From Abditibacterium sp. (GTDB lineage: Bacteria > Armatimonadota > Abditibacteriia > Abditibacteriales > Abditibacteriaceae): a DNA stretch of 64,000 nt. Shown piece by piece: positions 1 to 64,000 of the stretch (the stretch's first letter is position 1; every line of letters starts with the position of its first letter). The notes under the pieces were generated by a model, which ran no database searches, had not been told where the DNA came from, and saw only the letters and a list, made by a program, of their open reading frames with translations. The position numbers and the translations under genes were made by a program. Where the stretch lies: the NCBI GenBank assembly GCA_965199495.1, contig CBDASK010000003.1, positions 2,816,001 to 2,880,000 on the forward strand. The letters run 5' to 3'.

Positions 1-390
1 ATAAAAACGCGCGTCTTCCATCGAAAGCGTCGCGTCAATCAAACGTCCATCCTCGGTCTGAAAACCCACGCCGCGCCGCCGCTCGACGCGCAGTTCGCTG
101 ATCGGAATGAAATCGCGATTTTGCGTGTCGAACTCGGCGAGCAAACTGCCATCGGCGGCATAAACGCGCGAGGGTTCGGCGCGATTCTTTTGCAGCAGCA
201 CGCGAATATCGGCGGGCGTATTTTGCAATTGGTCATACAACCCTTTGCCCATCGTGATGGCGACGATAATCACGCAAAACACGATGAGCGACAGCAGCAT
301 AAGGAATCGCGACAAATACCACCAAAAAGTGTGGCGGAATTTGGGCGGCGGCGCGACGCCTGATTGAGTGAAAACAGCGGGTTTGGCCAT
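1..390 (-). CDS. Class A penicillin-binding protein (transglycosylase), N-terminal part; runs off the window
   Basis: Manual translation from ATG at 390: MAKPAVF, a TM helix (FLMLLSLIVFCVIIVAI), then SRVYAADGSLLAEF and LSMEDARFY. EDxRFY is the GT51 motif 1. Not in the ORF track because it is open at the window edge. Confidence 0.85.
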   Translation of the reverse strand, partial: MAKPAVFTQSGVAPPPKFRHTFWWYLSRFLMLLSLIVFCVIIVAITMGKGLYDQLQNTPADIRVLLQKNRAEPSRVYAADGSLLAEFDTQNRDFIPISELRVERRRGVGFQTEDGRLIDATLSMEDARFY

Positions 391-524
391 GAGAAACGAA
401 AGTAATTCTGGGCGCGCAGTATATCAAGCGCCCGTTCAACCTCTAATAGATGAGCCATTTGCGCGCGGGTTTCGGATGCGATTGTAAGAAGTGTTGGTGC
501 CCGTGGCTGTTGTTTGGTCGCCAT

Positions 525-1607
525 CTAAAATTTATTTCTCGTGTGATATAAAATCGCACGAGAAATAAATTTCCCCGCGTTACGCCGCCAATTCCAGCGC
601 GCCGTGCCGCGCGGCGGCGGCCAGAGCTTCATCGAAAATTTCGTCCATCTGCCACAGGAAATTGACCTGACATAAACGTCGCGCAGACGCGCGCTTTCGG
701 GCATGCCCTTCGTATACCAACTCGCGTGTTTGCGCATTTCCTGCATCGCGGTGCGCTCACCTTTGAGTTCGCACAACTGAGCCGCGTGCCAGCGTGCGGT
801 CTCGATTTTCTGTTCAATCGTCGGCTCGACGGCGTCGGCGCCGCTTGCGAGATACGATTTGATGTTGGCGAACAGAAACGGGTTGCCCATCGCGGCGCGG
901 CCAATCATCACGGCGTCGCAGCCGGTTTCGTCCAACATGCGCTTGGCGTCGGGGCCGTTATGCACGTCGCCGCCGCCAATCACCGGAATCGAAACGGTTT
1001 GTTTGACGCGACGAATCACCGACCAATCGCTGTGGCCAGTGAACGCCTGTTTCGCTGTGCGCGGATGCACCGAGACAGCCACGGCGCCGACATCCTGCGC
1101 GCGCTGGGCGACTTCGGGCGCCGTAATGTTGTGTTCGTCCCAACCCGCGCGCATTTTCACCGTGACTGGAACATTGAATTGCGCGGCGCCTTCGACTGTC
1201 GCGGCGATAATGTCTTGCGCCAGTTGCGGCGTTTTGAGCAGCAAACAACCGGCGCCGCACTTGGCGATTTTTGGCACGCTGCAACCCATATTAATGTCAA
1301 TCGCGTCGGGTTTGGTGGCGGCGATAATAATGGCGGCTTCGCGCATCATGTCGGGGTCGGCGCCGAAAATCTGCACGGCGACCGGGCGTTCTTCCTCGGA
1401 AAACCACGCCAGAATGCGCGATTTTTCCTGCGACTTAGCGCCGCCGCGAATAAGCGCGGTCGAGGAAACCAGTTCCGACCAACTCATGCCCGCGCCGTAG
1501 CGGCGGCACAAACGGCGAAATGGCTCGGACGTGATGCCCGCCATCGGCGCCAGCACGACGGGCGAATCCACGATGATATTGCCGTTGATAACCAGCGGTT
1601 GAAACAT
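525..1607 (-). CDS. dusB: tRNA-dihydrouridine synthase DusB; C-terminus probably frameshifted (native stop probably at 580)
   Basis: Motifs LAPMAG, QIFG, IDINMGC, VTVKMR, VHPRT, GGGDV and VMIGRAAMGNP; ATG at 1607. Confidence 0.93.
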   Translation of the reverse strand: MFQPLVINGNIIVDSPVVLAPMAGITSEPFRRLCRRYGAGMSWSELVSSTALIRGGAKSQEKSRILAWFSEEERPVAVQIFGADPDMMREAAIIIAATKPDAIDINMGCSVPKIAKCGAGCLLLKTPQLAQDIIAATVEGAAQFNVPVTVKMRAGWDEHNITAPEVAQRAQDVGAVAVSVHPRTAKQAFTGHSDWSVIRRVKQTVSIPVIGGGDVHNGPDAKRMLDETGCDAVMIGRAAMGNPFLFANIKSYLASGADAVEPTIEQKIETARWHAAQLCELKGERTAMQEMRKHASWYTKGMPESARLRDVYVRSISCGRWTKFSMKLWPPPRGTARWNWRRNAGKFISRAILYHTRNKF

Positions 1608-1667
1608 AGCCACCAAGGGACTGTTAAAACCGCCCGCGCGTTCCCGCGCCGGCGTGGCTGTGTTGGA

Positions 1668-1846
1668 GATTAGAACTCACACCCCCTCTGCCGCTTCGCG
1701 ACATCTCCCCCTCCGAAAGGGGGAGAATGCGATTTTTACCGTTCATAACTCGCGTTTGTCTTGGCGATGTCGAGGGTGACACCGCATTCTCCCCCTTTCG
1801 GAGGGGGAGATGTCGCGAAGCGGCAGAGGGGGTGTGAGTTCTAATC
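1668..1846. repeat. REP-like inverted-repeat doublet, perfect 64-bp arms, 51-bp spacer
   Basis: 1668-1731 is the exact reverse complement of 1783-1846; each arm contains an internal TCTCCCCCT..AGGGGGAGA hairpin. Confidence 0.95.
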
Positions 1847-1921
1847 GTTTCGCAGTTATCCTGAGCGGCGCGCAAGGCGGCGCGCGCCTGTGCGAGGTGT
1901 GAGTCCCAAATCGTTTCGCAG

Positions 1922-3493
1922 TTATCCATTGGTATGCAGCCGTTGTTCTTCCAAATCCAGATCGTTCTGAATGCGCCGCACAGCGTCCTCGTGCAATGCG
2001 CCGCGTTTGCGCAACTGTGCCAATTCGCGCCGTTGAACGTGCAATAGTTCCAGCGCGACCTGTTTCTTATTGAGAAATTCGCCGCTTTCGTCCGCCTCAG
2101 AATCCAAATTACGCGCGCGATAACGATAATACTTTTGGAAATATTCCAACGCCGGAGCGGGCGCGCAATTTTCGGTTTGCAGTTGCTCGATGCGCGCGAG
2201 GGCCGCGTGCGCCAGTTCGCGGCGCGCGTTATTTTCTTCGCGCTCGGTTTCGCCGTCGCCTTTCAAATGCAACAGCCGAATGAGCGGCGGCAAGGTCAAT
2301 CCCTGCACAACCAGCGTTGCCAAAATCGCGAAAAACGTGATGAAAATAATCAAGTTGCGCTGCGGAAACGGTTCGCCCGACGTTAAAACGAACGGTAACG
2401 CCAACGCGCCCGCCAGCGAAATCGCGCCGCGCATGCCCGTCCATGCGACAACTGCAATTGGTTTCCACGACGAAAATGGATCGTCGTTTGGAGGGTGAAA
2501 CCCCAGAACGTGCGATGCAAAAGCCGTGGCAAACGACCAAACGACGCGCGTCGCGATGAAAGTTAGCGCGATAATCGCGGCATAAATCGTGGCTTGTGTC
2601 AGCGAAATATCGCCCAGACCGCCGATGATGCGGCGCAATTGCAAACCGACCAACAAAAATAAAACGTTGTTGAACAAAAAATCGAGCATATCCCAAAACG
2701 CGATGGCCTGAAGTCGCGTTTCGCTCGAACTGGCGCGCGGCAGGCGGCGCGAAAAATAGAATCCGGCGGCCACAACGGCCAACACACCGGAAACGTGCAA
2801 CAGTTCATCGGCGACGATATAGGTCGCGAACGGTACAACCAAAACAATCGCGTTTTCGACCGCCGATTCGTTGATGCGTTTGATAAAAAAGACCGCGAGC
2901 AAACCCGCCAATAATCCAATGGCGATGCCGCCGCCGCTAATCAGCAGAAACTCCAATCCCGCGTGACTCAGCGAAAACGCGCCGGTCAGAGTAGCAGCCA
3001 CGGCGAGCTTGTAGACGACCAAACCGGTCGCGTCGTTGACCAGACTTTCGCCTTCGAGAATCGTCACGATGCGACGCGGCACGCCCAAACTTTGCGTAAT
3101 CGAAGTTGCCGCGACGGCATCGGTCGGCGAGACAATCGCGCCTAATGCCAGCGCCGCCGCCCACGGCAAACCCGGCACAATCGCGTGCGCGACCCAACCG
3201 ACGACGAGCGTGGTGAGAATCACCAGTCCCAGCGCGAGCAGTCCGATGGGTTGCAGGTTGCGCCCGAAGTCGCGCCACGAAGTCCGCACGCTGGCCACGA
3301 ACAAAAGCGGCGGCAAAAATAAAGTGAAAATGACTTCGGGCGCCAGTTCGATTTTTCCAAACGCGGGCACATAGGAAAGTCCCAATCCGCCGACCAGCAG
3401 TGGAATCGCGGGCGGCAAACGCAACGCGCCCGCCAATCGTACGATGACGATAACGGCGAGCAAAAGCGCGATACCAGTTTCAAGCGGAGACAT
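1922..3493 (-). CDS. CPA1-family Na+/H+ antiporter (NhaP/YjcE-like)
   Basis: Multi-TM protein with LPPLLF, SPTDAVA, GESLVNDATGLV, GMRGAISLA and LVVQGLTL motifs. Confidence 0.93.
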   Translation of the reverse strand: MSPLETGIALLLAVIVIVRLAGALRLPPAIPLLVGGLGLSYVPAFGKIELAPEVIFTLFLPPLLFVASVRTSWRDFGRNLQPIGLLALGLVILTTLVVGWVAHAIVPGLPWAAALALGAIVSPTDAVAATSITQSLGVPRRIVTILEGESLVNDATGLVVYKLAVAATLTGAFSLSHAGLEFLLISGGGIAIGLLAGLLAVFFIKRINESAVENAIVLVVPFATYIVADELLHVSGVLAVVAAGFYFSRRLPRASSSETRLQAIAFWDMLDFLFNNVLFLLVGLQLRRIIGGLGDISLTQATIYAAIIALTFIATRVVWSFATAFASHVLGFHPPNDDPFSSWKPIAVVAWTGMRGAISLAGALALPFVLTSGEPFPQRNLIIFITFFAILATLVVQGLTLPPLIRLLHLKGDGETEREENNARRELAHAALARIEQLQTENCAPAPALEYFQKYYRYRARNLDSEADESGEFLNKKQVALELLHVQRRELAQLRKRGALHEDAVRRIQNDLDLEEQRLHTNG

Positions 3494-3752
3494 AGGAGAT
3501 TAGGCGACGGATAATTTTACGCTCCGGTTCGCTGGCACAGAGTAAAATGAAGTGTAGACCAACACAATTTGGGCAAAATCTGACGCGATAAAGATTTAAA
3601 CATCCAATCTCCGCAAATTAGATGCGCCCAATTCGCCCACGCGAATCTCTCCGCACCAGATAATTCTGTCATTCCATATCAATTGGCCGTATCCATGTAA
3701 AAATAGGCATAGTAAACCCCGCGCAAACATCGCGCGCGTCGCAATCACTTCT

Positions 3753-6380
3753 ATGAAAATTCTTTTCACCCCAACGTTGTTGAGCCGTTGGCTGTGCGCC
3801 TTGATGTTGTGTTTTTCATGCAGTATCTCGGCGCACGCGGCCTCTTTACAAACTGCTTTTGGGCCGCAAGGTCTGGCCACGTTGCGTTATGGAAATCTGA
3901 CGCTGGCTGACACCAACGCGCACGAAGGTGACGCGTTTTCGCTTTACGACGTGGACGGCGCACCCGTGGCTCGTGCGTGGGACGCGGCTTCGCAAACTCT
4001 GACGTGGAAATACGGTTGGGGCCAAGTCGCCTGCAAATATACCCAGCGCGGCGACCAACTCAATCTGGATATTGCGATTGACAATCAGGGCAGCAAAACC
4101 ATCGCGGGTTTCAATATGTTTCCGCTCGCGTTGAGTTTTCCAGATTTCCCCAAAGGTTACGACGCGACAACGCCGCACGTCGGTTTTAATAATGATGGCC
4201 CGACGGTTCAGAGCGCCGACTTTGGCAGCGGCATCGTCACGGTGATTAATCGGGACGTGAAAAGTCCGTTGTGTGTTGGGCTAATTTCCAGCAATGATAC
4301 CGCGCAATCGTTTCGTTACAACGTTTATGTCGGCTCGGCGCACCTGTGGTATCAGCCGGGCAACTGGCCGACTTTTAATCGTCCCATCGCGCCGGGTGGA
4401 CACGATTTGTATCAAATTGCGCTGCGGTTTTCGCCGTCTGGCACCGACATCAGTTCCATCGGCGACGATGTTTATAAAAAATTCGCGCAGGCCCATCCAT
4501 CCGAGTTGAACTGGACGGATCGTCGGCCCATCGCGTCGTTGTTTCTATCGTCGGCCTCGGATAATCATCCGGCGTGTAACCCACGCGGTTGGTTCTATAA
4601 CGATGAAAGCGTTGACTGTTTCAACGCCACGGGCCGCGCGCGTTTGCGCCAGCGCGTGATGGATTTCGCCGACGATAGCATCGCCGAAATGAAAAGCGTA
4701 GGCGCGCAGGGCATGGTGACGTGGGACATCGAAGGCCAAGAATATCCGCACTCGACCAGCTATATCGGCGACCCGCGTTTGCTTCCAAGTTTGGCGCCCG
4801 AAATGGACGCCATTGCCGACGAGTATTTCGCCAAATTCCGCGCCGCCGGACTGCGCGTCGGCGTGTGCGTGCGGCCTCAACAGTTGGTCGTGGACAGCAG
4901 CCACGCCGAGCAAGTCTCAGTTGATGACATCGCGCAGCAGTTAATAAATAAGATTCAAACCGCCAAAACGCGTTGGGGCGCCACGCTGTTTTACGTGGAT
5001 TCCAACGGCGGCCCCTACGACCCGACCGACGCCGCGATTTTCCAGCAGGTCGCGCGCGCTCATCCCGACGTTCTGCTGATTCCCGAACACCAGAACGCCG
5101 CCTATTACGCTTTCACCGCGCCTTATAATCAGACCAACGAAAATTCACCTTTCACCTCCGATGAAGTGCGCGCGATTTATCCCAACGCCTTTAGCGTCGT
5201 CAAATTAATGGATGGCAGCGAGCAATTGCGTGGCGCCATCGTCGAGGCGGCGCGTCACGGCGATATTTTGATGTTCAACGGCTGGTATGACAGCGAAGAC
5301 GGCCAACAGGTGCGCGACGCCTATGCCGAAGCGACCAACGCGCTGTTGGTCACCACAACCAAAGATGTCATTGACGCAAACGACGGCAAAAACTCGTTAC
5401 GCGAGGCGATGATTTACGCCAACCAATCGGGGCGAGCGTGTCAGATTACTTTTGCCGACAACGTGCGCGGTACGATTAAGCTGGGCGGCGATTCGCTGCC
5501 CGCGCTGACGGGTGATTGCGAAATCGTCGGGCCGGGCGCCGCGTTTTTGACCCTTAACGCGAATAACCAAAGCGGCATTTTCCGCATCGAAAAAAGCGCG
5601 AATGTGACGCTTTTGGGTTTGACTCTCTGCGGCGGCAACGCGGGCGAATCGGTCGGTTATAACGGCGGTGCGATTTGTAGCGAAGGCGCTTTGACGCTGC
5701 GTTCGAGCGTTTTGCGCGATAATCACGGCAACGCGGGCGGCGCGATTTTCAATTTGGGCCGCGAGGTTTCCATCGAGCGTTGCACGTTTTCGGGCAACAT
5801 CGGCAATCACGTCGGCGGCGCGATTTTCAGCGCCAATGGCGCATTGGCGCTGTGGCAATGCACGCTGAGCGGCAATTCTGCGCCCGATGCGAGCGGCGGC
5901 GGCGGCGCGATTTGCGCCAACACGGTGGATTTGACTTTGGAATCCTGCACGCTGACCCGCAACAGCGGCTCGCGCAATCGCGGCGGCGTGTGGTTTCAGG
6001 GCGGCGTTTTGACGCTGCACAACTCGATCTTGGCGGGCAACGGCGCGCGCGATGTGGACATGTATGGCGGCTCGCTGACAACGAACGGCTATAATTTGGT
6101 CGGCGCGGCCTCGCCGACATGGAACTGGGTTTGGACGCGCACCGACAAACGCGGCGCCGTGGCTGGTCTCGACCAACTGCGTGATAACGGCGCTCAAACG
6201 CCGACTTGTGCGTTAATGCCCAATAGCGCCGCGCTGAATGCGGGCGATCCGAATATGAACGACGCCACCGACCAACGCGGCGCGCCGCGCGTGAGCGGCG
6301 GTCGCGCCGACATCGGCGCCTTTGAAGTTCAAGTTCCCGCGAGCGGGTCGTTTCAAACGTCGTCGGGTGGTAATTCGTAG
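3753..6380 (+). CDS. Secreted multidomain protein: putative glycoside-hydrolase-like barrel, CSLREA domain, beta-helix repeats and choice-of-anchor Q region
   Basis: Signal peptide ending AHA; WDIEGQ, FYVDSN and LIPEH segments; DGKNSLREAM; repeated GGAI; DQRGAPR..ADIGAFE. Confidence 0.75.
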   Translation: MKILFTPTLLSRWLCALMLCFSCSISAHAASLQTAFGPQGLATLRYGNLTLADTNAHEGDAFSLYDVDGAPVARAWDAASQTLTWKYGWGQVACKYTQRGDQLNLDIAIDNQGSKTIAGFNMFPLALSFPDFPKGYDATTPHVGFNNDGPTVQSADFGSGIVTVINRDVKSPLCVGLISSNDTAQSFRYNVYVGSAHLWYQPGNWPTFNRPIAPGGHDLYQIALRFSPSGTDISSIGDDVYKKFAQAHPSELNWTDRRPIASLFLSSASDNHPACNPRGWFYNDESVDCFNATGRARLRQRVMDFADDSIAEMKSVGAQGMVTWDIEGQEYPHSTSYIGDPRLLPSLAPEMDAIADEYFAKFRAAGLRVGVCVRPQQLVVDSSHAEQVSVDDIAQQLINKIQTAKTRWGATLFYVDSNGGPYDPTDAAIFQQVARAHPDVLLIPEHQNAAYYAFTAPYNQTNENSPFTSDEVRAIYPNAFSVVKLMDGSEQLRGAIVEAARHGDILMFNGWYDSEDGQQVRDAYAEATNALLVTTTKDVIDANDGKNSLREAMIYANQSGRACQITFADNVRGTIKLGGDSLPALTGDCEIVGPGAAFLTLNANNQSGIFRIEKSANVTLLGLTLCGGNAGESVGYNGGAICSEGALTLRSSVLRDNHGNAGGAIFNLGREVSIERCTFSGNIGNHVGGAIFSANGALALWQCTLSGNSAPDASGGGGAICANTVDLTLESCTLTRNSGSRNRGGVWFQGGVLTLHNSILAGNGARDVDMYGGSLTTNGYNLVGAASPTWNWVWTRTDKRGAVAGLDQLRDNGAQTPTCALMPNSAALNAGDPNMNDATDQRGAPRVSGGRADIGAFEVQVPASGSFQTSSGGNS

Positions 6381-6405
6381 GCTTTAGGTTGTGGCAATTG
6401 CTTGC

Positions 6406-6566
6406 TTTTCCCTCACCCGGCCTCGTGAAACTCGGCCACCCTCTCCCGGAGGGAGAAGGTTATTTGCGCACGCTATTTTCAAGATCTATCTTGGGAGTTG
6501 GAGGGCGAACTACCTTCTCCCTCCGGGAGAGGGTGGCCGAGTTTCACGAGGCCGGGTGAGGGAAAA
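6406..6566. repeat. REP-like inverted-repeat doublet, perfect 55-bp arms, 51-bp spacer
   Basis: 6406-6460 is the reverse complement of 6512-6566; CCCTCACCC..CTCTCCC..GGGAGA type; lies between convergent genes. Confidence 0.95.
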
Positions 6567-6585
6567 CCTATCGCTTTTCTCAGAC

Positions 6586-7605
6586 TTACACAGCCACGGC
6601 GAGCGCCGGTTCGAGCGTTTGGCAAACCTGCGCCGCCAACTCGAACGAACGCAAACGCGCCCGATGATCGTGAATCATCGCCGTCAGCATCAGTTCGTCG
6701 GCGCTGGTTTGTTCGATTAATCGTTGCAAACCGGCGCGCACCGTTGTGGGCGCGCCGACGAACGAAAACGCCAGCGAACGATCGATGTTCTGTTGCTCGT
6801 ATTCGCTCCACGGGCGTTCGCCGTTTTCGAGCGGCGCGGGCAATTGGCCGGGCGTGCCGCGTCGCAAATTGACGAATGCTTGCTCGACCGAAGTAAATAA
6901 GCGGCGCGCTTCTTCGTCCGAATCGGCGGCGAAAACGTTGGCGACGATCATCGCGTAGGGTTTGTCGAGGGTTTCGGACGGCTCAAAATTGTCGCGATAA
7001 ATCGAAAGCGCCTGCATCAACAAATCGGGCGCGAAGTGCGAGGCAAACGCGAACGGCAAACCCAATTGCGCGGCCAGACTCGCCGAATAAACGCTCGAAC
7101 CCAACAACCAAATCGGCACGTTTGTGCCTTCGCCCGGCACCGCGCGCACGCGTTGGCCCGGCGCGCTCGGCGCCAGATAACGCTGCAATTCCAAAACATC
7201 TTGCGGGAACGAATCGGCGCCTTTGCTACTGTCGCGGCGCAGGGCGCGCATCGTCAGTTGGTCGGTGCCGGGCGCGCGGCCCAAACCCAAATCAATACGA
7301 TTGGGATACAACGTTTCGAGCGTGCCGAAGTTCTCGGCGACGACCAAGGGCGCGTGATTGGGCAGCATCACGCCGCCCGAACCGACGCGAATCGTGTCGG
7401 TTCCGCTCGCGATATGTCCGATGACAACCGCCGTGGCTGAGGACGCGATGCCCGGCATATTGTGATGCTCGGCGACCCAAAAACGCTGGTAGCCCAATCG
7501 CTCGGCGTGTTGCGCGAGGTCGAGCGCATTATCCAAAGCCGTGCGCGCATCGGTGCCCGCAGCAATCGGCGCCAAATCGAGAATGGAATAGGGAATGTTC
7601 GTCAT
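6586..7605 (-). CDS. LLM-class flavin-dependent oxidoreductase (luciferase-like, YhbW type)
   Basis: [44 protein letters not shown] and FASHF motifs. Confidence 0.93.
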
Positions 7606-7684
7606 AATTGAAACTTTTTGTGTTACATATTAGACGAATGAATGGGGATTTGGCTCCGATTGTAGCAGCCACGCCGACAGGCGA

Positions 7685-8311
7685 TTATTTGGTGAGCGCG
7701 AACGCTTGTAATTCGCCGTGAATCGGACAATGATAAACCGGCTGTTTTTGGCCGCGCTTCCAGATAATGAGCCATTGTTTCGATTGACGAATGCCCGCGT
7801 AAACGTTGAAAGATGCGACTGTGGCCGCAATGTAAGAACCGGAAAAATATATTTTTCCGACGATATACCTGCGACAGGTAAAAGCGTATTCGCTATAGCT
7901 TCCTTCCGCGAATTCGTATTTCTCCTGCGGCCCCGTGCGTATTTGCAGATATGGCATAGTTGAGGACACAACGAGATTTGGATTAATATTTTTCTCGTTC
8001 GGGTTTTCGCTATCATAGACAGAGGTGCCGGAAATCTGTGGGAATTTAGCAGGTTCGATAAAGGGAAAGATATGCAACTTATCGGTATATATGTAACGAT
8101 AAAAATTAGTGACGCGCAGAGGACTCTGCCACAAGGAATGTTTGCCGAATCTTTTGCGATTGCTGACCGCGCTCATGGCCACAAAGTGTGGCGGCGAATC
8201 GCCTACGCTGCACAACTGGACGAATTGGAAGAACTGCCAAGTGACCCCTAGCACGAGGGTGATACCGCAAAATACCAAGATGGGTTCTTTAATCGGGCGC
8301 CGATTGTCCAT
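7685..8311 (-). CDS. Hypothetical membrane-anchored protein
   Basis: 208-aa ORF with an N-terminal TM segment; AT-richer than flanks; TG-A-TAAAAT 6 nt upstream of the ATG. Confidence 0.6.
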   Translation of the reverse strand: MDNRRPIKEPILVFCGITLVLGVTWQFFQFVQLCSVGDSPPHFVAMSAVSNRKRFGKHSLWQSPLRVTNFYRYIYTDKLHIFPFIEPAKFPQISGTSVYDSENPNEKNINPNLVVSSTMPYLQIRTGPQEKYEFAEGSYSEYAFTCRRYIVGKIYFSGSYIAATVASFNVYAGIRQSKQWLIIWKRGQKQPVYHCPIHGELQAFALTK

Positions 8312-8337
8312 GATGTGATTTTATCAAAATTCCGTTT

Positions 8338-8366
8338 GTAGAGACGCGATAGACCGGTGTTTCTAC
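8338..8366. repeat. Degenerate single GTAG-type REP
   Basis: GTAGAGACGCGATAGACCGGTGTTTCTAC resembles the arms of the elements at 33636, 47859 and 50039. Confidence 0.55.
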
Positions 8367-8373
8367 GGGAAAA

Positions 8374-11300
8374 CTAAACCGACTTCGCTTTGCCGACCGG
8401 AATTGCGACCGTGCCGCGACGCGCGAGTTTGTTCCAGCCCGCGCGGTGTCCGGCGATGGCCGTCCACAGCGATTTCCAGATCACGACGTAAAGCATCTGG
8501 CGATAGACGAAGCGTTGCCAGAACAGCCACCACAACAGGCTTTTGTCTTCCTTGTCCATGCGGATGGCGACGTAGGCGCCCGCCAACTCGACGGCGAAGA
8601 AGACAGCGTAGAAGAAGCCGACTTTTTCCAGAAAAAACGCGGTCTGCGGGTCGGGCGCCCACTGGCCGTGGCCGCTGCCGTTGAGATACCAACTGGCGAT
8701 GGTCGCAATCGCCGCGAAGACCAGTTGAATGTCAACGAGCGGCGCCAAAACCTGCAATACGAACTGGAAAACCGCGATTGTCGGCAGGGCCAGCCGCCCG
8801 AAAAAGCCGTGGCGGCCCATCGCGCGCCGGTGTTTGTGCAAGCATTGCAGCGTGCCATAAGCCCAGCGAAACCGTTGTTTGGACAGTGCGCTCATCGAAT
8901 CGGGCGCTTCGGTGAAGGCCAGCGCGCGCGTTTCGTTGCGCAGAATCCAGCCGTCGCGGCGCAATCGCCACGTCAAATCCATGTCTTCGGCCAAAGTGTC
9001 GGTGATATAGCCGCCGACGCTACGCACTGCGTCGCGTCGCCACGCGCCGATGGCGCCCGGCACGACGGTGATGGCGTTGACCAAACCGTAGGCGCGCCGA
9101 TCCAAATTCTGGCTGGTGATGTATTCGATAGCCTGCCAACGCGTCAAAACGTTGAGCCGATTGCCGACTTTGACGTTACCAGCCACGGCGCCGACTTTGG
9201 GGTCGGTGAAGTGGCGCACCAACAACCCAATCGCGTCGGGCGCGACCTGCGTATCGGCGTCGAAACCAACGGTGATTTCGCCTTTGGCGACTGTCAAAGC
9301 GTAGTTCAATGCCGCTGCTTTGCCGCCGTTTTGCTGGCGCATTAATCGAACGCGCGGTTCGTCGCCAAACGCGGTTTCGACGACGTGGCTGGTGTTATCT
9401 TTGGAGCCGTCGTCGACCACGATGATCTCGAAATTGGCATAATCGCTGCCCAAAACCGAGCGAATCGTGCTTTCGATGGTTTTCTCTTCGTTGTAACCGG
9501 CGATAATCACCGAAACGAGCGGCAGATAATTCGCATCGAAAACCAACTGTTTTTCGCGCTTACGCTCGATGGCGGCGAGGGGCAAAATAAAGGCGACGCG
9601 CGCGATGCCCAGCGCGATGGCGGCGATGAAACCGGCGACCAAAAGCCACTGCGCGCCGAAGAGCAAATCGAACATGGTGCGCTCGAAGCGCACTGAATCT
9701 AATTCGTTGGCCGAAACGACCGGCATCATGGCGGCGCGCCCGCCCGCCAACTGCGAAACCGGCACGAACTTAAATCCGCGCTGTTTCAATTCGGGAATAA
9801 TCGTCTTCAAAATTTCCAGCGTGCGCGCGCGGTCGCCGCCCGCGTCGTGCAGCAAAATGATATTACCTTTGACGCTATTGGTGTCTTTCAATTTGAGGTT
9901 ATCGGCGTCTTTCAGGATGTCGCGAATCATCTCTTGCGGCGTGCGCGGCGACTGCGAGCCGTCGGGCGCGACGTTAATCGGGTTCCAATCCTGCGGGTCA
10001 ATGAACTCGCCGATGGTGATGTAACCCAAACGCGCGGCCTCGGTGACCGGCTCGACTTGTTCGGCGGTTTCGGGTTCGGCGTCGGCGTTGTAGGGCGGGC
10101 GAAACATCCGCGTCGAATGGCCGGTGATGCCTTCGATGGCGCTCTGCGTCGCGTTGATTTCGAGCTTGGCGCGGCGCGGCGAAACCAACGCGATGTTGGG
10201 ATGCGTGAAGGTGTGGTTGCCCAAATCGTGGCCTTCGTCGTAGATGCGGCGCACCAAATTCGGATATTTTTCGACGTTATCGCCAACCAGAAAAAACGAG
10301 GCTTTGACGTTGTTACGCTTGAGAATATCCAAAATTTGCGGCGTCCATTGCGGGTCGGGGCCGTCGTCGAACGTCAAAGCCAGCTCGTTCTTAGAAAAGC
10401 CGCTGCGCTTAATCACGATGGGCGAGGGAAATTTTTGATACTCCTCGTCGGTGACGAGTTTTGTCGTCGAATCGAGTTCCAATTGGCGCTGTCCGGTTTG
10501 CGCCTGCTGCGCGACGGTGAGAATTTCGCCCTGCCCCGTGAAACTGACTTCGTAGGGAAACTTCACTGAATCCAAATCTCGGATGGAAAACCCGGTTTCG
10601 TCGCGGCGAAAAAAGCTCCACAGCGACGGGTCTTCGGCGCCCAGATACCACAACGCGTCGCCGCGCAAATGGGCGCGTTTGGCGAGTTGCCACTGGTTGT
10701 AGGCGCTGGCCGCATCGAGCATCCAGACTTCATGATCGTGGCCGTTTTCGTCCTGATATTCGTAGGTCGCGTTGAGCGATTGCGGGTCGAAATCTACCGC
10801 CTGTTGCGGCGTTTCGTCTTTGCCCGCGTCGTCCTGCGCCTTGAAAAGCGCCTCTTCGTAGGTCAGCGAATCCGCCTGGGATTTGCTGTTGCGCGTCCAA
10901 TCGTAGGCGTAGTTGCCCACGCCCAAAACCAACTTTTGCGGTTCAACGACCGCGCTGGCGCGCCTGACCAAAGCCGCGCCCCAATCGAAGCTGGCAATTG
11001 GGCCGGGCGCGTCAACTTCGGCGTGTTGGTCGTAGGCCATCAACACCGCGAAATCGCACGGCGCCGCCATTTGCTTCATCTGCGCATCGGATAGACCGGC
11101 TTCCAAATCGGTCGAAAACGACAGACCCGACGCGTGCAAATTCTGGCTGAGCGCGCCCATAAACGCGATCAATTTCGGTTGGTCGGCGGGCACCAAACTC
11201 TCGAAGTCGAGGTTGAGACCCTGAAATTTATTTTGCGTCAACCATTGTTTCAGCGCGCCGATAAGTTTGGTTTGCGCGGCGGGCGAAGCGAGCAATTGAT

Positions 11301-11889
11301 GCACGCGCGCCGTATCGAACGAGGCGCCGTGCGCGTTGGAAAGCAACGGGCAAATGGCGACGTGGCTGCGTTGCGCGATCTGAATGACGGCGCGGTTACC
11401 GGGGTTTTGCTCGAAATTAAAATCGGTCAAATCCAAGCCGTCGCTGCTGTCGTTGAGACCCAGCCACGTCGGGATGACGTGCGTCAAATGCGCCGATTGC
11501 GCGCGCAGCGAAGCCAAACCAGTGGATTGCCACGGCGCATAAAACGCCGCCACAATCGGCGCGTTGGAGCCGGATTGCACGATGGACGGCACGGGCGCCA
11601 GCGCATTGGCCGCGCGTTTTTCGCGGCTGACTTCGCGCAAAAGCGCGTCGTGCCCGCGCTCGAAGCTCAGGCGTTGGCGCGCATCGTTGCGCGAGGGCAA
11701 TTCGGGCAGCAGTTTCGCCACGCGCGCGCCCAGGCTCTCTGTGGACGCGCCGAGGAACGGAATCGCCAACAGCGACAGAATAAACAGCGTCATGGCGACG
11801 GTAAAGACCGTCGCCACAACCAAGCCCAAACGTTTGACCCAGACGCGCCGCGCGCCCGACTCATCGAAAAATACCGGTTGTGAACTCAT
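8374..11889 (-). CDS. Fused GH18-like domain, polysaccharide deacetylase (CE4) and GT2 glycosyltransferase
   Basis: GLNLDFE and LMAYDQH (GH18-like); LTFDDGPD, GNHTFTH, FRPPY and LLHDAGG (NodB/CE4); VVDDGS, FDADT, LAEDMD and KQRFRW (processive GT2). Confidence 0.92.
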   Translation of the reverse strand: MSSQPVFFDESGARRVWVKRLGLVVATVFTVAMTLFILSLLAIPFLGASTESLGARVAKLLPELPSRNDARQRLSFERGHDALLREVSREKRAANALAPVPSIVQSGSNAPIVAAFYAPWQSTGLASLRAQSAHLTHVIPTWLGLNDSSDGLDLTDFNFEQNPGNRAVIQIAQRSHVAICPLLSNAHGASFDTARVHQLLASPAAQTKLIGALKQWLTQNKFQGLNLDFESLVPADQPKLIAFMGALSQNLHASGLSFSTDLEAGLSDAQMKQMAAPCDFAVLMAYDQHAEVDAPGPIASFDWGAALVRRASAVVEPQKLVLGVGNYAYDWTRNSKSQADSLTYEEALFKAQDDAGKDETPQQAVDFDPQSLNATYEYQDENGHDHEVWMLDAASAYNQWQLAKRAHLRGDALWYLGAEDPSLWSFFRRDETGFSIRDLDSVKFPYEVSFTGQGEILTVAQQAQTGQRQLELDSTTKLVTDEEYQKFPSPIVIKRSGFSKNELALTFDDGPDPQWTPQILDILKRNNVKASFFLVGDNVEKYPNLVRRIYDEGHDLGNHTFTHPNIALVSPRRAKLEINATQSAIEGITGHSTRMFRPPYNADAEPETAEQVEPVTEAARLGYITIGEFIDPQDWNPINVAPDGSQSPRTPQEMIRDILKDADNLKLKDTNSVKGNIILLHDAGGDRARTLEILKTIIPELKQRGFKFVPVSQLAGGRAAMMPVVSANELDSVRFERTMFDLLFGAQWLLVAGFIAAIALGIARVAFILPLAAIERKREKQLVFDANYLPLVSVIIAGYNEEKTIESTIRSVLGSDYANFEIIVVDDGSKDNTSHVVETAFGDEPRVRLMRQQNGGKAAALNYALTVAKGEITVGFDADTQVAPDAIGLLVRHFTDPKVGAVAGNVKVGNRLNVLTRWQAIEYITSQNLDRRAYGLVNAITVVPGAIGAWRRDAVRSVGGYITDTLAEDMDLTWRLRRDGWILRNETRALAFTEAPDSMSALSKQRFRWAYGTLQCLHKHRRAMGRHGFFGRLALPTIAVFQFVLQVLAPLVDIQLVFAAIATIASWYLNGSGHGQWAPDPQTAFFLEKVGFFYAVFFAVELAGAYVAIRMDKEDKSLLWWLFWQRFVYRQMLYVVIWKSLWTAIAGHRAGWNKLARRGTVAIPVGKAKSV

Positions 11890-12010
11890 AAAAATAAACC
11901 TTGGGGAATCGTTCATTTTTACGCTTGATATTCGCTCGCGCGCGTGAGAAGTTGCTTAACCAAAGCGCGCGTTTTAACAATAGTTTGCAGGATGCGTTTT
12001 TCGATGAAAT

Positions 12011-13015
12011 TCACGCCAGCAATTGCTCGATTTGCGGCGGCGTGGCTTTGTTGTGGAGCCATTCGCGTAGCGCGAGTTTGGCTTCGAGTTGCTCGTGCGC
12101 AGTTGGCGCTTGCCGAACTGATGCTTGGCCCAAAGTCCTCATATCGTCTTCAATGCAGGAGTGATACTGGAGCAAATTTGGCTGGGCCTGTGGCATGAAG
12201 TGGGCGCGGAATACCGAATCCCACAATTCCAAAAGTTTGAGTTCAGCCTCCAAACTCTTTGTAGGAGCATTGCCATAAATTCTGCCTTGAATTGGAATGA
12301 TGCAAATCCTCCAGTGCCATCTTGGGGCGTGTCGCCAGAGCAGACCGGAACTGAGCAGAACCTTGCGCATAAGATGCGTCAATTCGTCCATATTTCCGTT
12401 GTATCCGGTGAGCATCTGGATTTTTGCATTTCGTGAAAGTGAGGCCCATTGCCAGGCAAATCGTGCATCACTGTCTCGGTCTTTCCAACAGTTGAGTAGT
12501 TGCCCTTTCATTTCGCTCTGTGGAGGTGAGAATTCGGCGGGACGACTGCTGATTTTGAATTGAAGAAAGTCGTTCCGATTCGTTGTTGGACACCATGAAA
12601 AGTAGGGATGTTTGTGCACCGCCACACGAGGAGAATCGGGTAGTTCCGGAAGATAAACAACTGAAATTGGAACTATTTTGACTCCCCACCTGTTTTGGCG
12701 AAAAGCGCGCTCAATTAGTGATCTCATCTGACTGCTCCCACGACTGGAGAAGCGCCATTTGCATGGTGGGCGCGGCCCACCATATTCAACATAGCGATGC
12801 AAAAGACGGCTTGGATTGCGGCGGCAGTAAAGCCCGACATGGGTCGTGAGAAACCATTCGCCCGCACTTTTATCGTTCTCGAAAGAGCAAATCAGCACGG
12901 CTTGGTCTGTTTCGGGCCACTGCTCTAAACGCGCGATAACCATTCGCTTTTGTCCACGCCATTGCACTTCGACGCGCAACGTTAAATCTTCAAAACCGGG
13001 ATAAATCTCGAACAT
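12011..13015 (-). CDS. Hypothetical protein
   Basis: 334-aa open frame, lower GC than neighbours; C-terminal PTAHEQLEAKLALREWL; no family recognised. Confidence 0.65.
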   Translation of the reverse strand: MFEIYPGFEDLTLRVEVQWRGQKRMVIARLEQWPETDQAVLICSFENDKSAGEWFLTTHVGLYCRRNPSRLLHRYVEYGGPRPPCKWRFSSRGSSQMRSLIERAFRQNRWGVKIVPISVVYLPELPDSPRVAVHKHPYFSWCPTTNRNDFLQFKISSRPAEFSPPQSEMKGQLLNCWKDRDSDARFAWQWASLSRNAKIQMLTGYNGNMDELTHLMRKVLLSSGLLWRHAPRWHWRICIIPIQGRIYGNAPTKSLEAELKLLELWDSVFRAHFMPQAQPNLLQYHSCIEDDMRTLGQASVRQAPTAHEQLEAKLALREWLHNKATPPQIEQLLA

Positions 13016-13065
13016 CCATCAAGTATTATCCGAAACCAAATCGGCGTTTGCTAAACTGCCCCGCC

Positions 13066-14583
13066 GTGTCCACGCTCCCCGTTACGCCCGCGCGCCAAGA
13101 GTTTCGCGCGCTTTGCGACCAAGGCAATCTTATTCCGGTTTCGCTCGAAATTTTAGCCGATCTGGAAACGCCGATTTCGGCGTTTCTCAAATTGCGTCAG
13201 GCGCGGCCTTACGATCCGGCGTGGCTGCTCGAATCGGTCGAGGGCGGCGAGAATATCGGTCGCTATTCGTTTCTGGGCGTCGGCGCGCGCGGCCAACTGC
13301 GGGTGCGCGGGCGCGAAGTCACGCTCGCTTTCGATGGGCAAAGCCGCACTTTTGAACTCGCGCCGGGCCGCGATCCACTTCACGTCGTCGAAGATGTGAT
13401 GGCGCAATTTCAGTTCGTAGATTTGCCACATTTGCCCAAGTTTTGCGGCGGCGCCGTCGGGTTTCTGGGTTGGGATTTGGTGCGATTCTTCGAGCGTTTG
13501 CCCGACGCGCCGCCCGACGACCGCGATTTGGACGATTGTCATCTGCTCTTCACCGACACTGTTTTGATATTTGATGCCGTGCGTCACACCTTCACCATTG
13601 TTTCGTGCGCGCTCATCGAAGACGACGCTGATGCCGCCTACGATGCAGCCACGGCGCGCATCGTAGCGACGTTGCAAACGCTCGTCAACGAAGAATTAAG
13701 TGCCTCGCTGATGCCGGTCTCGGAGCCGACCGAGCCGGAGCCGCAATCGAATTTTCCGTCGCGCGCGGCGTTTGAGGAAACCGTTCAAAAATGTATTGAT
13801 TACATTCACGCGGGCGATTGCGTGCAGGTCGTGCCGTCGCAGCGTTTCAGCGCGCCGTGCGAGGCGGAGCCGTTCGCGGTTTATCGGGCGCTACGCCATC
13901 TGAGTCCGGCGCCTTATATGGTGTTTTTGGATTTCGGCGACAAACAGTTGGTCGCCGCCTCGCCCGAAATTTTGGTGACCGAAGACGATGGCGATGTTTT
14001 GATTCGTCCGCTCGCCGGGACGCGCCGTCGCGGCGAAAGCGACGAGGAAGACGACGCTTTAGAAGCCGAATTGTTGGCCGACCCGAAAGAGCGCGCCGAA
14101 CATGTTATGTTAGTAGATTTGGCACGCAACGACTTGGGCCGCGTCTGCGAATATGGCAGCGTCGAGGTTGACAAATTGATGTATGTGCAGAAGTTCAGTC
14201 ACGTCATGCACATCGTCAGCGATGTCGTGGGCGTTTTGCGCGAAGACAAAAATTGCTACGACGTTTTGCGCGCCAGTTTTCCGGCGGGCACTTTGTCGGG
14301 CGCGCCCAAAGTGCGCGCGATGCAAATCATTGACGAAGTCGAGCCGACGCGACGCGGGCCGTATGGCGGCGCGATGGGTTATTTTTCGTTTAACGGCAAC
14401 ATGGATACGTGTATTACGTTGCGCACAATTGTGATCAAAGACGGCGTGGCTTATGTGCAGGCGGGCGGCGGCGTCGTCGCCGATTCGGTTCCGGCGCTCG
14501 AATACGAAGAGACCCGCAACAAAGCGCGCGCGGCCTTGCGCGCGCTGGCGTTGGCGGGATTGCATAATAAATCAGGCGAATAA
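13066..14583 (+). CDS. trpE: Anthranilate synthase component I
   Basis: LLESVEGGE..RYSF, SPAPY, ASPEIL, PLAGTR, KERAEHVMLVDLARND and PAGTLSGAPK; probable GTG start at 13066. Confidence 0.95.
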   Translation: MSTLPVTPARQEFRALCDQGNLIPVSLEILADLETPISAFLKLRQARPYDPAWLLESVEGGENIGRYSFLGVGARGQLRVRGREVTLAFDGQSRTFELAPGRDPLHVVEDVMAQFQFVDLPHLPKFCGGAVGFLGWDLVRFFERLPDAPPDDRDLDDCHLLFTDTVLIFDAVRHTFTIVSCALIEDDADAAYDAATARIVATLQTLVNEELSASLMPVSEPTEPEPQSNFPSRAAFEETVQKCIDYIHAGDCVQVVPSQRFSAPCEAEPFAVYRALRHLSPAPYMVFLDFGDKQLVAASPEILVTEDDGDVLIRPLAGTRRRGESDEEDDALEAELLADPKERAEHVMLVDLARNDLGRVCEYGSVEVDKLMYVQKFSHVMHIVSDVVGVLREDKNCYDVLRASFPAGTLSGAPKVRAMQIIDEVEPTRRGPYGGAMGYFSFNGNMDTCITLRTIVIKDGVAYVQAGGGVVADSVPALEYEETRNKARAALRALALAGLHNKSGE

Positions 14584-14603
14584 TTTTTATGTATCCTTGA
14601 ATC

Positions 14604-15218
14604 ATGCAACAACGAAACGAGCGACTTTCTGACGCGCAGTGGGAGCAGTTTCTGCGCGACAACACCGAAAATAATTATGAATTATGGGACGGTCACGTCT
14701 ATGCAATGGCGTCGGGCGGCTACTTACATTCGCGTTTGTTAGCGCATTTGGGTGGTTTGTTGGAGTTCGGCCTGGAGGACAAACCTTGTACGCCAACGGG
14801 CAGCGAATTTTATATCAAAATCGAAAGCACTGGCGACTGGCTGATTCCCGACAACGCGATTCATTGCCAAGACGCGCGCTGGGGCGGCGAACCGCGCCGC
14901 TTTTTGCTCAATCCCATCGTGGTTTTTGAGGTGTTGTCGCCTTCGACCGAACTCAAAGATCGCGGCGCCAAATTCGAGTTGTATAGCTCCATTGCGAGTT
15001 TGCAAGAATATGTGCTGATTTCGGCCCAACGCGTAGGCGTCGAACAATTCACGCGGCAGACCGACGACAGTTGGCTTTTGCGCCGTCACACTTCGCTCGA
15101 TTCCGTTGTTGATTTGCCATCGGTGGATTTTCGCCTGTCGTTGGCCGATCTCTATCGCGGTTTAGGCATTCCCGTGCAACTCACACTCGTGGCGCCGCCG
15201 CCAGAAATCATTTTATAA
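14604..15218 (+). CDS. Uma2-family (PD-(D/E)XK) endonuclease-like protein
   Basis: YELWDGHVYAMAS, PD, FEVLSPST..DRGAKF..Y and SLQEYVLI. Confidence 0.92.
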   Translation: MQQRNERLSDAQWEQFLRDNTENNYELWDGHVYAMASGGYLHSRLLAHLGGLLEFGLEDKPCTPTGSEFYIKIESTGDWLIPDNAIHCQDARWGGEPRRFLLNPIVVFEVLSPSTELKDRGAKFELYSSIASLQEYVLISAQRVGVEQFTRQTDDSWLLRRHTSLDSVVDLPSVDFRLSLADLYRGLGIPVQLTLVAPPPEIIL

Positions 15219-15220
15219 AT

Positions 15221-15742
15221 ATGAGCACAAATCAAAATCTCGAACTCCTTCTCGACCAGGCCAACAGCAGTCCGTCTCCGCGCGCGACCAATTTGTCCGA
15301 AGCGACGATTTGGTGCGATGGCGCCTGTTCCGGCAATCCGGGGCCGGGCGGCTGGGGCACGATTGTCGAGCAAAACGGCGCGCGCCGCGAACTTTCGGGC
15401 GGCCTGGGCAAAACGACCAATAATCAAATGGAATTGCAGGGCATGATCGAAGGCTTGAAAGTTCTGTCGCCCGGCACGCGCGTCAAAATTGTCACCGATT
15501 CGGAATACGTCTGCAAAGGTGCCACGACTTGGATTAAAGGCTGGATTCGCAACGGCTGGAAAACCGCGTCGAAACAGCCAGTCAAAAACAAAGAATTATG
15601 GCAGGAACTACACGAATTGTTGCAACATCGCCCGCATAAAATCGAGTGGGTCAAGGGCCACGCCGGGCATTTGGAAAACGAACGCTGCGACGTGCTGGCG
15701 CGCGCGGCGATTGACGATATTCGCGATTCGTTGAACGGTTAA
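15221..15742 (+). CDS. rnhA: Ribonuclease HI
   Basis: DGACSGNPGPGGWG, TTNNQMEL, TDSEY and WVKGHAGH..NERCD. Confidence 0.96.
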   Translation: MSTNQNLELLLDQANSSPSPRATNLSEATIWCDGACSGNPGPGGWGTIVEQNGARRELSGGLGKTTNNQMELQGMIEGLKVLSPGTRVKIVTDSEYVCKGATTWIKGWIRNGWKTASKQPVKNKELWQELHELLQHRPHKIEWVKGHAGHLENERCDVLARAAIDDIRDSLNG

Positions 15743-15783
15743 AAATGATGCTCAAACAATCGCGCACGCTCTAGATTTCGACC

Positions 15784-16014
15784 ATGCTCGCGTTACTCGC
15801 GATTGGTTGCGGGATCGCCGGTTTGGAGATGCCGATTGCCAGACCAAACGCGGTGAGTGCGCGCGATTGGGCCAATTGGTGGGCGACGATTTCGTGGATT
15901 CTCATCGTCGGCGGCGGTTTGACTTTGTTTGGAATTGGCTTTGCCGGGTTGATTCGCGCGTTGGATAAAGTGGAGCGCAATTTTCTCGATGGCAATTCCA
16001 AACGCAAAGATTAA
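15784..16014 (+). CDS. Small two-TM membrane protein, possibly N-truncated by an in-frame stop
   Basis: Two hydrophobic segments; an upstream in-frame ATG at 15745 is separated from this ORF by a TAG at 15772-15774. Confidence 0.45.
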   Translation: MLALLAIGCGIAGLEMPIARPNAVSARDWANWWATISWILIVGGGLTLFGIGFAGLIRALDKVERNFLDGNSKRKD

Positions 16015-16037
16015 TTCGCAAAGCGGATTCTGCGTTT

Positions 16038-17426
16038 TTAATCGGTGACTTCGATTAAACACAAATCGTGAAAACGCGCGGCGCCGACGCTGGTGCTGGC
16101 TATGCCGCCCAGACGCGCACAGATTTCGATTTCGGTGTTTTCGCCGGAATAAAATCCGGTGGCCACATAGCGCCAATTTTGGTCGCCCACTATCGCTGGA
16201 GTGCGTTCGGCGCCGTTGACTGTGCCAATCGAAGCGCCAAATTGACCGTTTGGCTCCACGATCTGCACGCCTTGCGTGGCGATCCAGCCGGTCAGCAGAT
16301 AGTTCGCGCGCTTTTTGATTGGGACTTTTTGCACCAACTTCACATCGTCGGGCTGAGTCGTGGCGATTTGAAGCGTGACTGCGCCGCGCTCTGGCGTATC
16401 GGGCAGGAGCGAGGCGGCGCTTTTGTTGTTCTTCCACGACTGAATTTCCCACGCGCCGTCGTCGCCGTTGCGGAAATCGCCGTTGCGCAGCAGATTGCGC
16501 GCGCGACGCTCCGGCGTCAGATATTCCGGCGAAGTGCGAATCTCGTCGTTGGCGATTTTCGCGGCGCTGGCTGCTGGCCCCGGCGCGCGCGGCCCGGCGG
16601 CGGGTTTGAGCGCGGCGTCCGCGCGCATCGTGCCATATTTCCACGCGGCCTCGCCCAGACCAACATTCTTGCCATCTTCGCGAATTTCGCCGTTGAGCAA
16701 ATCGCCATACCAATCTTTCCAGTTGCGTTCGTTGAGAACATAGCCGTGTTCCTCGCCGCTATGCAAACCACCTTTCTCTAAATTTACGCCCTCGCGCCCA
16801 CCGTAAAAGCCTTCGAGCAAGTGCAGCCACTCGTGAATAAAACATTCGGTCGAACCCGAATCGTGCGTCCAGGCCGAGGGCACATCGTATTGCACCGAAG
16901 CGAAACCGGCATAATTCGCCGAGGGAAACGTGCCCGACGCCCAACCGTAAGGGCCGGGCAAACGATAATTGGTTTCGTCATCCCATGATTTCCAATAAAC
17001 GAAAATCGCGTCGTATTTGCCCTGGGGCGCATAAGCGTCAATGTCCTCGCCGATGTCTTCGGGCGCTATTCCAACTCCGTCGTCCCACGTATGAATCGTG
17101 CGGAGCGGCACGTCGGAAACTCGGACATCGGCTTGCCATTGAATGCGCCCGCGCGTGATGCGATTGATCCAGTAGGGCACATCGGTTTGAAAACTGCGCG
17201 TGATGACGGCGATATCTTCGGGCGTCATTTGGTATTGCACTTTGAGATGGCGCTCCGAATGAATATCGCCAACCGGTTTAATCACCAATAAAGTACGAAA
17301 AACCAGCGGCTTTTGAGTGGATTCTGGTTGCGCGTGGCTGCATCGCGCCGTCGCAGACAAGGCACAAAATAAGAAGATTAGAACCGTGAAAACGCGCTGA
17401 AAAGAAAACTGAAAACGGCGATTCAT
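16038..17426 (-). CDS. Secreted putative zinc metallopeptidase with C-terminal CBM4/9-like domain
   Basis: Signal peptide; FIHEWLH (HExxH); NLLRNGDF..W and YLLTGWIAT typical of a beta-sandwich carbohydrate-binding module. Confidence 0.7.
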   Translation of the reverse strand: MNRRFQFSFQRVFTVLIFLFCALSATARCSHAQPESTQKPLVFRTLLVIKPVGDIHSERHLKVQYQMTPEDIAVITRSFQTDVPYWINRITRGRIQWQADVRVSDVPLRTIHTWDDGVGIAPEDIGEDIDAYAPQGKYDAIFVYWKSWDDETNYRLPGPYGWASGTFPSANYAGFASVQYDVPSAWTHDSGSTECFIHEWLHLLEGFYGGREGVNLEKGGLHSGEEHGYVLNERNWKDWYGDLLNGEIREDGKNVGLGEAAWKYGTMRADAALKPAAGPRAPGPAASAAKIANDEIRTSPEYLTPERRARNLLRNGDFRNGDDGAWEIQSWKNNKSAASLLPDTPERGAVTLQIATTQPDDVKLVQKVPIKKRANYLLTGWIATQGVQIVEPNGQFGASIGTVNGAERTPAIVGDQNWRYVATGFYSGENTEIEICARLGGIASTSVGAARFHDLCLIEVTD

Positions 17427-17531
17427 ATTTTAAATTTAAAACGGCTCTTGTTACGAGCGAAAAACTAAAAGGCTCCCTCGCCGATTGATTAAACAAGCGC
17501 ACGAGAAAATCAGGGGGACTTTTCCAAAGAG

Positions 17532-18146
17532 TTACAATCCCATTTTGCTCGCCACGTCCTTGCGTAACGCGAAGCAAATCGCGATGGCCAGCGCATCGGC
17601 CAAATCGGGCGGGTGCAGCGTGGCTTTGAGATGCAAACGCGCTTTGACGGCGGCTTGCACGTTGGTCTTGGTGGCGTGGCCGTTGCCGGTGACGACCTGT
17701 TTCACTTCGTTGGGCGTGAACGAATGCACCTGCAAATCGGCTTCTGCCGCCGCCAGCATCAAAACGCCGCGCGCGTGCGCCATCAACAGCGCGCTGCGCG
17801 GATGGGCGTAGGTCGAGAACAAATCTTCGATGACGACGATATCGGGGCGCACGTCGCGCAGCACTTCGGCTAAACCGTCGTGCAAATCTTGCAAACGTTT
17901 GGGAAATGGATCATCGGCTTTGGCCCGCAAAATTCCGCCTTCGACCAGACATAATGCGTTGGTTTGGCATTCGATAATGCCGTAGCCGGTGCGATGCAAA
18001 CCCGGATCAATGCCCAAAATCCGCTGGGCTTGCGGCAATCCCGCCAACTTCTGTGCGCGACGCTGGGCACTCGCGCCCGCCGAGTTGGCGCGCGGCGCGG
18101 GAGTGAAAGCCCTCGTGCGAATGTTCATGGGGAAAGCTGGAAGCAT
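17532..18146 (-). CDS. ruvC: Holliday junction resolvase RuvC
   Basis: ILGIDPG..TGYG, VIEDLF, ARGV, GNGHATK and DLADALAIAIC; exact start uncertain. Confidence 0.95.
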   Translation of the reverse strand: MLPAFPMNIRTRAFTPAPRANSAGASAQRRAQKLAGLPQAQRILGIDPGLHRTGYGIIECQTNALCLVEGGILRAKADDPFPKRLQDLHDGLAEVLRDVRPDIVVIEDLFSTYAHPRSALLMAHARGVLMLAAAEADLQVHSFTPNEVKQVVTGNGHATKTNVQAAVKARLHLKATLHPPDLADALAIAICFALRKDVASKMGL

Positions 18147-18147
18147 T

Positions 18148-18234
18148 AACAGAACCTGGAGCGGAAGCGACGCGGCTAATTTGCACAGGAAAAAGCTATA
18201 AATTAGCCGCGTCGCTTCCGCTCCGGGTTCTGTT
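18148..18234. repeat. REP-like inverted-repeat doublet, 35-bp arms with 1 mismatch, 17-bp spacer
   Basis: AACAGAACCTGGAGCGGAAGCGACGCGGCTAATTT at 18148-18182 and its complement at 18200-18234. Confidence 0.9.
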
Positions 18235-18235
18235 T

Positions 18236-19540
18236 TTATTGTCTCGGTTCGTCGCCGACAGTGACTTCGATTGTTTTCTTGTCTTTGCCACCGCGCAAAA
18301 CGTCGAGTTTGAGTTTATCGCCGACTTTGCCTTTTTTAATTTCGTCAACCACGGCTTTATCGGATTTGGTCGCGACGCCGTTGACGCCGCGAATGACATC
18401 GTTTTCCTTGAGGCCCGATTTGGCGGCGGGCGAGTTGGGTTCGATGCCGCCAACGAAACCGCCGTTGGTATCGGGCAAACCCAAATCGGCTTTCAAATCG
18501 GGGAAAATGGGCCGAATCGAAACGCCGATATACGGATGCGCGACTTTGCCGTTTTTGATGATTTCGTCGGCTTTTTGCATCGCCTTGGAAATCGGAATCG
18601 TGAAGCCCAAACCCTGACCAAACGGAATAATCGCCGTGTTGATGCCGATGACTTCGCCGCGCGCGTTGCACAATGGCCCGCCCGAATTGCCGGGGTTAAT
18701 CGGCGTGTCGGTCTGCATCATGCCGGTGAGTTCAAACGAATCGCGGCCTGCTTCGGGCGGGACGGGCAGGGTGCGCCCGACCGCCGACAACACGCCGACC
18801 GTCACGGTATTTTCTTGGCCGAACGGGTTGCCGATGGCGATTGTCCACTGGCCGATGTCGAGTTCTTTGGGGTCTTTGAATGGGGCGATTTTGACTTGCG
18901 GCAACGTTTTATCGTCTACAATCACCACGGCGATGTCGGATTCGCGGTCGTAGCCGCGCACTTTGCCGCTGATTTTGCGGCCATCGGGCGTGGTGACCTG
19001 TACCTTCTTGGCACCAGCCACGACGTGCGCATTGGTCAGCATATAACCGCGTTTGGAGTCAATGATAAACCCGGTGCCCTTGCCCTGCGCGCCTTCGGGC
19101 GGGCCGCTATTTTCGCTGCCGGGCGGCGGCAAAAACGTGTCATCTTTTTTCTTTTTGGGCGCTGCGCCAAAAGTCGTATCCACGTTCATTACCGAAGGGC
19201 CAAGCTCTTTGACGGCGACGACGAGCGGCCCTTCTTCGGGATTAATCACCGTTCCCGCACCCGCACCGACACCCGTCGGCAAAACGCTAGTTGCGCCCGC
19301 CGAATTGCGCCCACGCCCAATCGCGATGCCGCCGCCGATCATCGCGCACGAGAGCAACGCGCCCACCAACATCGCCATCAATGGATTGGTCGCGCTCCCA
19401 GCGCGCGTCGGTTCGGGCGCGATGGTTTCGACGTGTTGAATTGGCGCGCCGGGCAAATACGCGGGCGTTTCAGTTAGCGACTCGCTCGACGTGGCTGCAT
19501 CGTCGAAGGGCGGCGGGTTGAAGGGAGAATTTTGAGACAT
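18236..19540 (-). CDS. HtrA/DegP-family serine protease with PDZ domain
   Basis: TM anchor; TNAHVV, SDIAV, IAIGNPFG and QTDTPINPGNSGGPL; C-terminal PDZ. Confidence 0.95.
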   Translation of the reverse strand: MSQNSPFNPPPFDDAATSSESLTETPAYLPGAPIQHVETIAPEPTRAGSATNPLMAMLVGALLSCAMIGGGIAIGRGRNSAGATSVLPTGVGAGAGTVINPEEGPLVVAVKELGPSVMNVDTTFGAAPKKKKDDTFLPPPGSENSGPPEGAQGKGTGFIIDSKRGYMLTNAHVVAGAKKVQVTTPDGRKISGKVRGYDRESDIAVVIVDDKTLPQVKIAPFKDPKELDIGQWTIAIGNPFGQENTVTVGVLSAVGRTLPVPPEAGRDSFELTGMMQTDTPINPGNSGGPLCNARGEVIGINTAIIPFGQGLGFTIPISKAMQKADEIIKNGKVAHPYIGVSIRPIFPDLKADLGLPDTNGGFVGGIEPNSPAAKSGLKENDVIRGVNGVATKSDKAVVDEIKKGKVGDKLKLDVLRGGKDKKTIEVTVGDEPRQ

Positions 19541-19613
19541 CAGCGGTTTTCTGTTGCTTTAAATTTTACTTTATTTGGGAATGGGGGTTATGGAGGAGGT
19601 TACGGAGGTATGG

Positions 19614-19758
19614 AGGCGAATAAATTCGCAGCCACAAATAAGTGTCGGCCTGCGCCGACATGTCACAACTGCGGCTGCAAAGAACCGTTCTTGAGTGTTA
19701 GAATCTTCTCGTGTCGGCGCAGGCCGACACTTATTTGTGGCTGCGAATTTATTCGCCT
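19614..19758. repeat. REP-like inverted-repeat doublet, perfect 47-bp arms, 51-bp spacer
   Basis: 19614-19660 (AGGCGAATAAATTCGCAGCCAC..GCCGACA) is the reverse complement of 19712-19758. Confidence 0.95.
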
Positions 19759-19784
19759 AAACGGAACTATTCGCATCAAAATGA

Positions 19785-19814
19785 AAAAGACCGCGACTTT
19801 CGCCACGGTCTTTT
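19785..19814 (-). terminator. Putative intrinsic terminator after the redoxin pair
   Basis: AAAAGACCG..CGGTCTTTT hairpin about 20 nt past the stop at 19834. Confidence 0.6.
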
Positions 19815-19833
19815 CCATTTCGTCCCAATTCGA

Positions 19834-20340
19834 TTACAAATACGGATTGAGAATGCTCTGCCACTGCGCTTGCGTGTGATCCGATTCGATCAGTTTCACC
19901 TGTTGGCCTTTGCGATTATAGATATAGGTGCGCGGGAAAGCCACGGCGCCTGTGGATTTTTTGTCGAAGCCTTGGAAAAAATCGCCGATGTCGCCTTTAA
20001 TGATGTAACTGCCCGCATGGCCTTTTTGCGCCAGCGTGCTGGAAACTTTGGCTTTATCTTCGACTTCGTCGCCCGAAACCAGCAGCAAAACCGCGCCTTT
20101 AGAAGCGTTGGCGCGCTTGAGTTTGGCGAGTTCGGGCAACTCTTTGACGCACGGCGCGCACCAGGTCGCCCAGAAGTTGACGATAACGACTTTGCCTTTA
20201 TTTTTGGCAATCGCCGCCTTCAAGCCCGCAGGCGTGACGACATTAACGGCGGGCGCGGCCTGCGCCGTTTGCGCGGCGCAGCTCAGGGCAAAGGCGCCCA
20301 GAAGCGCGCCGAAGAGGGAAATTTTACGAGAGATTTTCAT
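19834..20340 (-). CDS. TlpA/ResA-like thiol-disulfide oxidoreductase
   Basis: Signal peptide; VVIVNFWATWCAPCVKELP; FPRTYI. Confidence 0.93.
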   Translation of the reverse strand: MKISRKISLFGALLGAFALSCAAQTAQAAPAVNVVTPAGLKAAIAKNKGKVVIVNFWATWCAPCVKELPELAKLKRANASKGAVLLLVSGDEVEDKAKVSSTLAQKGHAGSYIIKGDIGDFFQGFDKKSTGAVAFPRTYIYNRKGQQVKLIESDHTQAQWQSILNPYL

Positions 20341-20415
20341 GTTTGAAATAGTTTGGACTGTCGGGAGCGCCACATGTTCAATGTCGCGGCTTATTGGTGC
20401 GAATATTGGTGAAAT

Positions 20416-21039
20416 TTAACCTTCGCGTTTGATCGAGCAACCGAATGCAGCCACGTCGGCTTGCTTCACGGGTTGGCCCGCCAAAACTTCGTCCAGAGCC
20501 GCCGCGAGGGGACGCGCTTTGATTTTGGTTTCGTTTTGCGAATTATCAATTTGGCCGTGATAAACCAAATCGCCTTTGGCGTTGACGACATAGGTTTCAG
20601 GTGTAACTTTGGCGTCGAATTTATCGGCGATAACGTTGCCCTTGTCTTTTAATACCGGGAAAGTAAAGCCGTGTTCTTTGGAATGACTGGCGATTTCGGC
20701 GGTGCTTTCTTCTTTGTTGGCGTTGATGGCAACAAAACGCACGCCTTTGGCGCTGTAATTTTTGGCGAGTTTTTCCATGCGTTCGTTGTAGGCGTTGGAA
20801 ACCGGGCACTGCGTCGAAACGAACATGATCACGGTCGCTTTCGATTTGTTCCAGTTGCCGACTTCGACCGATTTTCCGGCGCTATTGGGCAGCGAAAACG
20901 CGGCGACTTTGGTCATCGGAGTTGGTGCTTTGGCTGCATCGGCGAGCGCGGCGGTTTCAAGTGTTGAGTTTTGCGTGGCGTAGCCGACGAGGCCCACAGC
21001 CAACAGGCCGAGGGGGGAGAGTGAAAGGAATTTTTTCAT
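20416..21039 (-). CDS. Secreted thioredoxin-fold redoxin (AhpC/TSA-like)
   Basis: FVSTQCP, VAINAN, FTFPVLKD, TPETYV, YHGQIDN and FGCSIK. Confidence 0.9.
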   Translation of the reverse strand: MKKFLSLSPLGLLAVGLVGYATQNSTLETAALADAAKAPTPMTKVAAFSLPNSAGKSVEVGNWNKSKATVIMFVSTQCPVSNAYNERMEKLAKNYSAKGVRFVAINANKEESTAEIASHSKEHGFTFPVLKDKGNVIADKFDAKVTPETYVVNAKGDLVYHGQIDNSQNETKIKARPLAAALDEVLAGQPVKQADVAAFGCSIKREG

Positions 21040-21144
21040 GGGTGTTGGAGATTTGGACGCGTTAAGCGCGAGATCGTTGCCCCGCGCGCAAATTTTGGTT
21101 CATAAAGCGGGGCGAGGCGCGTGGGTTTAGTAAAATGTCTTCTC

Positions 21145-21609
21145 GTGCAATTTCCCCCCGAAGCTGTGCGCGAAATCGCGCAGTTGCTTTCTCAGTCCGA
21201 TTTGGGCGAAGTCTCGTTCGAGGCTGGCCAAGGTCAACGCCTGACCCTCAAGCGCCAGCCCAAGTTCGTCGCCGTGGCTGCTCCCGCCGCGCCAGTCGCA
21301 GAAAACAGCGCCCCCGCCGCAATAGTTCCCGAAACCGATGCCACACCCGCAACCGAAGCCGCTACATCCGAAGCAATTTTGATTGCGTCGCCGTGCGTCG
21401 GCGTATTTCACGCGGCCAAAATTGCTGTCGAAGTTGGCTCGCCCGTCAAAGCCAAACAGGTCATTGGTCAGGTCGAATCGCTCAAAGTGCCCAACGATTT
21501 GGTCGCGCCCGCAACGGGCGTGGTTTCGCAGATGTGGGTCAGCGACGGGCAGGGCGTCGAGTGGGGACAACCGCTCTTTGAAATTGCGCCCGGCGAGGCA
21601 CCCGCTTAA
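21145..21609 (+). CDS. accB: Biotin carboxyl carrier protein-like, with divergent biotinylation motif
   Basis: Ala/Pro linker; IASPCVGVF; VESLKVPNDL (canonical EAMK); GQGVEWGQPLF; upstream of accC. Confidence 0.75.
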   Translation: MQFPPEAVREIAQLLSQSDLGEVSFEAGQGQRLTLKRQPKFVAVAAPAAPVAENSAPAAIVPETDATPATEAATSEAILIASPCVGVFHAAKIAVEVGSPVKAKQVIGQVESLKVPNDLVAPATGVVSQMWVSDGQGVEWGQPLFEIAPGEAPA

Positions 21610-21636
21610 AGCGCGGGCGGATAATTTGGAAATCTC

Positions 21637-22044
21637 ATGAAAAATTCCTTTTACGCGCTGGCTCTGGCCGGTTTCTTTGCCGTTGGCGTCGCTGGCGGTT
21701 GTGCCTCGCCCGATGCGACCGACGGAGGCGCAAGCGAGAAGTCGCTCCCCAAGCGCGCCGAAGATCGTGGCAGCGACATCGAAGTTGATTCCAACATCAA
21801 CCAGATTAATCAGGCGTTGATGATGATAAAACAAGATGGCGGCGCGCCCGCCACCCTTGCCGACGCCAAAAAAGCCGTCAAGGTGCCCGACGAAATGTGG
21901 ACGGATAGCGTGAGCGGCAAACCTCTGGTCTACGATGCAGCCACCGGCACGGTGCATCGCGAAGGCGTCGCGGCGGGCGGCCCTCCGACGGCGGGCGCCA
22001 ATCCCTTGCCCGGCGGCGTCAAAATCCCCGGTGGCTTGGGATAA
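21637..22044 (+). CDS. Putative lipoprotein
   Basis: Signal peptide with lipobox-like AGGC; Pro/Gly-rich tail. Confidence 0.7.
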   Translation: MKNSFYALALAGFFAVGVAGGCASPDATDGGASEKSLPKRAEDRGSDIEVDSNINQINQALMMIKQDGGAPATLADAKKAVKVPDEMWTDSVSGKPLVYDAATGTVHREGVAAGGPPTAGANPLPGGVKIPGGLG

Positions 22045-22052
22045 TAATTTCA

Positions 22053-22122
22053 GGGACAAGTGGCAGGGAACAAGGGATAAGGTGGAAAAGAAAGTTCAAC
22101 CTTGTTCCCTGCCACTTGTCCC
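22053..22122. repeat. Inverted pair of heptamer-like tandem repeats, perfect 23-bp arms
   Basis: GGGACAAGTGGCAGGGAACAAGG at 22053-22075 and its complement at 22100-22122. Confidence 0.85.
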
Positions 22123-22129
22123 CCAACTC

Positions 22130-23473
22130 ATGTTTTCCAAAATTCTCATTGCTAATCGCGGCGAAATCGCGGTGCGCGTAATTCGCGCCTGTCGCGAATT
22201 GGGCATCGCCAGCGTCGCGGTGCATTCAACCGCCGACAAAGATTCGCGCGCCGTTCAACTGGCCGACGAAGCCGTTTGCGTCGGGCCGCCCGCCGCCAAA
22301 GAATCGTATTTGAACATCGCCAACATCGTTTCGGCGGCACTGATTACCGGCGCCGAGGCGATTCATCCGGGCTACGGATTTCTGAGCGAAAACTCGTCGT
22401 TCGCCGAGATTTGCCAGCAGGCGCATATCAAATTTATCGGCCCGCCGCCGAGTGCGATTGACACGATGGGCAACAAAGCCTCGGCGCGTCAGAAGATGGC
22501 CGAGGCGGGCGTGCCGATTATGCCGGGCACGCCCGGCCCGGTGGCTGATGAAAACGAGGCGCTCGAATGGGCGCAAAAAATCGGCGTGCCCGTAATCATC
22601 AAAGCCTCGGCGGGCGGCGGCGGCAAAGGTATGCGCGTGGTTTTGGACGACGCCGAAGTCGCCACGCAGTTACAAATGGCGCGCAACGAAGCCGAAGCTG
22701 CCTTTGGCAATTCCGAGGTTTACATCGAGAAATTCTTGATCGAACCCCGTCACGTCGAAGTGCAGATTTTGGCCGATTCCCACGGCAACGTCGTTCATCT
22801 GGGCGAGCGCGACTGTTCGGTTCAGACCGCGCGTCACCAAAAAATGCTGGAAGAAGCGCCTTGCGCCTTTATTCCCGAAAAAACGCGTAAAGCGTTGGGC
22901 GAAGCGGCGGTCAAAGGCGCCCGCGCCGTCGGTTACGAAGGCGCGGGCACGATGGAATTTTTGGTTTCGGCGACCGGCGAGTTTTTCTTCATGGAAATGA
23001 ACACGCGCATTCAGGTCGAGCATCCCGTCACCGAGGAAATCACCGGCATTGATCTGGTGCAATGGCAAATCCGTATCGCGGCGGGCGAGCGTTTGCCGTG
23101 GAAACAAAAGGACATCAACTTCAGCGGCCACGCCATCGAAGTGCGCTTGACGGCGGAAGACCCGGAGAAAAATTTCGCTCCGAGTGCGGGCACAATCCGC
23201 GCCTTCGATGCGCCCGGCGGGCGCGGCGTGCGCGTGGATTCGCACATTTACAACGGTTACAGCGTGCCGCCATTTTATGATTCTCTGCTGGCAAAAATCA
23301 TCGTCTACGCGCCGACGCGCGCCGAGGCGATTGCCAAGATGAATCGGGCTTTGCGCGAAACCCGCGTCGAGGGCGTGGCGACGACGCGCGATTTTCATCT
23401 GCGCGTTTTGGCCAACGATTTCTTCAAACGCGGCGAACTTTCGACCGACTTCTTAAAACGACACATGGGGTGA
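22130..23473 (+). CDS. accC: Acetyl-CoA carboxylase, biotin carboxylase subunit
   Basis: MFSKILIANRGEIA, HPGYGFLSEN, GGGGKGM, EMNTRIQVEHPVTE and YDSLLAK. Confidence 0.97.
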   Translation: MFSKILIANRGEIAVRVIRACRELGIASVAVHSTADKDSRAVQLADEAVCVGPPAAKESYLNIANIVSAALITGAEAIHPGYGFLSENSSFAEICQQAHIKFIGPPPSAIDTMGNKASARQKMAEAGVPIMPGTPGPVADENEALEWAQKIGVPVIIKASAGGGGKGMRVVLDDAEVATQLQMARNEAEAAFGNSEVYIEKFLIEPRHVEVQILADSHGNVVHLGERDCSVQTARHQKMLEEAPCAFIPEKTRKALGEAAVKGARAVGYEGAGTMEFLVSATGEFFFMEMNTRIQVEHPVTEEITGIDLVQWQIRIAAGERLPWKQKDINFSGHAIEVRLTAEDPEKNFAPSAGTIRAFDAPGGRGVRVDSHIYNGYSVPPFYDSLLAKIIVYAPTRAEAIAKMNRALRETRVEGVATTRDFHLRVLANDFFKRGELSTDFLKRHMG

Positions 23474-23480
23474 GGTTTCG

Positions 23481-23614
23481 GGAGGCAGGAGACAGGAAAC
23501 GGGAGACGGGATTCATCGCGAGCCAAAATTTGGCGATTGCTAACTCTGCATGGCAACGCGTCAAACCTTCGCCCACGATAAATCCTGTCTCCTGTCTCCT
23601 GCCTCCTGTCTCCT
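23481..23614. repeat. Inverted heptamer tandem repeats, (GGAGACA)n ... (TGTCTCC)n
   Basis: About four 7-bp units per arm between accC and nusB; same unit recurs at 46166-46282. Confidence 0.85.
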
Positions 23615-23623
23615 TCCGACATA

Positions 23624-24076
23624 ATGGGCAAACGACGAAGTGGACGCGAATTGGCGTTCCGATTAATTTTTCAGATAGACGTGGGCGGCGCGACAGCGAC
23701 CGAGGTTTTCAAGGTCACGCGCGAGACTTCCGAGTCGTCGCCCGAAGTGTGGCTGTTCGCCACCAAACTGGCGCGCGGCGCGTGGGAAGGCCGCGAGCCG
23801 CTCGATGGAATTATCGAAAAGTATGCGACCGGTTGGTCGTTGCAGCGCATGGCCAATGCCGACCGCAATCTGTTGCGATTGGCGCTCTACGAAATTCTCG
23901 AAAGCGAAGATATTCCCAATTCGGTCGCCGTCAATGAAGCGGTCGAGTTGGCCAAAACCTATTCGACCGCCGAATCGGCGCGGTTTATCAACGGAATTTT
24001 AGGTTCGTATCTGCGCGACAAAGTGGAGGCCGATAAAGTCGGATCAGACGAAACAGAAAACGCCGCAAGGAATTAA
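23624..24076 (+). CDS. nusB: Transcription antitermination factor NusB
   Basis: RRSGRELA, DRNLLRLALYE, VAVNEAVELAK and FINGILG. Confidence 0.96.
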   Translation: MGKRRSGRELAFRLIFQIDVGGATATEVFKVTRETSESSPEVWLFATKLARGAWEGREPLDGIIEKYATGWSLQRMANADRNLLRLALYEILESEDIPNSVAVNEAVELAKTYSTAESARFINGILGSYLRDKVEADKVGSDETENAARN

Positions 24077-24097
24077 AGTCGCGGCGTTTTGTTTAAT

Positions 24098-24220
24098 AGA
24101 GAGCGCTTCACATTGTGGGAGTTGCAGGGGCGGAGCTGACGCACCCTTCCAATCGCAAGGGTTGGTTGGAAGAGGACTCAAGCCCCACCCTTTTAGCCCC
24201 CACAATGTGAAGCGCTCTCT
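24098..24220. repeat. Composite palindromic element: 22-bp outer arms enclosing a CTTCCAATC/TTGGAAG-family pair
   Basis: AGAGAGCGCTTCACATTGTGGG at 24098-24119 and its complement at 24199-24220; inner GCTGACGCACCCTTCCAATC matches the elements at 57827 and 60948. Confidence 0.88.
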
Positions 24221-24307
24221 TGTTTCCCTCCTTCCACATAGAGGGCGCTCGATTAAAGGAAAATACAACGCGCGAGAATAAGAACAAAATCATTCTCGAT
24301 TACGCAC

Positions 24308-24356
24308 ACAAACCAAAAGGGAGCGATTCGTAATGAATCGCTCCCTTTTGGTTTGT
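24308..24356. terminator. Bidirectional intrinsic terminator
   Basis: ACAAACCAAAAGGGAGCGATTC, 5-nt loop, GAATCGCTCCCTTTTGGTTTGT; lies just past the stop at 24365. Confidence 0.85.
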
Positions 24357-24364
24357 TCGGCTCT

Positions 24365-27300
24365 TTACGAACTACCAGCCGAAGGTTGGGTATTGCTTCG
24401 GAGGGCGTTCGTTTTCGACGTCACCGTAATGGTAATCGTCGCGGGTTTGGAGGGTTTTCCTTTGTCGTCAATGGCGACATAACGGATCGTCTCGGTTCCC
24501 ACGAAGCCGGTGCGTGGCGTGTAAGACATCCTGTAAGTGCCATCGTTGAACAACTGGATTTCTCCGGTGCCGTTGGTCGGGCCACCCACGCGCTTGAAAG
24601 TGAGCGGGGTCGTTTGACCTGCGGGCAAGTTGGCATCATCGGGGTCACTACCCGAAACCGTGACATCAACGGGCGTGTTGAGCAATGTCGTGCCCGAAAC
24701 ATCGTTCGCCACCGGCGGACGGTTGAAGACTCCGATAACTCTAATCTTGAGAGTCGCGACTTCCGAAGGTTTGCCACTGGTGTCAATGGCGACGAATCTG
24801 ACTTCGTCATCGCCAACGGCGACTTGCGAGTTCTGGTAGAAGAAGCGAGTGTTGCCATTGGCATCCTTGCGGAATTCGCCGGTGCCCTTGGTGGGGCCAC
24901 CCACGCTTTTGAAGGTCAGCGCATCGCGGTCAACGTCCTGACCGAAGATGCCCACATCTGCCGAGCCGCCCGCTGCCACCTGCATTTCGGTGCTGCGAGC
25001 CGTTGGCGCCGTGTTGAACAAATTGATGGTAATGGTCGCAATATTAGAAACCGCACCCTTGCTGTCAATGGCGAAGAATTTCACTTCGTCGTTGCCCGTA
25101 TACAAGCCCGAAGCCTTGTAGAAGAGCTTCCACTTGCCATCGGTATCGCGGCGAATTTCGCCGGTGCCCTTGCGCGGGCCACTGGCACGTTTCAAGGTGA
25201 TGTTGCTCTCGTTGTCTCCGGGATCGGGATCGAACACGCCCAAACCTTTGCTGACCGGCACCTCGCGCGTCGTGTTGATTGAGGTGTCAACAACAACTGG
25301 CGGACGATTGGTATCGGGCGTCGGAGTTGGCACTGGTGTCGGCACTGGAGTTGGCACCGGAGTCGGCCCTGGTGTCGGCACCGGAGTCGGCGTCGGCGCA
25401 GGGGCGGGCAGCGTAATTGTCGCCGTTCCGGGTGCCGAAGTCCTGGCGTTCGACGGCGAATTGGCGGGCGCCGTGTTGTTATCGGTCGCCGTGAAGGTCA
25501 GGGTATCGGTGCCCGTCGCGTCGGCGTTGGGCGCGTAATAAAGCACGTAGCGTCCATCGTTATTGATGGCGATTTGTGCAGTGCCCTTTGTTGGAGCCGT
25601 CACGATAGTGAATACGATGGGATCGTTATCGGGATCACTGCCGGTAAGCAGCACTTCCGATTGCTGGCCGGGAGTGGCCGTGAAGTCCACGTTTTGCACG
25701 CTTGGGGCGCTATTAACCACCACAGTCGAATCACTACGCAGCGCAGAAGTACCGTTAGGTTTACCGTCAGTTGCCGTCACTTCAACGCTGACAATATCGC
25801 CACGATTGCCATTGCCCTGAACCGACAAATCGAGCGAATCGGTTCTTGAAGTCGTAGTGAAAGTGCGAACCACAGTGCCGTTCACTTTCCACGTAAAGGT
25901 GTAAGTAATCGGGTCGCCTTGAGCATCATTAGCTACGGCATTAGCCGTCAAGGTTTGGTTGGTCGTTGGCGATTTGGGCGCAATCGTAACCGAAGTCAGG
26001 TTGGGCGCCGTGTTGACAATTACCACCGAAGCCGTCACCGAATCGGTTGCTTGAGGTGCCGTCGCATCTCTGGTGCCAGCCTGATCGCGCGCTACGATGA
26101 CGGTGATGACATCTTTGTCCTTGAGGCCGCGTCCCGCCAGATTCAACGTGTTACTGTTGCTCGATTGCACTTCATTTCCGTTGATCAAAAAACGATAAAA
26201 GAGCGGAGTAATCGTTGTGCCATCGTTGTTGGTGCCCGTCGCAGTCGCTGTCAAAGTTGTATTTTGGTTCGGGCTCCTCGGCGAGAGAGTAACGGTGAAC
26301 GAAGCATCTGTGGGTTGTGCTTCGTAGGCGCCAATATCAATGGTTCCCATGACGCGCGGGAAACCGGCACCGCGCTGGTCGGTCGCTGGCGCACCAGTAA
26401 TAGCCACGCCTTTATCGCGCGCCGGGCTACCCGCTCGCAAGTTATGCGTATCGCTATCGCCACCGTTGTTGGACAGCGGCCCAAGCAAAGGATCAACACC
26501 GACTTGATCGGCGGCGCCAGTGAATTGCCCTGTCGCATTACCAAATCCGACAAGGTTTCCATCTTTGGTAATGAATCTTCCATTGATATCGCCGTTGCCA
26601 TTACCTCCATCAACACGCACGTCATCATTGCTTCCGCCAGAGGAAATGGTGTCGGTAATGGTGATTTCTGCATTGCTGCTGGCCTCAATACCAAACAGGC
26701 TGTTTCGGGTGAACGTGCTCAGCGAGACCGTCGTTGGATCAGCCGTTTGTGGCGGAGTTTGACGCAATAGGATTGGGTGAGAGATTACAGAGAGTCCGAG
26801 GAAGTTCCCACTCACTGTTGTATTAGTAATGGTTGTCGCCTTATTGGCGACTCTGCTGTTTGACGTGCTGATGCCATAACCACGGTTATTGGCGATGGAG
26901 CAGTTGGTGACCGTAAGAACAGAAGCGGCATTAGCTACGTTATTGGGGGCATTGGCGGAAGTGAAACTGTCAATGCCATCGTCAGAGCCTCCCGTGATCA
27001 TACAACGATCAACGGTCAAATCTCCCTCGAAAGTCGCGATACCCGCGCTGCCAGAACCAGTAATGCTCAACCCCGAAATAGCCAGCGCATCACCGAAGGT
27101 GGTGAACGTTCCCTTTCCATTCGCCTGAATGTTGAGCAGACGAGGGCCGGGGCCAGTAATCGAAGTTTTGATCACTGGAAGCGGATTGGCAGGCGGCTGA
27201 TTGCGTTCTTGCAAAAACGGCAAGCTGCTATTCAGCGAAATCGTGCCGGGCGCGTCCTTGGAGACTAAACCTGGCGCAAACGTAATCGCGCTATCTTTGG

Positions 27301-28276
27301 TATCCGTGTTGGCAAATTGTATCGCTTCGCGAAGCGAGGTCAAATCGTCTTGCGGATTCACGCTATCTTGCAATGTCGTAACGATCAAAGACTGGCGTTC
27401 GCCGATGATGAGAGTGGCCGTGGCGGGCTTGCTCTGCTTGGGGTTGCCGGGTTCCTGCGGCACGAAACGACTGTCAATGTTGTTGCTGTCATCGTTATCT
27501 GTGTCAACCACAAAAGTGATAAACCGGTTGCGCAAATTGGGACGACGATTGAGGTTGACATCGCTGTTACCACGGAAAAACTTGTTTTCGTAGGTCACGC
27601 CCTGCAACGCGATTTCGTAGCTTTCGCGAATGAAATCCAGCTTGTTGGGAATGTTATTGGGAGCCGTGCCGCCCTTAAGCGTCAACGTCTGCGAACCGTT
27701 GTCATAAGCGATAGTAATTCCCGTATCGTAACGGATAAACGTATTGTTTTGACCAACATATCTACCTGTCTGTCCGCTCAACATGTCGCGGGTGATTTTA
27801 TTGACATCGAGCACTTCGATGTCATTGCGGCCCAGCCGGTTATCGGGCGCTCTGACATCGGGGTCATTGGCGAAGGGGGCGATTTGGACGCGGGCTTCGA
27901 CTAGTTTCGCGCCGATAAAATTGGAGTCAATCGGTTGCGCACTGATGTCAGACAACACGGTGGCGGGTGGATCCACGACCTGCGGGCCACCGCCTTCGGA
28001 GTAGACGTTTTGATAATCAATGCCGTTGGCGTTGGGATTATCTTGACCGGTCGAGCCGTCAGAGTTCGGCCCGTTTAAGTCAACGACGGGACGAATAGGC
28101 GTGGGCGCCGGAGTGGGCGATTGAGCCTGCGCCTCTTTTGGCGAATGGCCCAGCGCGAGACAGACCGATGCCGCAACGGCACTAATTTTGATCAGGCGGG
28201 ACAAAGATTTGTCCAAACCGCGCGATTTCACGAAGTGAAAATTTGAGCTAAATATAGGGAGCCTCTTGTAAATCAA
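24365..28276 (-). CDS. Large secreted/surface adhesin-like protein: CSLREA domain, beta-helix, choice-of-anchor Q, tandem Ig-like (Big_9-type) repeats and PT linker
   Basis: Signal-like N-terminus ending AQA; LTSLREAI; TDQRGAGFPR..IDIGAYE; repeated DPDxD..PTKGTGE..GxDxxxFxAxD units; (PTPV)n linker; start uncertain. Confidence 0.85.
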   Translation of the reverse strand: MIYKRLPIFSSNFHFVKSRGLDKSLSRLIKISAVAASVCLALGHSPKEAQAQSPTPAPTPIRPVVDLNGPNSDGSTGQDNPNANGIDYQNVYSEGGGPQVVDPPATVLSDISAQPIDSNFIGAKLVEARVQIAPFANDPDVRAPDNRLGRNDIEVLDVNKITRDMLSGQTGRYVGQNNTFIRYDTGITIAYDNGSQTLTLKGGTAPNNIPNKLDFIRESYEIALQGVTYENKFFRGNSDVNLNRRPNLRNRFITFVVDTDNDDSNNIDSRFVPQEPGNPKQSKPATATLIIGERQSLIVTTLQDSVNPQDDLTSLREAIQFANTDTKDSAITFAPGLVSKDAPGTISLNSSLPFLQERNQPPANPLPVIKTSITGPGPRLLNIQANGKGTFTTFGDALAISGLSITGSGSAGIATFEGDLTVDRCMITGGSDDGIDSFTSANAPNNVANAASVLTVTNCSIANNRGYGISTSNSRVANKATTITNTTVSGNFLGLSVISHPILLRQTPPQTADPTTVSLSTFTRNSLFGIEASSNAEITITDTISSGGSNDDVRVDGGNGNGDINGRFITKDGNLVGFGNATGQFTGAADQVGVDPLLGPLSNNGGDSDTHNLRAGSPARDKGVAITGAPATDQRGAGFPRVMGTIDIGAYEAQPTDASFTVTLSPRSPNQNTTLTATATGTNNDGTTITPLFYRFLINGNEVQSSNSNTLNLAGRGLKDKDVITVIVARDQAGTRDATAPQATDSVTASVVIVNTAPNLTSVTIAPKSPTTNQTLTANAVANDAQGDPITYTFTWKVNGTVVRTFTTTSRTDSLDLSVQGNGNRGDIVSVEVTATDGKPNGTSALRSDSTVVVNSAPSVQNVDFTATPGQQSEVLLTGSDPDNDPIVFTIVTAPTKGTAQIAINNDGRYVLYYAPNADATGTDTLTFTATDNNTAPANSPSNARTSAPGTATITLPAPAPTPTPVPTPGPTPVPTPVPTPVPTPTPDTNRPPVVVDTSINTTREVPVSKGLGVFDPDPGDNESNITLKRASGPRKGTGEIRRDTDGKWKLFYKASGLYTGNDEVKFFAIDSKGAVSNIATITINLFNTAPTARSTEMQVAAGGSADVGIFGQDVDRDALTFKSVGGPTKGTGEFRKDANGNTRFFYQNSQVAVGDDEVRFVAIDTSGKPSEVATLKIRVIGVFNRPPVANDVSGTTLLNTPVDVTVSGSDPDDANLPAGQTTPLTFKRVGGPTNGTGEIQLFNDGTYRMSYTPRTGFVGTETIRYVAIDDKGKPSKPATITITVTSKTNALRSNTQPSAGSS

Positions 28277-28510
28277 ATTGCCACTTTTGCCTCAACTCAA
28301 GTTGGGGCAAAAGAAGCTGCATTAGTGAACAACAATTGAGCCGTGATGTCACCTCTCATTTTGTGACGAAACTTGACATCCTCGCCTGTCATCTCGCCTG
28401 ATTTGGAACTTTGATAAGAAAATTTGTTGCGCCATTTCTTTGAGAAAAATTCTTTTTTTTGTGCTTTGTTACACTTTGGCGCGCTGAATCTAAAAACAGA
28501 GCAATTTACC

Positions 28511-29464
28511 ATGATCGTTTCAACCCAAGAACTCTTCAAGCAAGCTTATGGCAAATACGCCATTGGCGCCTACAACATCAACAACCTCGAACAGACAATG
28601 GGCCTTTTTCAGGGCTGCATTGACTCGCAAGCCCCGTTCATCATCCAGATTTCCAAGGGCGCGCGCAGTTTCACCGACAAAGAGATGCTCGAAGGCATCA
28701 TCCGCAGCGCCGAGAAAGTGTTCCCCGAAGCCGTCTTCGCCGTTCACCTCGATCACGGCGACGAGCAGACCTGCTACGACTGCATTGATTCGGGCTTTTA
28801 TTCCAGCGTGATGATTGACGCCTCGCACGATCCGTTCGAGGAGAACGTCGCCATCACCAAGCGCGTCGTTGACCGCGCGCACGCCCGCGGCATTTCGGTC
28901 GAAGCCGAAATCGGCCAACTGGGCGGCGTCGAAGAGGATATTCAAGTGGACGAGAAGAACGCCAACCTGACCGATCCCGACGAAGCCGAAGCGTTCGTCA
29001 AACAGTCCGGCTGCGACTCGCTCGCCGTGGCTATCGGCACCTCGCACGGCGCCTACAAGTTTTCCGGCGGCCAGGGCTTGCACTTCAACCGCATCGAGGA
29101 AATCGCCAAGCGCATGCCCGGCTTCCCGCTCGTGATGCACGGTTCGAGCAGCGTGCCCCAAGAAGAAGTGCGTCGCATCAATGCGGCGGGCGGCAAATTG
29201 GCCGAGGGCGCCAAAGGCGTGGACGAGAACGAGTATTTGCCCGCCGCCAAACTGGGCGTCACCAAAGTCAACGTGGACACCGATGGCCGTCTGGTGTGGA
29301 CGCGCGTTCACCGCGAATACTTCAAAGAACATCCCGAAGGCTTCGATTTGCGCGCGCCGGGCAAAATTTTCATCCAAGCCTACGCCGATTTCATCGCCAA
29401 TAAGAACAAAATGCTGGGCAGTGCCGGAACGCTCTCCGACATTCGCAAAGCGTTGGGCGCGTAA
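28511..29464 (+). CDS. fba: Class II fructose-bisphosphate aldolase
   Basis: GAYNINN, VHLDHG, SVMIDAS, VEAEIG, AIGTSHGAYK, VMHGSS and KVNVDTD. Confidence 0.96.
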   Translation: MIVSTQELFKQAYGKYAIGAYNINNLEQTMGLFQGCIDSQAPFIIQISKGARSFTDKEMLEGIIRSAEKVFPEAVFAVHLDHGDEQTCYDCIDSGFYSSVMIDASHDPFEENVAITKRVVDRAHARGISVEAEIGQLGGVEEDIQVDEKNANLTDPDEAEAFVKQSGCDSLAVAIGTSHGAYKFSGGQGLHFNRIEEIAKRMPGFPLVMHGSSSVPQEEVRRINAAGGKLAEGAKGVDENEYLPAAKLGVTKVNVDTDGRLVWTRVHREYFKEHPEGFDLRAPGKIFIQAYADFIANKNKMLGSAGTLSDIRKALGA

Positions 29465-29477
29465 TTTTCGCGTCGGA

Positions 29478-29523
29478 CGCAAAAAAGCTCAAGAACATGA
29501 AATTGTTCTTGAGCTTTTTTGTG
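29478..29523. terminator. Bidirectional intrinsic terminator between convergent genes
   Basis: AAAAAAGCTCAAGAACA..TGTTCTTGAGCTTTTTT. Confidence 0.85.
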
Positions 29524-29543
29524 TTTGAAACTTAGCTGGCGCC

Positions 29544-30422
29544 TCACCGCAATGCGTCCGCGTAATCGCGCGCGAAGTCGGCGAAATTGCGCGGCGCGTG
29601 CCCGGTCACATCAGCCACGTCGGACGTGATCTGCGCGGCTTCGCTCTGGCTCCAGTGGGCGTATTCTTCCAACAGTCCGTCGGCCTGCCACGCGGGGAAG
29701 CCAGCGCCGACCAAACTTTGGCGCATTTCGGCGGGCGTGACGTTGACGTAGGTAATCTCGTGGCCCAAAGCCTGCGAAAGTTGCGCGGCCATTTCTCCGT
29801 GCGTCAGGGCTTGCGGCCCAGTGATGTCGTAAGTTTTGTTTTCGTGCCCCGCTTGCGTCAGTGCCAGAAACGCGATGTCCATGATGTCGCGAATATCCAC
29901 GATGCTGATTGCGCCTTCGCCCATCGGCGCCGGAAACATCCGCTTCGATTTAATCAGATCGGCAAAACCCAATACGCTCTGCATGAACAGGTTGGGCCGC
30001 AAAAAAGTGTGGGCGATTCCACTATTTTGAATCGCCTGTTCGACGCGGGCATGATAGCGCAAAAAGCGCGCGCTGGAATTGGTCGCGGCGTCGAGTTGCG
30101 ATAATTTAACGATGTGCGCGACGCCGCTCTGTCGCGCGATTTCTACGAAATCCAACTGTTGCTGCTGCGCGTCTTCGGTCGAATTAGAAAGCAAAAACGC
30201 TTTTTCGATGCCTTCGAGTGCGGCCTTCAAAGTTTCGGGTTTGCCAAAATCGCCTTCGACGATTTGTGTCGTGGGCGATTCGATGGCTCCGGCGTGGCTG
30301 GCCTTACGCGTCATGGCGCGCACGGGAATTTGGTGGGCGGTGAATCGTTGCATCAGTTCGGTGCCGTTGCTGCCCGTCGCGCCCGTTATCAGAATCGTTG
30401 GTTGAGAGGAATGATTTGCCAT
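29544..30422 (-). CDS. NmrA-like / SDR NAD(P)-binding oxidoreductase
   Basis: ILITGATGSNG Rossmann motif; LRPNLFMQ; VDIRDI; YDITGP. Confidence 0.92.
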   Translation of the reverse strand: MANHSSQPTILITGATGSNGTELMQRFTAHQIPVRAMTRKASHAGAIESPTTQIVEGDFGKPETLKAALEGIEKAFLLSNSTEDAQQQQLDFVEIARQSGVAHIVKLSQLDAATNSSARFLRYHARVEQAIQNSGIAHTFLRPNLFMQSVLGFADLIKSKRMFPAPMGEGAISIVDIRDIMDIAFLALTQAGHENKTYDITGPQALTHGEMAAQLSQALGHEITYVNVTPAEMRQSLVGAGFPAWQADGLLEEYAHWSQSEAAQITSDVADVTGHAPRNFADFARDYADALR

Positions 30423-30497
30423 TGTTTTCTCCGGCGTAAAATTAGCGCCAGAAAACAGCATGGCAAAGATCAAATTATTCCGTAAGGAGGCACATTG

Positions 30498-30878
30498 ATG
30501 TCACTTAATAACTTGAAAGTCAGCGAACTAACTTTGGAAGAATGTATCAGCGTGCGCGAGATTTTAGATCGCGTTGGCGACCGGTGGAGCATTTACATCG
30601 TGGCGCAACTGCGCGAAGGCCCACAACGATTCAATCATCTCAAGCGCGTCATCGAGGGCATTTCGCAACGCATGCTGACGCTGACTTTACGCGGTCTGGA
30701 GCGCGATGGCCTGATTTCGCGCACCGTCTATCCCACCAAACCGCCGCAGGTCGAATATGCCCTGACGTCGCTCGGTGAATCTATGGCGCAAGCTCTCGCG
30801 GTTTTGCTGAACTGGGCCGACGAACATCGCTCCGAAATAACGCGCGCCCGCGCCGCTTACGACGAACGCGCGCTTTAA
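30498..30878 (+). CDS. HxlR-family winged-helix regulator
   Basis: [33 protein letters not shown] and PPQVEYALT; divergent from the oxidoreductase. Confidence 0.93.
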
Positions 30879-30891
30879 ATCGCGCGCCATT

Positions 30892-32517
30892 TCATTTGCG
30901 CGAGGCCGTGCGAAGCGGATACATTTCTTCGAGCCAGACCATCACTTTTTGCAGCATCGGGAGGGGCATCGTCTGGCGCGATTGGCCGAAGGTTTTGACC
31001 ACGCGTTTGTTGGTTTCGCCCCACGTTTTCTCGAACAGCATCGCGTCAACGTGCTTGCAATAGGTTTGAATGGACTCGCGCAATTCGGCTTCCTGCTGCG
31101 AAGGCGTTAGAACCGGTTCGTTCGATGGTTCGGCGTTCTCAACTGTTTGCGGTTGTGGCCCGACGCGGCTCCAACGGCGGGTCAATCCCGCCGAACCGAC
31201 GGGCGTAATCGAGCGACGTTCGCCCGGTTCGAGCGGCGCGGCGCGTTCGATTTCTTCGATTTCGTCTTCTTCCAGGCGCTGCTTAATCGCGACCAATTGT
31301 TCGTCCTGCATGCGCGTGATGATGTCACACATCAAGCGGTCGTCGGGCACATAAACAAAGGCCATCTGCTCTTCCCACGGCCCGGCGGGCGCGTCGAATC
31401 GGGTGGCGCGCGCGATCATCTGCTCGATCCACGGCTTGCTGCGAATGTGCGTCAAGCACGCGATGTGCGTGACCGGCGGCACGTCCAAACCTTCGTAGGC
31501 CATCGCGACCGTGACCAAACAACCGAGCGCCATCGGGGTGTCTATCTCCTTAAATTTGGCGATATTCTTCGCCGCCAGCGCCGAGTCGTCCGACGTGGCT
31601 ATGGCGCACTTGATGCCGTTGCGTTGCAAATGCTCCAGATATTTTTTGGCGTCCTCGATGTTCGCCACGACCGCCAACATCTTGGCGCGCGGATGCCCCA
31701 TGCGATAGTGATTCCAGTGCCCGACGCATTCGTCCAACAGATGAAAACCGAACTCGGTTTTCAAAGCCGTATAAATCGCTTCGTTGGTGTCTTTGCCCGC
31801 CGTGCTGATGCGCGTGCCATAAGTTTTGCCGTCGTGCCCAATCCACGACGCCTCGCCGTCCATCAACTCGAAGTGAATCGGCGTAATCGCTTTGTCGAAC
31901 AAAGCGTTGGCGCGGCTGTATTGAATCGAAGCCGCGCCGCCGCGCCCGGATAAATCCACGATTTCGCCGTTCATGCTTTGCCCGTAAGGCAAAAACGCGA
32001 TCTTTTTGCGGTTGCCGCGTTCGAGCGTGCCCGACATGAAAACTGTCATCGCCGCGCGCTTGACCAAAGGCGCCAACGCCGCTTCCCACGCGCCGCCTTC
32101 CTCGACGTGATGCGGTTCGTCCAAAATTAAAACGTAGCGCCGCGCCGAAAACTCTTCGATGAGAAAGCTGTTGTTGGCGCCAATCGCCTGATAAGTCGTG
32201 CAAAACCCGCTCAGCCCGCGACACGGATCGAGTTCGCCGGTCGTTTTGCGGATCAGATGTTGGCTGCCCAAAATCGTGCGCGAGCGGCCATTGGCGAACT
32301 CGTATTCGGCCTGTTCCTGCAAACTGCGGCGCGGCACGATCCACGCGATGCGATCAGCCACGGCGGGCAGTAACACGTTGGCGGCGATGACGGGCAACAT
32401 GGATTTGCCGCCGCCGGGCGTAATCGAGCAGATAATCGAGCGCACATTCGTGACTTGCCCGGTGGCAATCTCAAAACAAAGCTGGCCAAACGAATCCTGA
32501 TGCGCACGAAAAGACAC
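30892..32517 (-). CDS. Superfamily 2 DExH helicase-like ATPase (ResIII/DEAD-type)
   Basis: Walker A TPGGGKS; TTYQ; Walker B ILDEPHH; motif III SGT; EGLDVP; motif VI QMIARATR. Confidence 0.88.
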   Translation of the reverse strand: MSFRAHQDSFGQLCFEIATGQVTNVRSIICSITPGGGKSMLPVIAANVLLPAVADRIAWIVPRRSLQEQAEYEFANGRSRTILGSQHLIRKTTGELDPCRGLSGFCTTYQAIGANNSFLIEEFSARRYVLILDEPHHVEEGGAWEAALAPLVKRAAMTVFMSGTLERGNRKKIAFLPYGQSMNGEIVDLSGRGGAASIQYSRANALFDKAITPIHFELMDGEASWIGHDGKTYGTRISTAGKDTNEAIYTALKTEFGFHLLDECVGHWNHYRMGHPRAKMLAVVANIEDAKKYLEHLQRNGIKCAIATSDDSALAAKNIAKFKEIDTPMALGCLVTVAMAYEGLDVPPVTHIACLTHIRSKPWIEQMIARATRFDAPAGPWEEQMAFVYVPDDRLMCDIITRMQDEQLVAIKQRLEEDEIEEIERAAPLEPGERRSITPVGSAGLTRRWSRVGPQPQTVENAEPSNEPVLTPSQQEAELRESIQTYCKHVDAMLFEKTWGETNKRVVKTFGQSRQTMPLPMLQKVMVWLEEMYPLRTASRK

Positions 32518-32627
32518 GGGGAAAGGATAAAGGATGAGGGCGCAAGGATAAAGGGGAATTCGCGAAATAGCGTTAAAGTTAATGAGGCGAAACCGAGAAA
32601 CCGCTTTATTCTAACGCACTTTAAGTT

Positions 32628-32779
32628 GAGCGGTACAGGTTCAATTGTCATTCCGAGCGCAGCCGAGGAATCTTACGGCCCCGCGCCAGCGGAATTTTGA
32701 ATCACTTCTCACTTTCGCTGCCGCGAGGGCGTAAGATTCCTCGGCTGCGCTCGGAATGACAATTGAACCTGTACCGCTC
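32628..32779. repeat. REP-like inverted-repeat doublet, perfect 50-bp arms, 52-bp spacer (GTCATTCC..GGAATC type)
   Basis: 32628-32677 is the reverse complement of 32730-32779. Confidence 0.95.
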
Positions 32780-32835
32780 GCTTATTGCGTTCGCCTTGAG
32801 AAATGGCTTAGCGTTCTAATTTTGAACAGCATTCT

Positions 32836-33198
32836 CTATTCTCGGCCTGCCTGCGCGAGCCATTCGATTTCGACGCGCGCATTCTGGCATTCGCACGCCC
32901 GTTGGGTTGGCGCGTCGAAGAGGGATTCGACGATGAAATATTTGCGCCCATCGTTCGACAAGTTGCGCGCGTGATTTAGTTCGCGCCCGCAATGTTGGCA
33001 ACGGGCGACGCCGCGCCATAAAGTCGGCGGACGGCGGCGACGACCGGGCAGCAACGCGTCGGGGCCGCTCGGCGTGCCATCGCGGTCGCCCGCACGACGT
33101 TTGGCGAGACGGCGCTCCAACTCATTCGGGTAAAGCGGATGAGCGGCTTCGGGATGGAAGTCAATGAAACGACGACCGACCAAGCGACGTTCTATCAT
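32836..33198 (-). CDS. Small basic putative zinc-ribbon protein
   Basis: 120 aa; CQHC ... CEC; TATACT upstream on the minus strand. Confidence 0.6.
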   Translation of the reverse strand: MIERRLVGRRFIDFHPEAAHPLYPNELERRLAKRRAGDRDGTPSGPDALLPGRRRRPPTLWRGVARCQHCGRELNHARNLSNDGRKYFIVESLFDAPTQRACECQNARVEIEWLAQAGRE

Positions 33199-33352
33199 AA
33201 ATCGTCCACAGTATAAGAAGAAAATTTAGCTTGCGAACACCGACATTTACGGGGCATAACTAAAATTAAGGCCGACGCCGTGGCTGCATTGGCTGGCTCG
33301 AAAAACGCGCAGAAGTTTTTGATTCGTTGAAGCCAAAACAGCAACCACGACG

Positions 33353-33379
33353 GGAACCTGTCGGGGAAAAGTGGCGTCT
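33353..33379 (+). promoter_or_regulatory. Putative ECF-sigma promoter upstream of 6S RNA
   Basis: GGAAC (33353-57), 17-nt spacer, CGTCT (33375-79); about 10 nt before the predicted 6S 5' stem. Confidence 0.45.
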
Positions 33380-33388
33380 GTTTCGGCT

Positions 33389-33587
33389 CTGCTGCGTTTG
33401 GTGATGTCCCACTAAGTTTTGAGCCTACACCAATCTCTACGGGAATTTAGCTCTTTGGCCGGGACGCCGCTTGTGGATGCCCTCACGGGTTATGGACTTG
33501 TCCAGACTGCAATGGCGCAAGGGCTTTGGGGCGGTGCCCACCTGCTTCCAAGCGGGTTCAACAACTTGAGGACACACGGCGTGGCGG
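33389..33587 (+). ncRNA. ssrS: 6S RNA
   Basis: About 200 nt; the ends pair (CTGCTGCGTT with GGCGTGGCGG, GTCC with GGAC); contains GCCCACCTGC..GCGGGTTCAA..ACGGC as recalled from Firmicutes-type 6S RNAs; followed by a hairpin and T-tract. Confidence 0.8.
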
Positions 33588-33604
33588 TATTCTCTCATAA
33601 TTCA

Positions 33605-33637
33605 GCGCGAAATGGCAATCGTCGTTTCGCGTTTTTT
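33605..33637 (+). terminator. Putative terminator after 6S RNA
   Basis: GCGCGAAATGGC..GTCGTTTCGCGTTTTTT. Confidence 0.65.
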
Positions 33638-33747
33638 GTTTTGTAGAGACGCCGATTTATCGCATCTAAAACGTTGAAACTCCTGCAAAATTTGACGGGT
33701 TCATTCCCATCTTAAAGATGCGATAAATCGGCGTCTCTACAAAACAA
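33636..33747. repeat. GTAG-type REP doublet (REPIN-like), 32-bp arms, 48-bp spacer
   Basis: TTGTTTTGTAGAGACGCCGATTTATCGCATCT at 33636-33667 and its complement at 33716-33747. Confidence 0.92.
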
Positions 33748-33752
33748 CCGTT

Positions 33753-35108
33753 ATGCCTCAACTTTCGCGTGGCCAAAAATCGAAATTGGCCGATCTGACT
33801 CCGGCTTTGCAACTGCGCGCCCAAATTGCGGCGCAGGCGGGCGGCCTGACTTTCGATTATTCGTGCTTTGGCATTGACCAAAACGGCCAGTTATCCGACG
33901 ACCGCTATTTCGTTTTTTATAACCAAACGTCGTCGCCCGAAGGTGCGATTCAACTGGAGAGCGTGGGCGTTTTCGATTTAGATTTAAGCCGCGTGCCCGC
34001 TTCAATCTCGCGTTTGGTTTTCGTGGCGACGATTGACGGCAACGGCACAATGGCGAACTTGCAATCGGGCGCCTTTACTCTATCGGCGAACGGCAACGAA
34101 GTCGCGCGTTTTGAATTGCGCGGCGGCGATTATGGCGCCGAAAAAGCGATCATGGTCGCCGAAATTTATAAGAAAGATGTGTGGCGCGTGGCTGCTGTCG
34201 GGCAAGGTTTCGCGGGCGGATTGGACGCGGTGTTAAAACATTTCGGCGGCGAAGCGACGGAAGAAACGCCGCAAATTACGCTACCGCCAACAGCAGCCAC
34301 GCCGCCCGCGCCGCCAAAAGCGCCGGTGAATCTCAAGAAAGTCGAGTTGGAAAAGAAAATGGAGCGTCAAGCGCCGCAGTTGGTTTCGCTGGCGAAAAAG
34401 GCGACGGTTTCGCTGGAGAAAGTCGGGCTTGCGCAGCACGTCGCCAAAGTCGCGCTTTGCCTCGATATTTCGGCTTCGATGAGCGGACTTTACCATTCGG
34501 GCGCGATTCAAAAGTTCGCCGAAAAAGTGTTGGCGCTGGGCACGCGTTTCGACGACGACGGCGCCATTGATATTTTTCTGTTTGGCGCGGGCGCTCACGA
34601 AGCGGGCGAAATGAACGTGGATAATTTTTCCAACTTCATCGGCCAAATTCAGCGCCAATATCCGCTCGAAGGCGGCACCAATTACGCGGGGGCAATGAGG
34701 CTCATTCGCCAACATTATTTTGGGCATTGCGAGCGCGGCGTGCCGCTCAAACAAAAAGTTCCGGTTTACGTGATGTTCCTGACCGATGGCGCGACATCCG
34801 ACGAAAACGGCGCTCGCCAGCAAGTCCAAGATTCGAGTTACGAACCCTTGTTCTGGCAATTCATGGGACTGGGCAAATCGAAAAAAGATGTGAAAAAGTC
34901 GGGCGGCGGATTTTGGGCCAAAGCCTTCGCTTCGGATTTTACGTTTCTCGAAGAACTCGATAATATGGGCGGGCGCTATGTGGATAACGCCAACTTTTTC
35001 AGCGTCGCTAACCCCGACGATTTGCCCGATGACGAACTTTACGATTTGCTAATGAGCGAATATCCCGATTGGGTCAAGGCCGCGCCCGGCAAAGGTTTGT
35101 TGGGCTGA
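33753..35108 (+). CDS. TerD-domain plus vWA-domain stress protein
   Basis: LSRGQK, FVFYNQ..SPEG and WRVAAVGQGFAGGL (TerD fold); MIDAS LDISASM, GGTNYA, FLTDG, FWQFMG and VDNANFF (vWA). Confidence 0.9.
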   Translation: MPQLSRGQKSKLADLTPALQLRAQIAAQAGGLTFDYSCFGIDQNGQLSDDRYFVFYNQTSSPEGAIQLESVGVFDLDLSRVPASISRLVFVATIDGNGTMANLQSGAFTLSANGNEVARFELRGGDYGAEKAIMVAEIYKKDVWRVAAVGQGFAGGLDAVLKHFGGEATEETPQITLPPTAATPPAPPKAPVNLKKVELEKKMERQAPQLVSLAKKATVSLEKVGLAQHVAKVALCLDISASMSGLYHSGAIQKFAEKVLALGTRFDDDGAIDIFLFGAGAHEAGEMNVDNFSNFIGQIQRQYPLEGGTNYAGAMRLIRQHYFGHCERGVPLKQKVPVYVMFLTDGATSDENGARQQVQDSSYEPLFWQFMGLGKSKKDVKKSGGGFWAKAFASDFTFLEELDNMGGRYVDNANFFSVANPDDLPDDELYDLLMSEYPDWVKAAPGKGLLG

Positions 35109-35146
35109 ACTGGTAAAATATAAGACGATTCAAAGGAGAAAATATC

Positions 35147-35728
35147 ATGGCAATTTCACTGGCTAAAGGCCAAAAAATCAGTCTGGAAAAAGAGGCGGGC
35201 GGTTCGCTCACCGATATCGTGATGGGTTTGGGTTGGGACGTGGCTCAGGTCAAGGGATTTCTGGGCAAAATGAAAGAGGGTGCGGCGGTTGACCTCGACG
35301 CTTCGTGCGTTTTGTTCGACGAGAGCGGACAGCAACTTGATCAAGTCTGGTTTTCGCAACTCACCTCGAAAGACGGCTCGATCATTCACACCGGCGACAA
35401 TTTGACCGGCGCGGGCGATGGCGACGATGAACAGATCATCGTGCAACTGTCCAAAGTTCCGAGCAATGTAAAATCGCTCGTTTTCGTGGTCAACTCGTTT
35501 ACTGGCCAGAACTTTTCGCAAATCGAAAACGCGTTTTGCCGTATCGTCAATGGCTCGAATAATCAGGAAATCGCGCGCTATAATTTGTCATCGCAGGGCA
35601 ATCATAACGCGCAGATTATGGCTAAGGTTTATCGTCACAACGGTGAATGGAAAATGCACGCCATCGGCGAAATCGCGACTGGCCGCACCTTCCACGATTT
35701 AATGCCCGCGATGAAGGCCGTTTTGTAG
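35147..35728 (+). CDS. terD: TerD/TerZ-family stress protein
   Basis: ISLAKGQKISL, GLGWD, DLDAS, HTGDNLTGAGDGDDEQI and YRHNGEWKMHAIG; SD AAGGAG upstream. Confidence 0.9.
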   Translation: MAISLAKGQKISLEKEAGGSLTDIVMGLGWDVAQVKGFLGKMKEGAAVDLDASCVLFDESGQQLDQVWFSQLTSKDGSIIHTGDNLTGAGDGDDEQIIVQLSKVPSNVKSLVFVVNSFTGQNFSQIENAFCRIVNGSNNQEIARYNLSSQGNHNAQIMAKVYRHNGEWKMHAIGEIATGRTFHDLMPAMKAVL

Positions 35729-35729
35729 A

Positions 35730-35831
35730 GAGGAACAAGGAGCAAGAAACAGGGAACAAGGTCGGAAACTTGAAATTTGTAGAACGTTTGCGAAGTTCTC
35801 CCTTGCTCCTTGTTCCTCGTCCCTTGTTCCC
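35730..35831. repeat. Inverted heptamer-like tandem repeats (GGAACAA type)
   Basis: GGAACAAGGAGCAAGAAACAGGGAACAAGG ... CCTTGCTCCTTGTTCCTCGTCCCTTGTTCC, inside the ter operon. Confidence 0.8.
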
Positions 35832-36827
35832 ATGACTTCAGCGACGCATTTGTTGCAGGTCGAGCGCGACAGCAATCCGTTGCGGCGCTTTGGCCACGCC
35901 TCGCCGTTTATCGGCAAATTGGGGCCGCTCGACTGTGCGCGTTTAGACCAAATCGGCCAATTGACGCGCGCGGCGTTGCCCGATTTGCCTCAGCCGACTT
36001 TGGTCATCGGCATGACCGAATCGAGTTTGCTGCTGGCATTCTGGATGGCGCTGTGGCAGCAAAAGCCGGTGGATTTGCGCTTTACCTCGCGCAAAATTCG
36101 TCAGGGCGACGCGCGCAAAATCGCGTTTCAGGAGCCGCACTCGCACGGGCCGCAGCATTATTTGGCACTGGAAAACGACGCGAAATACGCGCAAATCGTA
36201 ATTATCGAAGACGAACTCACGACGGGCGCGACGCTACGCAACTTGATTTTGGCGCTCGAAGGCGTTGCGGATAAAGTTTGGGTGGCGACGTTGCGTGATA
36301 TGCGTTCGCCGCAATTGCGCGCCGAATTAACCGCCGAAATGAAAGCGCGCGGCGTCCAGTTGGAAGTGATTTCGCTCGATACGCTCGACGTTGATTTGCC
36401 GGTCGAAGTCACGCCGATTCGCCCGCACTTCAATCCGTTTGGGCGCGCCGAACTCGACCGAATCCGTGCGCAGTGCGAATTGGAAGCGCAATGGAAAAGT
36501 TTCGCGCCCGCTCAGATTTATCTGATCGGTGAATGTGTGGACATCGCGCTGCAATGGTGGCTGCAATTGCCGGTTGAAAGTCGGCCCGAATTGCGACAAA
36601 TCACGCGTAGCCCGTGGCAGGTGGACGGCGTGGCTGTTGTGTCGCGCCAAACTTTTGCGGCGCCGAATCAGGGTTCGCGCTATTTTTTGTATAATTTCGA
36701 GCCGCCGCGAAACGGGCGCGTTCTGTGGATCGCCGAAAACAGTAACGCTTCGGTCGGCGCGCTGGCGAGCGATTGGTTCGCGTCGCAGGGCATCGAGGCG
36801 CGCGGCATTGTGGTGGCCGGGACTTAA
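35832..36827 (+). CDS. Ter-associated phosphoribosyltransferase with TRSP C-terminal domain
   Basis: VIGMTES, FQEPHSH, PRPP-binding loop IIEDELTTGATL and QITRSPW. Confidence 0.82.
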   Translation: MTSATHLLQVERDSNPLRRFGHASPFIGKLGPLDCARLDQIGQLTRAALPDLPQPTLVIGMTESSLLLAFWMALWQQKPVDLRFTSRKIRQGDARKIAFQEPHSHGPQHYLALENDAKYAQIVIIEDELTTGATLRNLILALEGVADKVWVATLRDMRSPQLRAELTAEMKARGVQLEVISLDTLDVDLPVEVTPIRPHFNPFGRAELDRIRAQCELEAQWKSFAPAQIYLIGECVDIALQWWLQLPVESRPELRQITRSPWQVDGVAVVSRQTFAAPNQGSRYFLYNFEPPRNGRVLWIAENSNASVGALASDWFASQGIEARGIVVAGT

Positions 36828-36833
36828 GAATCC

Positions 36834-37883
36834 ATGCAAAACGATATTCAAACGCCCTGGCCAAACCTGCGACTTTACGCGCGCGATTGCGGCCTCGTTA
36901 ATCCTTATGACGACGCAAATACCGAATTATTTCGTGGTGAAGAAGCCTTTGCGCCCGACGTGGCTGGTTGGAAGCGGTGGAGCAAACCTTCGCCCGAACC
37001 GAAATTAGACGCCGAATTCGAGCCGATTACGCTCGCTTCGATTGCGCATCAGGCACCGCAAATCAACGCGATGGCGCGCTATTTAGCGATGAAAATCGTC
37101 GCGGCCAATTTCGACAAACCACCTGTTTTGATCGCGATCTTGCGCGCGGGCGCGCCGATTTGCGCGTTGTTGGCGCCGATTTTAAGCGAACATTATCAAC
37201 AAGAAATTCCGATTTGCGCGTTTTCAATGTTTTACGGTTTGGGGTGGGACGAAATCGCGCTGGAACAAATCTTAGCCGATTTTCCGAATCACACGCCGAT
37301 TTTCGTGGACGGCTGGACGAGCGGCGGCGGCGTGGCGACACAAATTAAATTATCATTCGACGAATGGATTGCGAGTGGCAAACCCGATTTTACCGAGGGG
37401 CGCGGCCCGCAATTCGCGGTTTTATGCGATCCGCGCGGAGTGGCGACATATTCGGCGATTCGCGCCGATTTTTGGGTGCCTTCGGCGGCGTTTACCGCGC
37501 CCGAAACGTTGGGGTTTTCGCGCGGTTTCGCGAGGGAAGATGGCGGTTTGTTCGGCGTTTATCGGTTTCCCGCGTCGCAACTCAAGCCACATTGGATTAA
37601 AAGTTGGCTCGATGTATTGAACACGCCGCTCACATCTTTGCCGCCCGACGATGCAGCCACGGCGGCTTTGCCGCCCGATGGTTTTCGCCTTCACGTCAAT
37701 GAAGTAACGCGCGCTTTAATCAATCGCGATCCGCTCGAAATCTGGCTGCGCCCAGCCGAAGACGAAGCGCGCCAAACGTTGGCGCCATTGATTTATCTGG
37801 CGTATAAACGCGGCGTGCCCGTTGAATTTGGGCGCGCAGAGTTGGCAAATTGGGGCGCTCTGGCTGTGGCGCGCATGAAATGA
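36834..37883 (+). CDS. StiP-family (Ter-associated PRTase-like) protein with PELOTA-like C-terminal domain
   Basis: PVLIAILRAGAPI, FVDGWT, VLCDP, DFWVPSA and NEVTRALINRDP. Confidence 0.8.
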   Translation: MQNDIQTPWPNLRLYARDCGLVNPYDDANTELFRGEEAFAPDVAGWKRWSKPSPEPKLDAEFEPITLASIAHQAPQINAMARYLAMKIVAANFDKPPVLIAILRAGAPICALLAPILSEHYQQEIPICAFSMFYGLGWDEIALEQILADFPNHTPIFVDGWTSGGGVATQIKLSFDEWIASGKPDFTEGRGPQFAVLCDPRGVATYSAIRADFWVPSAAFTAPETLGFSRGFAREDGGLFGVYRFPASQLKPHWIKSWLDVLNTPLTSLPPDDAATAALPPDGFRLHVNEVTRALINRDPLEIWLRPAEDEARQTLAPLIYLAYKRGVPVEFGRAELANWGALAVARMK

Positions 37884-38395
37884 AATCTCCGCTTTCGCAT
37901 CGCAAATTGGGCGCGCTCGATTGGTTTTGTCTGCGCGCCATCCATTTTTATCAGCGCCATTTATCGCCGCGCAAAGGTTATCGTTGCGCCTATGCGCGCT
38001 TGTATGGCGGCGGCGGATGTTCGGGTTTTGCGCGCGATGCGATTGCGCAGTTGGGCTGGCACGCCGCGCGGGCACCGATTCGCGCGCGCTTTGTCGAGTG
38101 CAAATTAGCGGGGCAAACGTTGCGTGCGCAATTCGAGTTGGACAAGCCGAGCGATTTAAAACAGGGCGAACATGATTTGACGCAGAGTAAAAAGCGCAGT
38201 TGGCACGACCGCTTCGGCGATGCGTGTTGCGTGGATTTGAGTTGGTTTATGTGCGCCGATTCGCTCTGCGACGGCAGCGCGTGCGAAGCGCTCTCGTGCG
38301 CCGATGCGTCGTGCGCACACGGCGCCCTCGCCGATGCCGCGTGTGCCGACGCGTCCTGCGCCGAAGCGGCGTGCGGTTGCCATTCGTGCTTTTAG
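37880..38395 (+). CDS. YidD-like (haemolytic-domain) protein with Cys-rich periodic tail
   Basis: AIHFYQRHLSPRKGYRCAY..CS; ATGA overlap with the upstream stop; 12 Cys in the C-terminal tail. Confidence 0.8.
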   Translation: MKSPLSHRKLGALDWFCLRAIHFYQRHLSPRKGYRCAYARLYGGGGCSGFARDAIAQLGWHAARAPIRARFVECKLAGQTLRAQFELDKPSDLKQGEHDLTQSKKRSWHDRFGDACCVDLSWFMCADSLCDGSACEALSCADASCAHGALADAACADASCAEAACGCHSCF

Positions 38396-38398
38396 ATT

Positions 38399-39151
38399 AT
38401 GCCCAAACTCCCACTCATTTTAGACATTGATTTCACGCTGATTCACCTCGAATATGTATCCGGCTCCATCGAAGTTCCGGGGCGCACGCGCTCGGCTTAT
38501 CTGGTACCGCGCACGATTGAAGTTCTGGGCGAATTGCAAGCGCGCTTTGACATCGTATTAGCCACGGCGCGTTCGTGGGACGGCACGCATTGGGTTTGCG
38601 AGGGACTGAAAGCGCGCGGCGTGAACGTCGAAAGCGTCGTCATCGAAGACGGCGCGCGCTTGGGGCGCTTCGGCGAATTGCGCGCGTTTGATGCCGATTT
38701 TGACGTGACAAAAATTCGCGAATCGCTTGTTACGCAAGCGAGTTGGCCCACATTCGAGTGGCAGTTAGATTTCCAAAATTGCGCCGTCGCGCGCTGCGAA
38801 AATCAGGAAGGCGCGGCGCAATTAATGGATATTTTTGCAGAAAAAGACGATTTGCAAAAATGGCGTCCGCGCTTTTATCGCGATGGGCGCAAGGTTTATA
38901 TTCTGCCCGAACGCGCCGATAAATGGAGCGCTCTGCAACAATTATTAGGCGAGCGCGCCGCGCAAGCGGCGGGCGTGGGCGATGGAGCCAACGATTTGGT
39001 TTGGTTACCAAATGTCGTGTATCCGGCGACATTTAACGATGCCGATGCCGCGTTAATTGAAGCCGTGCGCGCCCGCCCTGGCTGCATCGGCGGTGCGAGA
39101 GGGCATCAAGCGATCAAGCAGATTCTACGGGATTTTCTTAAATTTCAATAG
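38399..39151 (+). CDS. HAD-superfamily (Cof-like) phosphatase
   Basis: LDIDFTL (DxD), LATARS, DK and VGDGAND. Confidence 0.87.
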   Translation: MPKLPLILDIDFTLIHLEYVSGSIEVPGRTRSAYLVPRTIEVLGELQARFDIVLATARSWDGTHWVCEGLKARGVNVESVVIEDGARLGRFGELRAFDADFDVTKIRESLVTQASWPTFEWQLDFQNCAVARCENQEGAAQLMDIFAEKDDLQKWRPRFYRDGRKVYILPERADKWSALQQLLGERAAQAAGVGDGANDLVWLPNVVYPATFNDADAALIEAVRARPGCIGGARGHQAIKQILRDFLKFQ

Positions 39152-39242
39152 CCACGAAAAAGCACAAAAGGAACAAAAATTTGGAAGAATTAAATGAACG
39201 TTCTTCCAAATTTTTGTTCCTTTTGTGCTTTTTCGTGGCTAT
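39148..39242. repeat. Inverted repeat, perfect 42-bp arms, 11-bp loop (GCCACGAAAAAGCACAAAA type); probable bidirectional terminator
   Basis: 39148-39189 is the reverse complement of 39201-39242; lies between the convergent HAD and terB genes. Confidence 0.92.
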
Positions 39243-39246
39243 AAAA

Positions 39247-39702
39247 TTAAACGTCGAAATCGGCGGGCGGCAGACCGGCGGCCAAACAGGCATCGCGCAC
39301 GGCTTTCATTTCGTTTTTATCGAAGTTGCCATCGGCGTTGCCAATCACGATGCCGATTTGCACGACGGCGCGCGCCTGATCGTCTTTGCCCTTGAGCTTA
39401 CCAATCGCCTGAATCGCTTCGATGCGCCCGAAATCGGCGTCGGCGTTGATTTTGTCCACGTAAAAATCGAATTTGGTTTTCAGTTCCGAAGCCGGAAAGA
39501 TTTTCAGCGTTTCGTTGTTGCCGATAAGAGCGGCGGTTTTGGCGCGTTCGCTGGAATCCACGTTGCCATCGGCAGACGCAATCAAAGCACACATCGCCAT
39601 GCAGCCGTTGGCGAAATCGGCGTTTTTAAACTTGGAAACGTTGAGTTGCAGTTGGTCGCCCAGCGACTGCGCGCTATTTTTGAGTTGATCGAGAAATCCC
39701 AT
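39247..39702 (-). CDS. terB: TerB-family tellurite resistance/stress protein
   Basis: CALIASADGNVDSSE and IVIGNADGNFDKNE; two-half TerB pattern. Confidence 0.88.
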   Translation of the reverse strand: MGFLDQLKNSAQSLGDQLQLNVSKFKNADFANGCMAMCALIASADGNVDSSERAKTAALIGNNETLKIFPASELKTKFDFYVDKINADADFGRIEAIQAIGKLKGKDDQARAVVQIGIVIGNADGNFDKNEMKAVRDACLAAGLPPADFDV

Positions 39703-39800
39703 AATGGCCGCGCGATGTTGCAAATTATGGCCCGATTTCTCGAAAAAGGGAAAACGTCCGCCCCACTGGGAACGCGCCTTGCCTGAAAACGCAGCCACTC

Positions 39801-41195
39801 ATGCCTACTCCGCTTCACATTGTCTGGCACCGCGCCGATTTGCGCACGCACGATCATCCAGCGCTCGTCGCCGCGCTCGAAATGGCCAAGTCCGGCGGCG
39901 CTGTTGTGCCCATCGTCATTATTGACGACGCGATTTTCGAGCGGCCCGATTTGACCCCGCGCCGCCAAGCGCACTTTCTGGAAAACGTGCGGGCTTTGCG
40001 CGCAAGCTATCACCAATTAGGCGCCAGTCTGGTCGTGCGACGCGGCAAACCCGAAGTCGAATTGAGCAAACTCGCCGACGAATGGGGCGATGTTTTCTCC
40101 ATTCATTTCATCAAAACTTATACATCTTACGCCAAGGCGCGCGATGCAGCCACGGCGGCGGCCTTGGCCAATCGGGGCATCGAAATTCACGCGCATGGCG
40201 GCCAATATACGCACGAACCGGGCGAAGTCTTGACCAACGATGGCGGGCGTTACGGCGTGTTCGGGCCGTATCGCAAGAAATGGCAGACATTGGATAAACC
40301 CGACGTTTTAGCCAAACCCGATAGATTGCCGCCGTTACCATCAAACATCCTTGTCGGCGAGATTCCGCGCGTCGAAAGCGATATTGCGCTGCCCGACGCG
40401 GGCGAAGACGCGGCTTTGGGCCGCTTGGAATGGTTCTTGAAAAATGGCGAAGCGACTTACGAAAAGACGCGCAACGAACCAGCGCGCGAAGATTCGACAT
40501 CGAAGTTAAGTTACTATTTCAACATCGGCGTGTTAAGCCCGCGTCTGGCGTTCGAGCGCGCCAATACGGAAAAGTGGCGACAGGAATTGACATGGTGGGA
40601 TTTTTACGCCGACGTTTTGGATAGGGCGCCCGAATCGAACGTCGTCGAATATCGCGCCGAGTGGCGCGCGTTTCCTTGGCGCGAAAACGACGAAATTCAA
40701 GACGATTTAGAACGTTGGAAAAACGGTCAAACCGGTTATCCTCTCGTTGACGCCGGAATGCGCGAACTGCAACAAACCGGTTTCATGCACAACCGCGTGC
40801 GCATGATTTGCGCGTCGTTTTTGACCAAACATTTGCTGATTGACTGGAAAATCGGCGAAGAGAATTTTCGCGGTTTATTGTTGTGCGGCGACCGCGCGCA
40901 AAACGTCGGCAACTGGCAATGGGTCGCCGGTTGCGGCGTTGATCCATCGCCTTACTTTCGCGTGTTCAATCCGACGGGGCAGGGCGAAAAATTCGACAAA
41001 CAGGGCGAATACGTGCGCCGTTGGGTGCCCGAATTAAAAGATGTCGCGGCCAAGAATATTTACGAACCGTGGAAATTGGACGCGGTGCCCAAAGGTTATC
41101 CGGCGCCGATTATCGAATTGAACGAAGGCCGCGATAGGTATTTGGAGAAGGCGAAAGCGTATCTGGCGGAGCAGAAAGCGAAGAAAGCGGATTGA
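39801..41195 (+). CDS. phrB: Deoxyribodipyrimidine photolyase (class I-type)
   Basis: WHRADLRTHDHPAL, TSKLS, GQTGYPLVDAGMREL, GFMHNRVRM, GNWQW and YFRVFNP. Confidence 0.93.
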   Translation: MPTPLHIVWHRADLRTHDHPALVAALEMAKSGGAVVPIVIIDDAIFERPDLTPRRQAHFLENVRALRASYHQLGASLVVRRGKPEVELSKLADEWGDVFSIHFIKTYTSYAKARDAATAAALANRGIEIHAHGGQYTHEPGEVLTNDGGRYGVFGPYRKKWQTLDKPDVLAKPDRLPPLPSNILVGEIPRVESDIALPDAGEDAALGRLEWFLKNGEATYEKTRNEPAREDSTSKLSYYFNIGVLSPRLAFERANTEKWRQELTWWDFYADVLDRAPESNVVEYRAEWRAFPWRENDEIQDDLERWKNGQTGYPLVDAGMRELQQTGFMHNRVRMICASFLTKHLLIDWKIGEENFRGLLLCGDRAQNVGNWQWVAGCGVDPSPYFRVFNPTGQGEKFDKQGEYVRRWVPELKDVAAKNIYEPWKLDAVPKGYPAPIIELNEGRDRYLEKAKAYLAEQKAKKAD

Positions 41196-41221
41196 TGTCA
41201 AATCGGCCAAACTGTGCAGCC

Positions 41222-42196
41222 ATGCAAACTCCACTGGGAACGTTGAGCCGTGTTGACGTGCGCGACGCGTGGCAAAACGAAGCAACCGATTTTACGCCGT
41301 GGCTGGCGCTCGCGCCCAACCTGCAACTGTTGGGCGAAACCATCGGTTTGCAACTCGAACTCGAAGCCGTCGAGCGCAACGTTGGACCGTTTCGCGCCGA
41401 TATTTTGTGCAAAGAGGTCGGTTCGGATCGCTGGATTTTGATCGAGAATCAACTGGAGCAAACCGATCACACGCACATGGGCCAACTCATCACCTACGCG
41501 GCGGGTTTGGACGCAGTGACGATTGTGTGGATTGCGCGTGAATTTCGCGAAGAACATCGCGCCGCGCTCGATTGGTTGAATTCGGTGACTGGCACTGACA
41601 TTCATTTTTTTGGTTTGGAAGTCGAACTGTGGCAAATCGGTGACTCGGCTCTGGCACCGAAATTCAATTTAATATCGCAACCAAATGATTGGAGCAAAAC
41701 TGTTCGCCCCGATCCGTCGCCCAAACTGGGCATCAGTGGAACGCAAAATTTGCAACTACGTTTTTGGACGGCATTTCGAGAGTATCTCAACGAGCATTCT
41801 TCAATATTGCGACCGCCCAAGCCTTACCCATGCAACTGGATGTCTTTTGCGGTAGGACGCAGTGGATTTACTCTTGCTGCCGTTACCTCTTTTTGGAACA
41901 ACGAAGCTGGCGAGTGGAATAAAGGCGAACTGCGCGCGGAGTTTGATTTAGCGGGCGACAAAGCCAAAAGCTGTTACCCGCAACTCGAAGCCGACAAAAG
42001 CACAATCGAAGCCGAATTAGGGCAACCACTGATTTGGAACAAGTCGGGAGCCATTATTCGCATTCAATTTCGCCGCGATGCCGACCTTGAAGACGAGAGC
42101 CAGTGGCCGCAATACTTCGCGTGGCTGCAAGAGCATCTCGAACAATTAAATCGCACATTTCGCCCGCGCATCGGACAATTGACGGCGCCGCAATAA
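41222..42196 (+). CDS. DUF4268-domain protein with N-terminal PD-(D/E)XK-like nuclease domain
   Basis: WQNEATDFTPWL, RADILC, ILIENQL and DHTHMGQLITYAAG; C-terminal IEAELG..LIW and QYFAWL. Confidence 0.85.
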   Translation: MQTPLGTLSRVDVRDAWQNEATDFTPWLALAPNLQLLGETIGLQLELEAVERNVGPFRADILCKEVGSDRWILIENQLEQTDHTHMGQLITYAAGLDAVTIVWIAREFREEHRAALDWLNSVTGTDIHFFGLEVELWQIGDSALAPKFNLISQPNDWSKTVRPDPSPKLGISGTQNLQLRFWTAFREYLNEHSSILRPPKPYPCNWMSFAVGRSGFTLAAVTSFWNNEAGEWNKGELRAEFDLAGDKAKSCYPQLEADKSTIEAELGQPLIWNKSGAIIRIQFRRDADLEDESQWPQYFAWLQEHLEQLNRTFRPRIGQLTAPQ

Positions 42197-42198
42197 AC

Positions 42199-42242
42199 CG
42201 AAACCCCCCGTTCTTTTGAAATCAAAAGAGCGGGGGGTTTCG
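42199..42242. terminator. Bidirectional terminator hairpin
   Basis: CGAAACCCCCCGTTCTTTTGA..TCAAAAGAGCGGGGGGTTTCG between convergent genes. Confidence 0.8.
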
Positions 42243-42262
42243 CGCGATTATCTCCCTAATTT

Positions 42263-45088
42263 TCACTCACCAACGATTTCATACCACGCGGTTTTATCGG
42301 CGTCCGACGTGCGAAATTTGAGCGCGCCACCGTTCAAAGTCGAAGGCACGAGCGCGCGCCGTTGACCGCTTTCATCCAAAGCGTAAACTTGCAACTTCGT
42401 CACATCAGTCAATAGTTTCCAGTGGGCTTCGGGCACGCTGATATAAGTCGGGCCATTGCCCCAACCTTGCCCGACGCTGTTATGCGCGGCATTCCACGCC
42501 ATATTGACGTTCTCGGCCTTGCCCACCGCCACCAACAACATACGCTTCGAGTTGGAAATCGGCATGCCGTCCATACTCACGAGCGAACCGGTTGACCACG
42601 GCACGTAATAAGTCGGCGCAAAGAACGCGCTCAACTCGCCGATTTTCAGTTGTTGACCACTGCTCGGCCCGGCCCACGATTTGGCGCGCGGCGCGTTCAA
42701 TTTGAACCAACCCGCTTTGCCGTTGCGCGTGATTTGGCCGGTATCGGAAGTCCATCGGCCCGGATTTTCCAGACTGGCGCGCGAAGTCGCCGGAAAAACG
42801 CCGGTATTAAAAACCGTCGCGACGCGGCCATTGAACGCCATCGCGGGCGGCCCGCCCGCCGCGCCCCACGTTTTGAGATATGGCCCCATCGAAGGCCCGG
42901 CGGGCGTGTTGGCGACTTCCGTCCATTCTTGATTTTTCGGCAAATACAAAGTCGTCTGTGTCGTCGCCGTGGCTGCATCGCCGCGCCGGAAAATCAGCGC
43001 CGCCGCCGGAGCCGTCGCCATTTTGAGCGGCTGCGCGTCAATCGAGAAAAAGCCCTCGAAACTGTTGCGATTCCAGTCGCCGGTGCTATGATAATCGAAG
43101 ACCCACACGCCCGCCCAATCCTGATGCGCCGCCGTTGTCGCCGCCATCAACAGCGATTCGGCGCCGTAATCGTTGGGTTGGCCCGAATTGAATTCCGAAA
43201 CCACAAACGGTTTGCCCGGCACGCGCAGCATCGCGTAATTGGAAAGCGGATCGCCCAAGGGATTGGCCGCCAACGATTGCTGCTCGATTGTCCAGTTGCC
43301 GCCGTTCCAACCGGTCGTGCCAAAGTTGGGATGCTTCCAATAAATATGCACGTCAATCGCATCGGACGAGCTTTCGCGCGCGACGCCCGCCCAGCCGCCG
43401 AACTGCGCCTGTGTGTGCCAAATCGGCACGCGGATGCCCAAATCTTTCTTCAAAAAGTCGCGCATTTCGTTCAGATACGCCAATTCCAATCCACCCAAAT
43501 ACTGCGCGAAATCGCGGCGTGCCGCGAAAATCGGTTCGGTGTTGGCGTCAATGATGGGCAAACCCGCGCGCAGCGTCCAATCGGTCGGCGCCGCGATGCG
43601 GCCACCGGCGCGCAGACTCATCTCGCCGAACTGCACGGCGCCCGGCGAATTGCCCAGATTAATCGCCAACCGAACCGAACCCGGCGTCGCGCCTTGGGGC
43701 TTAAATCCGACGACGAATTGTTGCCAATCGCTCGTCACTTTGATGCTTTGCGACAACCCCAAAAAGCGATAGGGCGCTTTGTCTTCCCACAGGTTGACCG
43801 AAATCGAACGCGGCGAATTGGCGCGCGCCCAAAACGCGAAAGTGTAGACCTTGCCGCTTTCGAGTTGCAGCCCGTCGCGCACCATCTGAAACGCCCAAGT
43901 CACGTTGCCCGCCGCGTTGAGTTGGGCGTTCAAGCCGGGCTGCACCACGCCGCTAATCGCCGGGCCGCCCATGTTATCGCGGCCCAGTTGGCCCGTCGCG
44001 CCGCCCGCCAAGTTAAGTTTCCATACATTTAAAGTCGGCGCGGGCGGCGTGGCTGCCATCGAGGTGCCGTCGGGTAATATCGGCAAAACCGTGCCATCCG
44101 GCCCGATAAATTGATCCACCGAATTGGGCGCGGGCGTCGTATCCAAGGGCGGCGTTGGCGCCACGTAATTGGCGGGCAGCAGCAGTTCGGGGCCGGACGG
44201 ATCGGTATCGTTTTCGGTGTAGGCGCGCGTTAAAGCCGACTGCGACGGATATTTGGCGCGCAACCAATCGTTCCAGCCGTCGCGCAGTTTGCTCGCGGTG
44301 ATCGGCGGCAAATTGGCCAACTTATTTTCCAGCCACAGCGAGAGCAGCGAGTTTTCGTTGTCCACTTCGAGGGCGCAAATGCCCGGCTCATCTTTGTAGG
44401 CGCGGCCCAGATACGGATTGACGTGCGTCAATAAATCGGTCGCGAACTGTTTGTTGAGTTCGGCCAATTTCGGCTCGAAATAGGCGATGCCCTTGTCTTT
44501 TTCGGGGAAACGCGCGGCGCCGGGAAAGCCGTCGGCATCGGTAATTTTGCGCGCGACGTGCAGATTAAAATCAATGTAAATGCCGCGTTTAATCAGCTCG
44601 GCGACGAAAAAATCGAGTTTCTCGACTTGGTCGGGATCGAACTCGTTGGGCCGCGCGACGTTGTAGGCTTTGCCCTTCCAAATGCCAATCGGATTGGCTT
44701 GGCCCTCAAAATGGTGAATGCGCACCGCGTTAAACCCAAATTTGGCTAAACGCCCGGCGATGCGCGGCGCGTCTTCTTTGGACGGAAACACGCCATTGAA
44801 ATTGAGGTTGACGCCCCAAAAGCGCAACTTGCGCCCGCGCCCGTCCACGAAATTTTCGCCCTGCACGCGCACAAATCCGTCTTTGCCCGCCGCGCCATCG
44901 TTGAGAAACGAAACGTCGGTCGGGCCGGTGGCTGCATCGAAGGGTGGCAAGGCAAAAGGAAACATACCGCGCGCAGCCAACGTTTGGGCGCTGGCGCCAT
45001 TGCCGACTTGGGCGCGCGCGGGCGCACTCACAAACGCACTCGCGAATAAACAGGCCGACACAGCGGCGCACACAGAAAGCCAACGCAT
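42263..45088 (-). CDS. Secreted clan GH-A (GH5-like) glycoside hydrolase with inserted CBM4/9-like domain
   Basis: Signal peptide; LRFWGVN, GFNAVRIHH, NPY, EVDNEN (acid/base), DVHIYW and FVVSEFN (nucleophile); YTFAFWARA. Confidence 0.85.
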   Translation of the reverse strand: MRWLSVCAAVSACLFASAFVSAPARAQVGNGASAQTLAARGMFPFALPPFDAATGPTDVSFLNDGAAGKDGFVRVQGENFVDGRGRKLRFWGVNLNFNGVFPSKEDAPRIAGRLAKFGFNAVRIHHFEGQANPIGIWKGKAYNVARPNEFDPDQVEKLDFFVAELIKRGIYIDFNLHVARKITDADGFPGAARFPEKDKGIAYFEPKLAELNKQFATDLLTHVNPYLGRAYKDEPGICALEVDNENSLLSLWLENKLANLPPITASKLRDGWNDWLRAKYPSQSALTRAYTENDTDPSGPELLLPANYVAPTPPLDTTPAPNSVDQFIGPDGTVLPILPDGTSMAATPPAPTLNVWKLNLAGGATGQLGRDNMGGPAISGVVQPGLNAQLNAAGNVTWAFQMVRDGLQLESGKVYTFAFWARANSPRSISVNLWEDKAPYRFLGLSQSIKVTSDWQQFVVGFKPQGATPGSVRLAINLGNSPGAVQFGEMSLRAGGRIAAPTDWTLRAGLPIIDANTEPIFAARRDFAQYLGGLELAYLNEMRDFLKKDLGIRVPIWHTQAQFGGWAGVARESSSDAIDVHIYWKHPNFGTTGWNGGNWTIEQQSLAANPLGDPLSNYAMLRVPGKPFVVSEFNSGQPNDYGAESLLMAATTAAHQDWAGVWVFDYHSTGDWNRNSFEGFFSIDAQPLKMATAPAAALIFRRGDAATATTQTTLYLPKNQEWTEVANTPAGPSMGPYLKTWGAAGGPPAMAFNGRVATVFNTGVFPATSRASLENPGRWTSDTGQITRNGKAGWFKLNAPRAKSWAGPSSGQQLKIGELSAFFAPTYYVPWSTGSLVSMDGMPISNSKRMLLVAVGKAENVNMAWNAAHNSVGQGWGNGPTYISVPEAHWKLLTDVTKLQVYALDESGQRRALVPSTLNGGALKFRTSDADKTAWYEIVGE

Positions 45089-45225
45089 AAGAAAAAGGGA
45101 AGTGCGCACCGCAGTTTCAGCGCGCGCGTAATTTACGCTAAAGGCGCGCCTTTGTTCCGTTGCAAGTCGCAAAGAAGTTTTGTTTTTACGGAGTTGCGCC
45201 CGCAGTTAAGAACGAATGCGCAACT

Positions 45226-46158
45226 CTATTTCAATATCAAATCGCCGTCAATTTGCAGTTTGCCCGCGCGCGATTCGACTTTAGAGAGTTTTACCGCGAA
45301 CGGCAAACCTTCCAAATCATCGAACGAATAAAGCGGATTGACACTTTTGAGCAACGGTGTCGCGACGAGCGACGGAACCGCGACGCCCGAAACCAACAAT
45401 TTCGGTTGCGTCAAAACGATTTGCGAACCGCTCCATCCGGGCTGGCCTTTTAGCTCGAAGGACGCCGACAATCCGTAGAAATTGCGCGCGCCAGTAACAA
45501 TGATTTGTCCATCGCCCAACGTCAGATTGGAGTGCGTCACGTTTTCGGCGCGCTTGGCGACAAGCGGCGCGAGGGCTTCGGGCGCGAGTTCGAGGTGCAT
45601 CGAAGATTGGCCGACGCGCACGATTTTGATTTGTGAATGATTTTTGAGCGCGCCGAAATCGTATTCGACATCGCTAAAATGAAAGTCGGCGCGGTCAACC
45701 GGCAAATTTTGCCACTTGAGTTGGCGCACCGCGATATTCAATTGCGCGGCGCGGCCCACTTTTATTTTTTCGGCTTTGACTGGTTTCGTTTTGCCGATTT
45801 GAACTGGCTTCAATGCGGGCGCGGTTTGCGCGCGCGGCTTGCCGACTTGAATGGCGCCATTCGGCTCGCGCACGACGACCGGCGACGTAGCCACCGGCGC
45901 GATGGATTTAATCGGCGCGGACAGATTTGTTTCAATCGGCAGTTCGTTGAGCGTCAAATTCGACAACTCGATGTCCACTTTGCGAAAGCGACCGTTTAAA
46001 ACGTCTTTGCCGCGTTTGCCCTCAATGGCGACTTTGACATCGGCGCCGGGGAACTTTTGTTGAAGTGCTTTTGTCGCTTCGTCCGCCGCTTTTTCGGGCG
46101 TGACGACGGCGTTAAAAGTCAAAAGACCGCCCGCTAAAATTGCGATTAACCAACCCAT
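45226..46158 (-). CDS. DUF2993/LmeA-like protein
   Basis: N-terminal hydrophobic segment; VKVAIEG..DVLNGRFRKVDI; C-terminal VNPLYSFDDL..GKLQIDG. Confidence 0.65.
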   Translation of the reverse strand: MGWLIAILAGGLLTFNAVVTPEKAADEATKALQQKFPGADVKVAIEGKRGKDVLNGRFRKVDIELSNLTLNELPIETNLSAPIKSIAPVATSPVVVREPNGAIQVGKPRAQTAPALKPVQIGKTKPVKAEKIKVGRAAQLNIAVRQLKWQNLPVDRADFHFSDVEYDFGALKNHSQIKIVRVGQSSMHLELAPEALAPLVAKRAENVTHSNLTLGDGQIIVTGARNFYGLSASFELKGQPGWSGSQIVLTQPKLLVSGVAVPSLVATPLLKSVNPLYSFDDLEGLPFAVKLSKVESRAGKLQIDGDLILK

Positions 46159-46165
46159 GTTTTAA

Positions 46166-46282
46166 GAATACAGGAGACAGGAGACAGGAGACAGCAGATC
46201 GCAATCGAACTGAAAAGAACGCACGAGATATTGCAAGCCCTGATTCCGCTTCCCTGTCTCCCGTCTCCTGTATTCTGTCCCC
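46166..46282. repeat. Inverted heptamer tandem repeats, (CAGGAGA)n ... (CTGTCTC)n
   Basis: Same 7-bp unit as 23481-23614. Confidence 0.85.
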
Positions 46283-47797
46283 TTATAAATGCGGCGTTTC
46301 GTCCTGGCGCCCCAGACGACCTTCGCGCACGCGCACGATGAACGAGATCAAATATTCCAGCGTTTCCGAATCGGGCACTTCTTCGGCGATGCGCTCCAAC
46401 GCTTGCGAAGTATTCAACTCGGAGCGATACAATAATTTGAACGCTTTCGAGATTTGATTGCGCTGTTCTTGGCTGACGCCATTGCGACGCAAACCGCGCA
46501 CGTTCAATCCGTGAATTTTCGACGGGCGCCCATCGGACATACAAAACGGCGGCACGTCTTGCACGACTTTGCTCAAACCACCGACAATCGCCATTTTGCC
46601 GATGTGAACGAACTGATGAATGCCCACGAAACCGCCGATAACGCATTTGTCTTCGATGGTGACGTGCCCCGAAACGCCGGTCGAATTGGAGATCATGTTA
46701 CCGTTTCCAACGACGCAGTTGTGACCGAAATGCACATAGGCCATCAGCAAATTATCGTCGCCAATAACGGTCGCCTGACCTTCGCCCGTCGCGCGATGAA
46801 TCGTCACCATTTCACGCAAGATGTTATTATTGCCGATGCGAACAAACGATTCTTCGCCCTTAAACTTCAAATCTTGCGGCTCGCCGCCCAGAATGACGTG
46901 CGGCATCAAACGGCAATTGGTTCCAATCGAAGTGCCGCGTTTGATAATCACGTTCGATTCGAGCGTCGAACCGGCGCCGATTTGGGTGCCTGCCTCGATA
47001 ATACAAAACGGCCCGATTTCGACGCCTTCGCCGATTTGCGCTTTGGGATCGACAATCGCCGTCGGATGAATTTGGGTCTTGACCGAGGATGCAGCCACGG
47101 CGGCTGGCTCGGTTATCGGCGTGACAACTACGGGCACCATTTTTTCGGCGGGCGCGGCGGTTTGCGGCGTTTCTGCTGGCGCGCTGCCGTTGGTTTTCAG
47201 GTTTTCGGCGCCTTTAATCGCATTGGCGCCCGCCGAACGAATAATGCTCTGCGCGACGCTACCGGTCGAGCCGGGCGACGTAAAAAAGGTATAATCGGCG
47301 TCAACGACGATTTCGCCTTCGACGCGCCCGACGACGGTGACTTTGGCGATGGGGCCGCGCAAAACTTCCAAAATCGCTTCGGTCACGACGGTATCGCCGG
47401 GGCGCACCGGATGGTGAAAACGCGCCTTTTCGATTTTGGCGAAATACGATAAGGCGCCCGGCGTATTGCGCGTGACCAAAATCAAAACGCCCGCGATTTG
47501 CGCCATGCTTTCGAGCAGCAAAACGCCCGGCATCACGGGATGGCCGGGGAAATGGCCCTGAAAAAACTCTTCGGTCGAAGTCACATTTTTCAGGCCAACG
47601 ATACGATGTCCGGCTTCGAGCTCGGTGATTTTATCCACTAACAACATCGGATAGCGATGCGGCAAAATCTGGGTGATCTCGTCCCAGCCGAGCGGCAAAG
47701 GCGGCAAAGGCAACGGCGTGACGGCCATCTGCACGCGCGGATTGTGCGGCGAACGCATTTGCGGGCCGAGGGGAGCGGGTTCGGGAGTTTCGGTCAT
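46283..47797 (-). CDS. fabZ-lpxA: Fused FabZ (3-hydroxyacyl-ACP dehydratase) and LpxA (UDP-GlcNAc O-acyltransferase)
   Basis: LPHRYPMLLVD and FFQGHFPGHPVMPGVL (FabZ); Ala/Pro linker; IHPTAIVD hexapeptide repeats, PQDLKF, IHRAT, HFGHNC and GLNVRGLRR (LpxA); one open frame. Confidence 0.93.
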   Translation of the reverse strand: MTETPEPAPLGPQMRSPHNPRVQMAVTPLPLPPLPLGWDEITQILPHRYPMLLVDKITELEAGHRIVGLKNVTSTEEFFQGHFPGHPVMPGVLLLESMAQIAGVLILVTRNTPGALSYFAKIEKARFHHPVRPGDTVVTEAILEVLRGPIAKVTVVGRVEGEIVVDADYTFFTSPGSTGSVAQSIIRSAGANAIKGAENLKTNGSAPAETPQTAAPAEKMVPVVVTPITEPAAVAASSVKTQIHPTAIVDPKAQIGEGVEIGPFCIIEAGTQIGAGSTLESNVIIKRGTSIGTNCRLMPHVILGGEPQDLKFKGEESFVRIGNNNILREMVTIHRATGEGQATVIGDDNLLMAYVHFGHNCVVGNGNMISNSTGVSGHVTIEDKCVIGGFVGIHQFVHIGKMAIVGGLSKVVQDVPPFCMSDGRPSKIHGLNVRGLRRNGVSQEQRNQISKAFKLLYRSELNTSQALERIAEEVPDSETLEYLISFIVRVREGRLGRQDETPHL

Positions 47798-47858
47798 GAA
47801 TTAAAGGCTCAGGGGAAAATCTGGTAAATAGCTTAGCAAAGCGGGCCAAAGCGAACGC

Positions 47859-47978
47859 TTTCGTTGCGCCCGTAGAGACACCGACTTGTCGTGTCTAAAA
47901 CGTCGGAGTCGCTATTTCGCAAAAGAGAATTTAACGTTTTAGACGCGACAAGTCGGTGTCTCTACGGGCGCAACGAAA
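47859..47978. repeat. GTAG-type REP doublet, 45-bp arms with 1 mismatch, 30-bp spacer
   Basis: 47859-47903 versus 47934-47978. Confidence 0.92.
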
Positions 47979-47980
47979 AC

Positions 47981-48931
47981 TTAAACAATGCCAAAGCGAT
48001 TTTTTGCCCACGCCACGCGCGCAATCGCATCTTCAACGCGCGCTTTATCCAACGTTCCGTCGTCCAAAGCGCGCTCGATGGCGCCCAAGGCTTGACGCGC
48101 TTTTTCGCTGTTGTGGCACCACAGCAACATATCGCAACCCGCACTTAACGCCTTAACCGCGATGGCTCCGGCGTCTTCGTTTAATGCTTTCATTTCCAAA
48201 TCGTCGGTGACGACCAAGCCGCGATAATTCATTTCGTCGCGCAAAAGTCCGGTAATTATCGGCGCGCTCAAACTGGCGGGCGTTCCGGTTTCGTCGAGAC
48301 AGGGCACGGAAATATGCCCGACCATAACCGAAGCCACGCCCGCTGCCATCGCGGCGCGAAACGGCATCAGATGCGGTTCGAGTTCCTCGCGCGTGCCCTC
48401 AAATGTCGGCAACGCGTGATGCGAATCCACGCCGACGCCGCCGTGACCGGGGAAATGTTTGGCGCATGCCAAAATGTTGGGTTGCGCGCCGCGCACGTAT
48501 TCGGCGGCCAAAACTCCGACGCGAATCGGATTGTCCGCATAGGCGCGCGCACCGATAACGGTGTCATCGGCGTGCGTGGGCACATCGCAAACCGGCGCGA
48601 AATTCCAGTTGATGCCCGCGCCGCGCAGTTCGGCGGCGGCGTTCATACCCGCCAGATTAACGGCGCGCGCGCCCTGTTGCCCGACTTCGCGCGCCGGAGG
48701 AATTTCGGCGAATCCATCTTTAAAACGTTGCACGCGCCCGCCTTCCTGATCGGTGCAAATCAGCGCCGAAATTTCTAATTGTTCATTGATTTGGCGCACT
48801 AAACGCCGCGTCTCGCCCGGCGTGGCTGCATTGCGGCCCATGAAAACTATGCCTCCGGGTTGCAATTCGCGCACGGCTTGGAGATCGTTATCGGCGGGCA
48901 AGCCGATAATGAGAAGTTGAGATAAATTCAT
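47981..48931 (-). CDS. nagZ: GH3 beta-N-acetylhexosaminidase
   Basis: DQEGGRV, NFAPVCD, KHFPGHG..DSH and TDDLEM. Confidence 0.9.
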   Translation of the reverse strand: MNLSQLLIIGLPADNDLQAVRELQPGGIVFMGRNAATPGETRRLVRQINEQLEISALICTDQEGGRVQRFKDGFAEIPPAREVGQQGARAVNLAGMNAAAELRGAGINWNFAPVCDVPTHADDTVIGARAYADNPIRVGVLAAEYVRGAQPNILACAKHFPGHGGVGVDSHHALPTFEGTREELEPHLMPFRAAMAAGVASVMVGHISVPCLDETGTPASLSAPIITGLLRDEMNYRGLVVTDDLEMKALNEDAGAIAVKALSAGCDMLLWCHNSEKARQALGAIERALDDGTLDKARVEDAIARVAWAKNRFGIV

Positions 48932-49491
48932 AATTTTTTAATCGCGGTTTCAAAGGCCAACGTTTGATAATCGTTGCCGTTTGCCCGCCATTCGTCCACG
49001 GTTTGCAAACCGATTTTGCGATGCGCGCTCATCGAAGCGACGTTTGCGACGTTGATGAAAGTCGCACCAAAATCGTAATCTTCGCCATAACGAGTTTTGA
49101 CGGCGCCCAACAACTGCGCCAAAAGTCCGCGCCCGCGAAACTCGCGCGCGACGCAAACCGGGCCATATTGAAACGAGTTTTCGACCGTCAGTTGCGCGTC
49201 GCCAAACGCGAGCGGAAAGCGGTCGGTTTGCGTGTGAAACAGCAGCCAGCGCGCGTAAAAATCCCAAGGCGCGGCCAAAACGTATCCGGCCAAGTCGTCG
49301 TTTTCTGCATCGCGCGCCGCCCAAACAGAACGCATTTCATAGAGATTTTCGAGATCAGCGCGCGTGATGTCAAGCGTCAGAAATCCGTCCGCCCGCGCGT
49401 CGGGCGCGATGCGCGTCGCGTGATTGAGCGCGTGCAATGCCAGCAGCGCATCGAAATCGGCGGGAGTCGCGAGTTCAATCGAGAAATTCAT
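48928..49491 (-). CDS. GNAT-family acetyltransferase
   Basis: YGPVCVAREFRGRGL; NVASMSAH. Confidence 0.82.
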   Translation of the reverse strand: MNFSIELATPADFDALLALHALNHATRIAPDARADGFLTLDITRADLENLYEMRSVWAARDAENDDLAGYVLAAPWDFYARWLLFHTQTDRFPLAFGDAQLTVENSFQYGPVCVAREFRGRGLLAQLLGAVKTRYGEDYDFGATFINVANVASMSAHRKIGLQTVDEWRANGNDYQTLAFETAIKKL

Positions 49492-50030
49492 CGGATGGGA
49501 AAAGCTAACATCGTATAAATCACATCCGCGAAAGGCAACGACGCGACGCGCGTGAAACCCAATTTGCGCTCGTGCGCCGCCAACGAGCGGGCGTTGCGAA
49601 CATCAACGAAACAGACGCCGAACTCACGCGTCGCGGCGTAACGCGCTTTGATGGCGCCGACGAGTTGAGGCAGAATGCCGCGCCCGCGCGCCGTGGTTGC
49701 GATGCACGCCGGGCCGTAAATAAACGAATTATCGGAAGTTATGGTTTGTTCACCGAACATTAATGGGAATTGTTCAAAAACCGCTTCGACGAAACGGCTG
49801 TTGGCGTAGAAATCCCATTCAATCGCGCAGGCATAAGCGACGACATCTTCGTCAATTTTGGCGACCCAAATCGCCCGTTGTGCGCACATTCGTTCCAGAG
49901 TTTCGCGGTCGAGTTGCGTGGTAACGAAACCATCGGCGAGTTGGTTTTCGGGCAAATTCGACAGATGAAACTGCGTTTGCAACGCGAGAATCGCGGCGAA
50001 ATCGTCGGGCTGGGCGAGTTGGATTTGCAT
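49488..50030 (-). CDS. GNAT-family acetyltransferase (paralogue of the adjacent gene)
   Basis: YGPACIATTARGRGI; NARSLAAH; start at ATG 50030 because the longer ORF runs through a REP. Confidence 0.82.
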   Translation of the reverse strand: MQIQLAQPDDFAAILALQTQFHLSNLPENQLADGFVTTQLDRETLERMCAQRAIWVAKIDEDVVAYACAIEWDFYANSRFVEAVFEQFPLMFGEQTITSDNSFIYGPACIATTARGRGILPQLVGAIKARYAATREFGVCFVDVRNARSLAAHERKLGFTRVASLPFADVIYTMLAFPIR

Positions 50031-50038
50031 AGAACATT

Positions 50039-50132
50039 CGTAGAGACGCCGATTTATCGCGTCTAAAACGTTGGCTTGCTTCAACGAAACGTTAATCCAA
50101 CGTTTTAGACGCGATAAATCGGCGTCTCTACG
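50039..50132. repeat. GTAG-type REP doublet, perfect 36-bp arms, 22-bp spacer
   Basis: 50039-50074 versus 50097-50132; the leuB TAG stop is supplied by the GTAG of the element. Confidence 0.93.
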
Positions 50133-51183
50133 CGAGATGCTTGATAACCGCTTCGCCCATTTCCTGCGTGGTGCAACTGGCGCCGCCCGCACATATATCT
50201 GCCGTGCGAAAACCGTCGTCGAGGGCGCTTTGCACGGCGTTTTCGATTTTCTGCGCCAAATCTTCGCGCTCAAAACTGTAACGCAGCATCATCGCCGCCG
50301 CCAAAATCGTGGCGAGCGGATTGACGATTCCTTTGCCCGCGATGTCGGGCGCGCTGCCGTGAACCGGCTCGAACATCGAAACGCCGCCCGGACAGAAATT
50401 CGCGCTGGGACTCATGCCCAGACTGCCGACAATCGCCGCCGCTTCGTCCGAAATAATATCGCCGAACATATTGTCGGTTACCAAAACGTCCCATTTCGCG
50501 GGCGATGGGTCTTGCAAAACCAACAGACACCACGAATCCACCAACTGCGACGAGGTTTTGATATTTGGATAATCGGCGGACATTTTCTCGAACTTGCGAC
50601 GCCAGAACAAACTCGCGCTCAAAACGTTGGCTTTGTCCACCGAAATCAAGCGATTGTCGCGCTTGGCGGCAAGTTCAAACGCCCACTTCAAAATGCGATT
50701 GACGCCGGTTTCGGTAAACAAATTGATGTCGGTGGCTGTGGTTTCGGTTAGGCCGCCCATGCGGGAATATAAACCTTCGGAGTTTTCGCGCACGATAACG
50801 AAATCCACGCCATCTTGGAGCAAATTATCTTTGAGCGGCGAGGCGTTCTCCAAACCGCGAAACAGTTTCACCGGACGAATATTGACGTATTGACCGAAAA
50901 TCTGGCGCAATGCCAAAATGCCGTCTCGCTCGACACGGCCCGCTTCGATGTCGGGACGGCCCATCGGGCCTTTGAGAACGGCGTCGCAGAGGTGCAGAAT
51001 GTCGAGCGACGATTGCGGCAAAACTTCGCCGGTTTCGAGAAAGGTCGCGCCGCCCACGGGCGCTTTAGTCCATTCAAAGTTGATGTCGGCGCCTTTGACG
51101 GCGGCCTCCAGAGCAGCCACGCCCCACGAGACGACTTCGGGGCCGACGCCGTCGCCTTCGACAATTCCAATTTTTAAATTCAT
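50128..51183 (-). CDS. leuB: 3-isopropylmalate dehydrogenase
   Basis: GDGVGPEV, VRENSEGLY, SVDKANV, NMFGDIISD and FEPVHGSAPDIAGK. Confidence 0.88.
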   Translation of the reverse strand: MNLKIGIVEGDGVGPEVVSWGVAALEAAVKGADINFEWTKAPVGGATFLETGEVLPQSSLDILHLCDAVLKGPMGRPDIEAGRVERDGILALRQIFGQYVNIRPVKLFRGLENASPLKDNLLQDGVDFVIVRENSEGLYSRMGGLTETTATDINLFTETGVNRILKWAFELAAKRDNRLISVDKANVLSASLFWRRKFEKMSADYPNIKTSSQLVDSWCLLVLQDPSPAKWDVLVTDNMFGDIISDEAAAIVGSLGMSPSANFCPGGVSMFEPVHGSAPDIAGKGIVNPLATILAAAMMLRYSFEREDLAQKIENAVQSALDDGFRTADICAGGASCTTQEMGEAVIKHLA

Positions 51184-51357
51184 ATTTTAAACTCGCCGCA
51201 CGTTTTATCGTCAGCGAAAGAGAGGGTTTAACCCAAGCCAAGCGAATTCGCAATTGACGTTCCTTGGCACAGGGCTTGCCTCTCAGGGGAAATAGACGCA
51301 GCAAATCGCGTTCAAATTTCAAAGTAAAAGTCACTTGTTTTCAAAGGAGGAAACATC

Positions 51358-51621
51358 ATGGGTTTGATAATCACAATTTTAGCGGGCGCACTCATCGGCT
51401 GGATCGCTTCAATAATCATGAAGACGAACGCTTCGATGGGCGCCATCGCTAACATCATTGCTGGCATCGTCGGCTCGGCGATTGGTGGCTTCATCGTTTC
51501 GGGCGGCAAAGGTCTGGGATCGGCGGGTTTCAATCCGATGCAGTTGATCGTTGGCATCGTCGGAGCCTGCATTTTGATCTTCGTGGTCAAATTGCTGATG
51601 GGCAGCAGAACAGCCGTCTAA
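51358..51621 (+). CDS. GlsB/YeaQ/YmgE transglycosylase-associated membrane protein
   Basis: GALIGWIAS, NIIAGIVGSAIGG and GIVGACIL; strong SD AAGGAGG. Confidence 0.92.
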   Translation: MGLIITILAGALIGWIASIIMKTNASMGAIANIIAGIVGSAIGGFIVSGGKGLGSAGFNPMQLIVGIVGACILIFVVKLLMGSRTAV

Positions 51622-51632
51622 CTTCAAAACTA

Positions 51633-51670
51633 AAAAAAGCCGCGTTCTTGCAAAAGATCGCGGCTTTTTC
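51633..51670 (+). terminator. Intrinsic terminator
   Basis: AAAAAGCCGCG..CGCGGCTTTTT just after the stop. Confidence 0.8.
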
Positions 51671-51772
51671 GCGTCTGCCATGTGCGATTTTCGGTTGCGA
51701 AATTAGTTAGCGTTTGCGGTAAAGCGGCAAAGATTCTAAAATTGAATTCACTTTTCCGATTTTCTTTTTAAT

Positions 51773-53821
51773 ATGGCCGCCTCTCCCGCACTTTCTTCTG
51801 TGCCCGCTCCCGAATCTCCGCTTGAAGCCGCCGACAAACGCGCGCGCGGCGTGACCGGGCGCGTGGTGCTGCTCAGCCTGTTTTTGGCGGCGATGTTTGG
51901 TTACATCGTGCCAACGGTAGATTATCGTTTCACCAACACGTTTTTAGGCGCGGCGCATTTGCCCGCCGGAGCCGTCGCCGTGTTGCTCTTGTTGTTGCTG
52001 GTGATTAATCCGCTACTCAAATTGGCTTCGGCGCGGGCGGCGCTGGGACGCAACGAGATTTTGACGGTTTATATTACCTGTCTATTTTCGGTTTTGGTGC
52101 CGGGACGCGGCGGCGAAAACTTCTTCATTCCCAACGTGCTGGCCTCGTTTTATTACGCGACGCGCGAAAACAAGTGGCTCGATTTTTTGGTGCCCTACAT
52201 CAAGCCGTGGATGACGCCCGCGCTCTCGCCCGACGGGCAAGTGCAAACCAAAGTCGTGGCCGATTGGTTTCAGGGCATACCGACTGGCCAGCCCATTCCG
52301 TGGGCGGCGTGGCTGGTGCCATTGGCGGCTTGGACGGCGATTATTTTCGCGCTTTACGCGATGCTCGGTTGTCTGGGCGTGATGGTGCGCGCGCAGTGGG
52401 CCGAGCGCGAGGCACTGGCGTTTCCCCTGCTCAAATTGCCGATGCAGATGACCGAAGACGTGGACAAACCCGGCGCGGGATTGGGCACGTTTTTCCGCAC
52501 GCCCGCGATGTGGATTGGCTTTAGCATCGCCGTGTTCATCGAAATGCTCAACGGTCTGCACCTCTATTTCCCCGATGTGCCCGCCGTGCCGCTTTCGCTG
52601 GGGACGGGCGCGCTCTTCACCGAAGCGCCGTGGAACCAAATCGGCGCCTTCGATATTCGCGTGTGGCCGCTCATGGTCGGCATTTCCTATCTCCTGACTT
52701 CGGAAGTTTCACTCTCGCTGTGGGCGTTTTTTCTGTTCCAAAAGTTACAACTGATTATCGCTTATTACATCGGTTATCAGCCCGCGAGTTTGCCTGAACC
52801 GGTGTGGACACGCGGGTTTTCCAAAAACTTCATCGTCTACCAACAGTTCGGGGCGATCATGGCCTACGGCATCATGGTTTTGTGGCTGGGGCGCGAACAT
52901 GGGCGCCATATTTTCCGCCGCGCCATCGGGCGCACCAAAGCCACGCCAGCAGAAGCAAGCGAGGCGCTTTCTTATCCGGTCGCGTTTTGGGGCTTTCTGC
53001 TCTCGTGGAGTTTCGTCATCGCATGGACGACGGCGGCGGGCGTTAGATTGGACATCGCCATCATGCTGTGGGCGATTTATCTGATCGTCGCCATCGGATT
53101 AACGCGTTTAGTTGTCGAGGCCGGACTGATTATGGTCAATACGGGCTGGATGACGCTGGGGCCGCTTTCGGGCTTAATCGGCAACGCCCTGCCTGCTTCG
53201 AGCGCGGTGCCTGCCGCGCTCATCAGCAACACGATGATGTTCGAGTTGCGCGGATTTCTGCTGCCGTCGTTCGTGCAGAGTTTTAAATTGGCGCACGACC
53301 GCAAAATCGCCGCGCGCCCGCTCATGGCTTTAATCACGGCGTGCATCGCGATTTCATTTGGCGTGGCGCTCTGGACAATCGTCAAGATGGGCTACGATTA
53401 TGGCGGCCTGACGCTGCAAGAATGGTGGGCGCGCGGCAACGGCGCGCAGGGGCCAGCCAAAAACGCCGCGCAACTGATTCGCGATTCGACCGAAGATTTA
53501 AAGCTCAATTGGGGCTGGACGGCGGTCGGCGTGGCTGTAACAATCGGATTAATGGCGGCGCGCGCACAATTCTCGTGGTTTCCGCTGCACCCGATTGGTT
53601 ACATTATTTTCACGCCATTCCCAATTGTCACGTTGTGGTTTTCGATTTTTCTGGGCTGGCTCGCCAAAACATTAATTATGAAATTCGGCAGCACCGAAGG
53701 CTACCGCGCCGCCTTGCCCGCGTTTTTGGGGTTGGCGCTGGGCAGCGTCACCATGATCATTTTCTGGCTGATTATAGATGGCTGGCAGGGTCGCACCGGA
53801 CATTCTCTGTTGCCGGTTTGA
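51773..53821 (+). CDS. Polytopic membrane protein, DUF6785/DUF6784 (OPT-like transporter) type
   Basis: Many TM helices; IPWAAW..PL, QWAEREALAFPL, WFPLHPIGY and FLGLALG. Confidence 0.75.
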   Translation: MAASPALSSVPAPESPLEAADKRARGVTGRVVLLSLFLAAMFGYIVPTVDYRFTNTFLGAAHLPAGAVAVLLLLLLVINPLLKLASARAALGRNEILTVYITCLFSVLVPGRGGENFFIPNVLASFYYATRENKWLDFLVPYIKPWMTPALSPDGQVQTKVVADWFQGIPTGQPIPWAAWLVPLAAWTAIIFALYAMLGCLGVMVRAQWAEREALAFPLLKLPMQMTEDVDKPGAGLGTFFRTPAMWIGFSIAVFIEMLNGLHLYFPDVPAVPLSLGTGALFTEAPWNQIGAFDIRVWPLMVGISYLLTSEVSLSLWAFFLFQKLQLIIAYYIGYQPASLPEPVWTRGFSKNFIVYQQFGAIMAYGIMVLWLGREHGRHIFRRAIGRTKATPAEASEALSYPVAFWGFLLSWSFVIAWTTAAGVRLDIAIMLWAIYLIVAIGLTRLVVEAGLIMVNTGWMTLGPLSGLIGNALPASSAVPAALISNTMMFELRGFLLPSFVQSFKLAHDRKIAARPLMALITACIAISFGVALWTIVKMGYDYGGLTLQEWWARGNGAQGPAKNAAQLIRDSTEDLKLNWGWTAVGVAVTIGLMAARAQFSWFPLHPIGYIIFTPFPIVTLWFSIFLGWLAKTLIMKFGSTEGYRAALPAFLGLALGSVTMIIFWLIIDGWQGRTGHSLLPV

Positions 53822-53834
53822 AGCAATTCATCGT

Positions 53835-54704
53835 TCACGGCAGGAAAATCGTCGCGCCTTTTTCATCGCGTTTCTTTCCGCTTACGGGTTCGGCGCGCTC
53901 TTCGATAATGGCGATGATTTGTGCTTTGGCCGCTTCGTAAGTCGGTTTTTGCGGCAGCAACCCGAACGTGCGACGCAGCCACGGGCCGCTGGCGTAGTAA
54001 GCGTCGTAATAAAACGCGGGCATTTCGCGCGAGGGAGCGAAGGTGCCATCGGCGTTGACATCGAGCGAACTCCAGCCGGATTCGATGCGAATTTTCGGTG
54101 TGTCCGCATCGGGTGCCATCACGTAAAATTCGTAAACGCGGCCCAAATACGGTTTCTCTTTGTCGCCCTCCAACGGCTTCAATTCCCAATACTCGAACGC
54201 CAAAACCTGAAGTTTATTTTTATCCGTGCCCACGAAAAATTGGTCGCGGCAATAGCGCGGCCCTTTGGTATAACCCGATTCATCTGCGCCGCTTTTGCGG
54301 AGCGCGAAAATCTGCACGCGCAATGTATCACGCAATTTGAAATCGCTCAACTCCTGCGCGGTCTGAACGCGTTTGGCGAGCAACGCGCCGTCTTTGGGTT
54401 CTTGCTTTTGCAATCGCTCGAAATAAATTTGTGCCGCTTTGAAATTGCCGGTAAAAAACGCCGCGCTCCCGCCGTTCCACAGCGACGACGGCTCATCCGG
54501 TTCCGACGCCAACACAACGCGATATTGCTTTAAGGCGGCAACGTAATCGCGTTTTTCCATCGCGGCATTGCCCGCCCGAAACGCGGCTTCGAGCGCCGCA
54601 TCGTTCGCCGTGGCTGCATTGGGCGTCGGAGCATCGGGCGCGGCGTAAGCGGCACCGCTCAGCAAAACGCAACTGAGAAAGAGTGGGCGCAAATATCGGT
54701 TCAT
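53835..54704 (-). CDS. Secreted TPR-containing protein
   Basis: Signal peptide; TPR-like helices (AGNAAMEKRDYVAALKQY..EPD; GNFKAAQIYFERL..EPKD). Confidence 0.75.
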   Translation of the reverse strand: MNRYLRPLFLSCVLLSGAAYAAPDAPTPNAATANDAALEAAFRAGNAAMEKRDYVAALKQYRVVLASEPDEPSSLWNGGSAAFFTGNFKAAQIYFERLQKQEPKDGALLAKRVQTAQELSDFKLRDTLRVQIFALRKSGADESGYTKGPRYCRDQFFVGTDKNKLQVLAFEYWELKPLEGDKEKPYLGRVYEFYVMAPDADTPKIRIESGWSSLDVNADGTFAPSREMPAFYYDAYYASGPWLRRTFGLLPQKPTYEAAKAQIIAIIEERAEPVSGKKRDEKGATIFLP

Positions 54705-54730
54705 GTTGGCGATAATTTTAACCGATTACA

Positions 54731-54774
54731 AAACAAAACGCGCACTTTTCCTATGAGAAGCGCGCGTTTTGTTT
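54731..54774 (-). terminator. Terminator after infB
   Basis: AAACAAAACGCGC..GCGCGTTTTGTTT hairpin 10 nt past the stop. Confidence 0.75.
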
Positions 54775-54783
54775 GGCTTCCAT

Positions 54784-57477
54784 TTAATCGTCCAAGGTGC
54801 GCTTGAGGCGCTTCATGGTGAAGCACTTCAAGCGGTCGCCTTCCTGAAAGCCGTTGAAGCCGTTGGTCGAAATGCCGCACTCTTGTCCGGCGGCCATCTC
54901 TTTGACTTCTTCCTTGAAGTGACGCAGCGAATCTACCTTGCCCTCGAACAACTGTTTCTGGTTGCGAAAGACGCGCATGATGTCGCCTTTGACGAACTTG
55001 CCTTCGAGAACCATGCAACCGGCGATGCCGCCCGCTTTGGTGGATTTGAACAACTGGCGAACTTCGGCTTCGCCCATGTAAATCTCCTCGAACATCGGCT
55101 TGAGCAGACCTTCGAGCGCCGCTTTTACGTCGTCAATGGCATCGTAAATGACATCGTAGTTGCGAATTTCGACTTTCTCGCGGTCGGCCAACTGCTTGGC
55201 CATCGGCGTGGCTCCGACGGCGAAGGCGATGATAAACGCCTCGGAAGCCGCCGCCAAATTGACATCGTTTTCCGTGACTTGGCCGACGCCGCGCGAGACG
55301 AATCTCACGCGAACTTCCTTGTGCGCCAAATCGTTGAGCGACGAGGCCAACGCCTCGACCGAACCCTGACCGTCGGCTTTGACGATCAAGTTCAAATCTT
55401 TCACGTCGCCTGCCTTGATTTTGTCGTACAAGTCGGCCATCGTGCGCATCGTCGCGGCGCCGCGCCCTTCGCGCGCCTGCGCCTCGAACGCCTCGGCGGC
55501 CTCGCGCGCTTCCTGCGGCGTTTCGTAGGCTTGCAACGAATCGGACGCGGAAGGCACGCCGTTCAGACCGGTGATGAAAACCGGAGTTTTCGGCCCGGCC
55601 TGATCCAAGGGTTCGCCCTTGTAATCGAGCATCTGGCGCACGCGACCATAGACTTCGCCGATTTGAATATCGTCGCCAATTTCCAAGTTGCCGCGATGCA
55701 GCAGCACAGTAGCCACGGCGCCCAAGTTTTGGTCTTGACGCGCCTCGATAACCGTGCCCGTCGCGTAACCTTCGGGGTTGGCCTTGAGTTCCTGAATTTC
55801 GGTGACCAGCAAAACGATGTCGAGCAAGTCGCTGACGCCCGCGCCGGTTTTGGCCGAAACCGGCACCACAACCGTATCGCCGCCGTAAGATTCCGGCACC
55901 AAACCGGCTTCGGCCAGTTGGCCGTAGATGCGGTCGGGATCGGAATCGGGCAAGTCGGTTTTGTTGAGCGCCACGATAATCGGCAGTTTGGCCGCGCGCG
56001 CGTGGTCAATCGCCTCGCGCGTCTGCGGCATCACGCCGTCGTTGGCGGCGACCACCAAAATCGCGATGTCGGTGACATGCGCACCGCGCGCCCTCATGCG
56101 CGTGAACGCCGCGTGACCGGGCGTGTCCAAAAACACCAAACGCTGACCGTTATGTTCGGTCTCGTAGGCGCCGATGCGTTGCGTAATGCCGCCCGCTTCG
56201 CCCGCCTGCACCTTGCCGCCGCGAATGCGGTCGAGCAAGCTGGTTTTGCCGTGGTCAACGTGGCCCATAACAACGACGACTGGCGGCACTTCGATCAAAT
56301 CGTCTTCGTTCTCGGCCTCGGAAACGTTGACTTCGGAGCGCGCCTCTTTGCGCTCGATGGTGAAGCCGAAACTCGTGGCGAGGTTGGAAGCCACGTCCAT
56401 TTCGAGCGGCGCGTTGGCCGCGCGCATCACGCCCATTTTAAAGAGAGCCTTGATGACTTCGTTGACCGGCTTGCGCATCTTCTTGGCGAGGTCGGCGACG
56501 GTAATTTCTCCCGTGACAACAATCGTCATATCGGCATCGGTCAACGGAAGTTCCTCGACGACTTCCTCGAAACGCTCTAAGCCGTGATTGGAACGACGAC
56601 CGCGATATTTGCCTTTGCGCGCATTGCGACGGTCGCGTCCGCCCGTGGCGAACGGGCTGTTATCCAAATTTTGCGGTTTGGGCGCGCCGCTCGCGGTCGT
56701 GCCACCCGCGCCGGGCACCGGCTGAGCCGGGCCGCGTCCGCCTTGGGCGCGACCGCCGCCGCCACGCGCCGGGCCACGCGCGCCGCCCGCACCTGCGGGC
56801 CGATTGCCCTGATAACCGCCGCCGGGCCGACCGCCGCCGGGCGCGCCGGGGCCGCGTCCGCCGCCACGCGGACGAGAATCGCCGCTATTATCCGAAGGCG
56901 GAGGCGCTGTGCGTCCGGTTGGAACCGGCGCCGCGCCCGCGCCGCCACGCGGCGGCATCGCGCGACCTTGCGGCGTGCCCTGCGGACGAGGCGCGCGACC
57001 ATCGTTGCCACGTCCATCGCTCGAACGAGGCGCGCGGCCATCGTTGCCGCGACCATCACTCGAACGCGGCGCGCGACCGTCGGCGCCACGACCATCGCTC
57101 GAACGCCCGTCGTTGGTGCGACCGGTAGGCGCGGTGCGTCCCGTGGGCGGAGCCACGGGCGCGACAGGCGCCGCCGCGACTGCCGCTGCGGGCGCGGGCA
57201 TCGAAGCCATCGAGTTGGCCGTGGCGGGCGCCGCAACCGGAGCGCTCGCGGGCGCCGTGGCTGCTGTTGGCGCGGGCGCGGATTGGGCGGTGGGCGTTTT
57301 GACGACGCCATCGGTTTTGTTGGCGACCAACTGGCGCAGCGACGCCGCCGCCATCGGTTCGACCGACGACGACGCGACTTTATTGGCCACGCCGATGGAG
57401 TTCAGCATGTCCAAAACTTCGCGCGGGCTAACCGACAATTCTTTCGCTATATCGTAAATTCTGACTTTAGTTGCCAT
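54784..57477 (-). CDS. infB: Translation initiation factor IF-2
   Basis: [38 protein letters not shown] and [11 protein letters not shown]. Confidence 0.98.
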
Positions 57478-57508
57478 GAGGCATCACGTTCCTTTTGTGA
57501 CTCAAGAG

Positions 57509-57808
57509 TTAATTCATGTGTTGGCTCTCCTGAGAGGTTATGTTTATCGAAATCGCGGTTTCGATTTGTTCTTTAATCGTCGCATCGAGCGGCGTTTTGA
57601 GTTTCAGCGCGCGCTCGAAAGCGCGTTTTTTCCAAGCGGTTTTGGCGCAACCTAAATCGCGACACAGATAAGCGCCCCGTCCCAACGCCTTCAATTTTCC
57701 GGCATCGAGTTGGGGCGTTGCTCCGTCGCGGCTTGCAACGCGGAGCATTTCGCCGGGCGCTTTCACGCTGCGGCACGCGACGCAGGTGCGCTGGGGTTGG
57801 TGGGGCAT
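57509..57808 (-). CDS. ylxR: YlxR/DUF448 RNA-binding protein
   Basis: PQRTCVACR and GRGAYLC; lies between nusA and infB. Confidence 0.92.
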   Translation of the reverse strand: MPHQPQRTCVACRSVKAPGEMLRVASRDGATPQLDAGKLKALGRGAYLCRDLGCAKTAWKKRAFERALKLKTPLDATIKEQIETAISINITSQESQHMN

Positions 57809-57826
57809 TGCTGGGCTTACATCCCT

Positions 57827-57908
57827 TTTAGCGGGGCTGACGCCCTCTTCCAATCGGCGGTCTTTCGACGAACTTTGCTGATTGGAAGAGGGCGCCAGCC
57901 CCGCTAAA
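57827..57908. repeat. REP-like doublet, GCGGGGCTGAC..CTTCCAATC family
   Basis: Near-perfect arms of about 32 bp inside the nusA-ylxR intergenic region. Confidence 0.9.
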
Positions 57909-57914
57909 TTTCCA

Positions 57915-59258
57915 TTACTTCCCGTCCGAATCCATTCCGCCCATCAACTCGTCCATTGACATTTCGTCTTCGGGCGCCGTTTCCATTGCGGGCATCGCGG
58001 GCATTTCCGGCTCGGCCTGAACTGGAGCCACCGGCACATCAACGGGCGCGCTGTCCACCAGATGTCCGTCCGGTTCGATGGCGAACAGCGTATCCAAAGT
58101 CGTCTTCGATTCGCGCGTCGGTTCTTTGGCCGGAACCGCATTGCCGCGCACGTCGAACATCTTTTTGGCCTGTTCTTCGGCAAACTGTTTTTCCGTCCGA
58201 ATGTCAATGCGCCAGCCGGTCAGTTTGGCCGCCAGACGCACGTTTTGGCCTTGCTTTCCGATCGCCAGCGATTGTTGGTCTTCCGAAACAATCACCGTCG
58301 CCGTGCCGGTTTTGCCTTCTTCGATAATCGAGACTTTGATGACCTGCGCGGGCGACAAAGCGTTGGTAATGAACTCGATGGGATCGTCGCTCCAGCGCAC
58401 GATGTCCACCTTTTCGTTGCCCAACTCGCCGACGACTTTGGCGACGCGATTGCCGCGCGGCCCGACGCAAGCGCCGACCGGATCGACGTCGGGATTCTCG
58501 GCGGCGACCGCGATTTTCGAGCGTTGCCCGGCCTCGCGCGCCACGGCTTTGAGTTCGACGATTTTTTCCGCGATTTCGGGCACTTCGCGCGTGAACAGGT
58601 TGCGCAGCAAATCGGGATGCGAACGCGAAACCATGATCGAAGGGCCGCGATAACCCTGGCGCACATCAATGACGAAAACGTAATAACTCTCGCCAAAACG
58701 ATAGGTCTCGCCGTGCGCCTGTTCTTTGAACGGCAGAATCGCTTCGGCCTTGCCCAATTGCATCACGACATCGCCGCGCTCCAAACGCTGCACGATACCG
58801 CAAAACAATTCGCCCTGTTTATCGGAATATTCCGAGGCGACCTGATCGCGTTCGGCGTCGCGCAGTTTCTGCATCAAAACCTGCTTGGCCGTCAGCGCCG
58901 CCACCCGACCGAAACCGGCGGGCGTCACTTCGCGCTCGATGACTTCGCCCAAATTGATGTTCGGGTCTTGCTCGCGCGCCGATTTCCACGCGACTTCGGT
59001 GTTGGGGTTCATCTCTTTCTGCACCACTAATTTCTGCGCGAACACGCGAAAATCGTTGCGCTCGAAATCAGCAGCCACGCGCACGGTGCCCGAACTGCCA
59101 TAGGCGCGCTTGTAGGCCGAAACCAGAGCGCCCTCAATCGAGGAGACCAGAGTTTCGATGGGGATATTTTTTTCGTCGGAGACCAGACGCAGACTTTGCA
59201 GCATATCCGCGCGCTGTTCTTGATCGGTTTTTTTCGGAGTTTTCTTCGCCAGTGCCAT
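57915..59258 (-). CDS. nusA: Transcription termination/antitermination factor NusA
   Basis: FGRVAALTAKQ, SRSHP, AREAGQRSKIAV, PVGACVG and AIGKQGQNVRLAAKLTGW. Confidence 0.98.
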   Translation of the reverse strand: MALAKKTPKKTDQEQRADMLQSLRLVSDEKNIPIETLVSSIEGALVSAYKRAYGSSGTVRVAADFERNDFRVFAQKLVVQKEMNPNTEVAWKSAREQDPNINLGEVIEREVTPAGFGRVAALTAKQVLMQKLRDAERDQVASEYSDKQGELFCGIVQRLERGDVVMQLGKAEAILPFKEQAHGETYRFGESYYVFVIDVRQGYRGPSIMVSRSHPDLLRNLFTREVPEIAEKIVELKAVAREAGQRSKIAVAAENPDVDPVGACVGPRGNRVAKVVGELGNEKVDIVRWSDDPIEFITNALSPAQVIKVSIIEEGKTGTATVIVSEDQQSLAIGKQGQNVRLAAKLTGWRIDIRTEKQFAEEQAKKMFDVRGNAVPAKEPTRESKTTLDTLFAIEPDGHLVDSAPVDVPVAPVQAEPEMPAMPAMETAPEDEMSMDELMGGMDSDGK

Positions 59259-59327
59259 ATTCAGTTGTCCTTTATTTAATTGGATTTGAGCGTTTAACGC
59301 GCTCAAACGCCCCCATTTTGAAGCAAC

Positions 59328-59354
59328 AAAAAAGCGGACGCGTTGCGCCCACTT
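59328..59354 (-). promoter_or_regulatory. rimP/ylxS-leader-like attenuator hairpin upstream of nusA
   Basis: Minus strand AAGTGGGCGC-AAC-GCGTCCGCTT followed by a T-tract, about 70 nt before the nusA start. Confidence 0.6.
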
Positions 59355-59473
59355 GCTCCGCCGTTCTCGCGGAAACTTCGTGCTGTTAAATTCGGTAGCA
59401 ATAAGATTTTACTTCAAATTCATATTTTGGACAATTGACCGACGCACGAAACCGCGCGGCGTGCCGTTTTGGT

Positions 59474-59956
59474 TCATTTGTCATCACGATATAAAGCGAT
59501 AAATTCGCGCAAGCGACGTTCGGTTACGGGATGAAGTTTTGCCGCACGCTCTTCGATTCCCGACTTATGAAGATACGTCCCCGTATAATAAGCGGGCGAA
59601 GATAAATGTATCTGAGCCAAATAATGCGGTTCTCGATAGCTTTTGCGCAATCGAATCGCGTAGCCGCGAGGAATTGGAACGGAGCCACTAAAAGTGCCCA
59701 ATTCATCGGCTTCTCGCCCTCTTTTAAGAAGATAAAACTCATCCAACGTCGCTTTAAATTCATCAATGGGAATCGAAACAGATTTTCCACCATTAACCAA
59801 CTCTACGATTTTCGCCTCGCGCAAGTGCGCGCGTTCCTGCAAATCAAATTGAGTCGGCGTCGGATGCAACTGCTTCCATTTGACGCCGCCAAGCAACGCG
59901 CCTAATAAGAGAGGAAGCAAAACAAACGCGCCCCGATGAAGAAGTTGCTGTTTCAT
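59474..59956 (-). CDS. Hypothetical membrane-anchored protein
   Basis: 160 aa; N-terminal TM; ATGA overlap with the upstream gene; lower GC. Confidence 0.6.
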   Translation of the reverse strand: MKQQLLHRGAFVLLPLLLGALLGGVKWKQLHPTPTQFDLQERAHLREAKIVELVNGGKSVSIPIDEFKATLDEFYLLKRGREADELGTFSGSVPIPRGYAIRLRKSYREPHYLAQIHLSSPAYYTGTYLHKSGIEERAAKLHPVTERRLREFIALYRDDK

Positions 59957-60936
59957 TTCTTCTCCGCTTTCGGTTCCTCGTCCGGCGCCTTGGCAGGCGC
60001 AACTGGCGTCGTCTCGGCTTTTGGTTTCTCCGCCGGAATCACCGGTGGTTTGCCGGTGGGCACGCCGGGTTTGGGCAAAAATTTCTCGATGTCGGGCGGC
60101 GGTTTGGGCAAGGGAATATCGCCAATGGTCGCGGGTTCAGGAAACGATTCGACGGTTTTGGGCGTAGGCGGATTTTTCGGATCGGCGGCGTTGTTGACGG
60201 GGCCAGTCACGCGCCCGCCGTTGTCTACTTGCACGTTGCCGCTGTCTATGAATAGCAACAATTCGTTGGCGAAAAATTGGCGCTTTTCGGCGTTTCCAAA
60301 GCGCACATCGCCCAACAGGCGCGCGGCGTTTTTGGTTTCGTCGTAGATAATCTGATTGCAGGTTCCAACGCCATCGCCCTGCACGATACGAATGTGGCCG
60401 ACCAAAATCGCTTGGCGCGTATCGTAGTTCCAATCCAGACGGTCGCACGCGATGCGCACCGGCTGGCGCTTTTGCTCCGAACGCCGTTTGGCGGCGGCAT
60501 CGGGAGCCACGCCGTCGTTCTCGCCATAAGACGAAACCACGACATCGTCGGTGACCGAGAAAACTTTGGTTACAAAATTGGCGAACAGATTTTTGCCGCG
60601 AATGGTGGATTCGCGCGTTTCAATGCGCAAATTGTCGGTCGCCGTGGCTGTTTTGATCTCGCCATCCGTATTACCTTGACCATCGTCGCGAAAAGAGTTG
60701 GCTTTTTGCGCGTAGAGAATGAAATCTTCGCCCTTCTGCGTCGCCGTCACGTCGCCGGTATAAACGCCGATGCCTTTGGCGTCATTGAAGTTTGCTTGTA
60801 AAGCGCCAAATTCGACGGTGCCATCGGGTAGTGGCGCATTAGCTTCCGTCGCGGTCGGCGGCGCGGCGGGCGTTTGTTGCGCGCGTGCGGCGACGGAGGC
60901 GCAGAAAAGAGCGAGGGCGAGAATCGGAAGTTTCAT
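59953..60936 (-). CDS. LptA/OstA-like beta-jellyroll periplasmic protein
   Basis: Signal peptide ending ARA; GVYTGDV, IACDRLDWNY..AILVGHIRIVQ and CNQIIYD; Pro-rich tail. Confidence 0.75.
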   Translation of the reverse strand: MKLPILALALFCASVAARAQQTPAAPPTATEANAPLPDGTVEFGALQANFNDAKGIGVYTGDVTATQKGEDFILYAQKANSFRDDGQGNTDGEIKTATATDNLRIETRESTIRGKNLFANFVTKVFSVTDDVVVSSYGENDGVAPDAAAKRRSEQKRQPVRIACDRLDWNYDTRQAILVGHIRIVQGDGVGTCNQIIYDETKNAARLLGDVRFGNAEKRQFFANELLLFIDSGNVQVDNGGRVTGPVNNAADPKNPPTPKTVESFPEPATIGDIPLPKPPPDIEKFLPKPGVPTGKPPVIPAEKPKAETTPVAPAKAPDEEPKAEKK

Positions 60937-60947
60937 GGCGATTGGTG

Positions 60948-61041
60948 GCGATGGGAGCGGGGCTGACACACTCTTCCAATCTTGCATGCTTTGGAAGAAT
61001 CCGCGCTGATTGGAAGGGTGCGTCAGCCCCGCTCCCATCGC
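60948..61041. repeat. REP-like doublet, GCGGGGCTGAC..CTTCCAATC family
   Basis: 60948-60981 versus 61008-61041; 34-bp arms with 2 mismatches. Confidence 0.9.
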
Positions 61042-61066
61042 ACCCCACTTTTTCTTTGAGACAAAA

Positions 61067-62791
61067 TCACTCAGCCTTTTCGCTTTTCTCCTCGACCTTT
61101 TTATCAACTTTCTCCGCCAACGGCGGAAGCGACGGCTTTTCCCGCACGAACGGTTTCAATGCCGGCACCAGCGATGCAATCGGCGGCGGCGCTTTTGGCA
61201 GCGCGATATTGCCGGTATTCAGATTATCCGCGCCTGGAAAAACAACGGGCGGCGCGGGTTTAACCGTCGGATTTTTCGCGTTGGCGGCGGGCGAATCCAA
61301 GCCGCTACGAATCGTGATATTAGGCGCGCTCACCAAGCCTTTGTCCACGAAAACGGTGACTTCGTTGCCTACGAATTGCTGGCGTTTCGCGTTGCCAAAG
61401 CGCACGCTGCCGCGTAAATAAACGATATTTTTCGGCTCGTCGTAGATAATTGTGTCGCAGGTGCCGGAATTATCGGCTTGCACGATGCGCAGATTGCCAA
61501 CTAAAGTCGCTTGACGCGTGACGTAATTCCAATCCAAACGGTTGCACGCGATGCGCACCGGTTTGCGCGCGACGCTCGAACGAAAACCGCTCATGCCATC
61601 GCCTTTGTCGTAGGCCGAAATCACGACGTTGCCCGAAATCGAGAGCAATTTTTTGTTGAAATCGCCAAACAGATCGGCGCCGCGAATCGTCGAATTGCGC
61701 GTTGTCACTTTCAAATCGCCCTTGGCGCTCGCCTGACTTTTCGGCTCGCTATAAATCACATCGCTGGCCGAGAGCGAAAACTCTTTGCCGACTTCTTTAA
61801 TCGTGACGCCGCCATTCAAAACGCTGACGCCGTTGGCATCGGTATACGACGAACGCGCGGCGTTAATCACCACGTTGCCCGGCGTTTTGACCGAGGGCGC
61901 GGGGGCAGCCACGGCGGGCGGCGCAATCGGCGCTTGAACCAACAATGCGGCGGGCGCCGTGGCTGCTAACGCGAGGGCGGGCAACAAACGAGGGCGGAAC
62001 ATAGTATTAGGACGCGAATCAGACGAAAAAACGGTGGGCTTTACGCCGACATTTGATTTATCGGTGACAAAGGGTCGCGGCACTTGAACGACGCCCGGAA
62101 CGAAGATAAGTTCGACATCGCGCCCAAAATTGACCTGACGCGTGTTGATGTTGGCCGTCATCTGCGCGCCTCGCAAGACGCCGCCTTTGACGCGCACTTC
62201 GACCGGGCCGGGGCTTTGCAAATCGCCCTTTTCCCATTGGTAACTCAGGTTGGGCGCCGCGAATTCCATGTCGCGCAGATGCGCCTTCACGGAGCCGGGA
62301 ATTTCGACTAATTTTTTGAAATCGAGCCAACGGGCTTGTGGCGTCTCAAACGAAAAATTCTCCGGGCCGCTCGCGTGGACGCCGCCCACGGCATCGAGAT
62401 TTTTCGACAGATTAGAATAGCGCACGCGCGGCGCTGTCATCACAATCCACGGATTGCCGTCGCGAAACAAGACGGCTTTCGAGACTTTGAGCGCCAGCCA
62501 CGCATCGCCGTTGTCCACGACGCGCGCGCTGTCGGCGGCGACTTCCCAGTGTTTTTGGCCGTCGTCGCGCCGCACCAAAAACGATTTCAAACCCTCGATA
62601 ACGAGCGGCGACGACGTGTCGCCCGCGTTTTGCTCGGCGGGCGATTCGGTCGTGACCCAGTTCCACAAACTCACCGCGCCCCAACTCGCCAGTGCCAAAA
62701 CTACAACGCGGCCAATTCGGGAGCGCAGAAACACGCGTAGCGCCCCCGAAAGAGATTCGAGGGCGCTACGCAAAGTTTGGCGTGTCGGCAT
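61067..62791 (-). CDS. LptC-like plus LptA/OstA-like fusion protein
   Basis: TM anchor then DGQKHWEVAADSA (LptC-like); internal signal-peptide-like segment from Met at 62002; C-terminal half paralogous to 59953-60936. Confidence 0.72.
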   Translation of the reverse strand: MPTRQTLRSALESLSGALRVFLRSRIGRVVVLALASWGAVSLWNWVTTESPAEQNAGDTSSPLVIEGLKSFLVRRDDGQKHWEVAADSARVVDNGDAWLALKVSKAVLFRDGNPWIVMTAPRVRYSNLSKNLDAVGGVHASGPENFSFETPQARWLDFKKLVEIPGSVKAHLRDMEFAAPNLSYQWEKGDLQSPGPVEVRVKGGVLRGAQMTANINTRQVNFGRDVELIFVPGVVQVPRPFVTDKSNVGVKPTVFSSDSRPNTMFRPRLLPALALAATAPAALLVQAPIAPPAVAAPAPSVKTPGNVVINAARSSYTDANGVSVLNGGVTIKEVGKEFSLSASDVIYSEPKSQASAKGDLKVTTRNSTIRGADLFGDFNKKLLSISGNVVISAYDKGDGMSGFRSSVARKPVRIACNRLDWNYVTRQATLVGNLRIVQADNSGTCDTIIYDEPKNIVYLRGSVRFGNAKRQQFVGNEVTVFVDKGLVSAPNITIRSGLDSPAANAKNPTVKPAPPVVFPGADNLNTGNIALPKAPPPIASLVPALKPFVREKPSLPPLAEKVDKKVEEKSEKAE

Positions 62792-62882
62792 TAGGGTCGT
62801 TGTGAGCCACGCCCGCAATGGTTAGCGTTGAGTGCGGTTAAGGGTGGCAAATGTTACATTGACGCCGGGAACGGCCCCTTCA

Positions 62883-63731
62883 TTAAGCACCGGGAAGGGT
62901 TGCGGTGGGAGTGGGAGTGTTCGTTGCTATCGGCGTTTTCAGCGGAACCGGGATGACGCCATTCAAGTTGGCGCACACGTTGACACCCGTCAGCGCATTG
63001 ACGCCGGGCGTGAAAGTCGTGGTCGAGCTAATGCCAGCGACGGGCGCGCCCTGATTGCCAGCCGGACTGACTTCCACGCGGAAGGTGCCCTGAGCGGGCA
63101 GCACCGGAATAGAGATGGTGTATTGTCCGGGCACGGTGCTGCCAGCGCCCTGCAAAGGCCGCGTGATCTGGGCGACGATGGGCGCACCAGAAATGTCGCT
63201 CAAGTCGCGCACCGAAATCAGCGCGGCGCCGGTATAAGGTTGCGACGTGGCTGTGCAACTGGTGTTGGCGGCGCTGCCGGGATTGATGAAAATTGTGCCG
63301 CTCAGATTATAAATGCCGTTGCCAGCGTCGCCCTGCACCAGCACGAAGTTTTGCGCGCCCGCTTTGGTCACAACCACTTGACGCGTCGTCGAACCCAGCG
63401 CGGCGCCGTTGTTGCCAAACGCGGTGTAGGTCGCGGTATAAGTGCCGGGCGCGGCGCCGGGGATAACGACCACGCCGTTGTTGTCGGCGGTTCCGGTGAG
63501 GGTTGTGCCATTTCCAGTCAAAGTCACCGTGCCGCCGCGCGAGGCCGAGCCATCGGGCAACACGATACGGAAAGTCGCGCCGACGGGAACGGGCGTGGGA
63601 GCCGTAGTCAGTCCGGCGCCGCCGCCGCCGCCACAACCGGCGAGGTTCACGGTGAGAAATCCACCAAAGACCAGCAACGTGCCGCCCGCGCACAGCGTGG
63701 AGGCTTTCAGTTTCAAAGATTGAAGATTCAT
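62883..63731 (-). CDS. Lipoprotein with carboxypeptidase-regulatory-like (Ig-fold) domains
   Basis: Lipobox LAGC followed by GGGGG; TGTADNNGVVVIPGAAPGTYT. Confidence 0.75.
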   Translation of the reverse strand: MNLQSLKLKASTLCAGGTLLVFGGFLTVNLAGCGGGGGAGLTTAPTPVPVGATFRIVLPDGSASRGGTVTLTGNGTTLTGTADNNGVVVIPGAAPGTYTATYTAFGNNGAALGSTTRQVVVTKAGAQNFVLVQGDAGNGIYNLSGTIFINPGSAANTSCTATSQPYTGAALISVRDLSDISGAPIVAQITRPLQGAGSTVPGQYTISIPVLPAQGTFRVEVSPAGNQGAPVAGISSTTTFTPGVNALTGVNVCANLNGVIPVPLKTPIATNTPTPTATLPGA

Positions 63732-63875
63732 GGGAAATTGCGAATGGAAAACCGACCGCGCCAGCGCGCGACCTCTAAAATAACCGTTCAACGTGTGGCT
63801 CAGACATTAGACCAACGGTTTGAGCCACCAAAAATTGACCTCGCCAGTTTAAGCGATTCGGCGAAGCCGTGTCAT

Positions 63876-64000
63876 CTACCCAAATGTTGGCGGTGCTGGT
63901 GGCTCTCCGCCGGGCGTCGTCCCCACGGTTGGATCAATGGCAATTTGAACCATAGTTGTGCCGATAGTTGCGACAAAATTTTGATTGTAAGTTTTGCCGT
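63876..64000 (-). CDS. C-terminal end of a protein entering from beyond the window
   Basis: Manual translation GKTYNQNFVATIGTTMVQIAIDPTVGTTPGGEPPAPPTFG, stop TAG at 63876-63878. Confidence 0.55.
   Translation of the reverse strand, partial: GKTYNQNFVATIGTTMVQIAIDPTVGTTPGGEPPAPPTFG

Follow-up and report, generated by a model that had tools for sequence, protein, structure and literature searches.

Why does one short, non-palindromic word recur so often in a 64-kb window of the Abditibacterium chromosome (the whole 64,000-nucleotide stretch of DNA analysed here), and how might it be read? Most documented cases of codon-overriding, hyper-abundant words come from Neisseriaceae, Pasteurellaceae and cyanobacteria.

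A chromosome-wide word with an invariant core

A sequence-only reading of the window had reported 13 positions of the 10-mer ATGCAGCCAC/GTGGCTGCAT, all of which we verified (6 plus, 7 minus) against 0.16 copies expected; none of 100 shuffles reached 13. The 8-mer GCAGCCAC occurs 34 times (2.0 expected), 21 of these beyond the 10-mers, in line with the roughly 20 reported, although a site given as 61904 lies at 61905. Ranked by copies of the ATGCAGCCAC sub-word, the window comes first among 73 64-kb tiles (13 versus a mean of 5.2), and 386 copies across the 4.72-Mb chromosome rule out a window-specific repeat. The limits originally drawn for the motif were wrong: the 10-mer is a sub-word, comprising 349 of 3,680 matrix sites (~1/10), of the soft motif wGC-AGCCAC-G(G/C/T)CG, which has ~3,700 copies in the Abditibacterium genome (G000). 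The invariant core, AGCCAC, is sharp (98–100% per position), with G-[GCT]-C-G on its 3′ side and a soft (A/T)GC on its 5′ side. AGCCAC variants with one mismatch show no excess. Copies in the window are as follows, with gene calls from our own hexamer gene finder and not from a published annotation.

CAGCCACG, plus strand, 21 dispersed copies (span 1076..62502, nearest same-strand pair 589 bp), starts 1076, 2995, 4898, 6591, 7666, 9180, 11461, 13646, 19015, 20448, 29612, 32355, 34294, 37654, 40147, 47092, 51114, 53976, 59072, 61906, 62495
CAGCCACG, minus strand, 27 dispersed copies (span 502..63253, nearest same-strand pair 330 bp), plus-coordinate starts 502, 1653, 6158, 7432, 9384, 11361, 13220, 17333, 19490, 21273, 30293, 33279, 34187, 36629, 36959, 41298, 42120, 42968, 44048, 48821, 52308, 53530, 54609, 57256, 60643, 61958, 63246
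13643..13652, plus: 10-mer within trpE, D-A-A-T
17334..17343, minus: 10-mer, intergenic, near ruvC
19491..19500, minus: 10-mer in an HtrA-type protease gene, D-A-A-T
20445..20454, plus: 10-mer antisense to a thiol-disulfide oxidoreductase gene, V-A-A-F
21935..21944, plus: 10-mer (variant then C) in a short gene ahead of accC, D-A-A-T
33280..33289, minus: 10-mer, intergenic
37651..37660, plus: 10-mer, D-A-A-T
40144..40153, plus: 10-mer in a photolyase-family gene, D-A-A-T
42969..42978, minus: 10-mer, D-A-A-T
44928..44937, minus: 10-mer (variant then C), D-A-A-T
47089..47098, plus: 10-mer antisense to the fabZ-lpxA gene, V-A-A-S
48822..48831, minus: 10-mer in a beta-N-acetylhexosaminidase gene, N-A-A-T
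54610..54619, minus: 10-mer, N-A-A-T

Nine of these 10-mers read D/N-A-A-T and two V-A-A, as had been proposed, whereas the RCSH frame also proposed is absent among the 13. Intergenic occurrence, likewise claimed, holds for 2 of the 13.

Across 3,430 called genes, the 10-mer occurs 328 times, versus 8–12 after synonymous codon shuffling and 21–31 after dicodon resampling, a 35-fold and a 12-fold in-gene enrichment that rules out a composition or codon artefact. The sequence-only reading had asked whether the excess would vanish under codon and dipeptide nulls or prove confined to the window; it does neither. In G000, 91% of CAGCCACG copies lie in coding DNA, at a density of 0.72/kb versus 0.32/kb in intergenic DNA, and the fold enrichment is equal, 13-fold, in genes and spacers. 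The word is used in all six frames and enriches peptides accordingly (VAA z=13, AVA 11, AAT 11). An RNA- or protein-level cause is ruled out, as the enrichment is the same in sense and antisense and the exclusion described below tracks the DNA strand over gene borders.

Acquired DNA, suggested earlier as a check, is poor in the word: two small contigs are near background (C1, 2 versus 1.2 expected; C2, 6 versus 2.5), islands are sparse, and the widest gaps are low-GC islands and the CRISPR array. Among the at least 66 loci longer than 8 kb listed in a search for word-dense phages there were none, the top locus having 0.48/kb including two query copies. Replichore skew of the word is absent (51.6%, z=1.8) though the chromosome has clear replichores, whereas the genome's own polar octamer GGGCAGGG is 91% skewed. 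Chi, KOPS or primase polarity is thereby ruled out. The earlier description of the word as strand-balanced, unlike Chi or KOPS, is borne out, as is its assignment to the genome-wide, codon-overriding DUS/USS/HIP1 kind. Around sites, no strand-specific base-composition footprint was found beyond gene context, and close pairs in G000 show no intergenic terminator bias (15 of 92 intergenic). Five copies lie downstream of the 16S gene; a place within the rRNA itself is unproven.

Copies on the same strand exclude one another

Strand-wise spacing is a new feature of this word. Same-strand pairs at 30–500 bp number 138, versus 290.8±11.1 in 200 strand-label permutations (lowest 260), while 444 opposite-strand pairs fall in the same range. 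The same-strand observed/expected ratio, ~0.1 at distances under 200 bp, climbs symmetrically and reaches 1 at ~1.5 kb; the opposite-strand ratio is ~1. Same-strand copies thus avoid one another out to ~1 kb, and opposite-strand copies are indifferent. For oppositely oriented neighbour genes at 30–600 bp, the same-strand figure is 9/26 and the opposite-strand figure 37/27; hence, the spacing rule tracks the DNA strand, not the gene. The related genome G011 replicates the rule below 500 bp (same strand 9/32, opposite 35/36), and it also holds between lineage-specific and shared sites below 600 bp (observed/expected 0.45–0.58 on the same strand, 0.94–1.18 on the opposite one).

Same-strand exclusion was absent in all five control 8-mers. 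Neisseria DUS (1,087 sites, 100–500 bp) gave 0.69–0.78 on the same strand and 0.52–1.11 on the opposite one, an orientation-blind spacing with no strand asymmetry like that of the G000 word. Weak sites around strong ones show no clear up/down asymmetry (98 versus 78 pairs within 500 bp). In a toy birth-death model, a two-sided reach of ~1 kb fits the spacing curve, as does a one-sided reach of 2–3 kb, so that spacing by itself does not tell transformation from chromosomal repair.

One clade carries the word, and its relatives carry others

Enrichment of the word is found in 3 of 401 genomes of the phylum (G000, G004 and G011), which form one clade of Abditibacteriaceae; our literature search found no earlier description. 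G011 retains the core at 367 of 487 sites (75%), compared with 23–64% for eight control words. In G004, retention of dispersed sites (100 of 314) does not exceed background, and these sites do not exclude one another on the same strand. G000 copies differ from their orthologues by substitutions, not insertions. Core gains and losses with at least three differences exceed expectation (59 versus 27), which would suit one-step templated overwriting, SPDIR-like in the sense of the available part of 10.1101/2023.11.22.568220. That reading is disfavoured: most three-way gains are one or two synonymous changes, and variable positions could account for the tail.

Within 800 kb of G004, 342 of 588 copies (58%) belong to a 20-bp repeat found between genes, usually paired in inverted doublets with ~30 bp spacing. 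Dispersed copies become sparser close to the doublets (5/15, 9/17 and 15/22 up to 1 kb). G000 retains 45 matches to this repeat type. Hairpin doublets occur in G004 and G017, and G017 is among the word-bearing genomes of the family. Other Abditibacteriaceae genera have their own evenly spaced, HIP1-like palindromes, for example TCGAGTACTCGA at ~1/kb; such words occur in G014, G018 and G032–G035, and the palindromic forms of the family include GAGTACTC and AAGTACTT. The family has at least four dialects.

Recombination and competence genes

A search for competence genes, also proposed earlier, found ComEC, ComEA and DprA in the clade without internal stops; ComEC is present in 27 of 27 family genomes, motif-free ones included. 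Ten prepilin-like proteins were found by regular expression. The ComP profile PF16732 matched 0 of 5 genomes, and control genomes gave no match either. An AddB-like gene is carried by 10 of 10 motif-free congeners versus none of the three motif genomes nested among them, and the latter have no AddAB/RecB-type helicase-nucleases (completeness: G000 95%, G004 92%, G011 87%). AddAB was lost just once, along one branch. As a rule, "no AddAB implies a word" fails: no dispersed word was found in samples of seven other-genus genomes with neither an AddAB-size gene nor RAGTACT enrichment, G017 being set apart (G013, G016, G031, G038 and pooled G036+G037, 19–28 kb each; G015, 6 kb). PCC 7002 carries HIP1 and addAB together.

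RecQ-like genes, MutS and MutL are present, and Y1 transposase-family genes occur in 5 of 5 genomes tested. No candidate reader of the word survived. g3377, a nuclease-SF1B-helicase (C3:4111365-4115630), is found in all three motif genomes and in none of 10 motif-free congeners, but was rejected as broken in G011 (only residues 680–1421, with a frameshift and a stop) and patchy in distribution (not found in 6 of 7 other-genus word-carrying genomes). NurA was missing from the G000 and G004 searches, RecD2 from all 27 family genomes; MutL does not differ between genomes with and without the motif, and no PF01555 or PF02384 methyltransferase tracks the word (g1090 is 85–86% identical in G004/G011 and 72–79% in six motif-free congeners).

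Discussion

The per-strand spacing suggests that the word is read on single-stranded DNA in recombination and not by known uptake receptors. Our best explanation, held tentatively, is a self or recombination signal read on single strands, probably those of incoming transforming DNA. The word would be read on each strand separately, its reach extending ~1 kb to either side, and the most likely substrate would be the single strand delivered by ComEC in natural transformation; only one strand enters this way, exposed to exonucleases (PMC7811141, in the part available). A sequence-specific factor may protect that strand or load RecA on it, filling a role like that of Chi after the loss of AddAB. 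Strands carrying the word would recombine more often, and molecular drive would then spread point mutations that create it. An additional copy would gain only where no same-strand copy lies within a tract length, and each strand would fill independently to about one site per 2.5 kb. With the palindromes of sister genera, both strands may be marked together. Part of the boost that HIP1 gives to transformation is Chi-like and independent of AddAB (10.1101/2024.09.10.611283). Against the single-strand transformation reading stand the competence genes of motif-free genomes, the failed search for a reader, the singleness of the AddAB loss, PCC 7002, the AddAB-lacking genomes whose samples held no dispersed word, and the unretained, non-excluding sites of G004.

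An orientation-specific reach, AddAB loss on the stem and the presence of RecQ-like genes would also suit a Chi-like signal for stopping or loading in the repair of chromosomal breaks or gaps, serving non-AddAB resection (RecJ/RecQ-type or g3377) and kept by selection, with two-ended breaks needing both orientations equally. The restriction of g3377 to motif genomes within the genus favours this reading, as does the cyanobacterial pattern, in which recBCD is typical of marine Prochlorococcus/Synechococcus (PMC5101192, as far as its available text goes) and the same group is without HIP1 (PMC4390886). We nevertheless consider it unlikely: the word has no replichore skew, whereas Chi is described as strand-biased (PMC5861425, available portion), weak sites show no up/down asymmetry, and g3377 is broken in G011 and missing from most other-genus word genomes. 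Distinctly unlikely is an Elhai-type ratchet, in which one-strand methylation or a nick at AGCCAC steers mismatch repair within ~1 kb and new sites fix only far from same-strand sites. That model predicts saturation near one site/kb, with nothing gained inside ~1 kb (PMC4390886); at a non-palindromic site it would become strand-specific, symmetric and free of replichore skew, and the sharp core and the presence of MutS and MutL agree with it. Four-fold-site divergence between G000 and G011, however, stays flat at 0.26–0.27 over distances of 15 bp to 2 kb to the closest site, and G004 likewise shows no trend, which rejects a gradient from methyl-directed mismatch repair. The uniformity of MutL and the lack of a tracking methyltransferase also count against the ratchet, and the soft flanks would fit a binding protein better than a methylase. 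A GCAGC methyltransferase, proposed earlier as the driver, is unsupported, as GCAGC is depleted (11,703 versus 13,006 expected) and is not the invariant core. C5 and D12 methyltransferases were checked by regular expression in G000 only, and methyltransferase specificity is not predictable.

There is a small chance that the word is a classic uptake sequence, recognised in double-stranded form at the pilus like DUS/USS. Its size, copy number, strand balance, six-frame use and scarcity in acquired DNA match uptake words, the peptide enrichment is like theirs (PMC2817400), the family-level dialects recall Neisseriaceae (PMC3630211), and hairpin doublets occur in G004 and G017. This proposal of the sequence-only reading is weakened by the strand-specific spacing, set against the orientation-blind DUS control, by the few intergenic close pairs and by one-mismatch core variants without excess; no ComP match was found, but the profile was equally silent on control genomes. 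We judge it very unlikely, too, that the word forms the centre of a REP-like hairpin element and is the site of that element's single-strand HUH/RAYT-type enzyme or of a chromosome-structure protein, with dispersed copies derived or compensating. The G004 repeat, the thinning near its doublets, the repeat matches kept in G000, the Y1 genes and the multi-difference gains and losses all speak for such an element; the predominantly coding G000 copies, which arose by substitution and not insertion, speak against it. The 20-bp repeat flanks none of nine Y1 loci checked except for one single copy, and exclusion confined to one strand would not be explained by a structural protein.

HIP1 and alternative HIP words (PMC4390886; PMC5861425, available portion; PMC13756078) resemble the word in abundance (hundreds to thousands of copies/Mb, in genes and spacers), spread by substitution, conservation (in G011 but not G004), regularity near 1/kb, lineage variants, and a function that is open and linked to transformation. 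The G000 word differs in that it is no palindrome, has soft flanks around a sharp hexamer, and is spaced per strand, which is impossible for a palindrome; among PF01555/PF02384 members no cognate methyltransferase was found. The palindromes of G032–G035, G014 and G018 look like HIP words outside cyanobacteria. DUS (Neisseriaceae; ComP, eight dialects; PMC3630211) and USS (Pasteurellaceae; PMC7811141, in the part available) are similarly non-palindromic, strand-balanced, six-frame, peptide-biasing and scarce in acquired DNA, with dialects within a family and competence genes present. They are unrelated in sequence and phylum, however, DUS has no same-strand-only exclusion, and their coding under-representation and terminator inverted pairs are absent in G000. 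Chi (RecBCD/AddAB) is likewise a short non-palindromic word with what must be an orientation-dependent effect, but differs in replichore skew and in its enzymes, which the three motif genomes lack. KOPS/AIMS octamers are also short, non-palindromic and chromosome-wide; the word is not polar, and GGGCAGGG is separate from it. REP elements, being extragenic hairpin repeats, do not describe G000, yet fit most G004 copies. A methyl-directed mismatch-repair signal would lower divergence near sites, in contrast to the flat profile here.

More broadly, these words may represent a third class of genome-wide self signal, one that a factor replacing RecBCD/AddAB-Chi reads on single strands once DNA has been taken up or resected; Abditibacteriaceae would hold a one-strand form (AGCCACG) and two-strand palindromes (GAGTACTC, AAGTACTT), with cyanobacterial HIP1 as the palindromic case. 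We regard this as possible though doubtful. Several hyper-abundant words exist in the unstudied Abditibacteriaceae, and the non-palindromic one shows what palindromes hide: strand-wise exclusion over ~1 kb limits the mechanism to one-strand action and sets it apart from ComP-type uptake. Same- versus opposite-strand pair correlation is a cheap diagnostic for other iterated words, and close genomes with and without words offer a set in which to seek the reader. If the third-class reading is true, a family with so many dialects would let gene profiling find that reader, and the thirty-year-old HIP1 question would become directly testable.

Results

The positions that the sequence-only reading gave for its motif copies were confirmed; the window has 13 ten-mers and 34 eight-mers, counts that far exceed those in dinucleotide shuffles. 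The window holds housekeeping genes (trpE, rnhA, ruvC, accC, lpxA, leuB, infB, nusA) and sits on C3, the 4.72-Mb contig of the query genome G000; two further contigs of this genome are small. Proteins related to the RuvC encoded in the window carry the source names Abditibacterium sp. (74% identity), Abditibacteriaceae and Abditibacteriota, which puts G000 in the family Abditibacteriaceae, a member of Armatimonadota in GTDB. On the G000 chromosome AGCCAC is the top over-represented hexamer (6,390 copies versus 3,073 expected, maximal-order Markov model), and CAGCCACG occurs 3,083 times versus 234 (order 3) or 1,434 (order 5) expected. A mixture model yielded ~3,700 motif sites. Their AGCCAC core, fixed at 98–100% per position, is followed by G (94%), then G, C or T, then C (89%) and G (81%), and is preceded, moving outward, by C (80%), G (58%) and A/T (73%). 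The ten-mer first proposed as the motif is enriched but covers only 349 of 3,680 sites of the actual, wider motif, and GCAGC, suggested as a driving methyltransferase target, is itself not enriched.

Enrichment persisted under the codon-aware null models that the same reading had proposed as a check. Across 3,430 genes from our own gene finder, CAGCCACGNCG has 1,954 copies, compared with 47–60 after synonymous shuffling and 153–160 after dicodon resampling. The word is enriched in all six reading frames, with VAA, AVA and AAT ranking second, third and fifth among over-used tripeptides, and its fold enrichment is equal in genes and spacers (13 each). It falls near background on the two small contigs, and the longest word-free gaps are low-GC islands and the CRISPR array. 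The array, motif-free and with 131 repeats, lies ~41 kb ahead of the window (C3:2766480-2775003).

The chromosome has clear replichores: dnaA lies at 2.03 Mb, and the T/A skew switches near 2.0 and 4.35 Mb. A separate polar octamer, GGGCAGGG, has 91% of its 225 copies on one hand. The strand share of CAGCCACG by replichore is 51.6%. Lacking polarity despite clear replichores, the word is thus ruled out as a Chi, KOPS or lagging-strand signal.

CAGCCACGNCG is present in 2,180 copies in G000, 1,838 in G011 and 739 in G004; in the remaining 398 of the 401 genomes sampled from the phylum it stands only at reversed-control level. In an IF-2 tree covering 26 of the 27 family genomes (G003 missing), these three motif genomes group as a clade with full support, and a long stem leads to them within the genus. 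Alignment of 706 kb of G000 with G011 (85% identity) shows an intact core at 367 of 487 sites, compared with retention of 23–64% for eight control words. Alignment of 515 kb with G004 shows it intact at 100 of 314 sites, which does not exceed the control level. Sites differ by substitution, in many cases by one or two synonymous changes. Multi-base differences form a heavier tail than in matched windows, with 59 versus 27 cases of at least three core changes, which we leave without explanation.

In 800 kb sampled from G004, 342 of 588 copies belong to a 20-bp repeat located between genes, for the most part in inverted doublets. The dispersed copies of this genome are half as dense and sparser near doublets, so that total word density is alike in the three genomes (0.59–0.72 per kb). 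The motif-containing repeat (sampled loci L309-L328, L406-L425) forms inverted doublets ~30 bp apart and, in L318 (~15,390-15,550), one tandem array with an 18-bp period.

Copies of the word avoid one another on the same strand. For strong sites in G000, same-strand observed/expected ratios are ~0.1 below 200 bp, 0.3 at 400–500 bp, 0.66 at 750–1,000 bp and 1 beyond 1.5 kb, symmetrically on either side of a site; 138 pairs were observed at 30–500 bp versus 291±11 expected with permuted strand labels. Opposite-strand copies have a ratio of ~1, with a 2–3-fold excess of pairs less than 30 bp apart, mostly within genes. What the rule tracks is the DNA strand, also beyond the borders of a gene and where genes point in opposite directions, and it was absent for five control 8-mers of comparable abundance. 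The avoidance is also present in G011, and sites unique to G000 or to G011 keep clear of shared sites only where these lie on the same strand; the spacing rule governs site turnover. In contrast to this same-strand effect, the Neisseria uptake word DUS showed mild avoidance in both orientations (1,087 sites in 766 kb; the 77 loci were selected because they contain an inverted pair, with 2 loci from outside Neisseria removed and clusters below 8 kb skipped).

Other family genomes carry other words. Six genomes from two other genera have HIP1-like palindromes about once per kb, with a GAGTACTC or AAGTACTT core and soft palindromic flanks of 12–14 bp (genome-wide in G018, G033 and G034; also G014, G032 and G035). 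In these six of the 27 genomes RAGTACT has 2,747–4,547 copies per strand (control, 114–538); it is avoided throughout the genus of G000. Samples of 25–44 kb revealed ATCGAGTACTCGAA-type palindromes in G035 (L426, L427), the palindromes CGAGTACTCG in G032 (L430) and TGCAAGTACTTGCA in G014 (L428), and in G017 an intergenic 22-bp hairpin repeat of two CGACCGTAC halves back to back (L429, L066, L017), evenly spaced at about one per 1.4 kb. In G035 and G032 the words fall inside genes in several frames: 20 of 50 and 9 of 29, respectively, lie in protein-matched DNA, which makes up about half of the sequence. Words are spaced more regularly than a Poisson process would give in G035, G014 and G017; in G032 this difference is not significant. 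No dispersed word was found in small samples of G002, G009, G010 and G012 (40–100 kb), nor in 19–35 kb from G006, G013, G016, G031, G038, pooled G036 and G037, or pooled G001, G005, G007 and G008.

Among competence, repair and recombination genes, ComEC is present in all 27 family genomes, and ComEA, DprA, MutS and MutL each in five of five tested. All ten motif-free congeners carry an AddAB-like pair (UvrD helicase and PD-(D/E)XK partner). The three motif genomes lack it and have a single UvrD-family gene apiece; given the tree, the pair was lost once. The pair is absent in other genera too, word-bearing or word-free. RecQ-like genes are present, RecD2 was found in none of the 27 genomes, and NurA was not found in G000 or G004. 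Within the genus, one gene is confined to the motif clade:

G000 C3:4111365-4115630 (locus L043:7365-11630), g3377, a 1,421-aa PD-(D/E)XK nuclease fused to an SF1B (AAA_11/AAA_12) helicase

It is broken in G011 and widespread elsewhere, with at least 379 homologues, mostly unnamed. No member of the methyltransferase families examined tracks the word. In G000 two genes lie directly behind mutS, one for an N6/N4 methyltransferase and a short partner, a putative restriction enzyme (C3:2187698-2192266); in G011 a methyltransferase likewise adjoins mutS. The whole genus strongly avoids restriction-type palindromes. On the G000 chromosome CGGCCG, CTCGAG, CCGCGG and TTCGAA stand at 1–2% of expectation, GTAC at 11% and CTAG at 4%, an extreme pattern that motif-free congeners share in part.

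The window also holds REP-type repeats starting GTAGAGAC, one sub-family of which has ~160 copies genome-wide:

33643-33740, inverted doublet
47872-47965, inverted doublet
50040-50131, inverted doublet
8338, single half

A second repeat family (~125 copies) occurs elsewhere in G000. FabZ and LpxA are apparently fused in one 504-aa reading frame (46283-47797, minus strand). Judged by eye, the DNA behind the single 16S rRNA gene (C3:1860971-1862487, L001) seems to encode protein; the rRNA genes may therefore be unlinked.

Discussion

The word is real, clade-specific and highly iterated; as a non-palindromic word of the HIP1/DUS kind it is a new variant. Among the literature hits listed there was no report of HIP-like words in Abditibacteriaceae, no paper on iterated words there and none on strand-specific spacing of iterated words; oligomer surveys in supplements or subscription journals could include the words described here.

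To produce a per-strand, non-polar exclusion zone of ~1 kb, a process must read one strand and reach saturation. Recombination would predict such exclusion; in transformation, an imported single strand would be favoured when carrying the word. Action on that imported strand is a plausible if tentative reading, and action at resected chromosome ends, in a cell without AddAB, an unlikely one. A toy model fits a two-sided 1-kb or a one-sided 2–3-kb reach alike, so the data leave the two undecided; we favour transformation, since repair signals tied to replication forks usually show polarity and since DUS-like dialects and hairpins occur in the family. A double-stranded uptake signal does not predict the per-strand exclusion.

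Mismatch repair directed by a one-strand mark at the word would also predict per-strand exclusion without polarity (PMC4390886), but there is no increase in divergence further away from sites, and no methylase for such a mark came to light. Cyanobacterial recBCD is typical of a marine group without HIP1, a link not drawn in the available parts of PMC5101192 and PMC4390886; PCC 7002, which has addAB, is a counter-example. A term search of PMC13756078 returned no mention of recB, RecBCD or AddAB.

The spacing rule narrows the mechanism behind the word, whose function we infer, and the family of dialects is a set in which its reader, a hypothetical protein recognising the word, can be sought.
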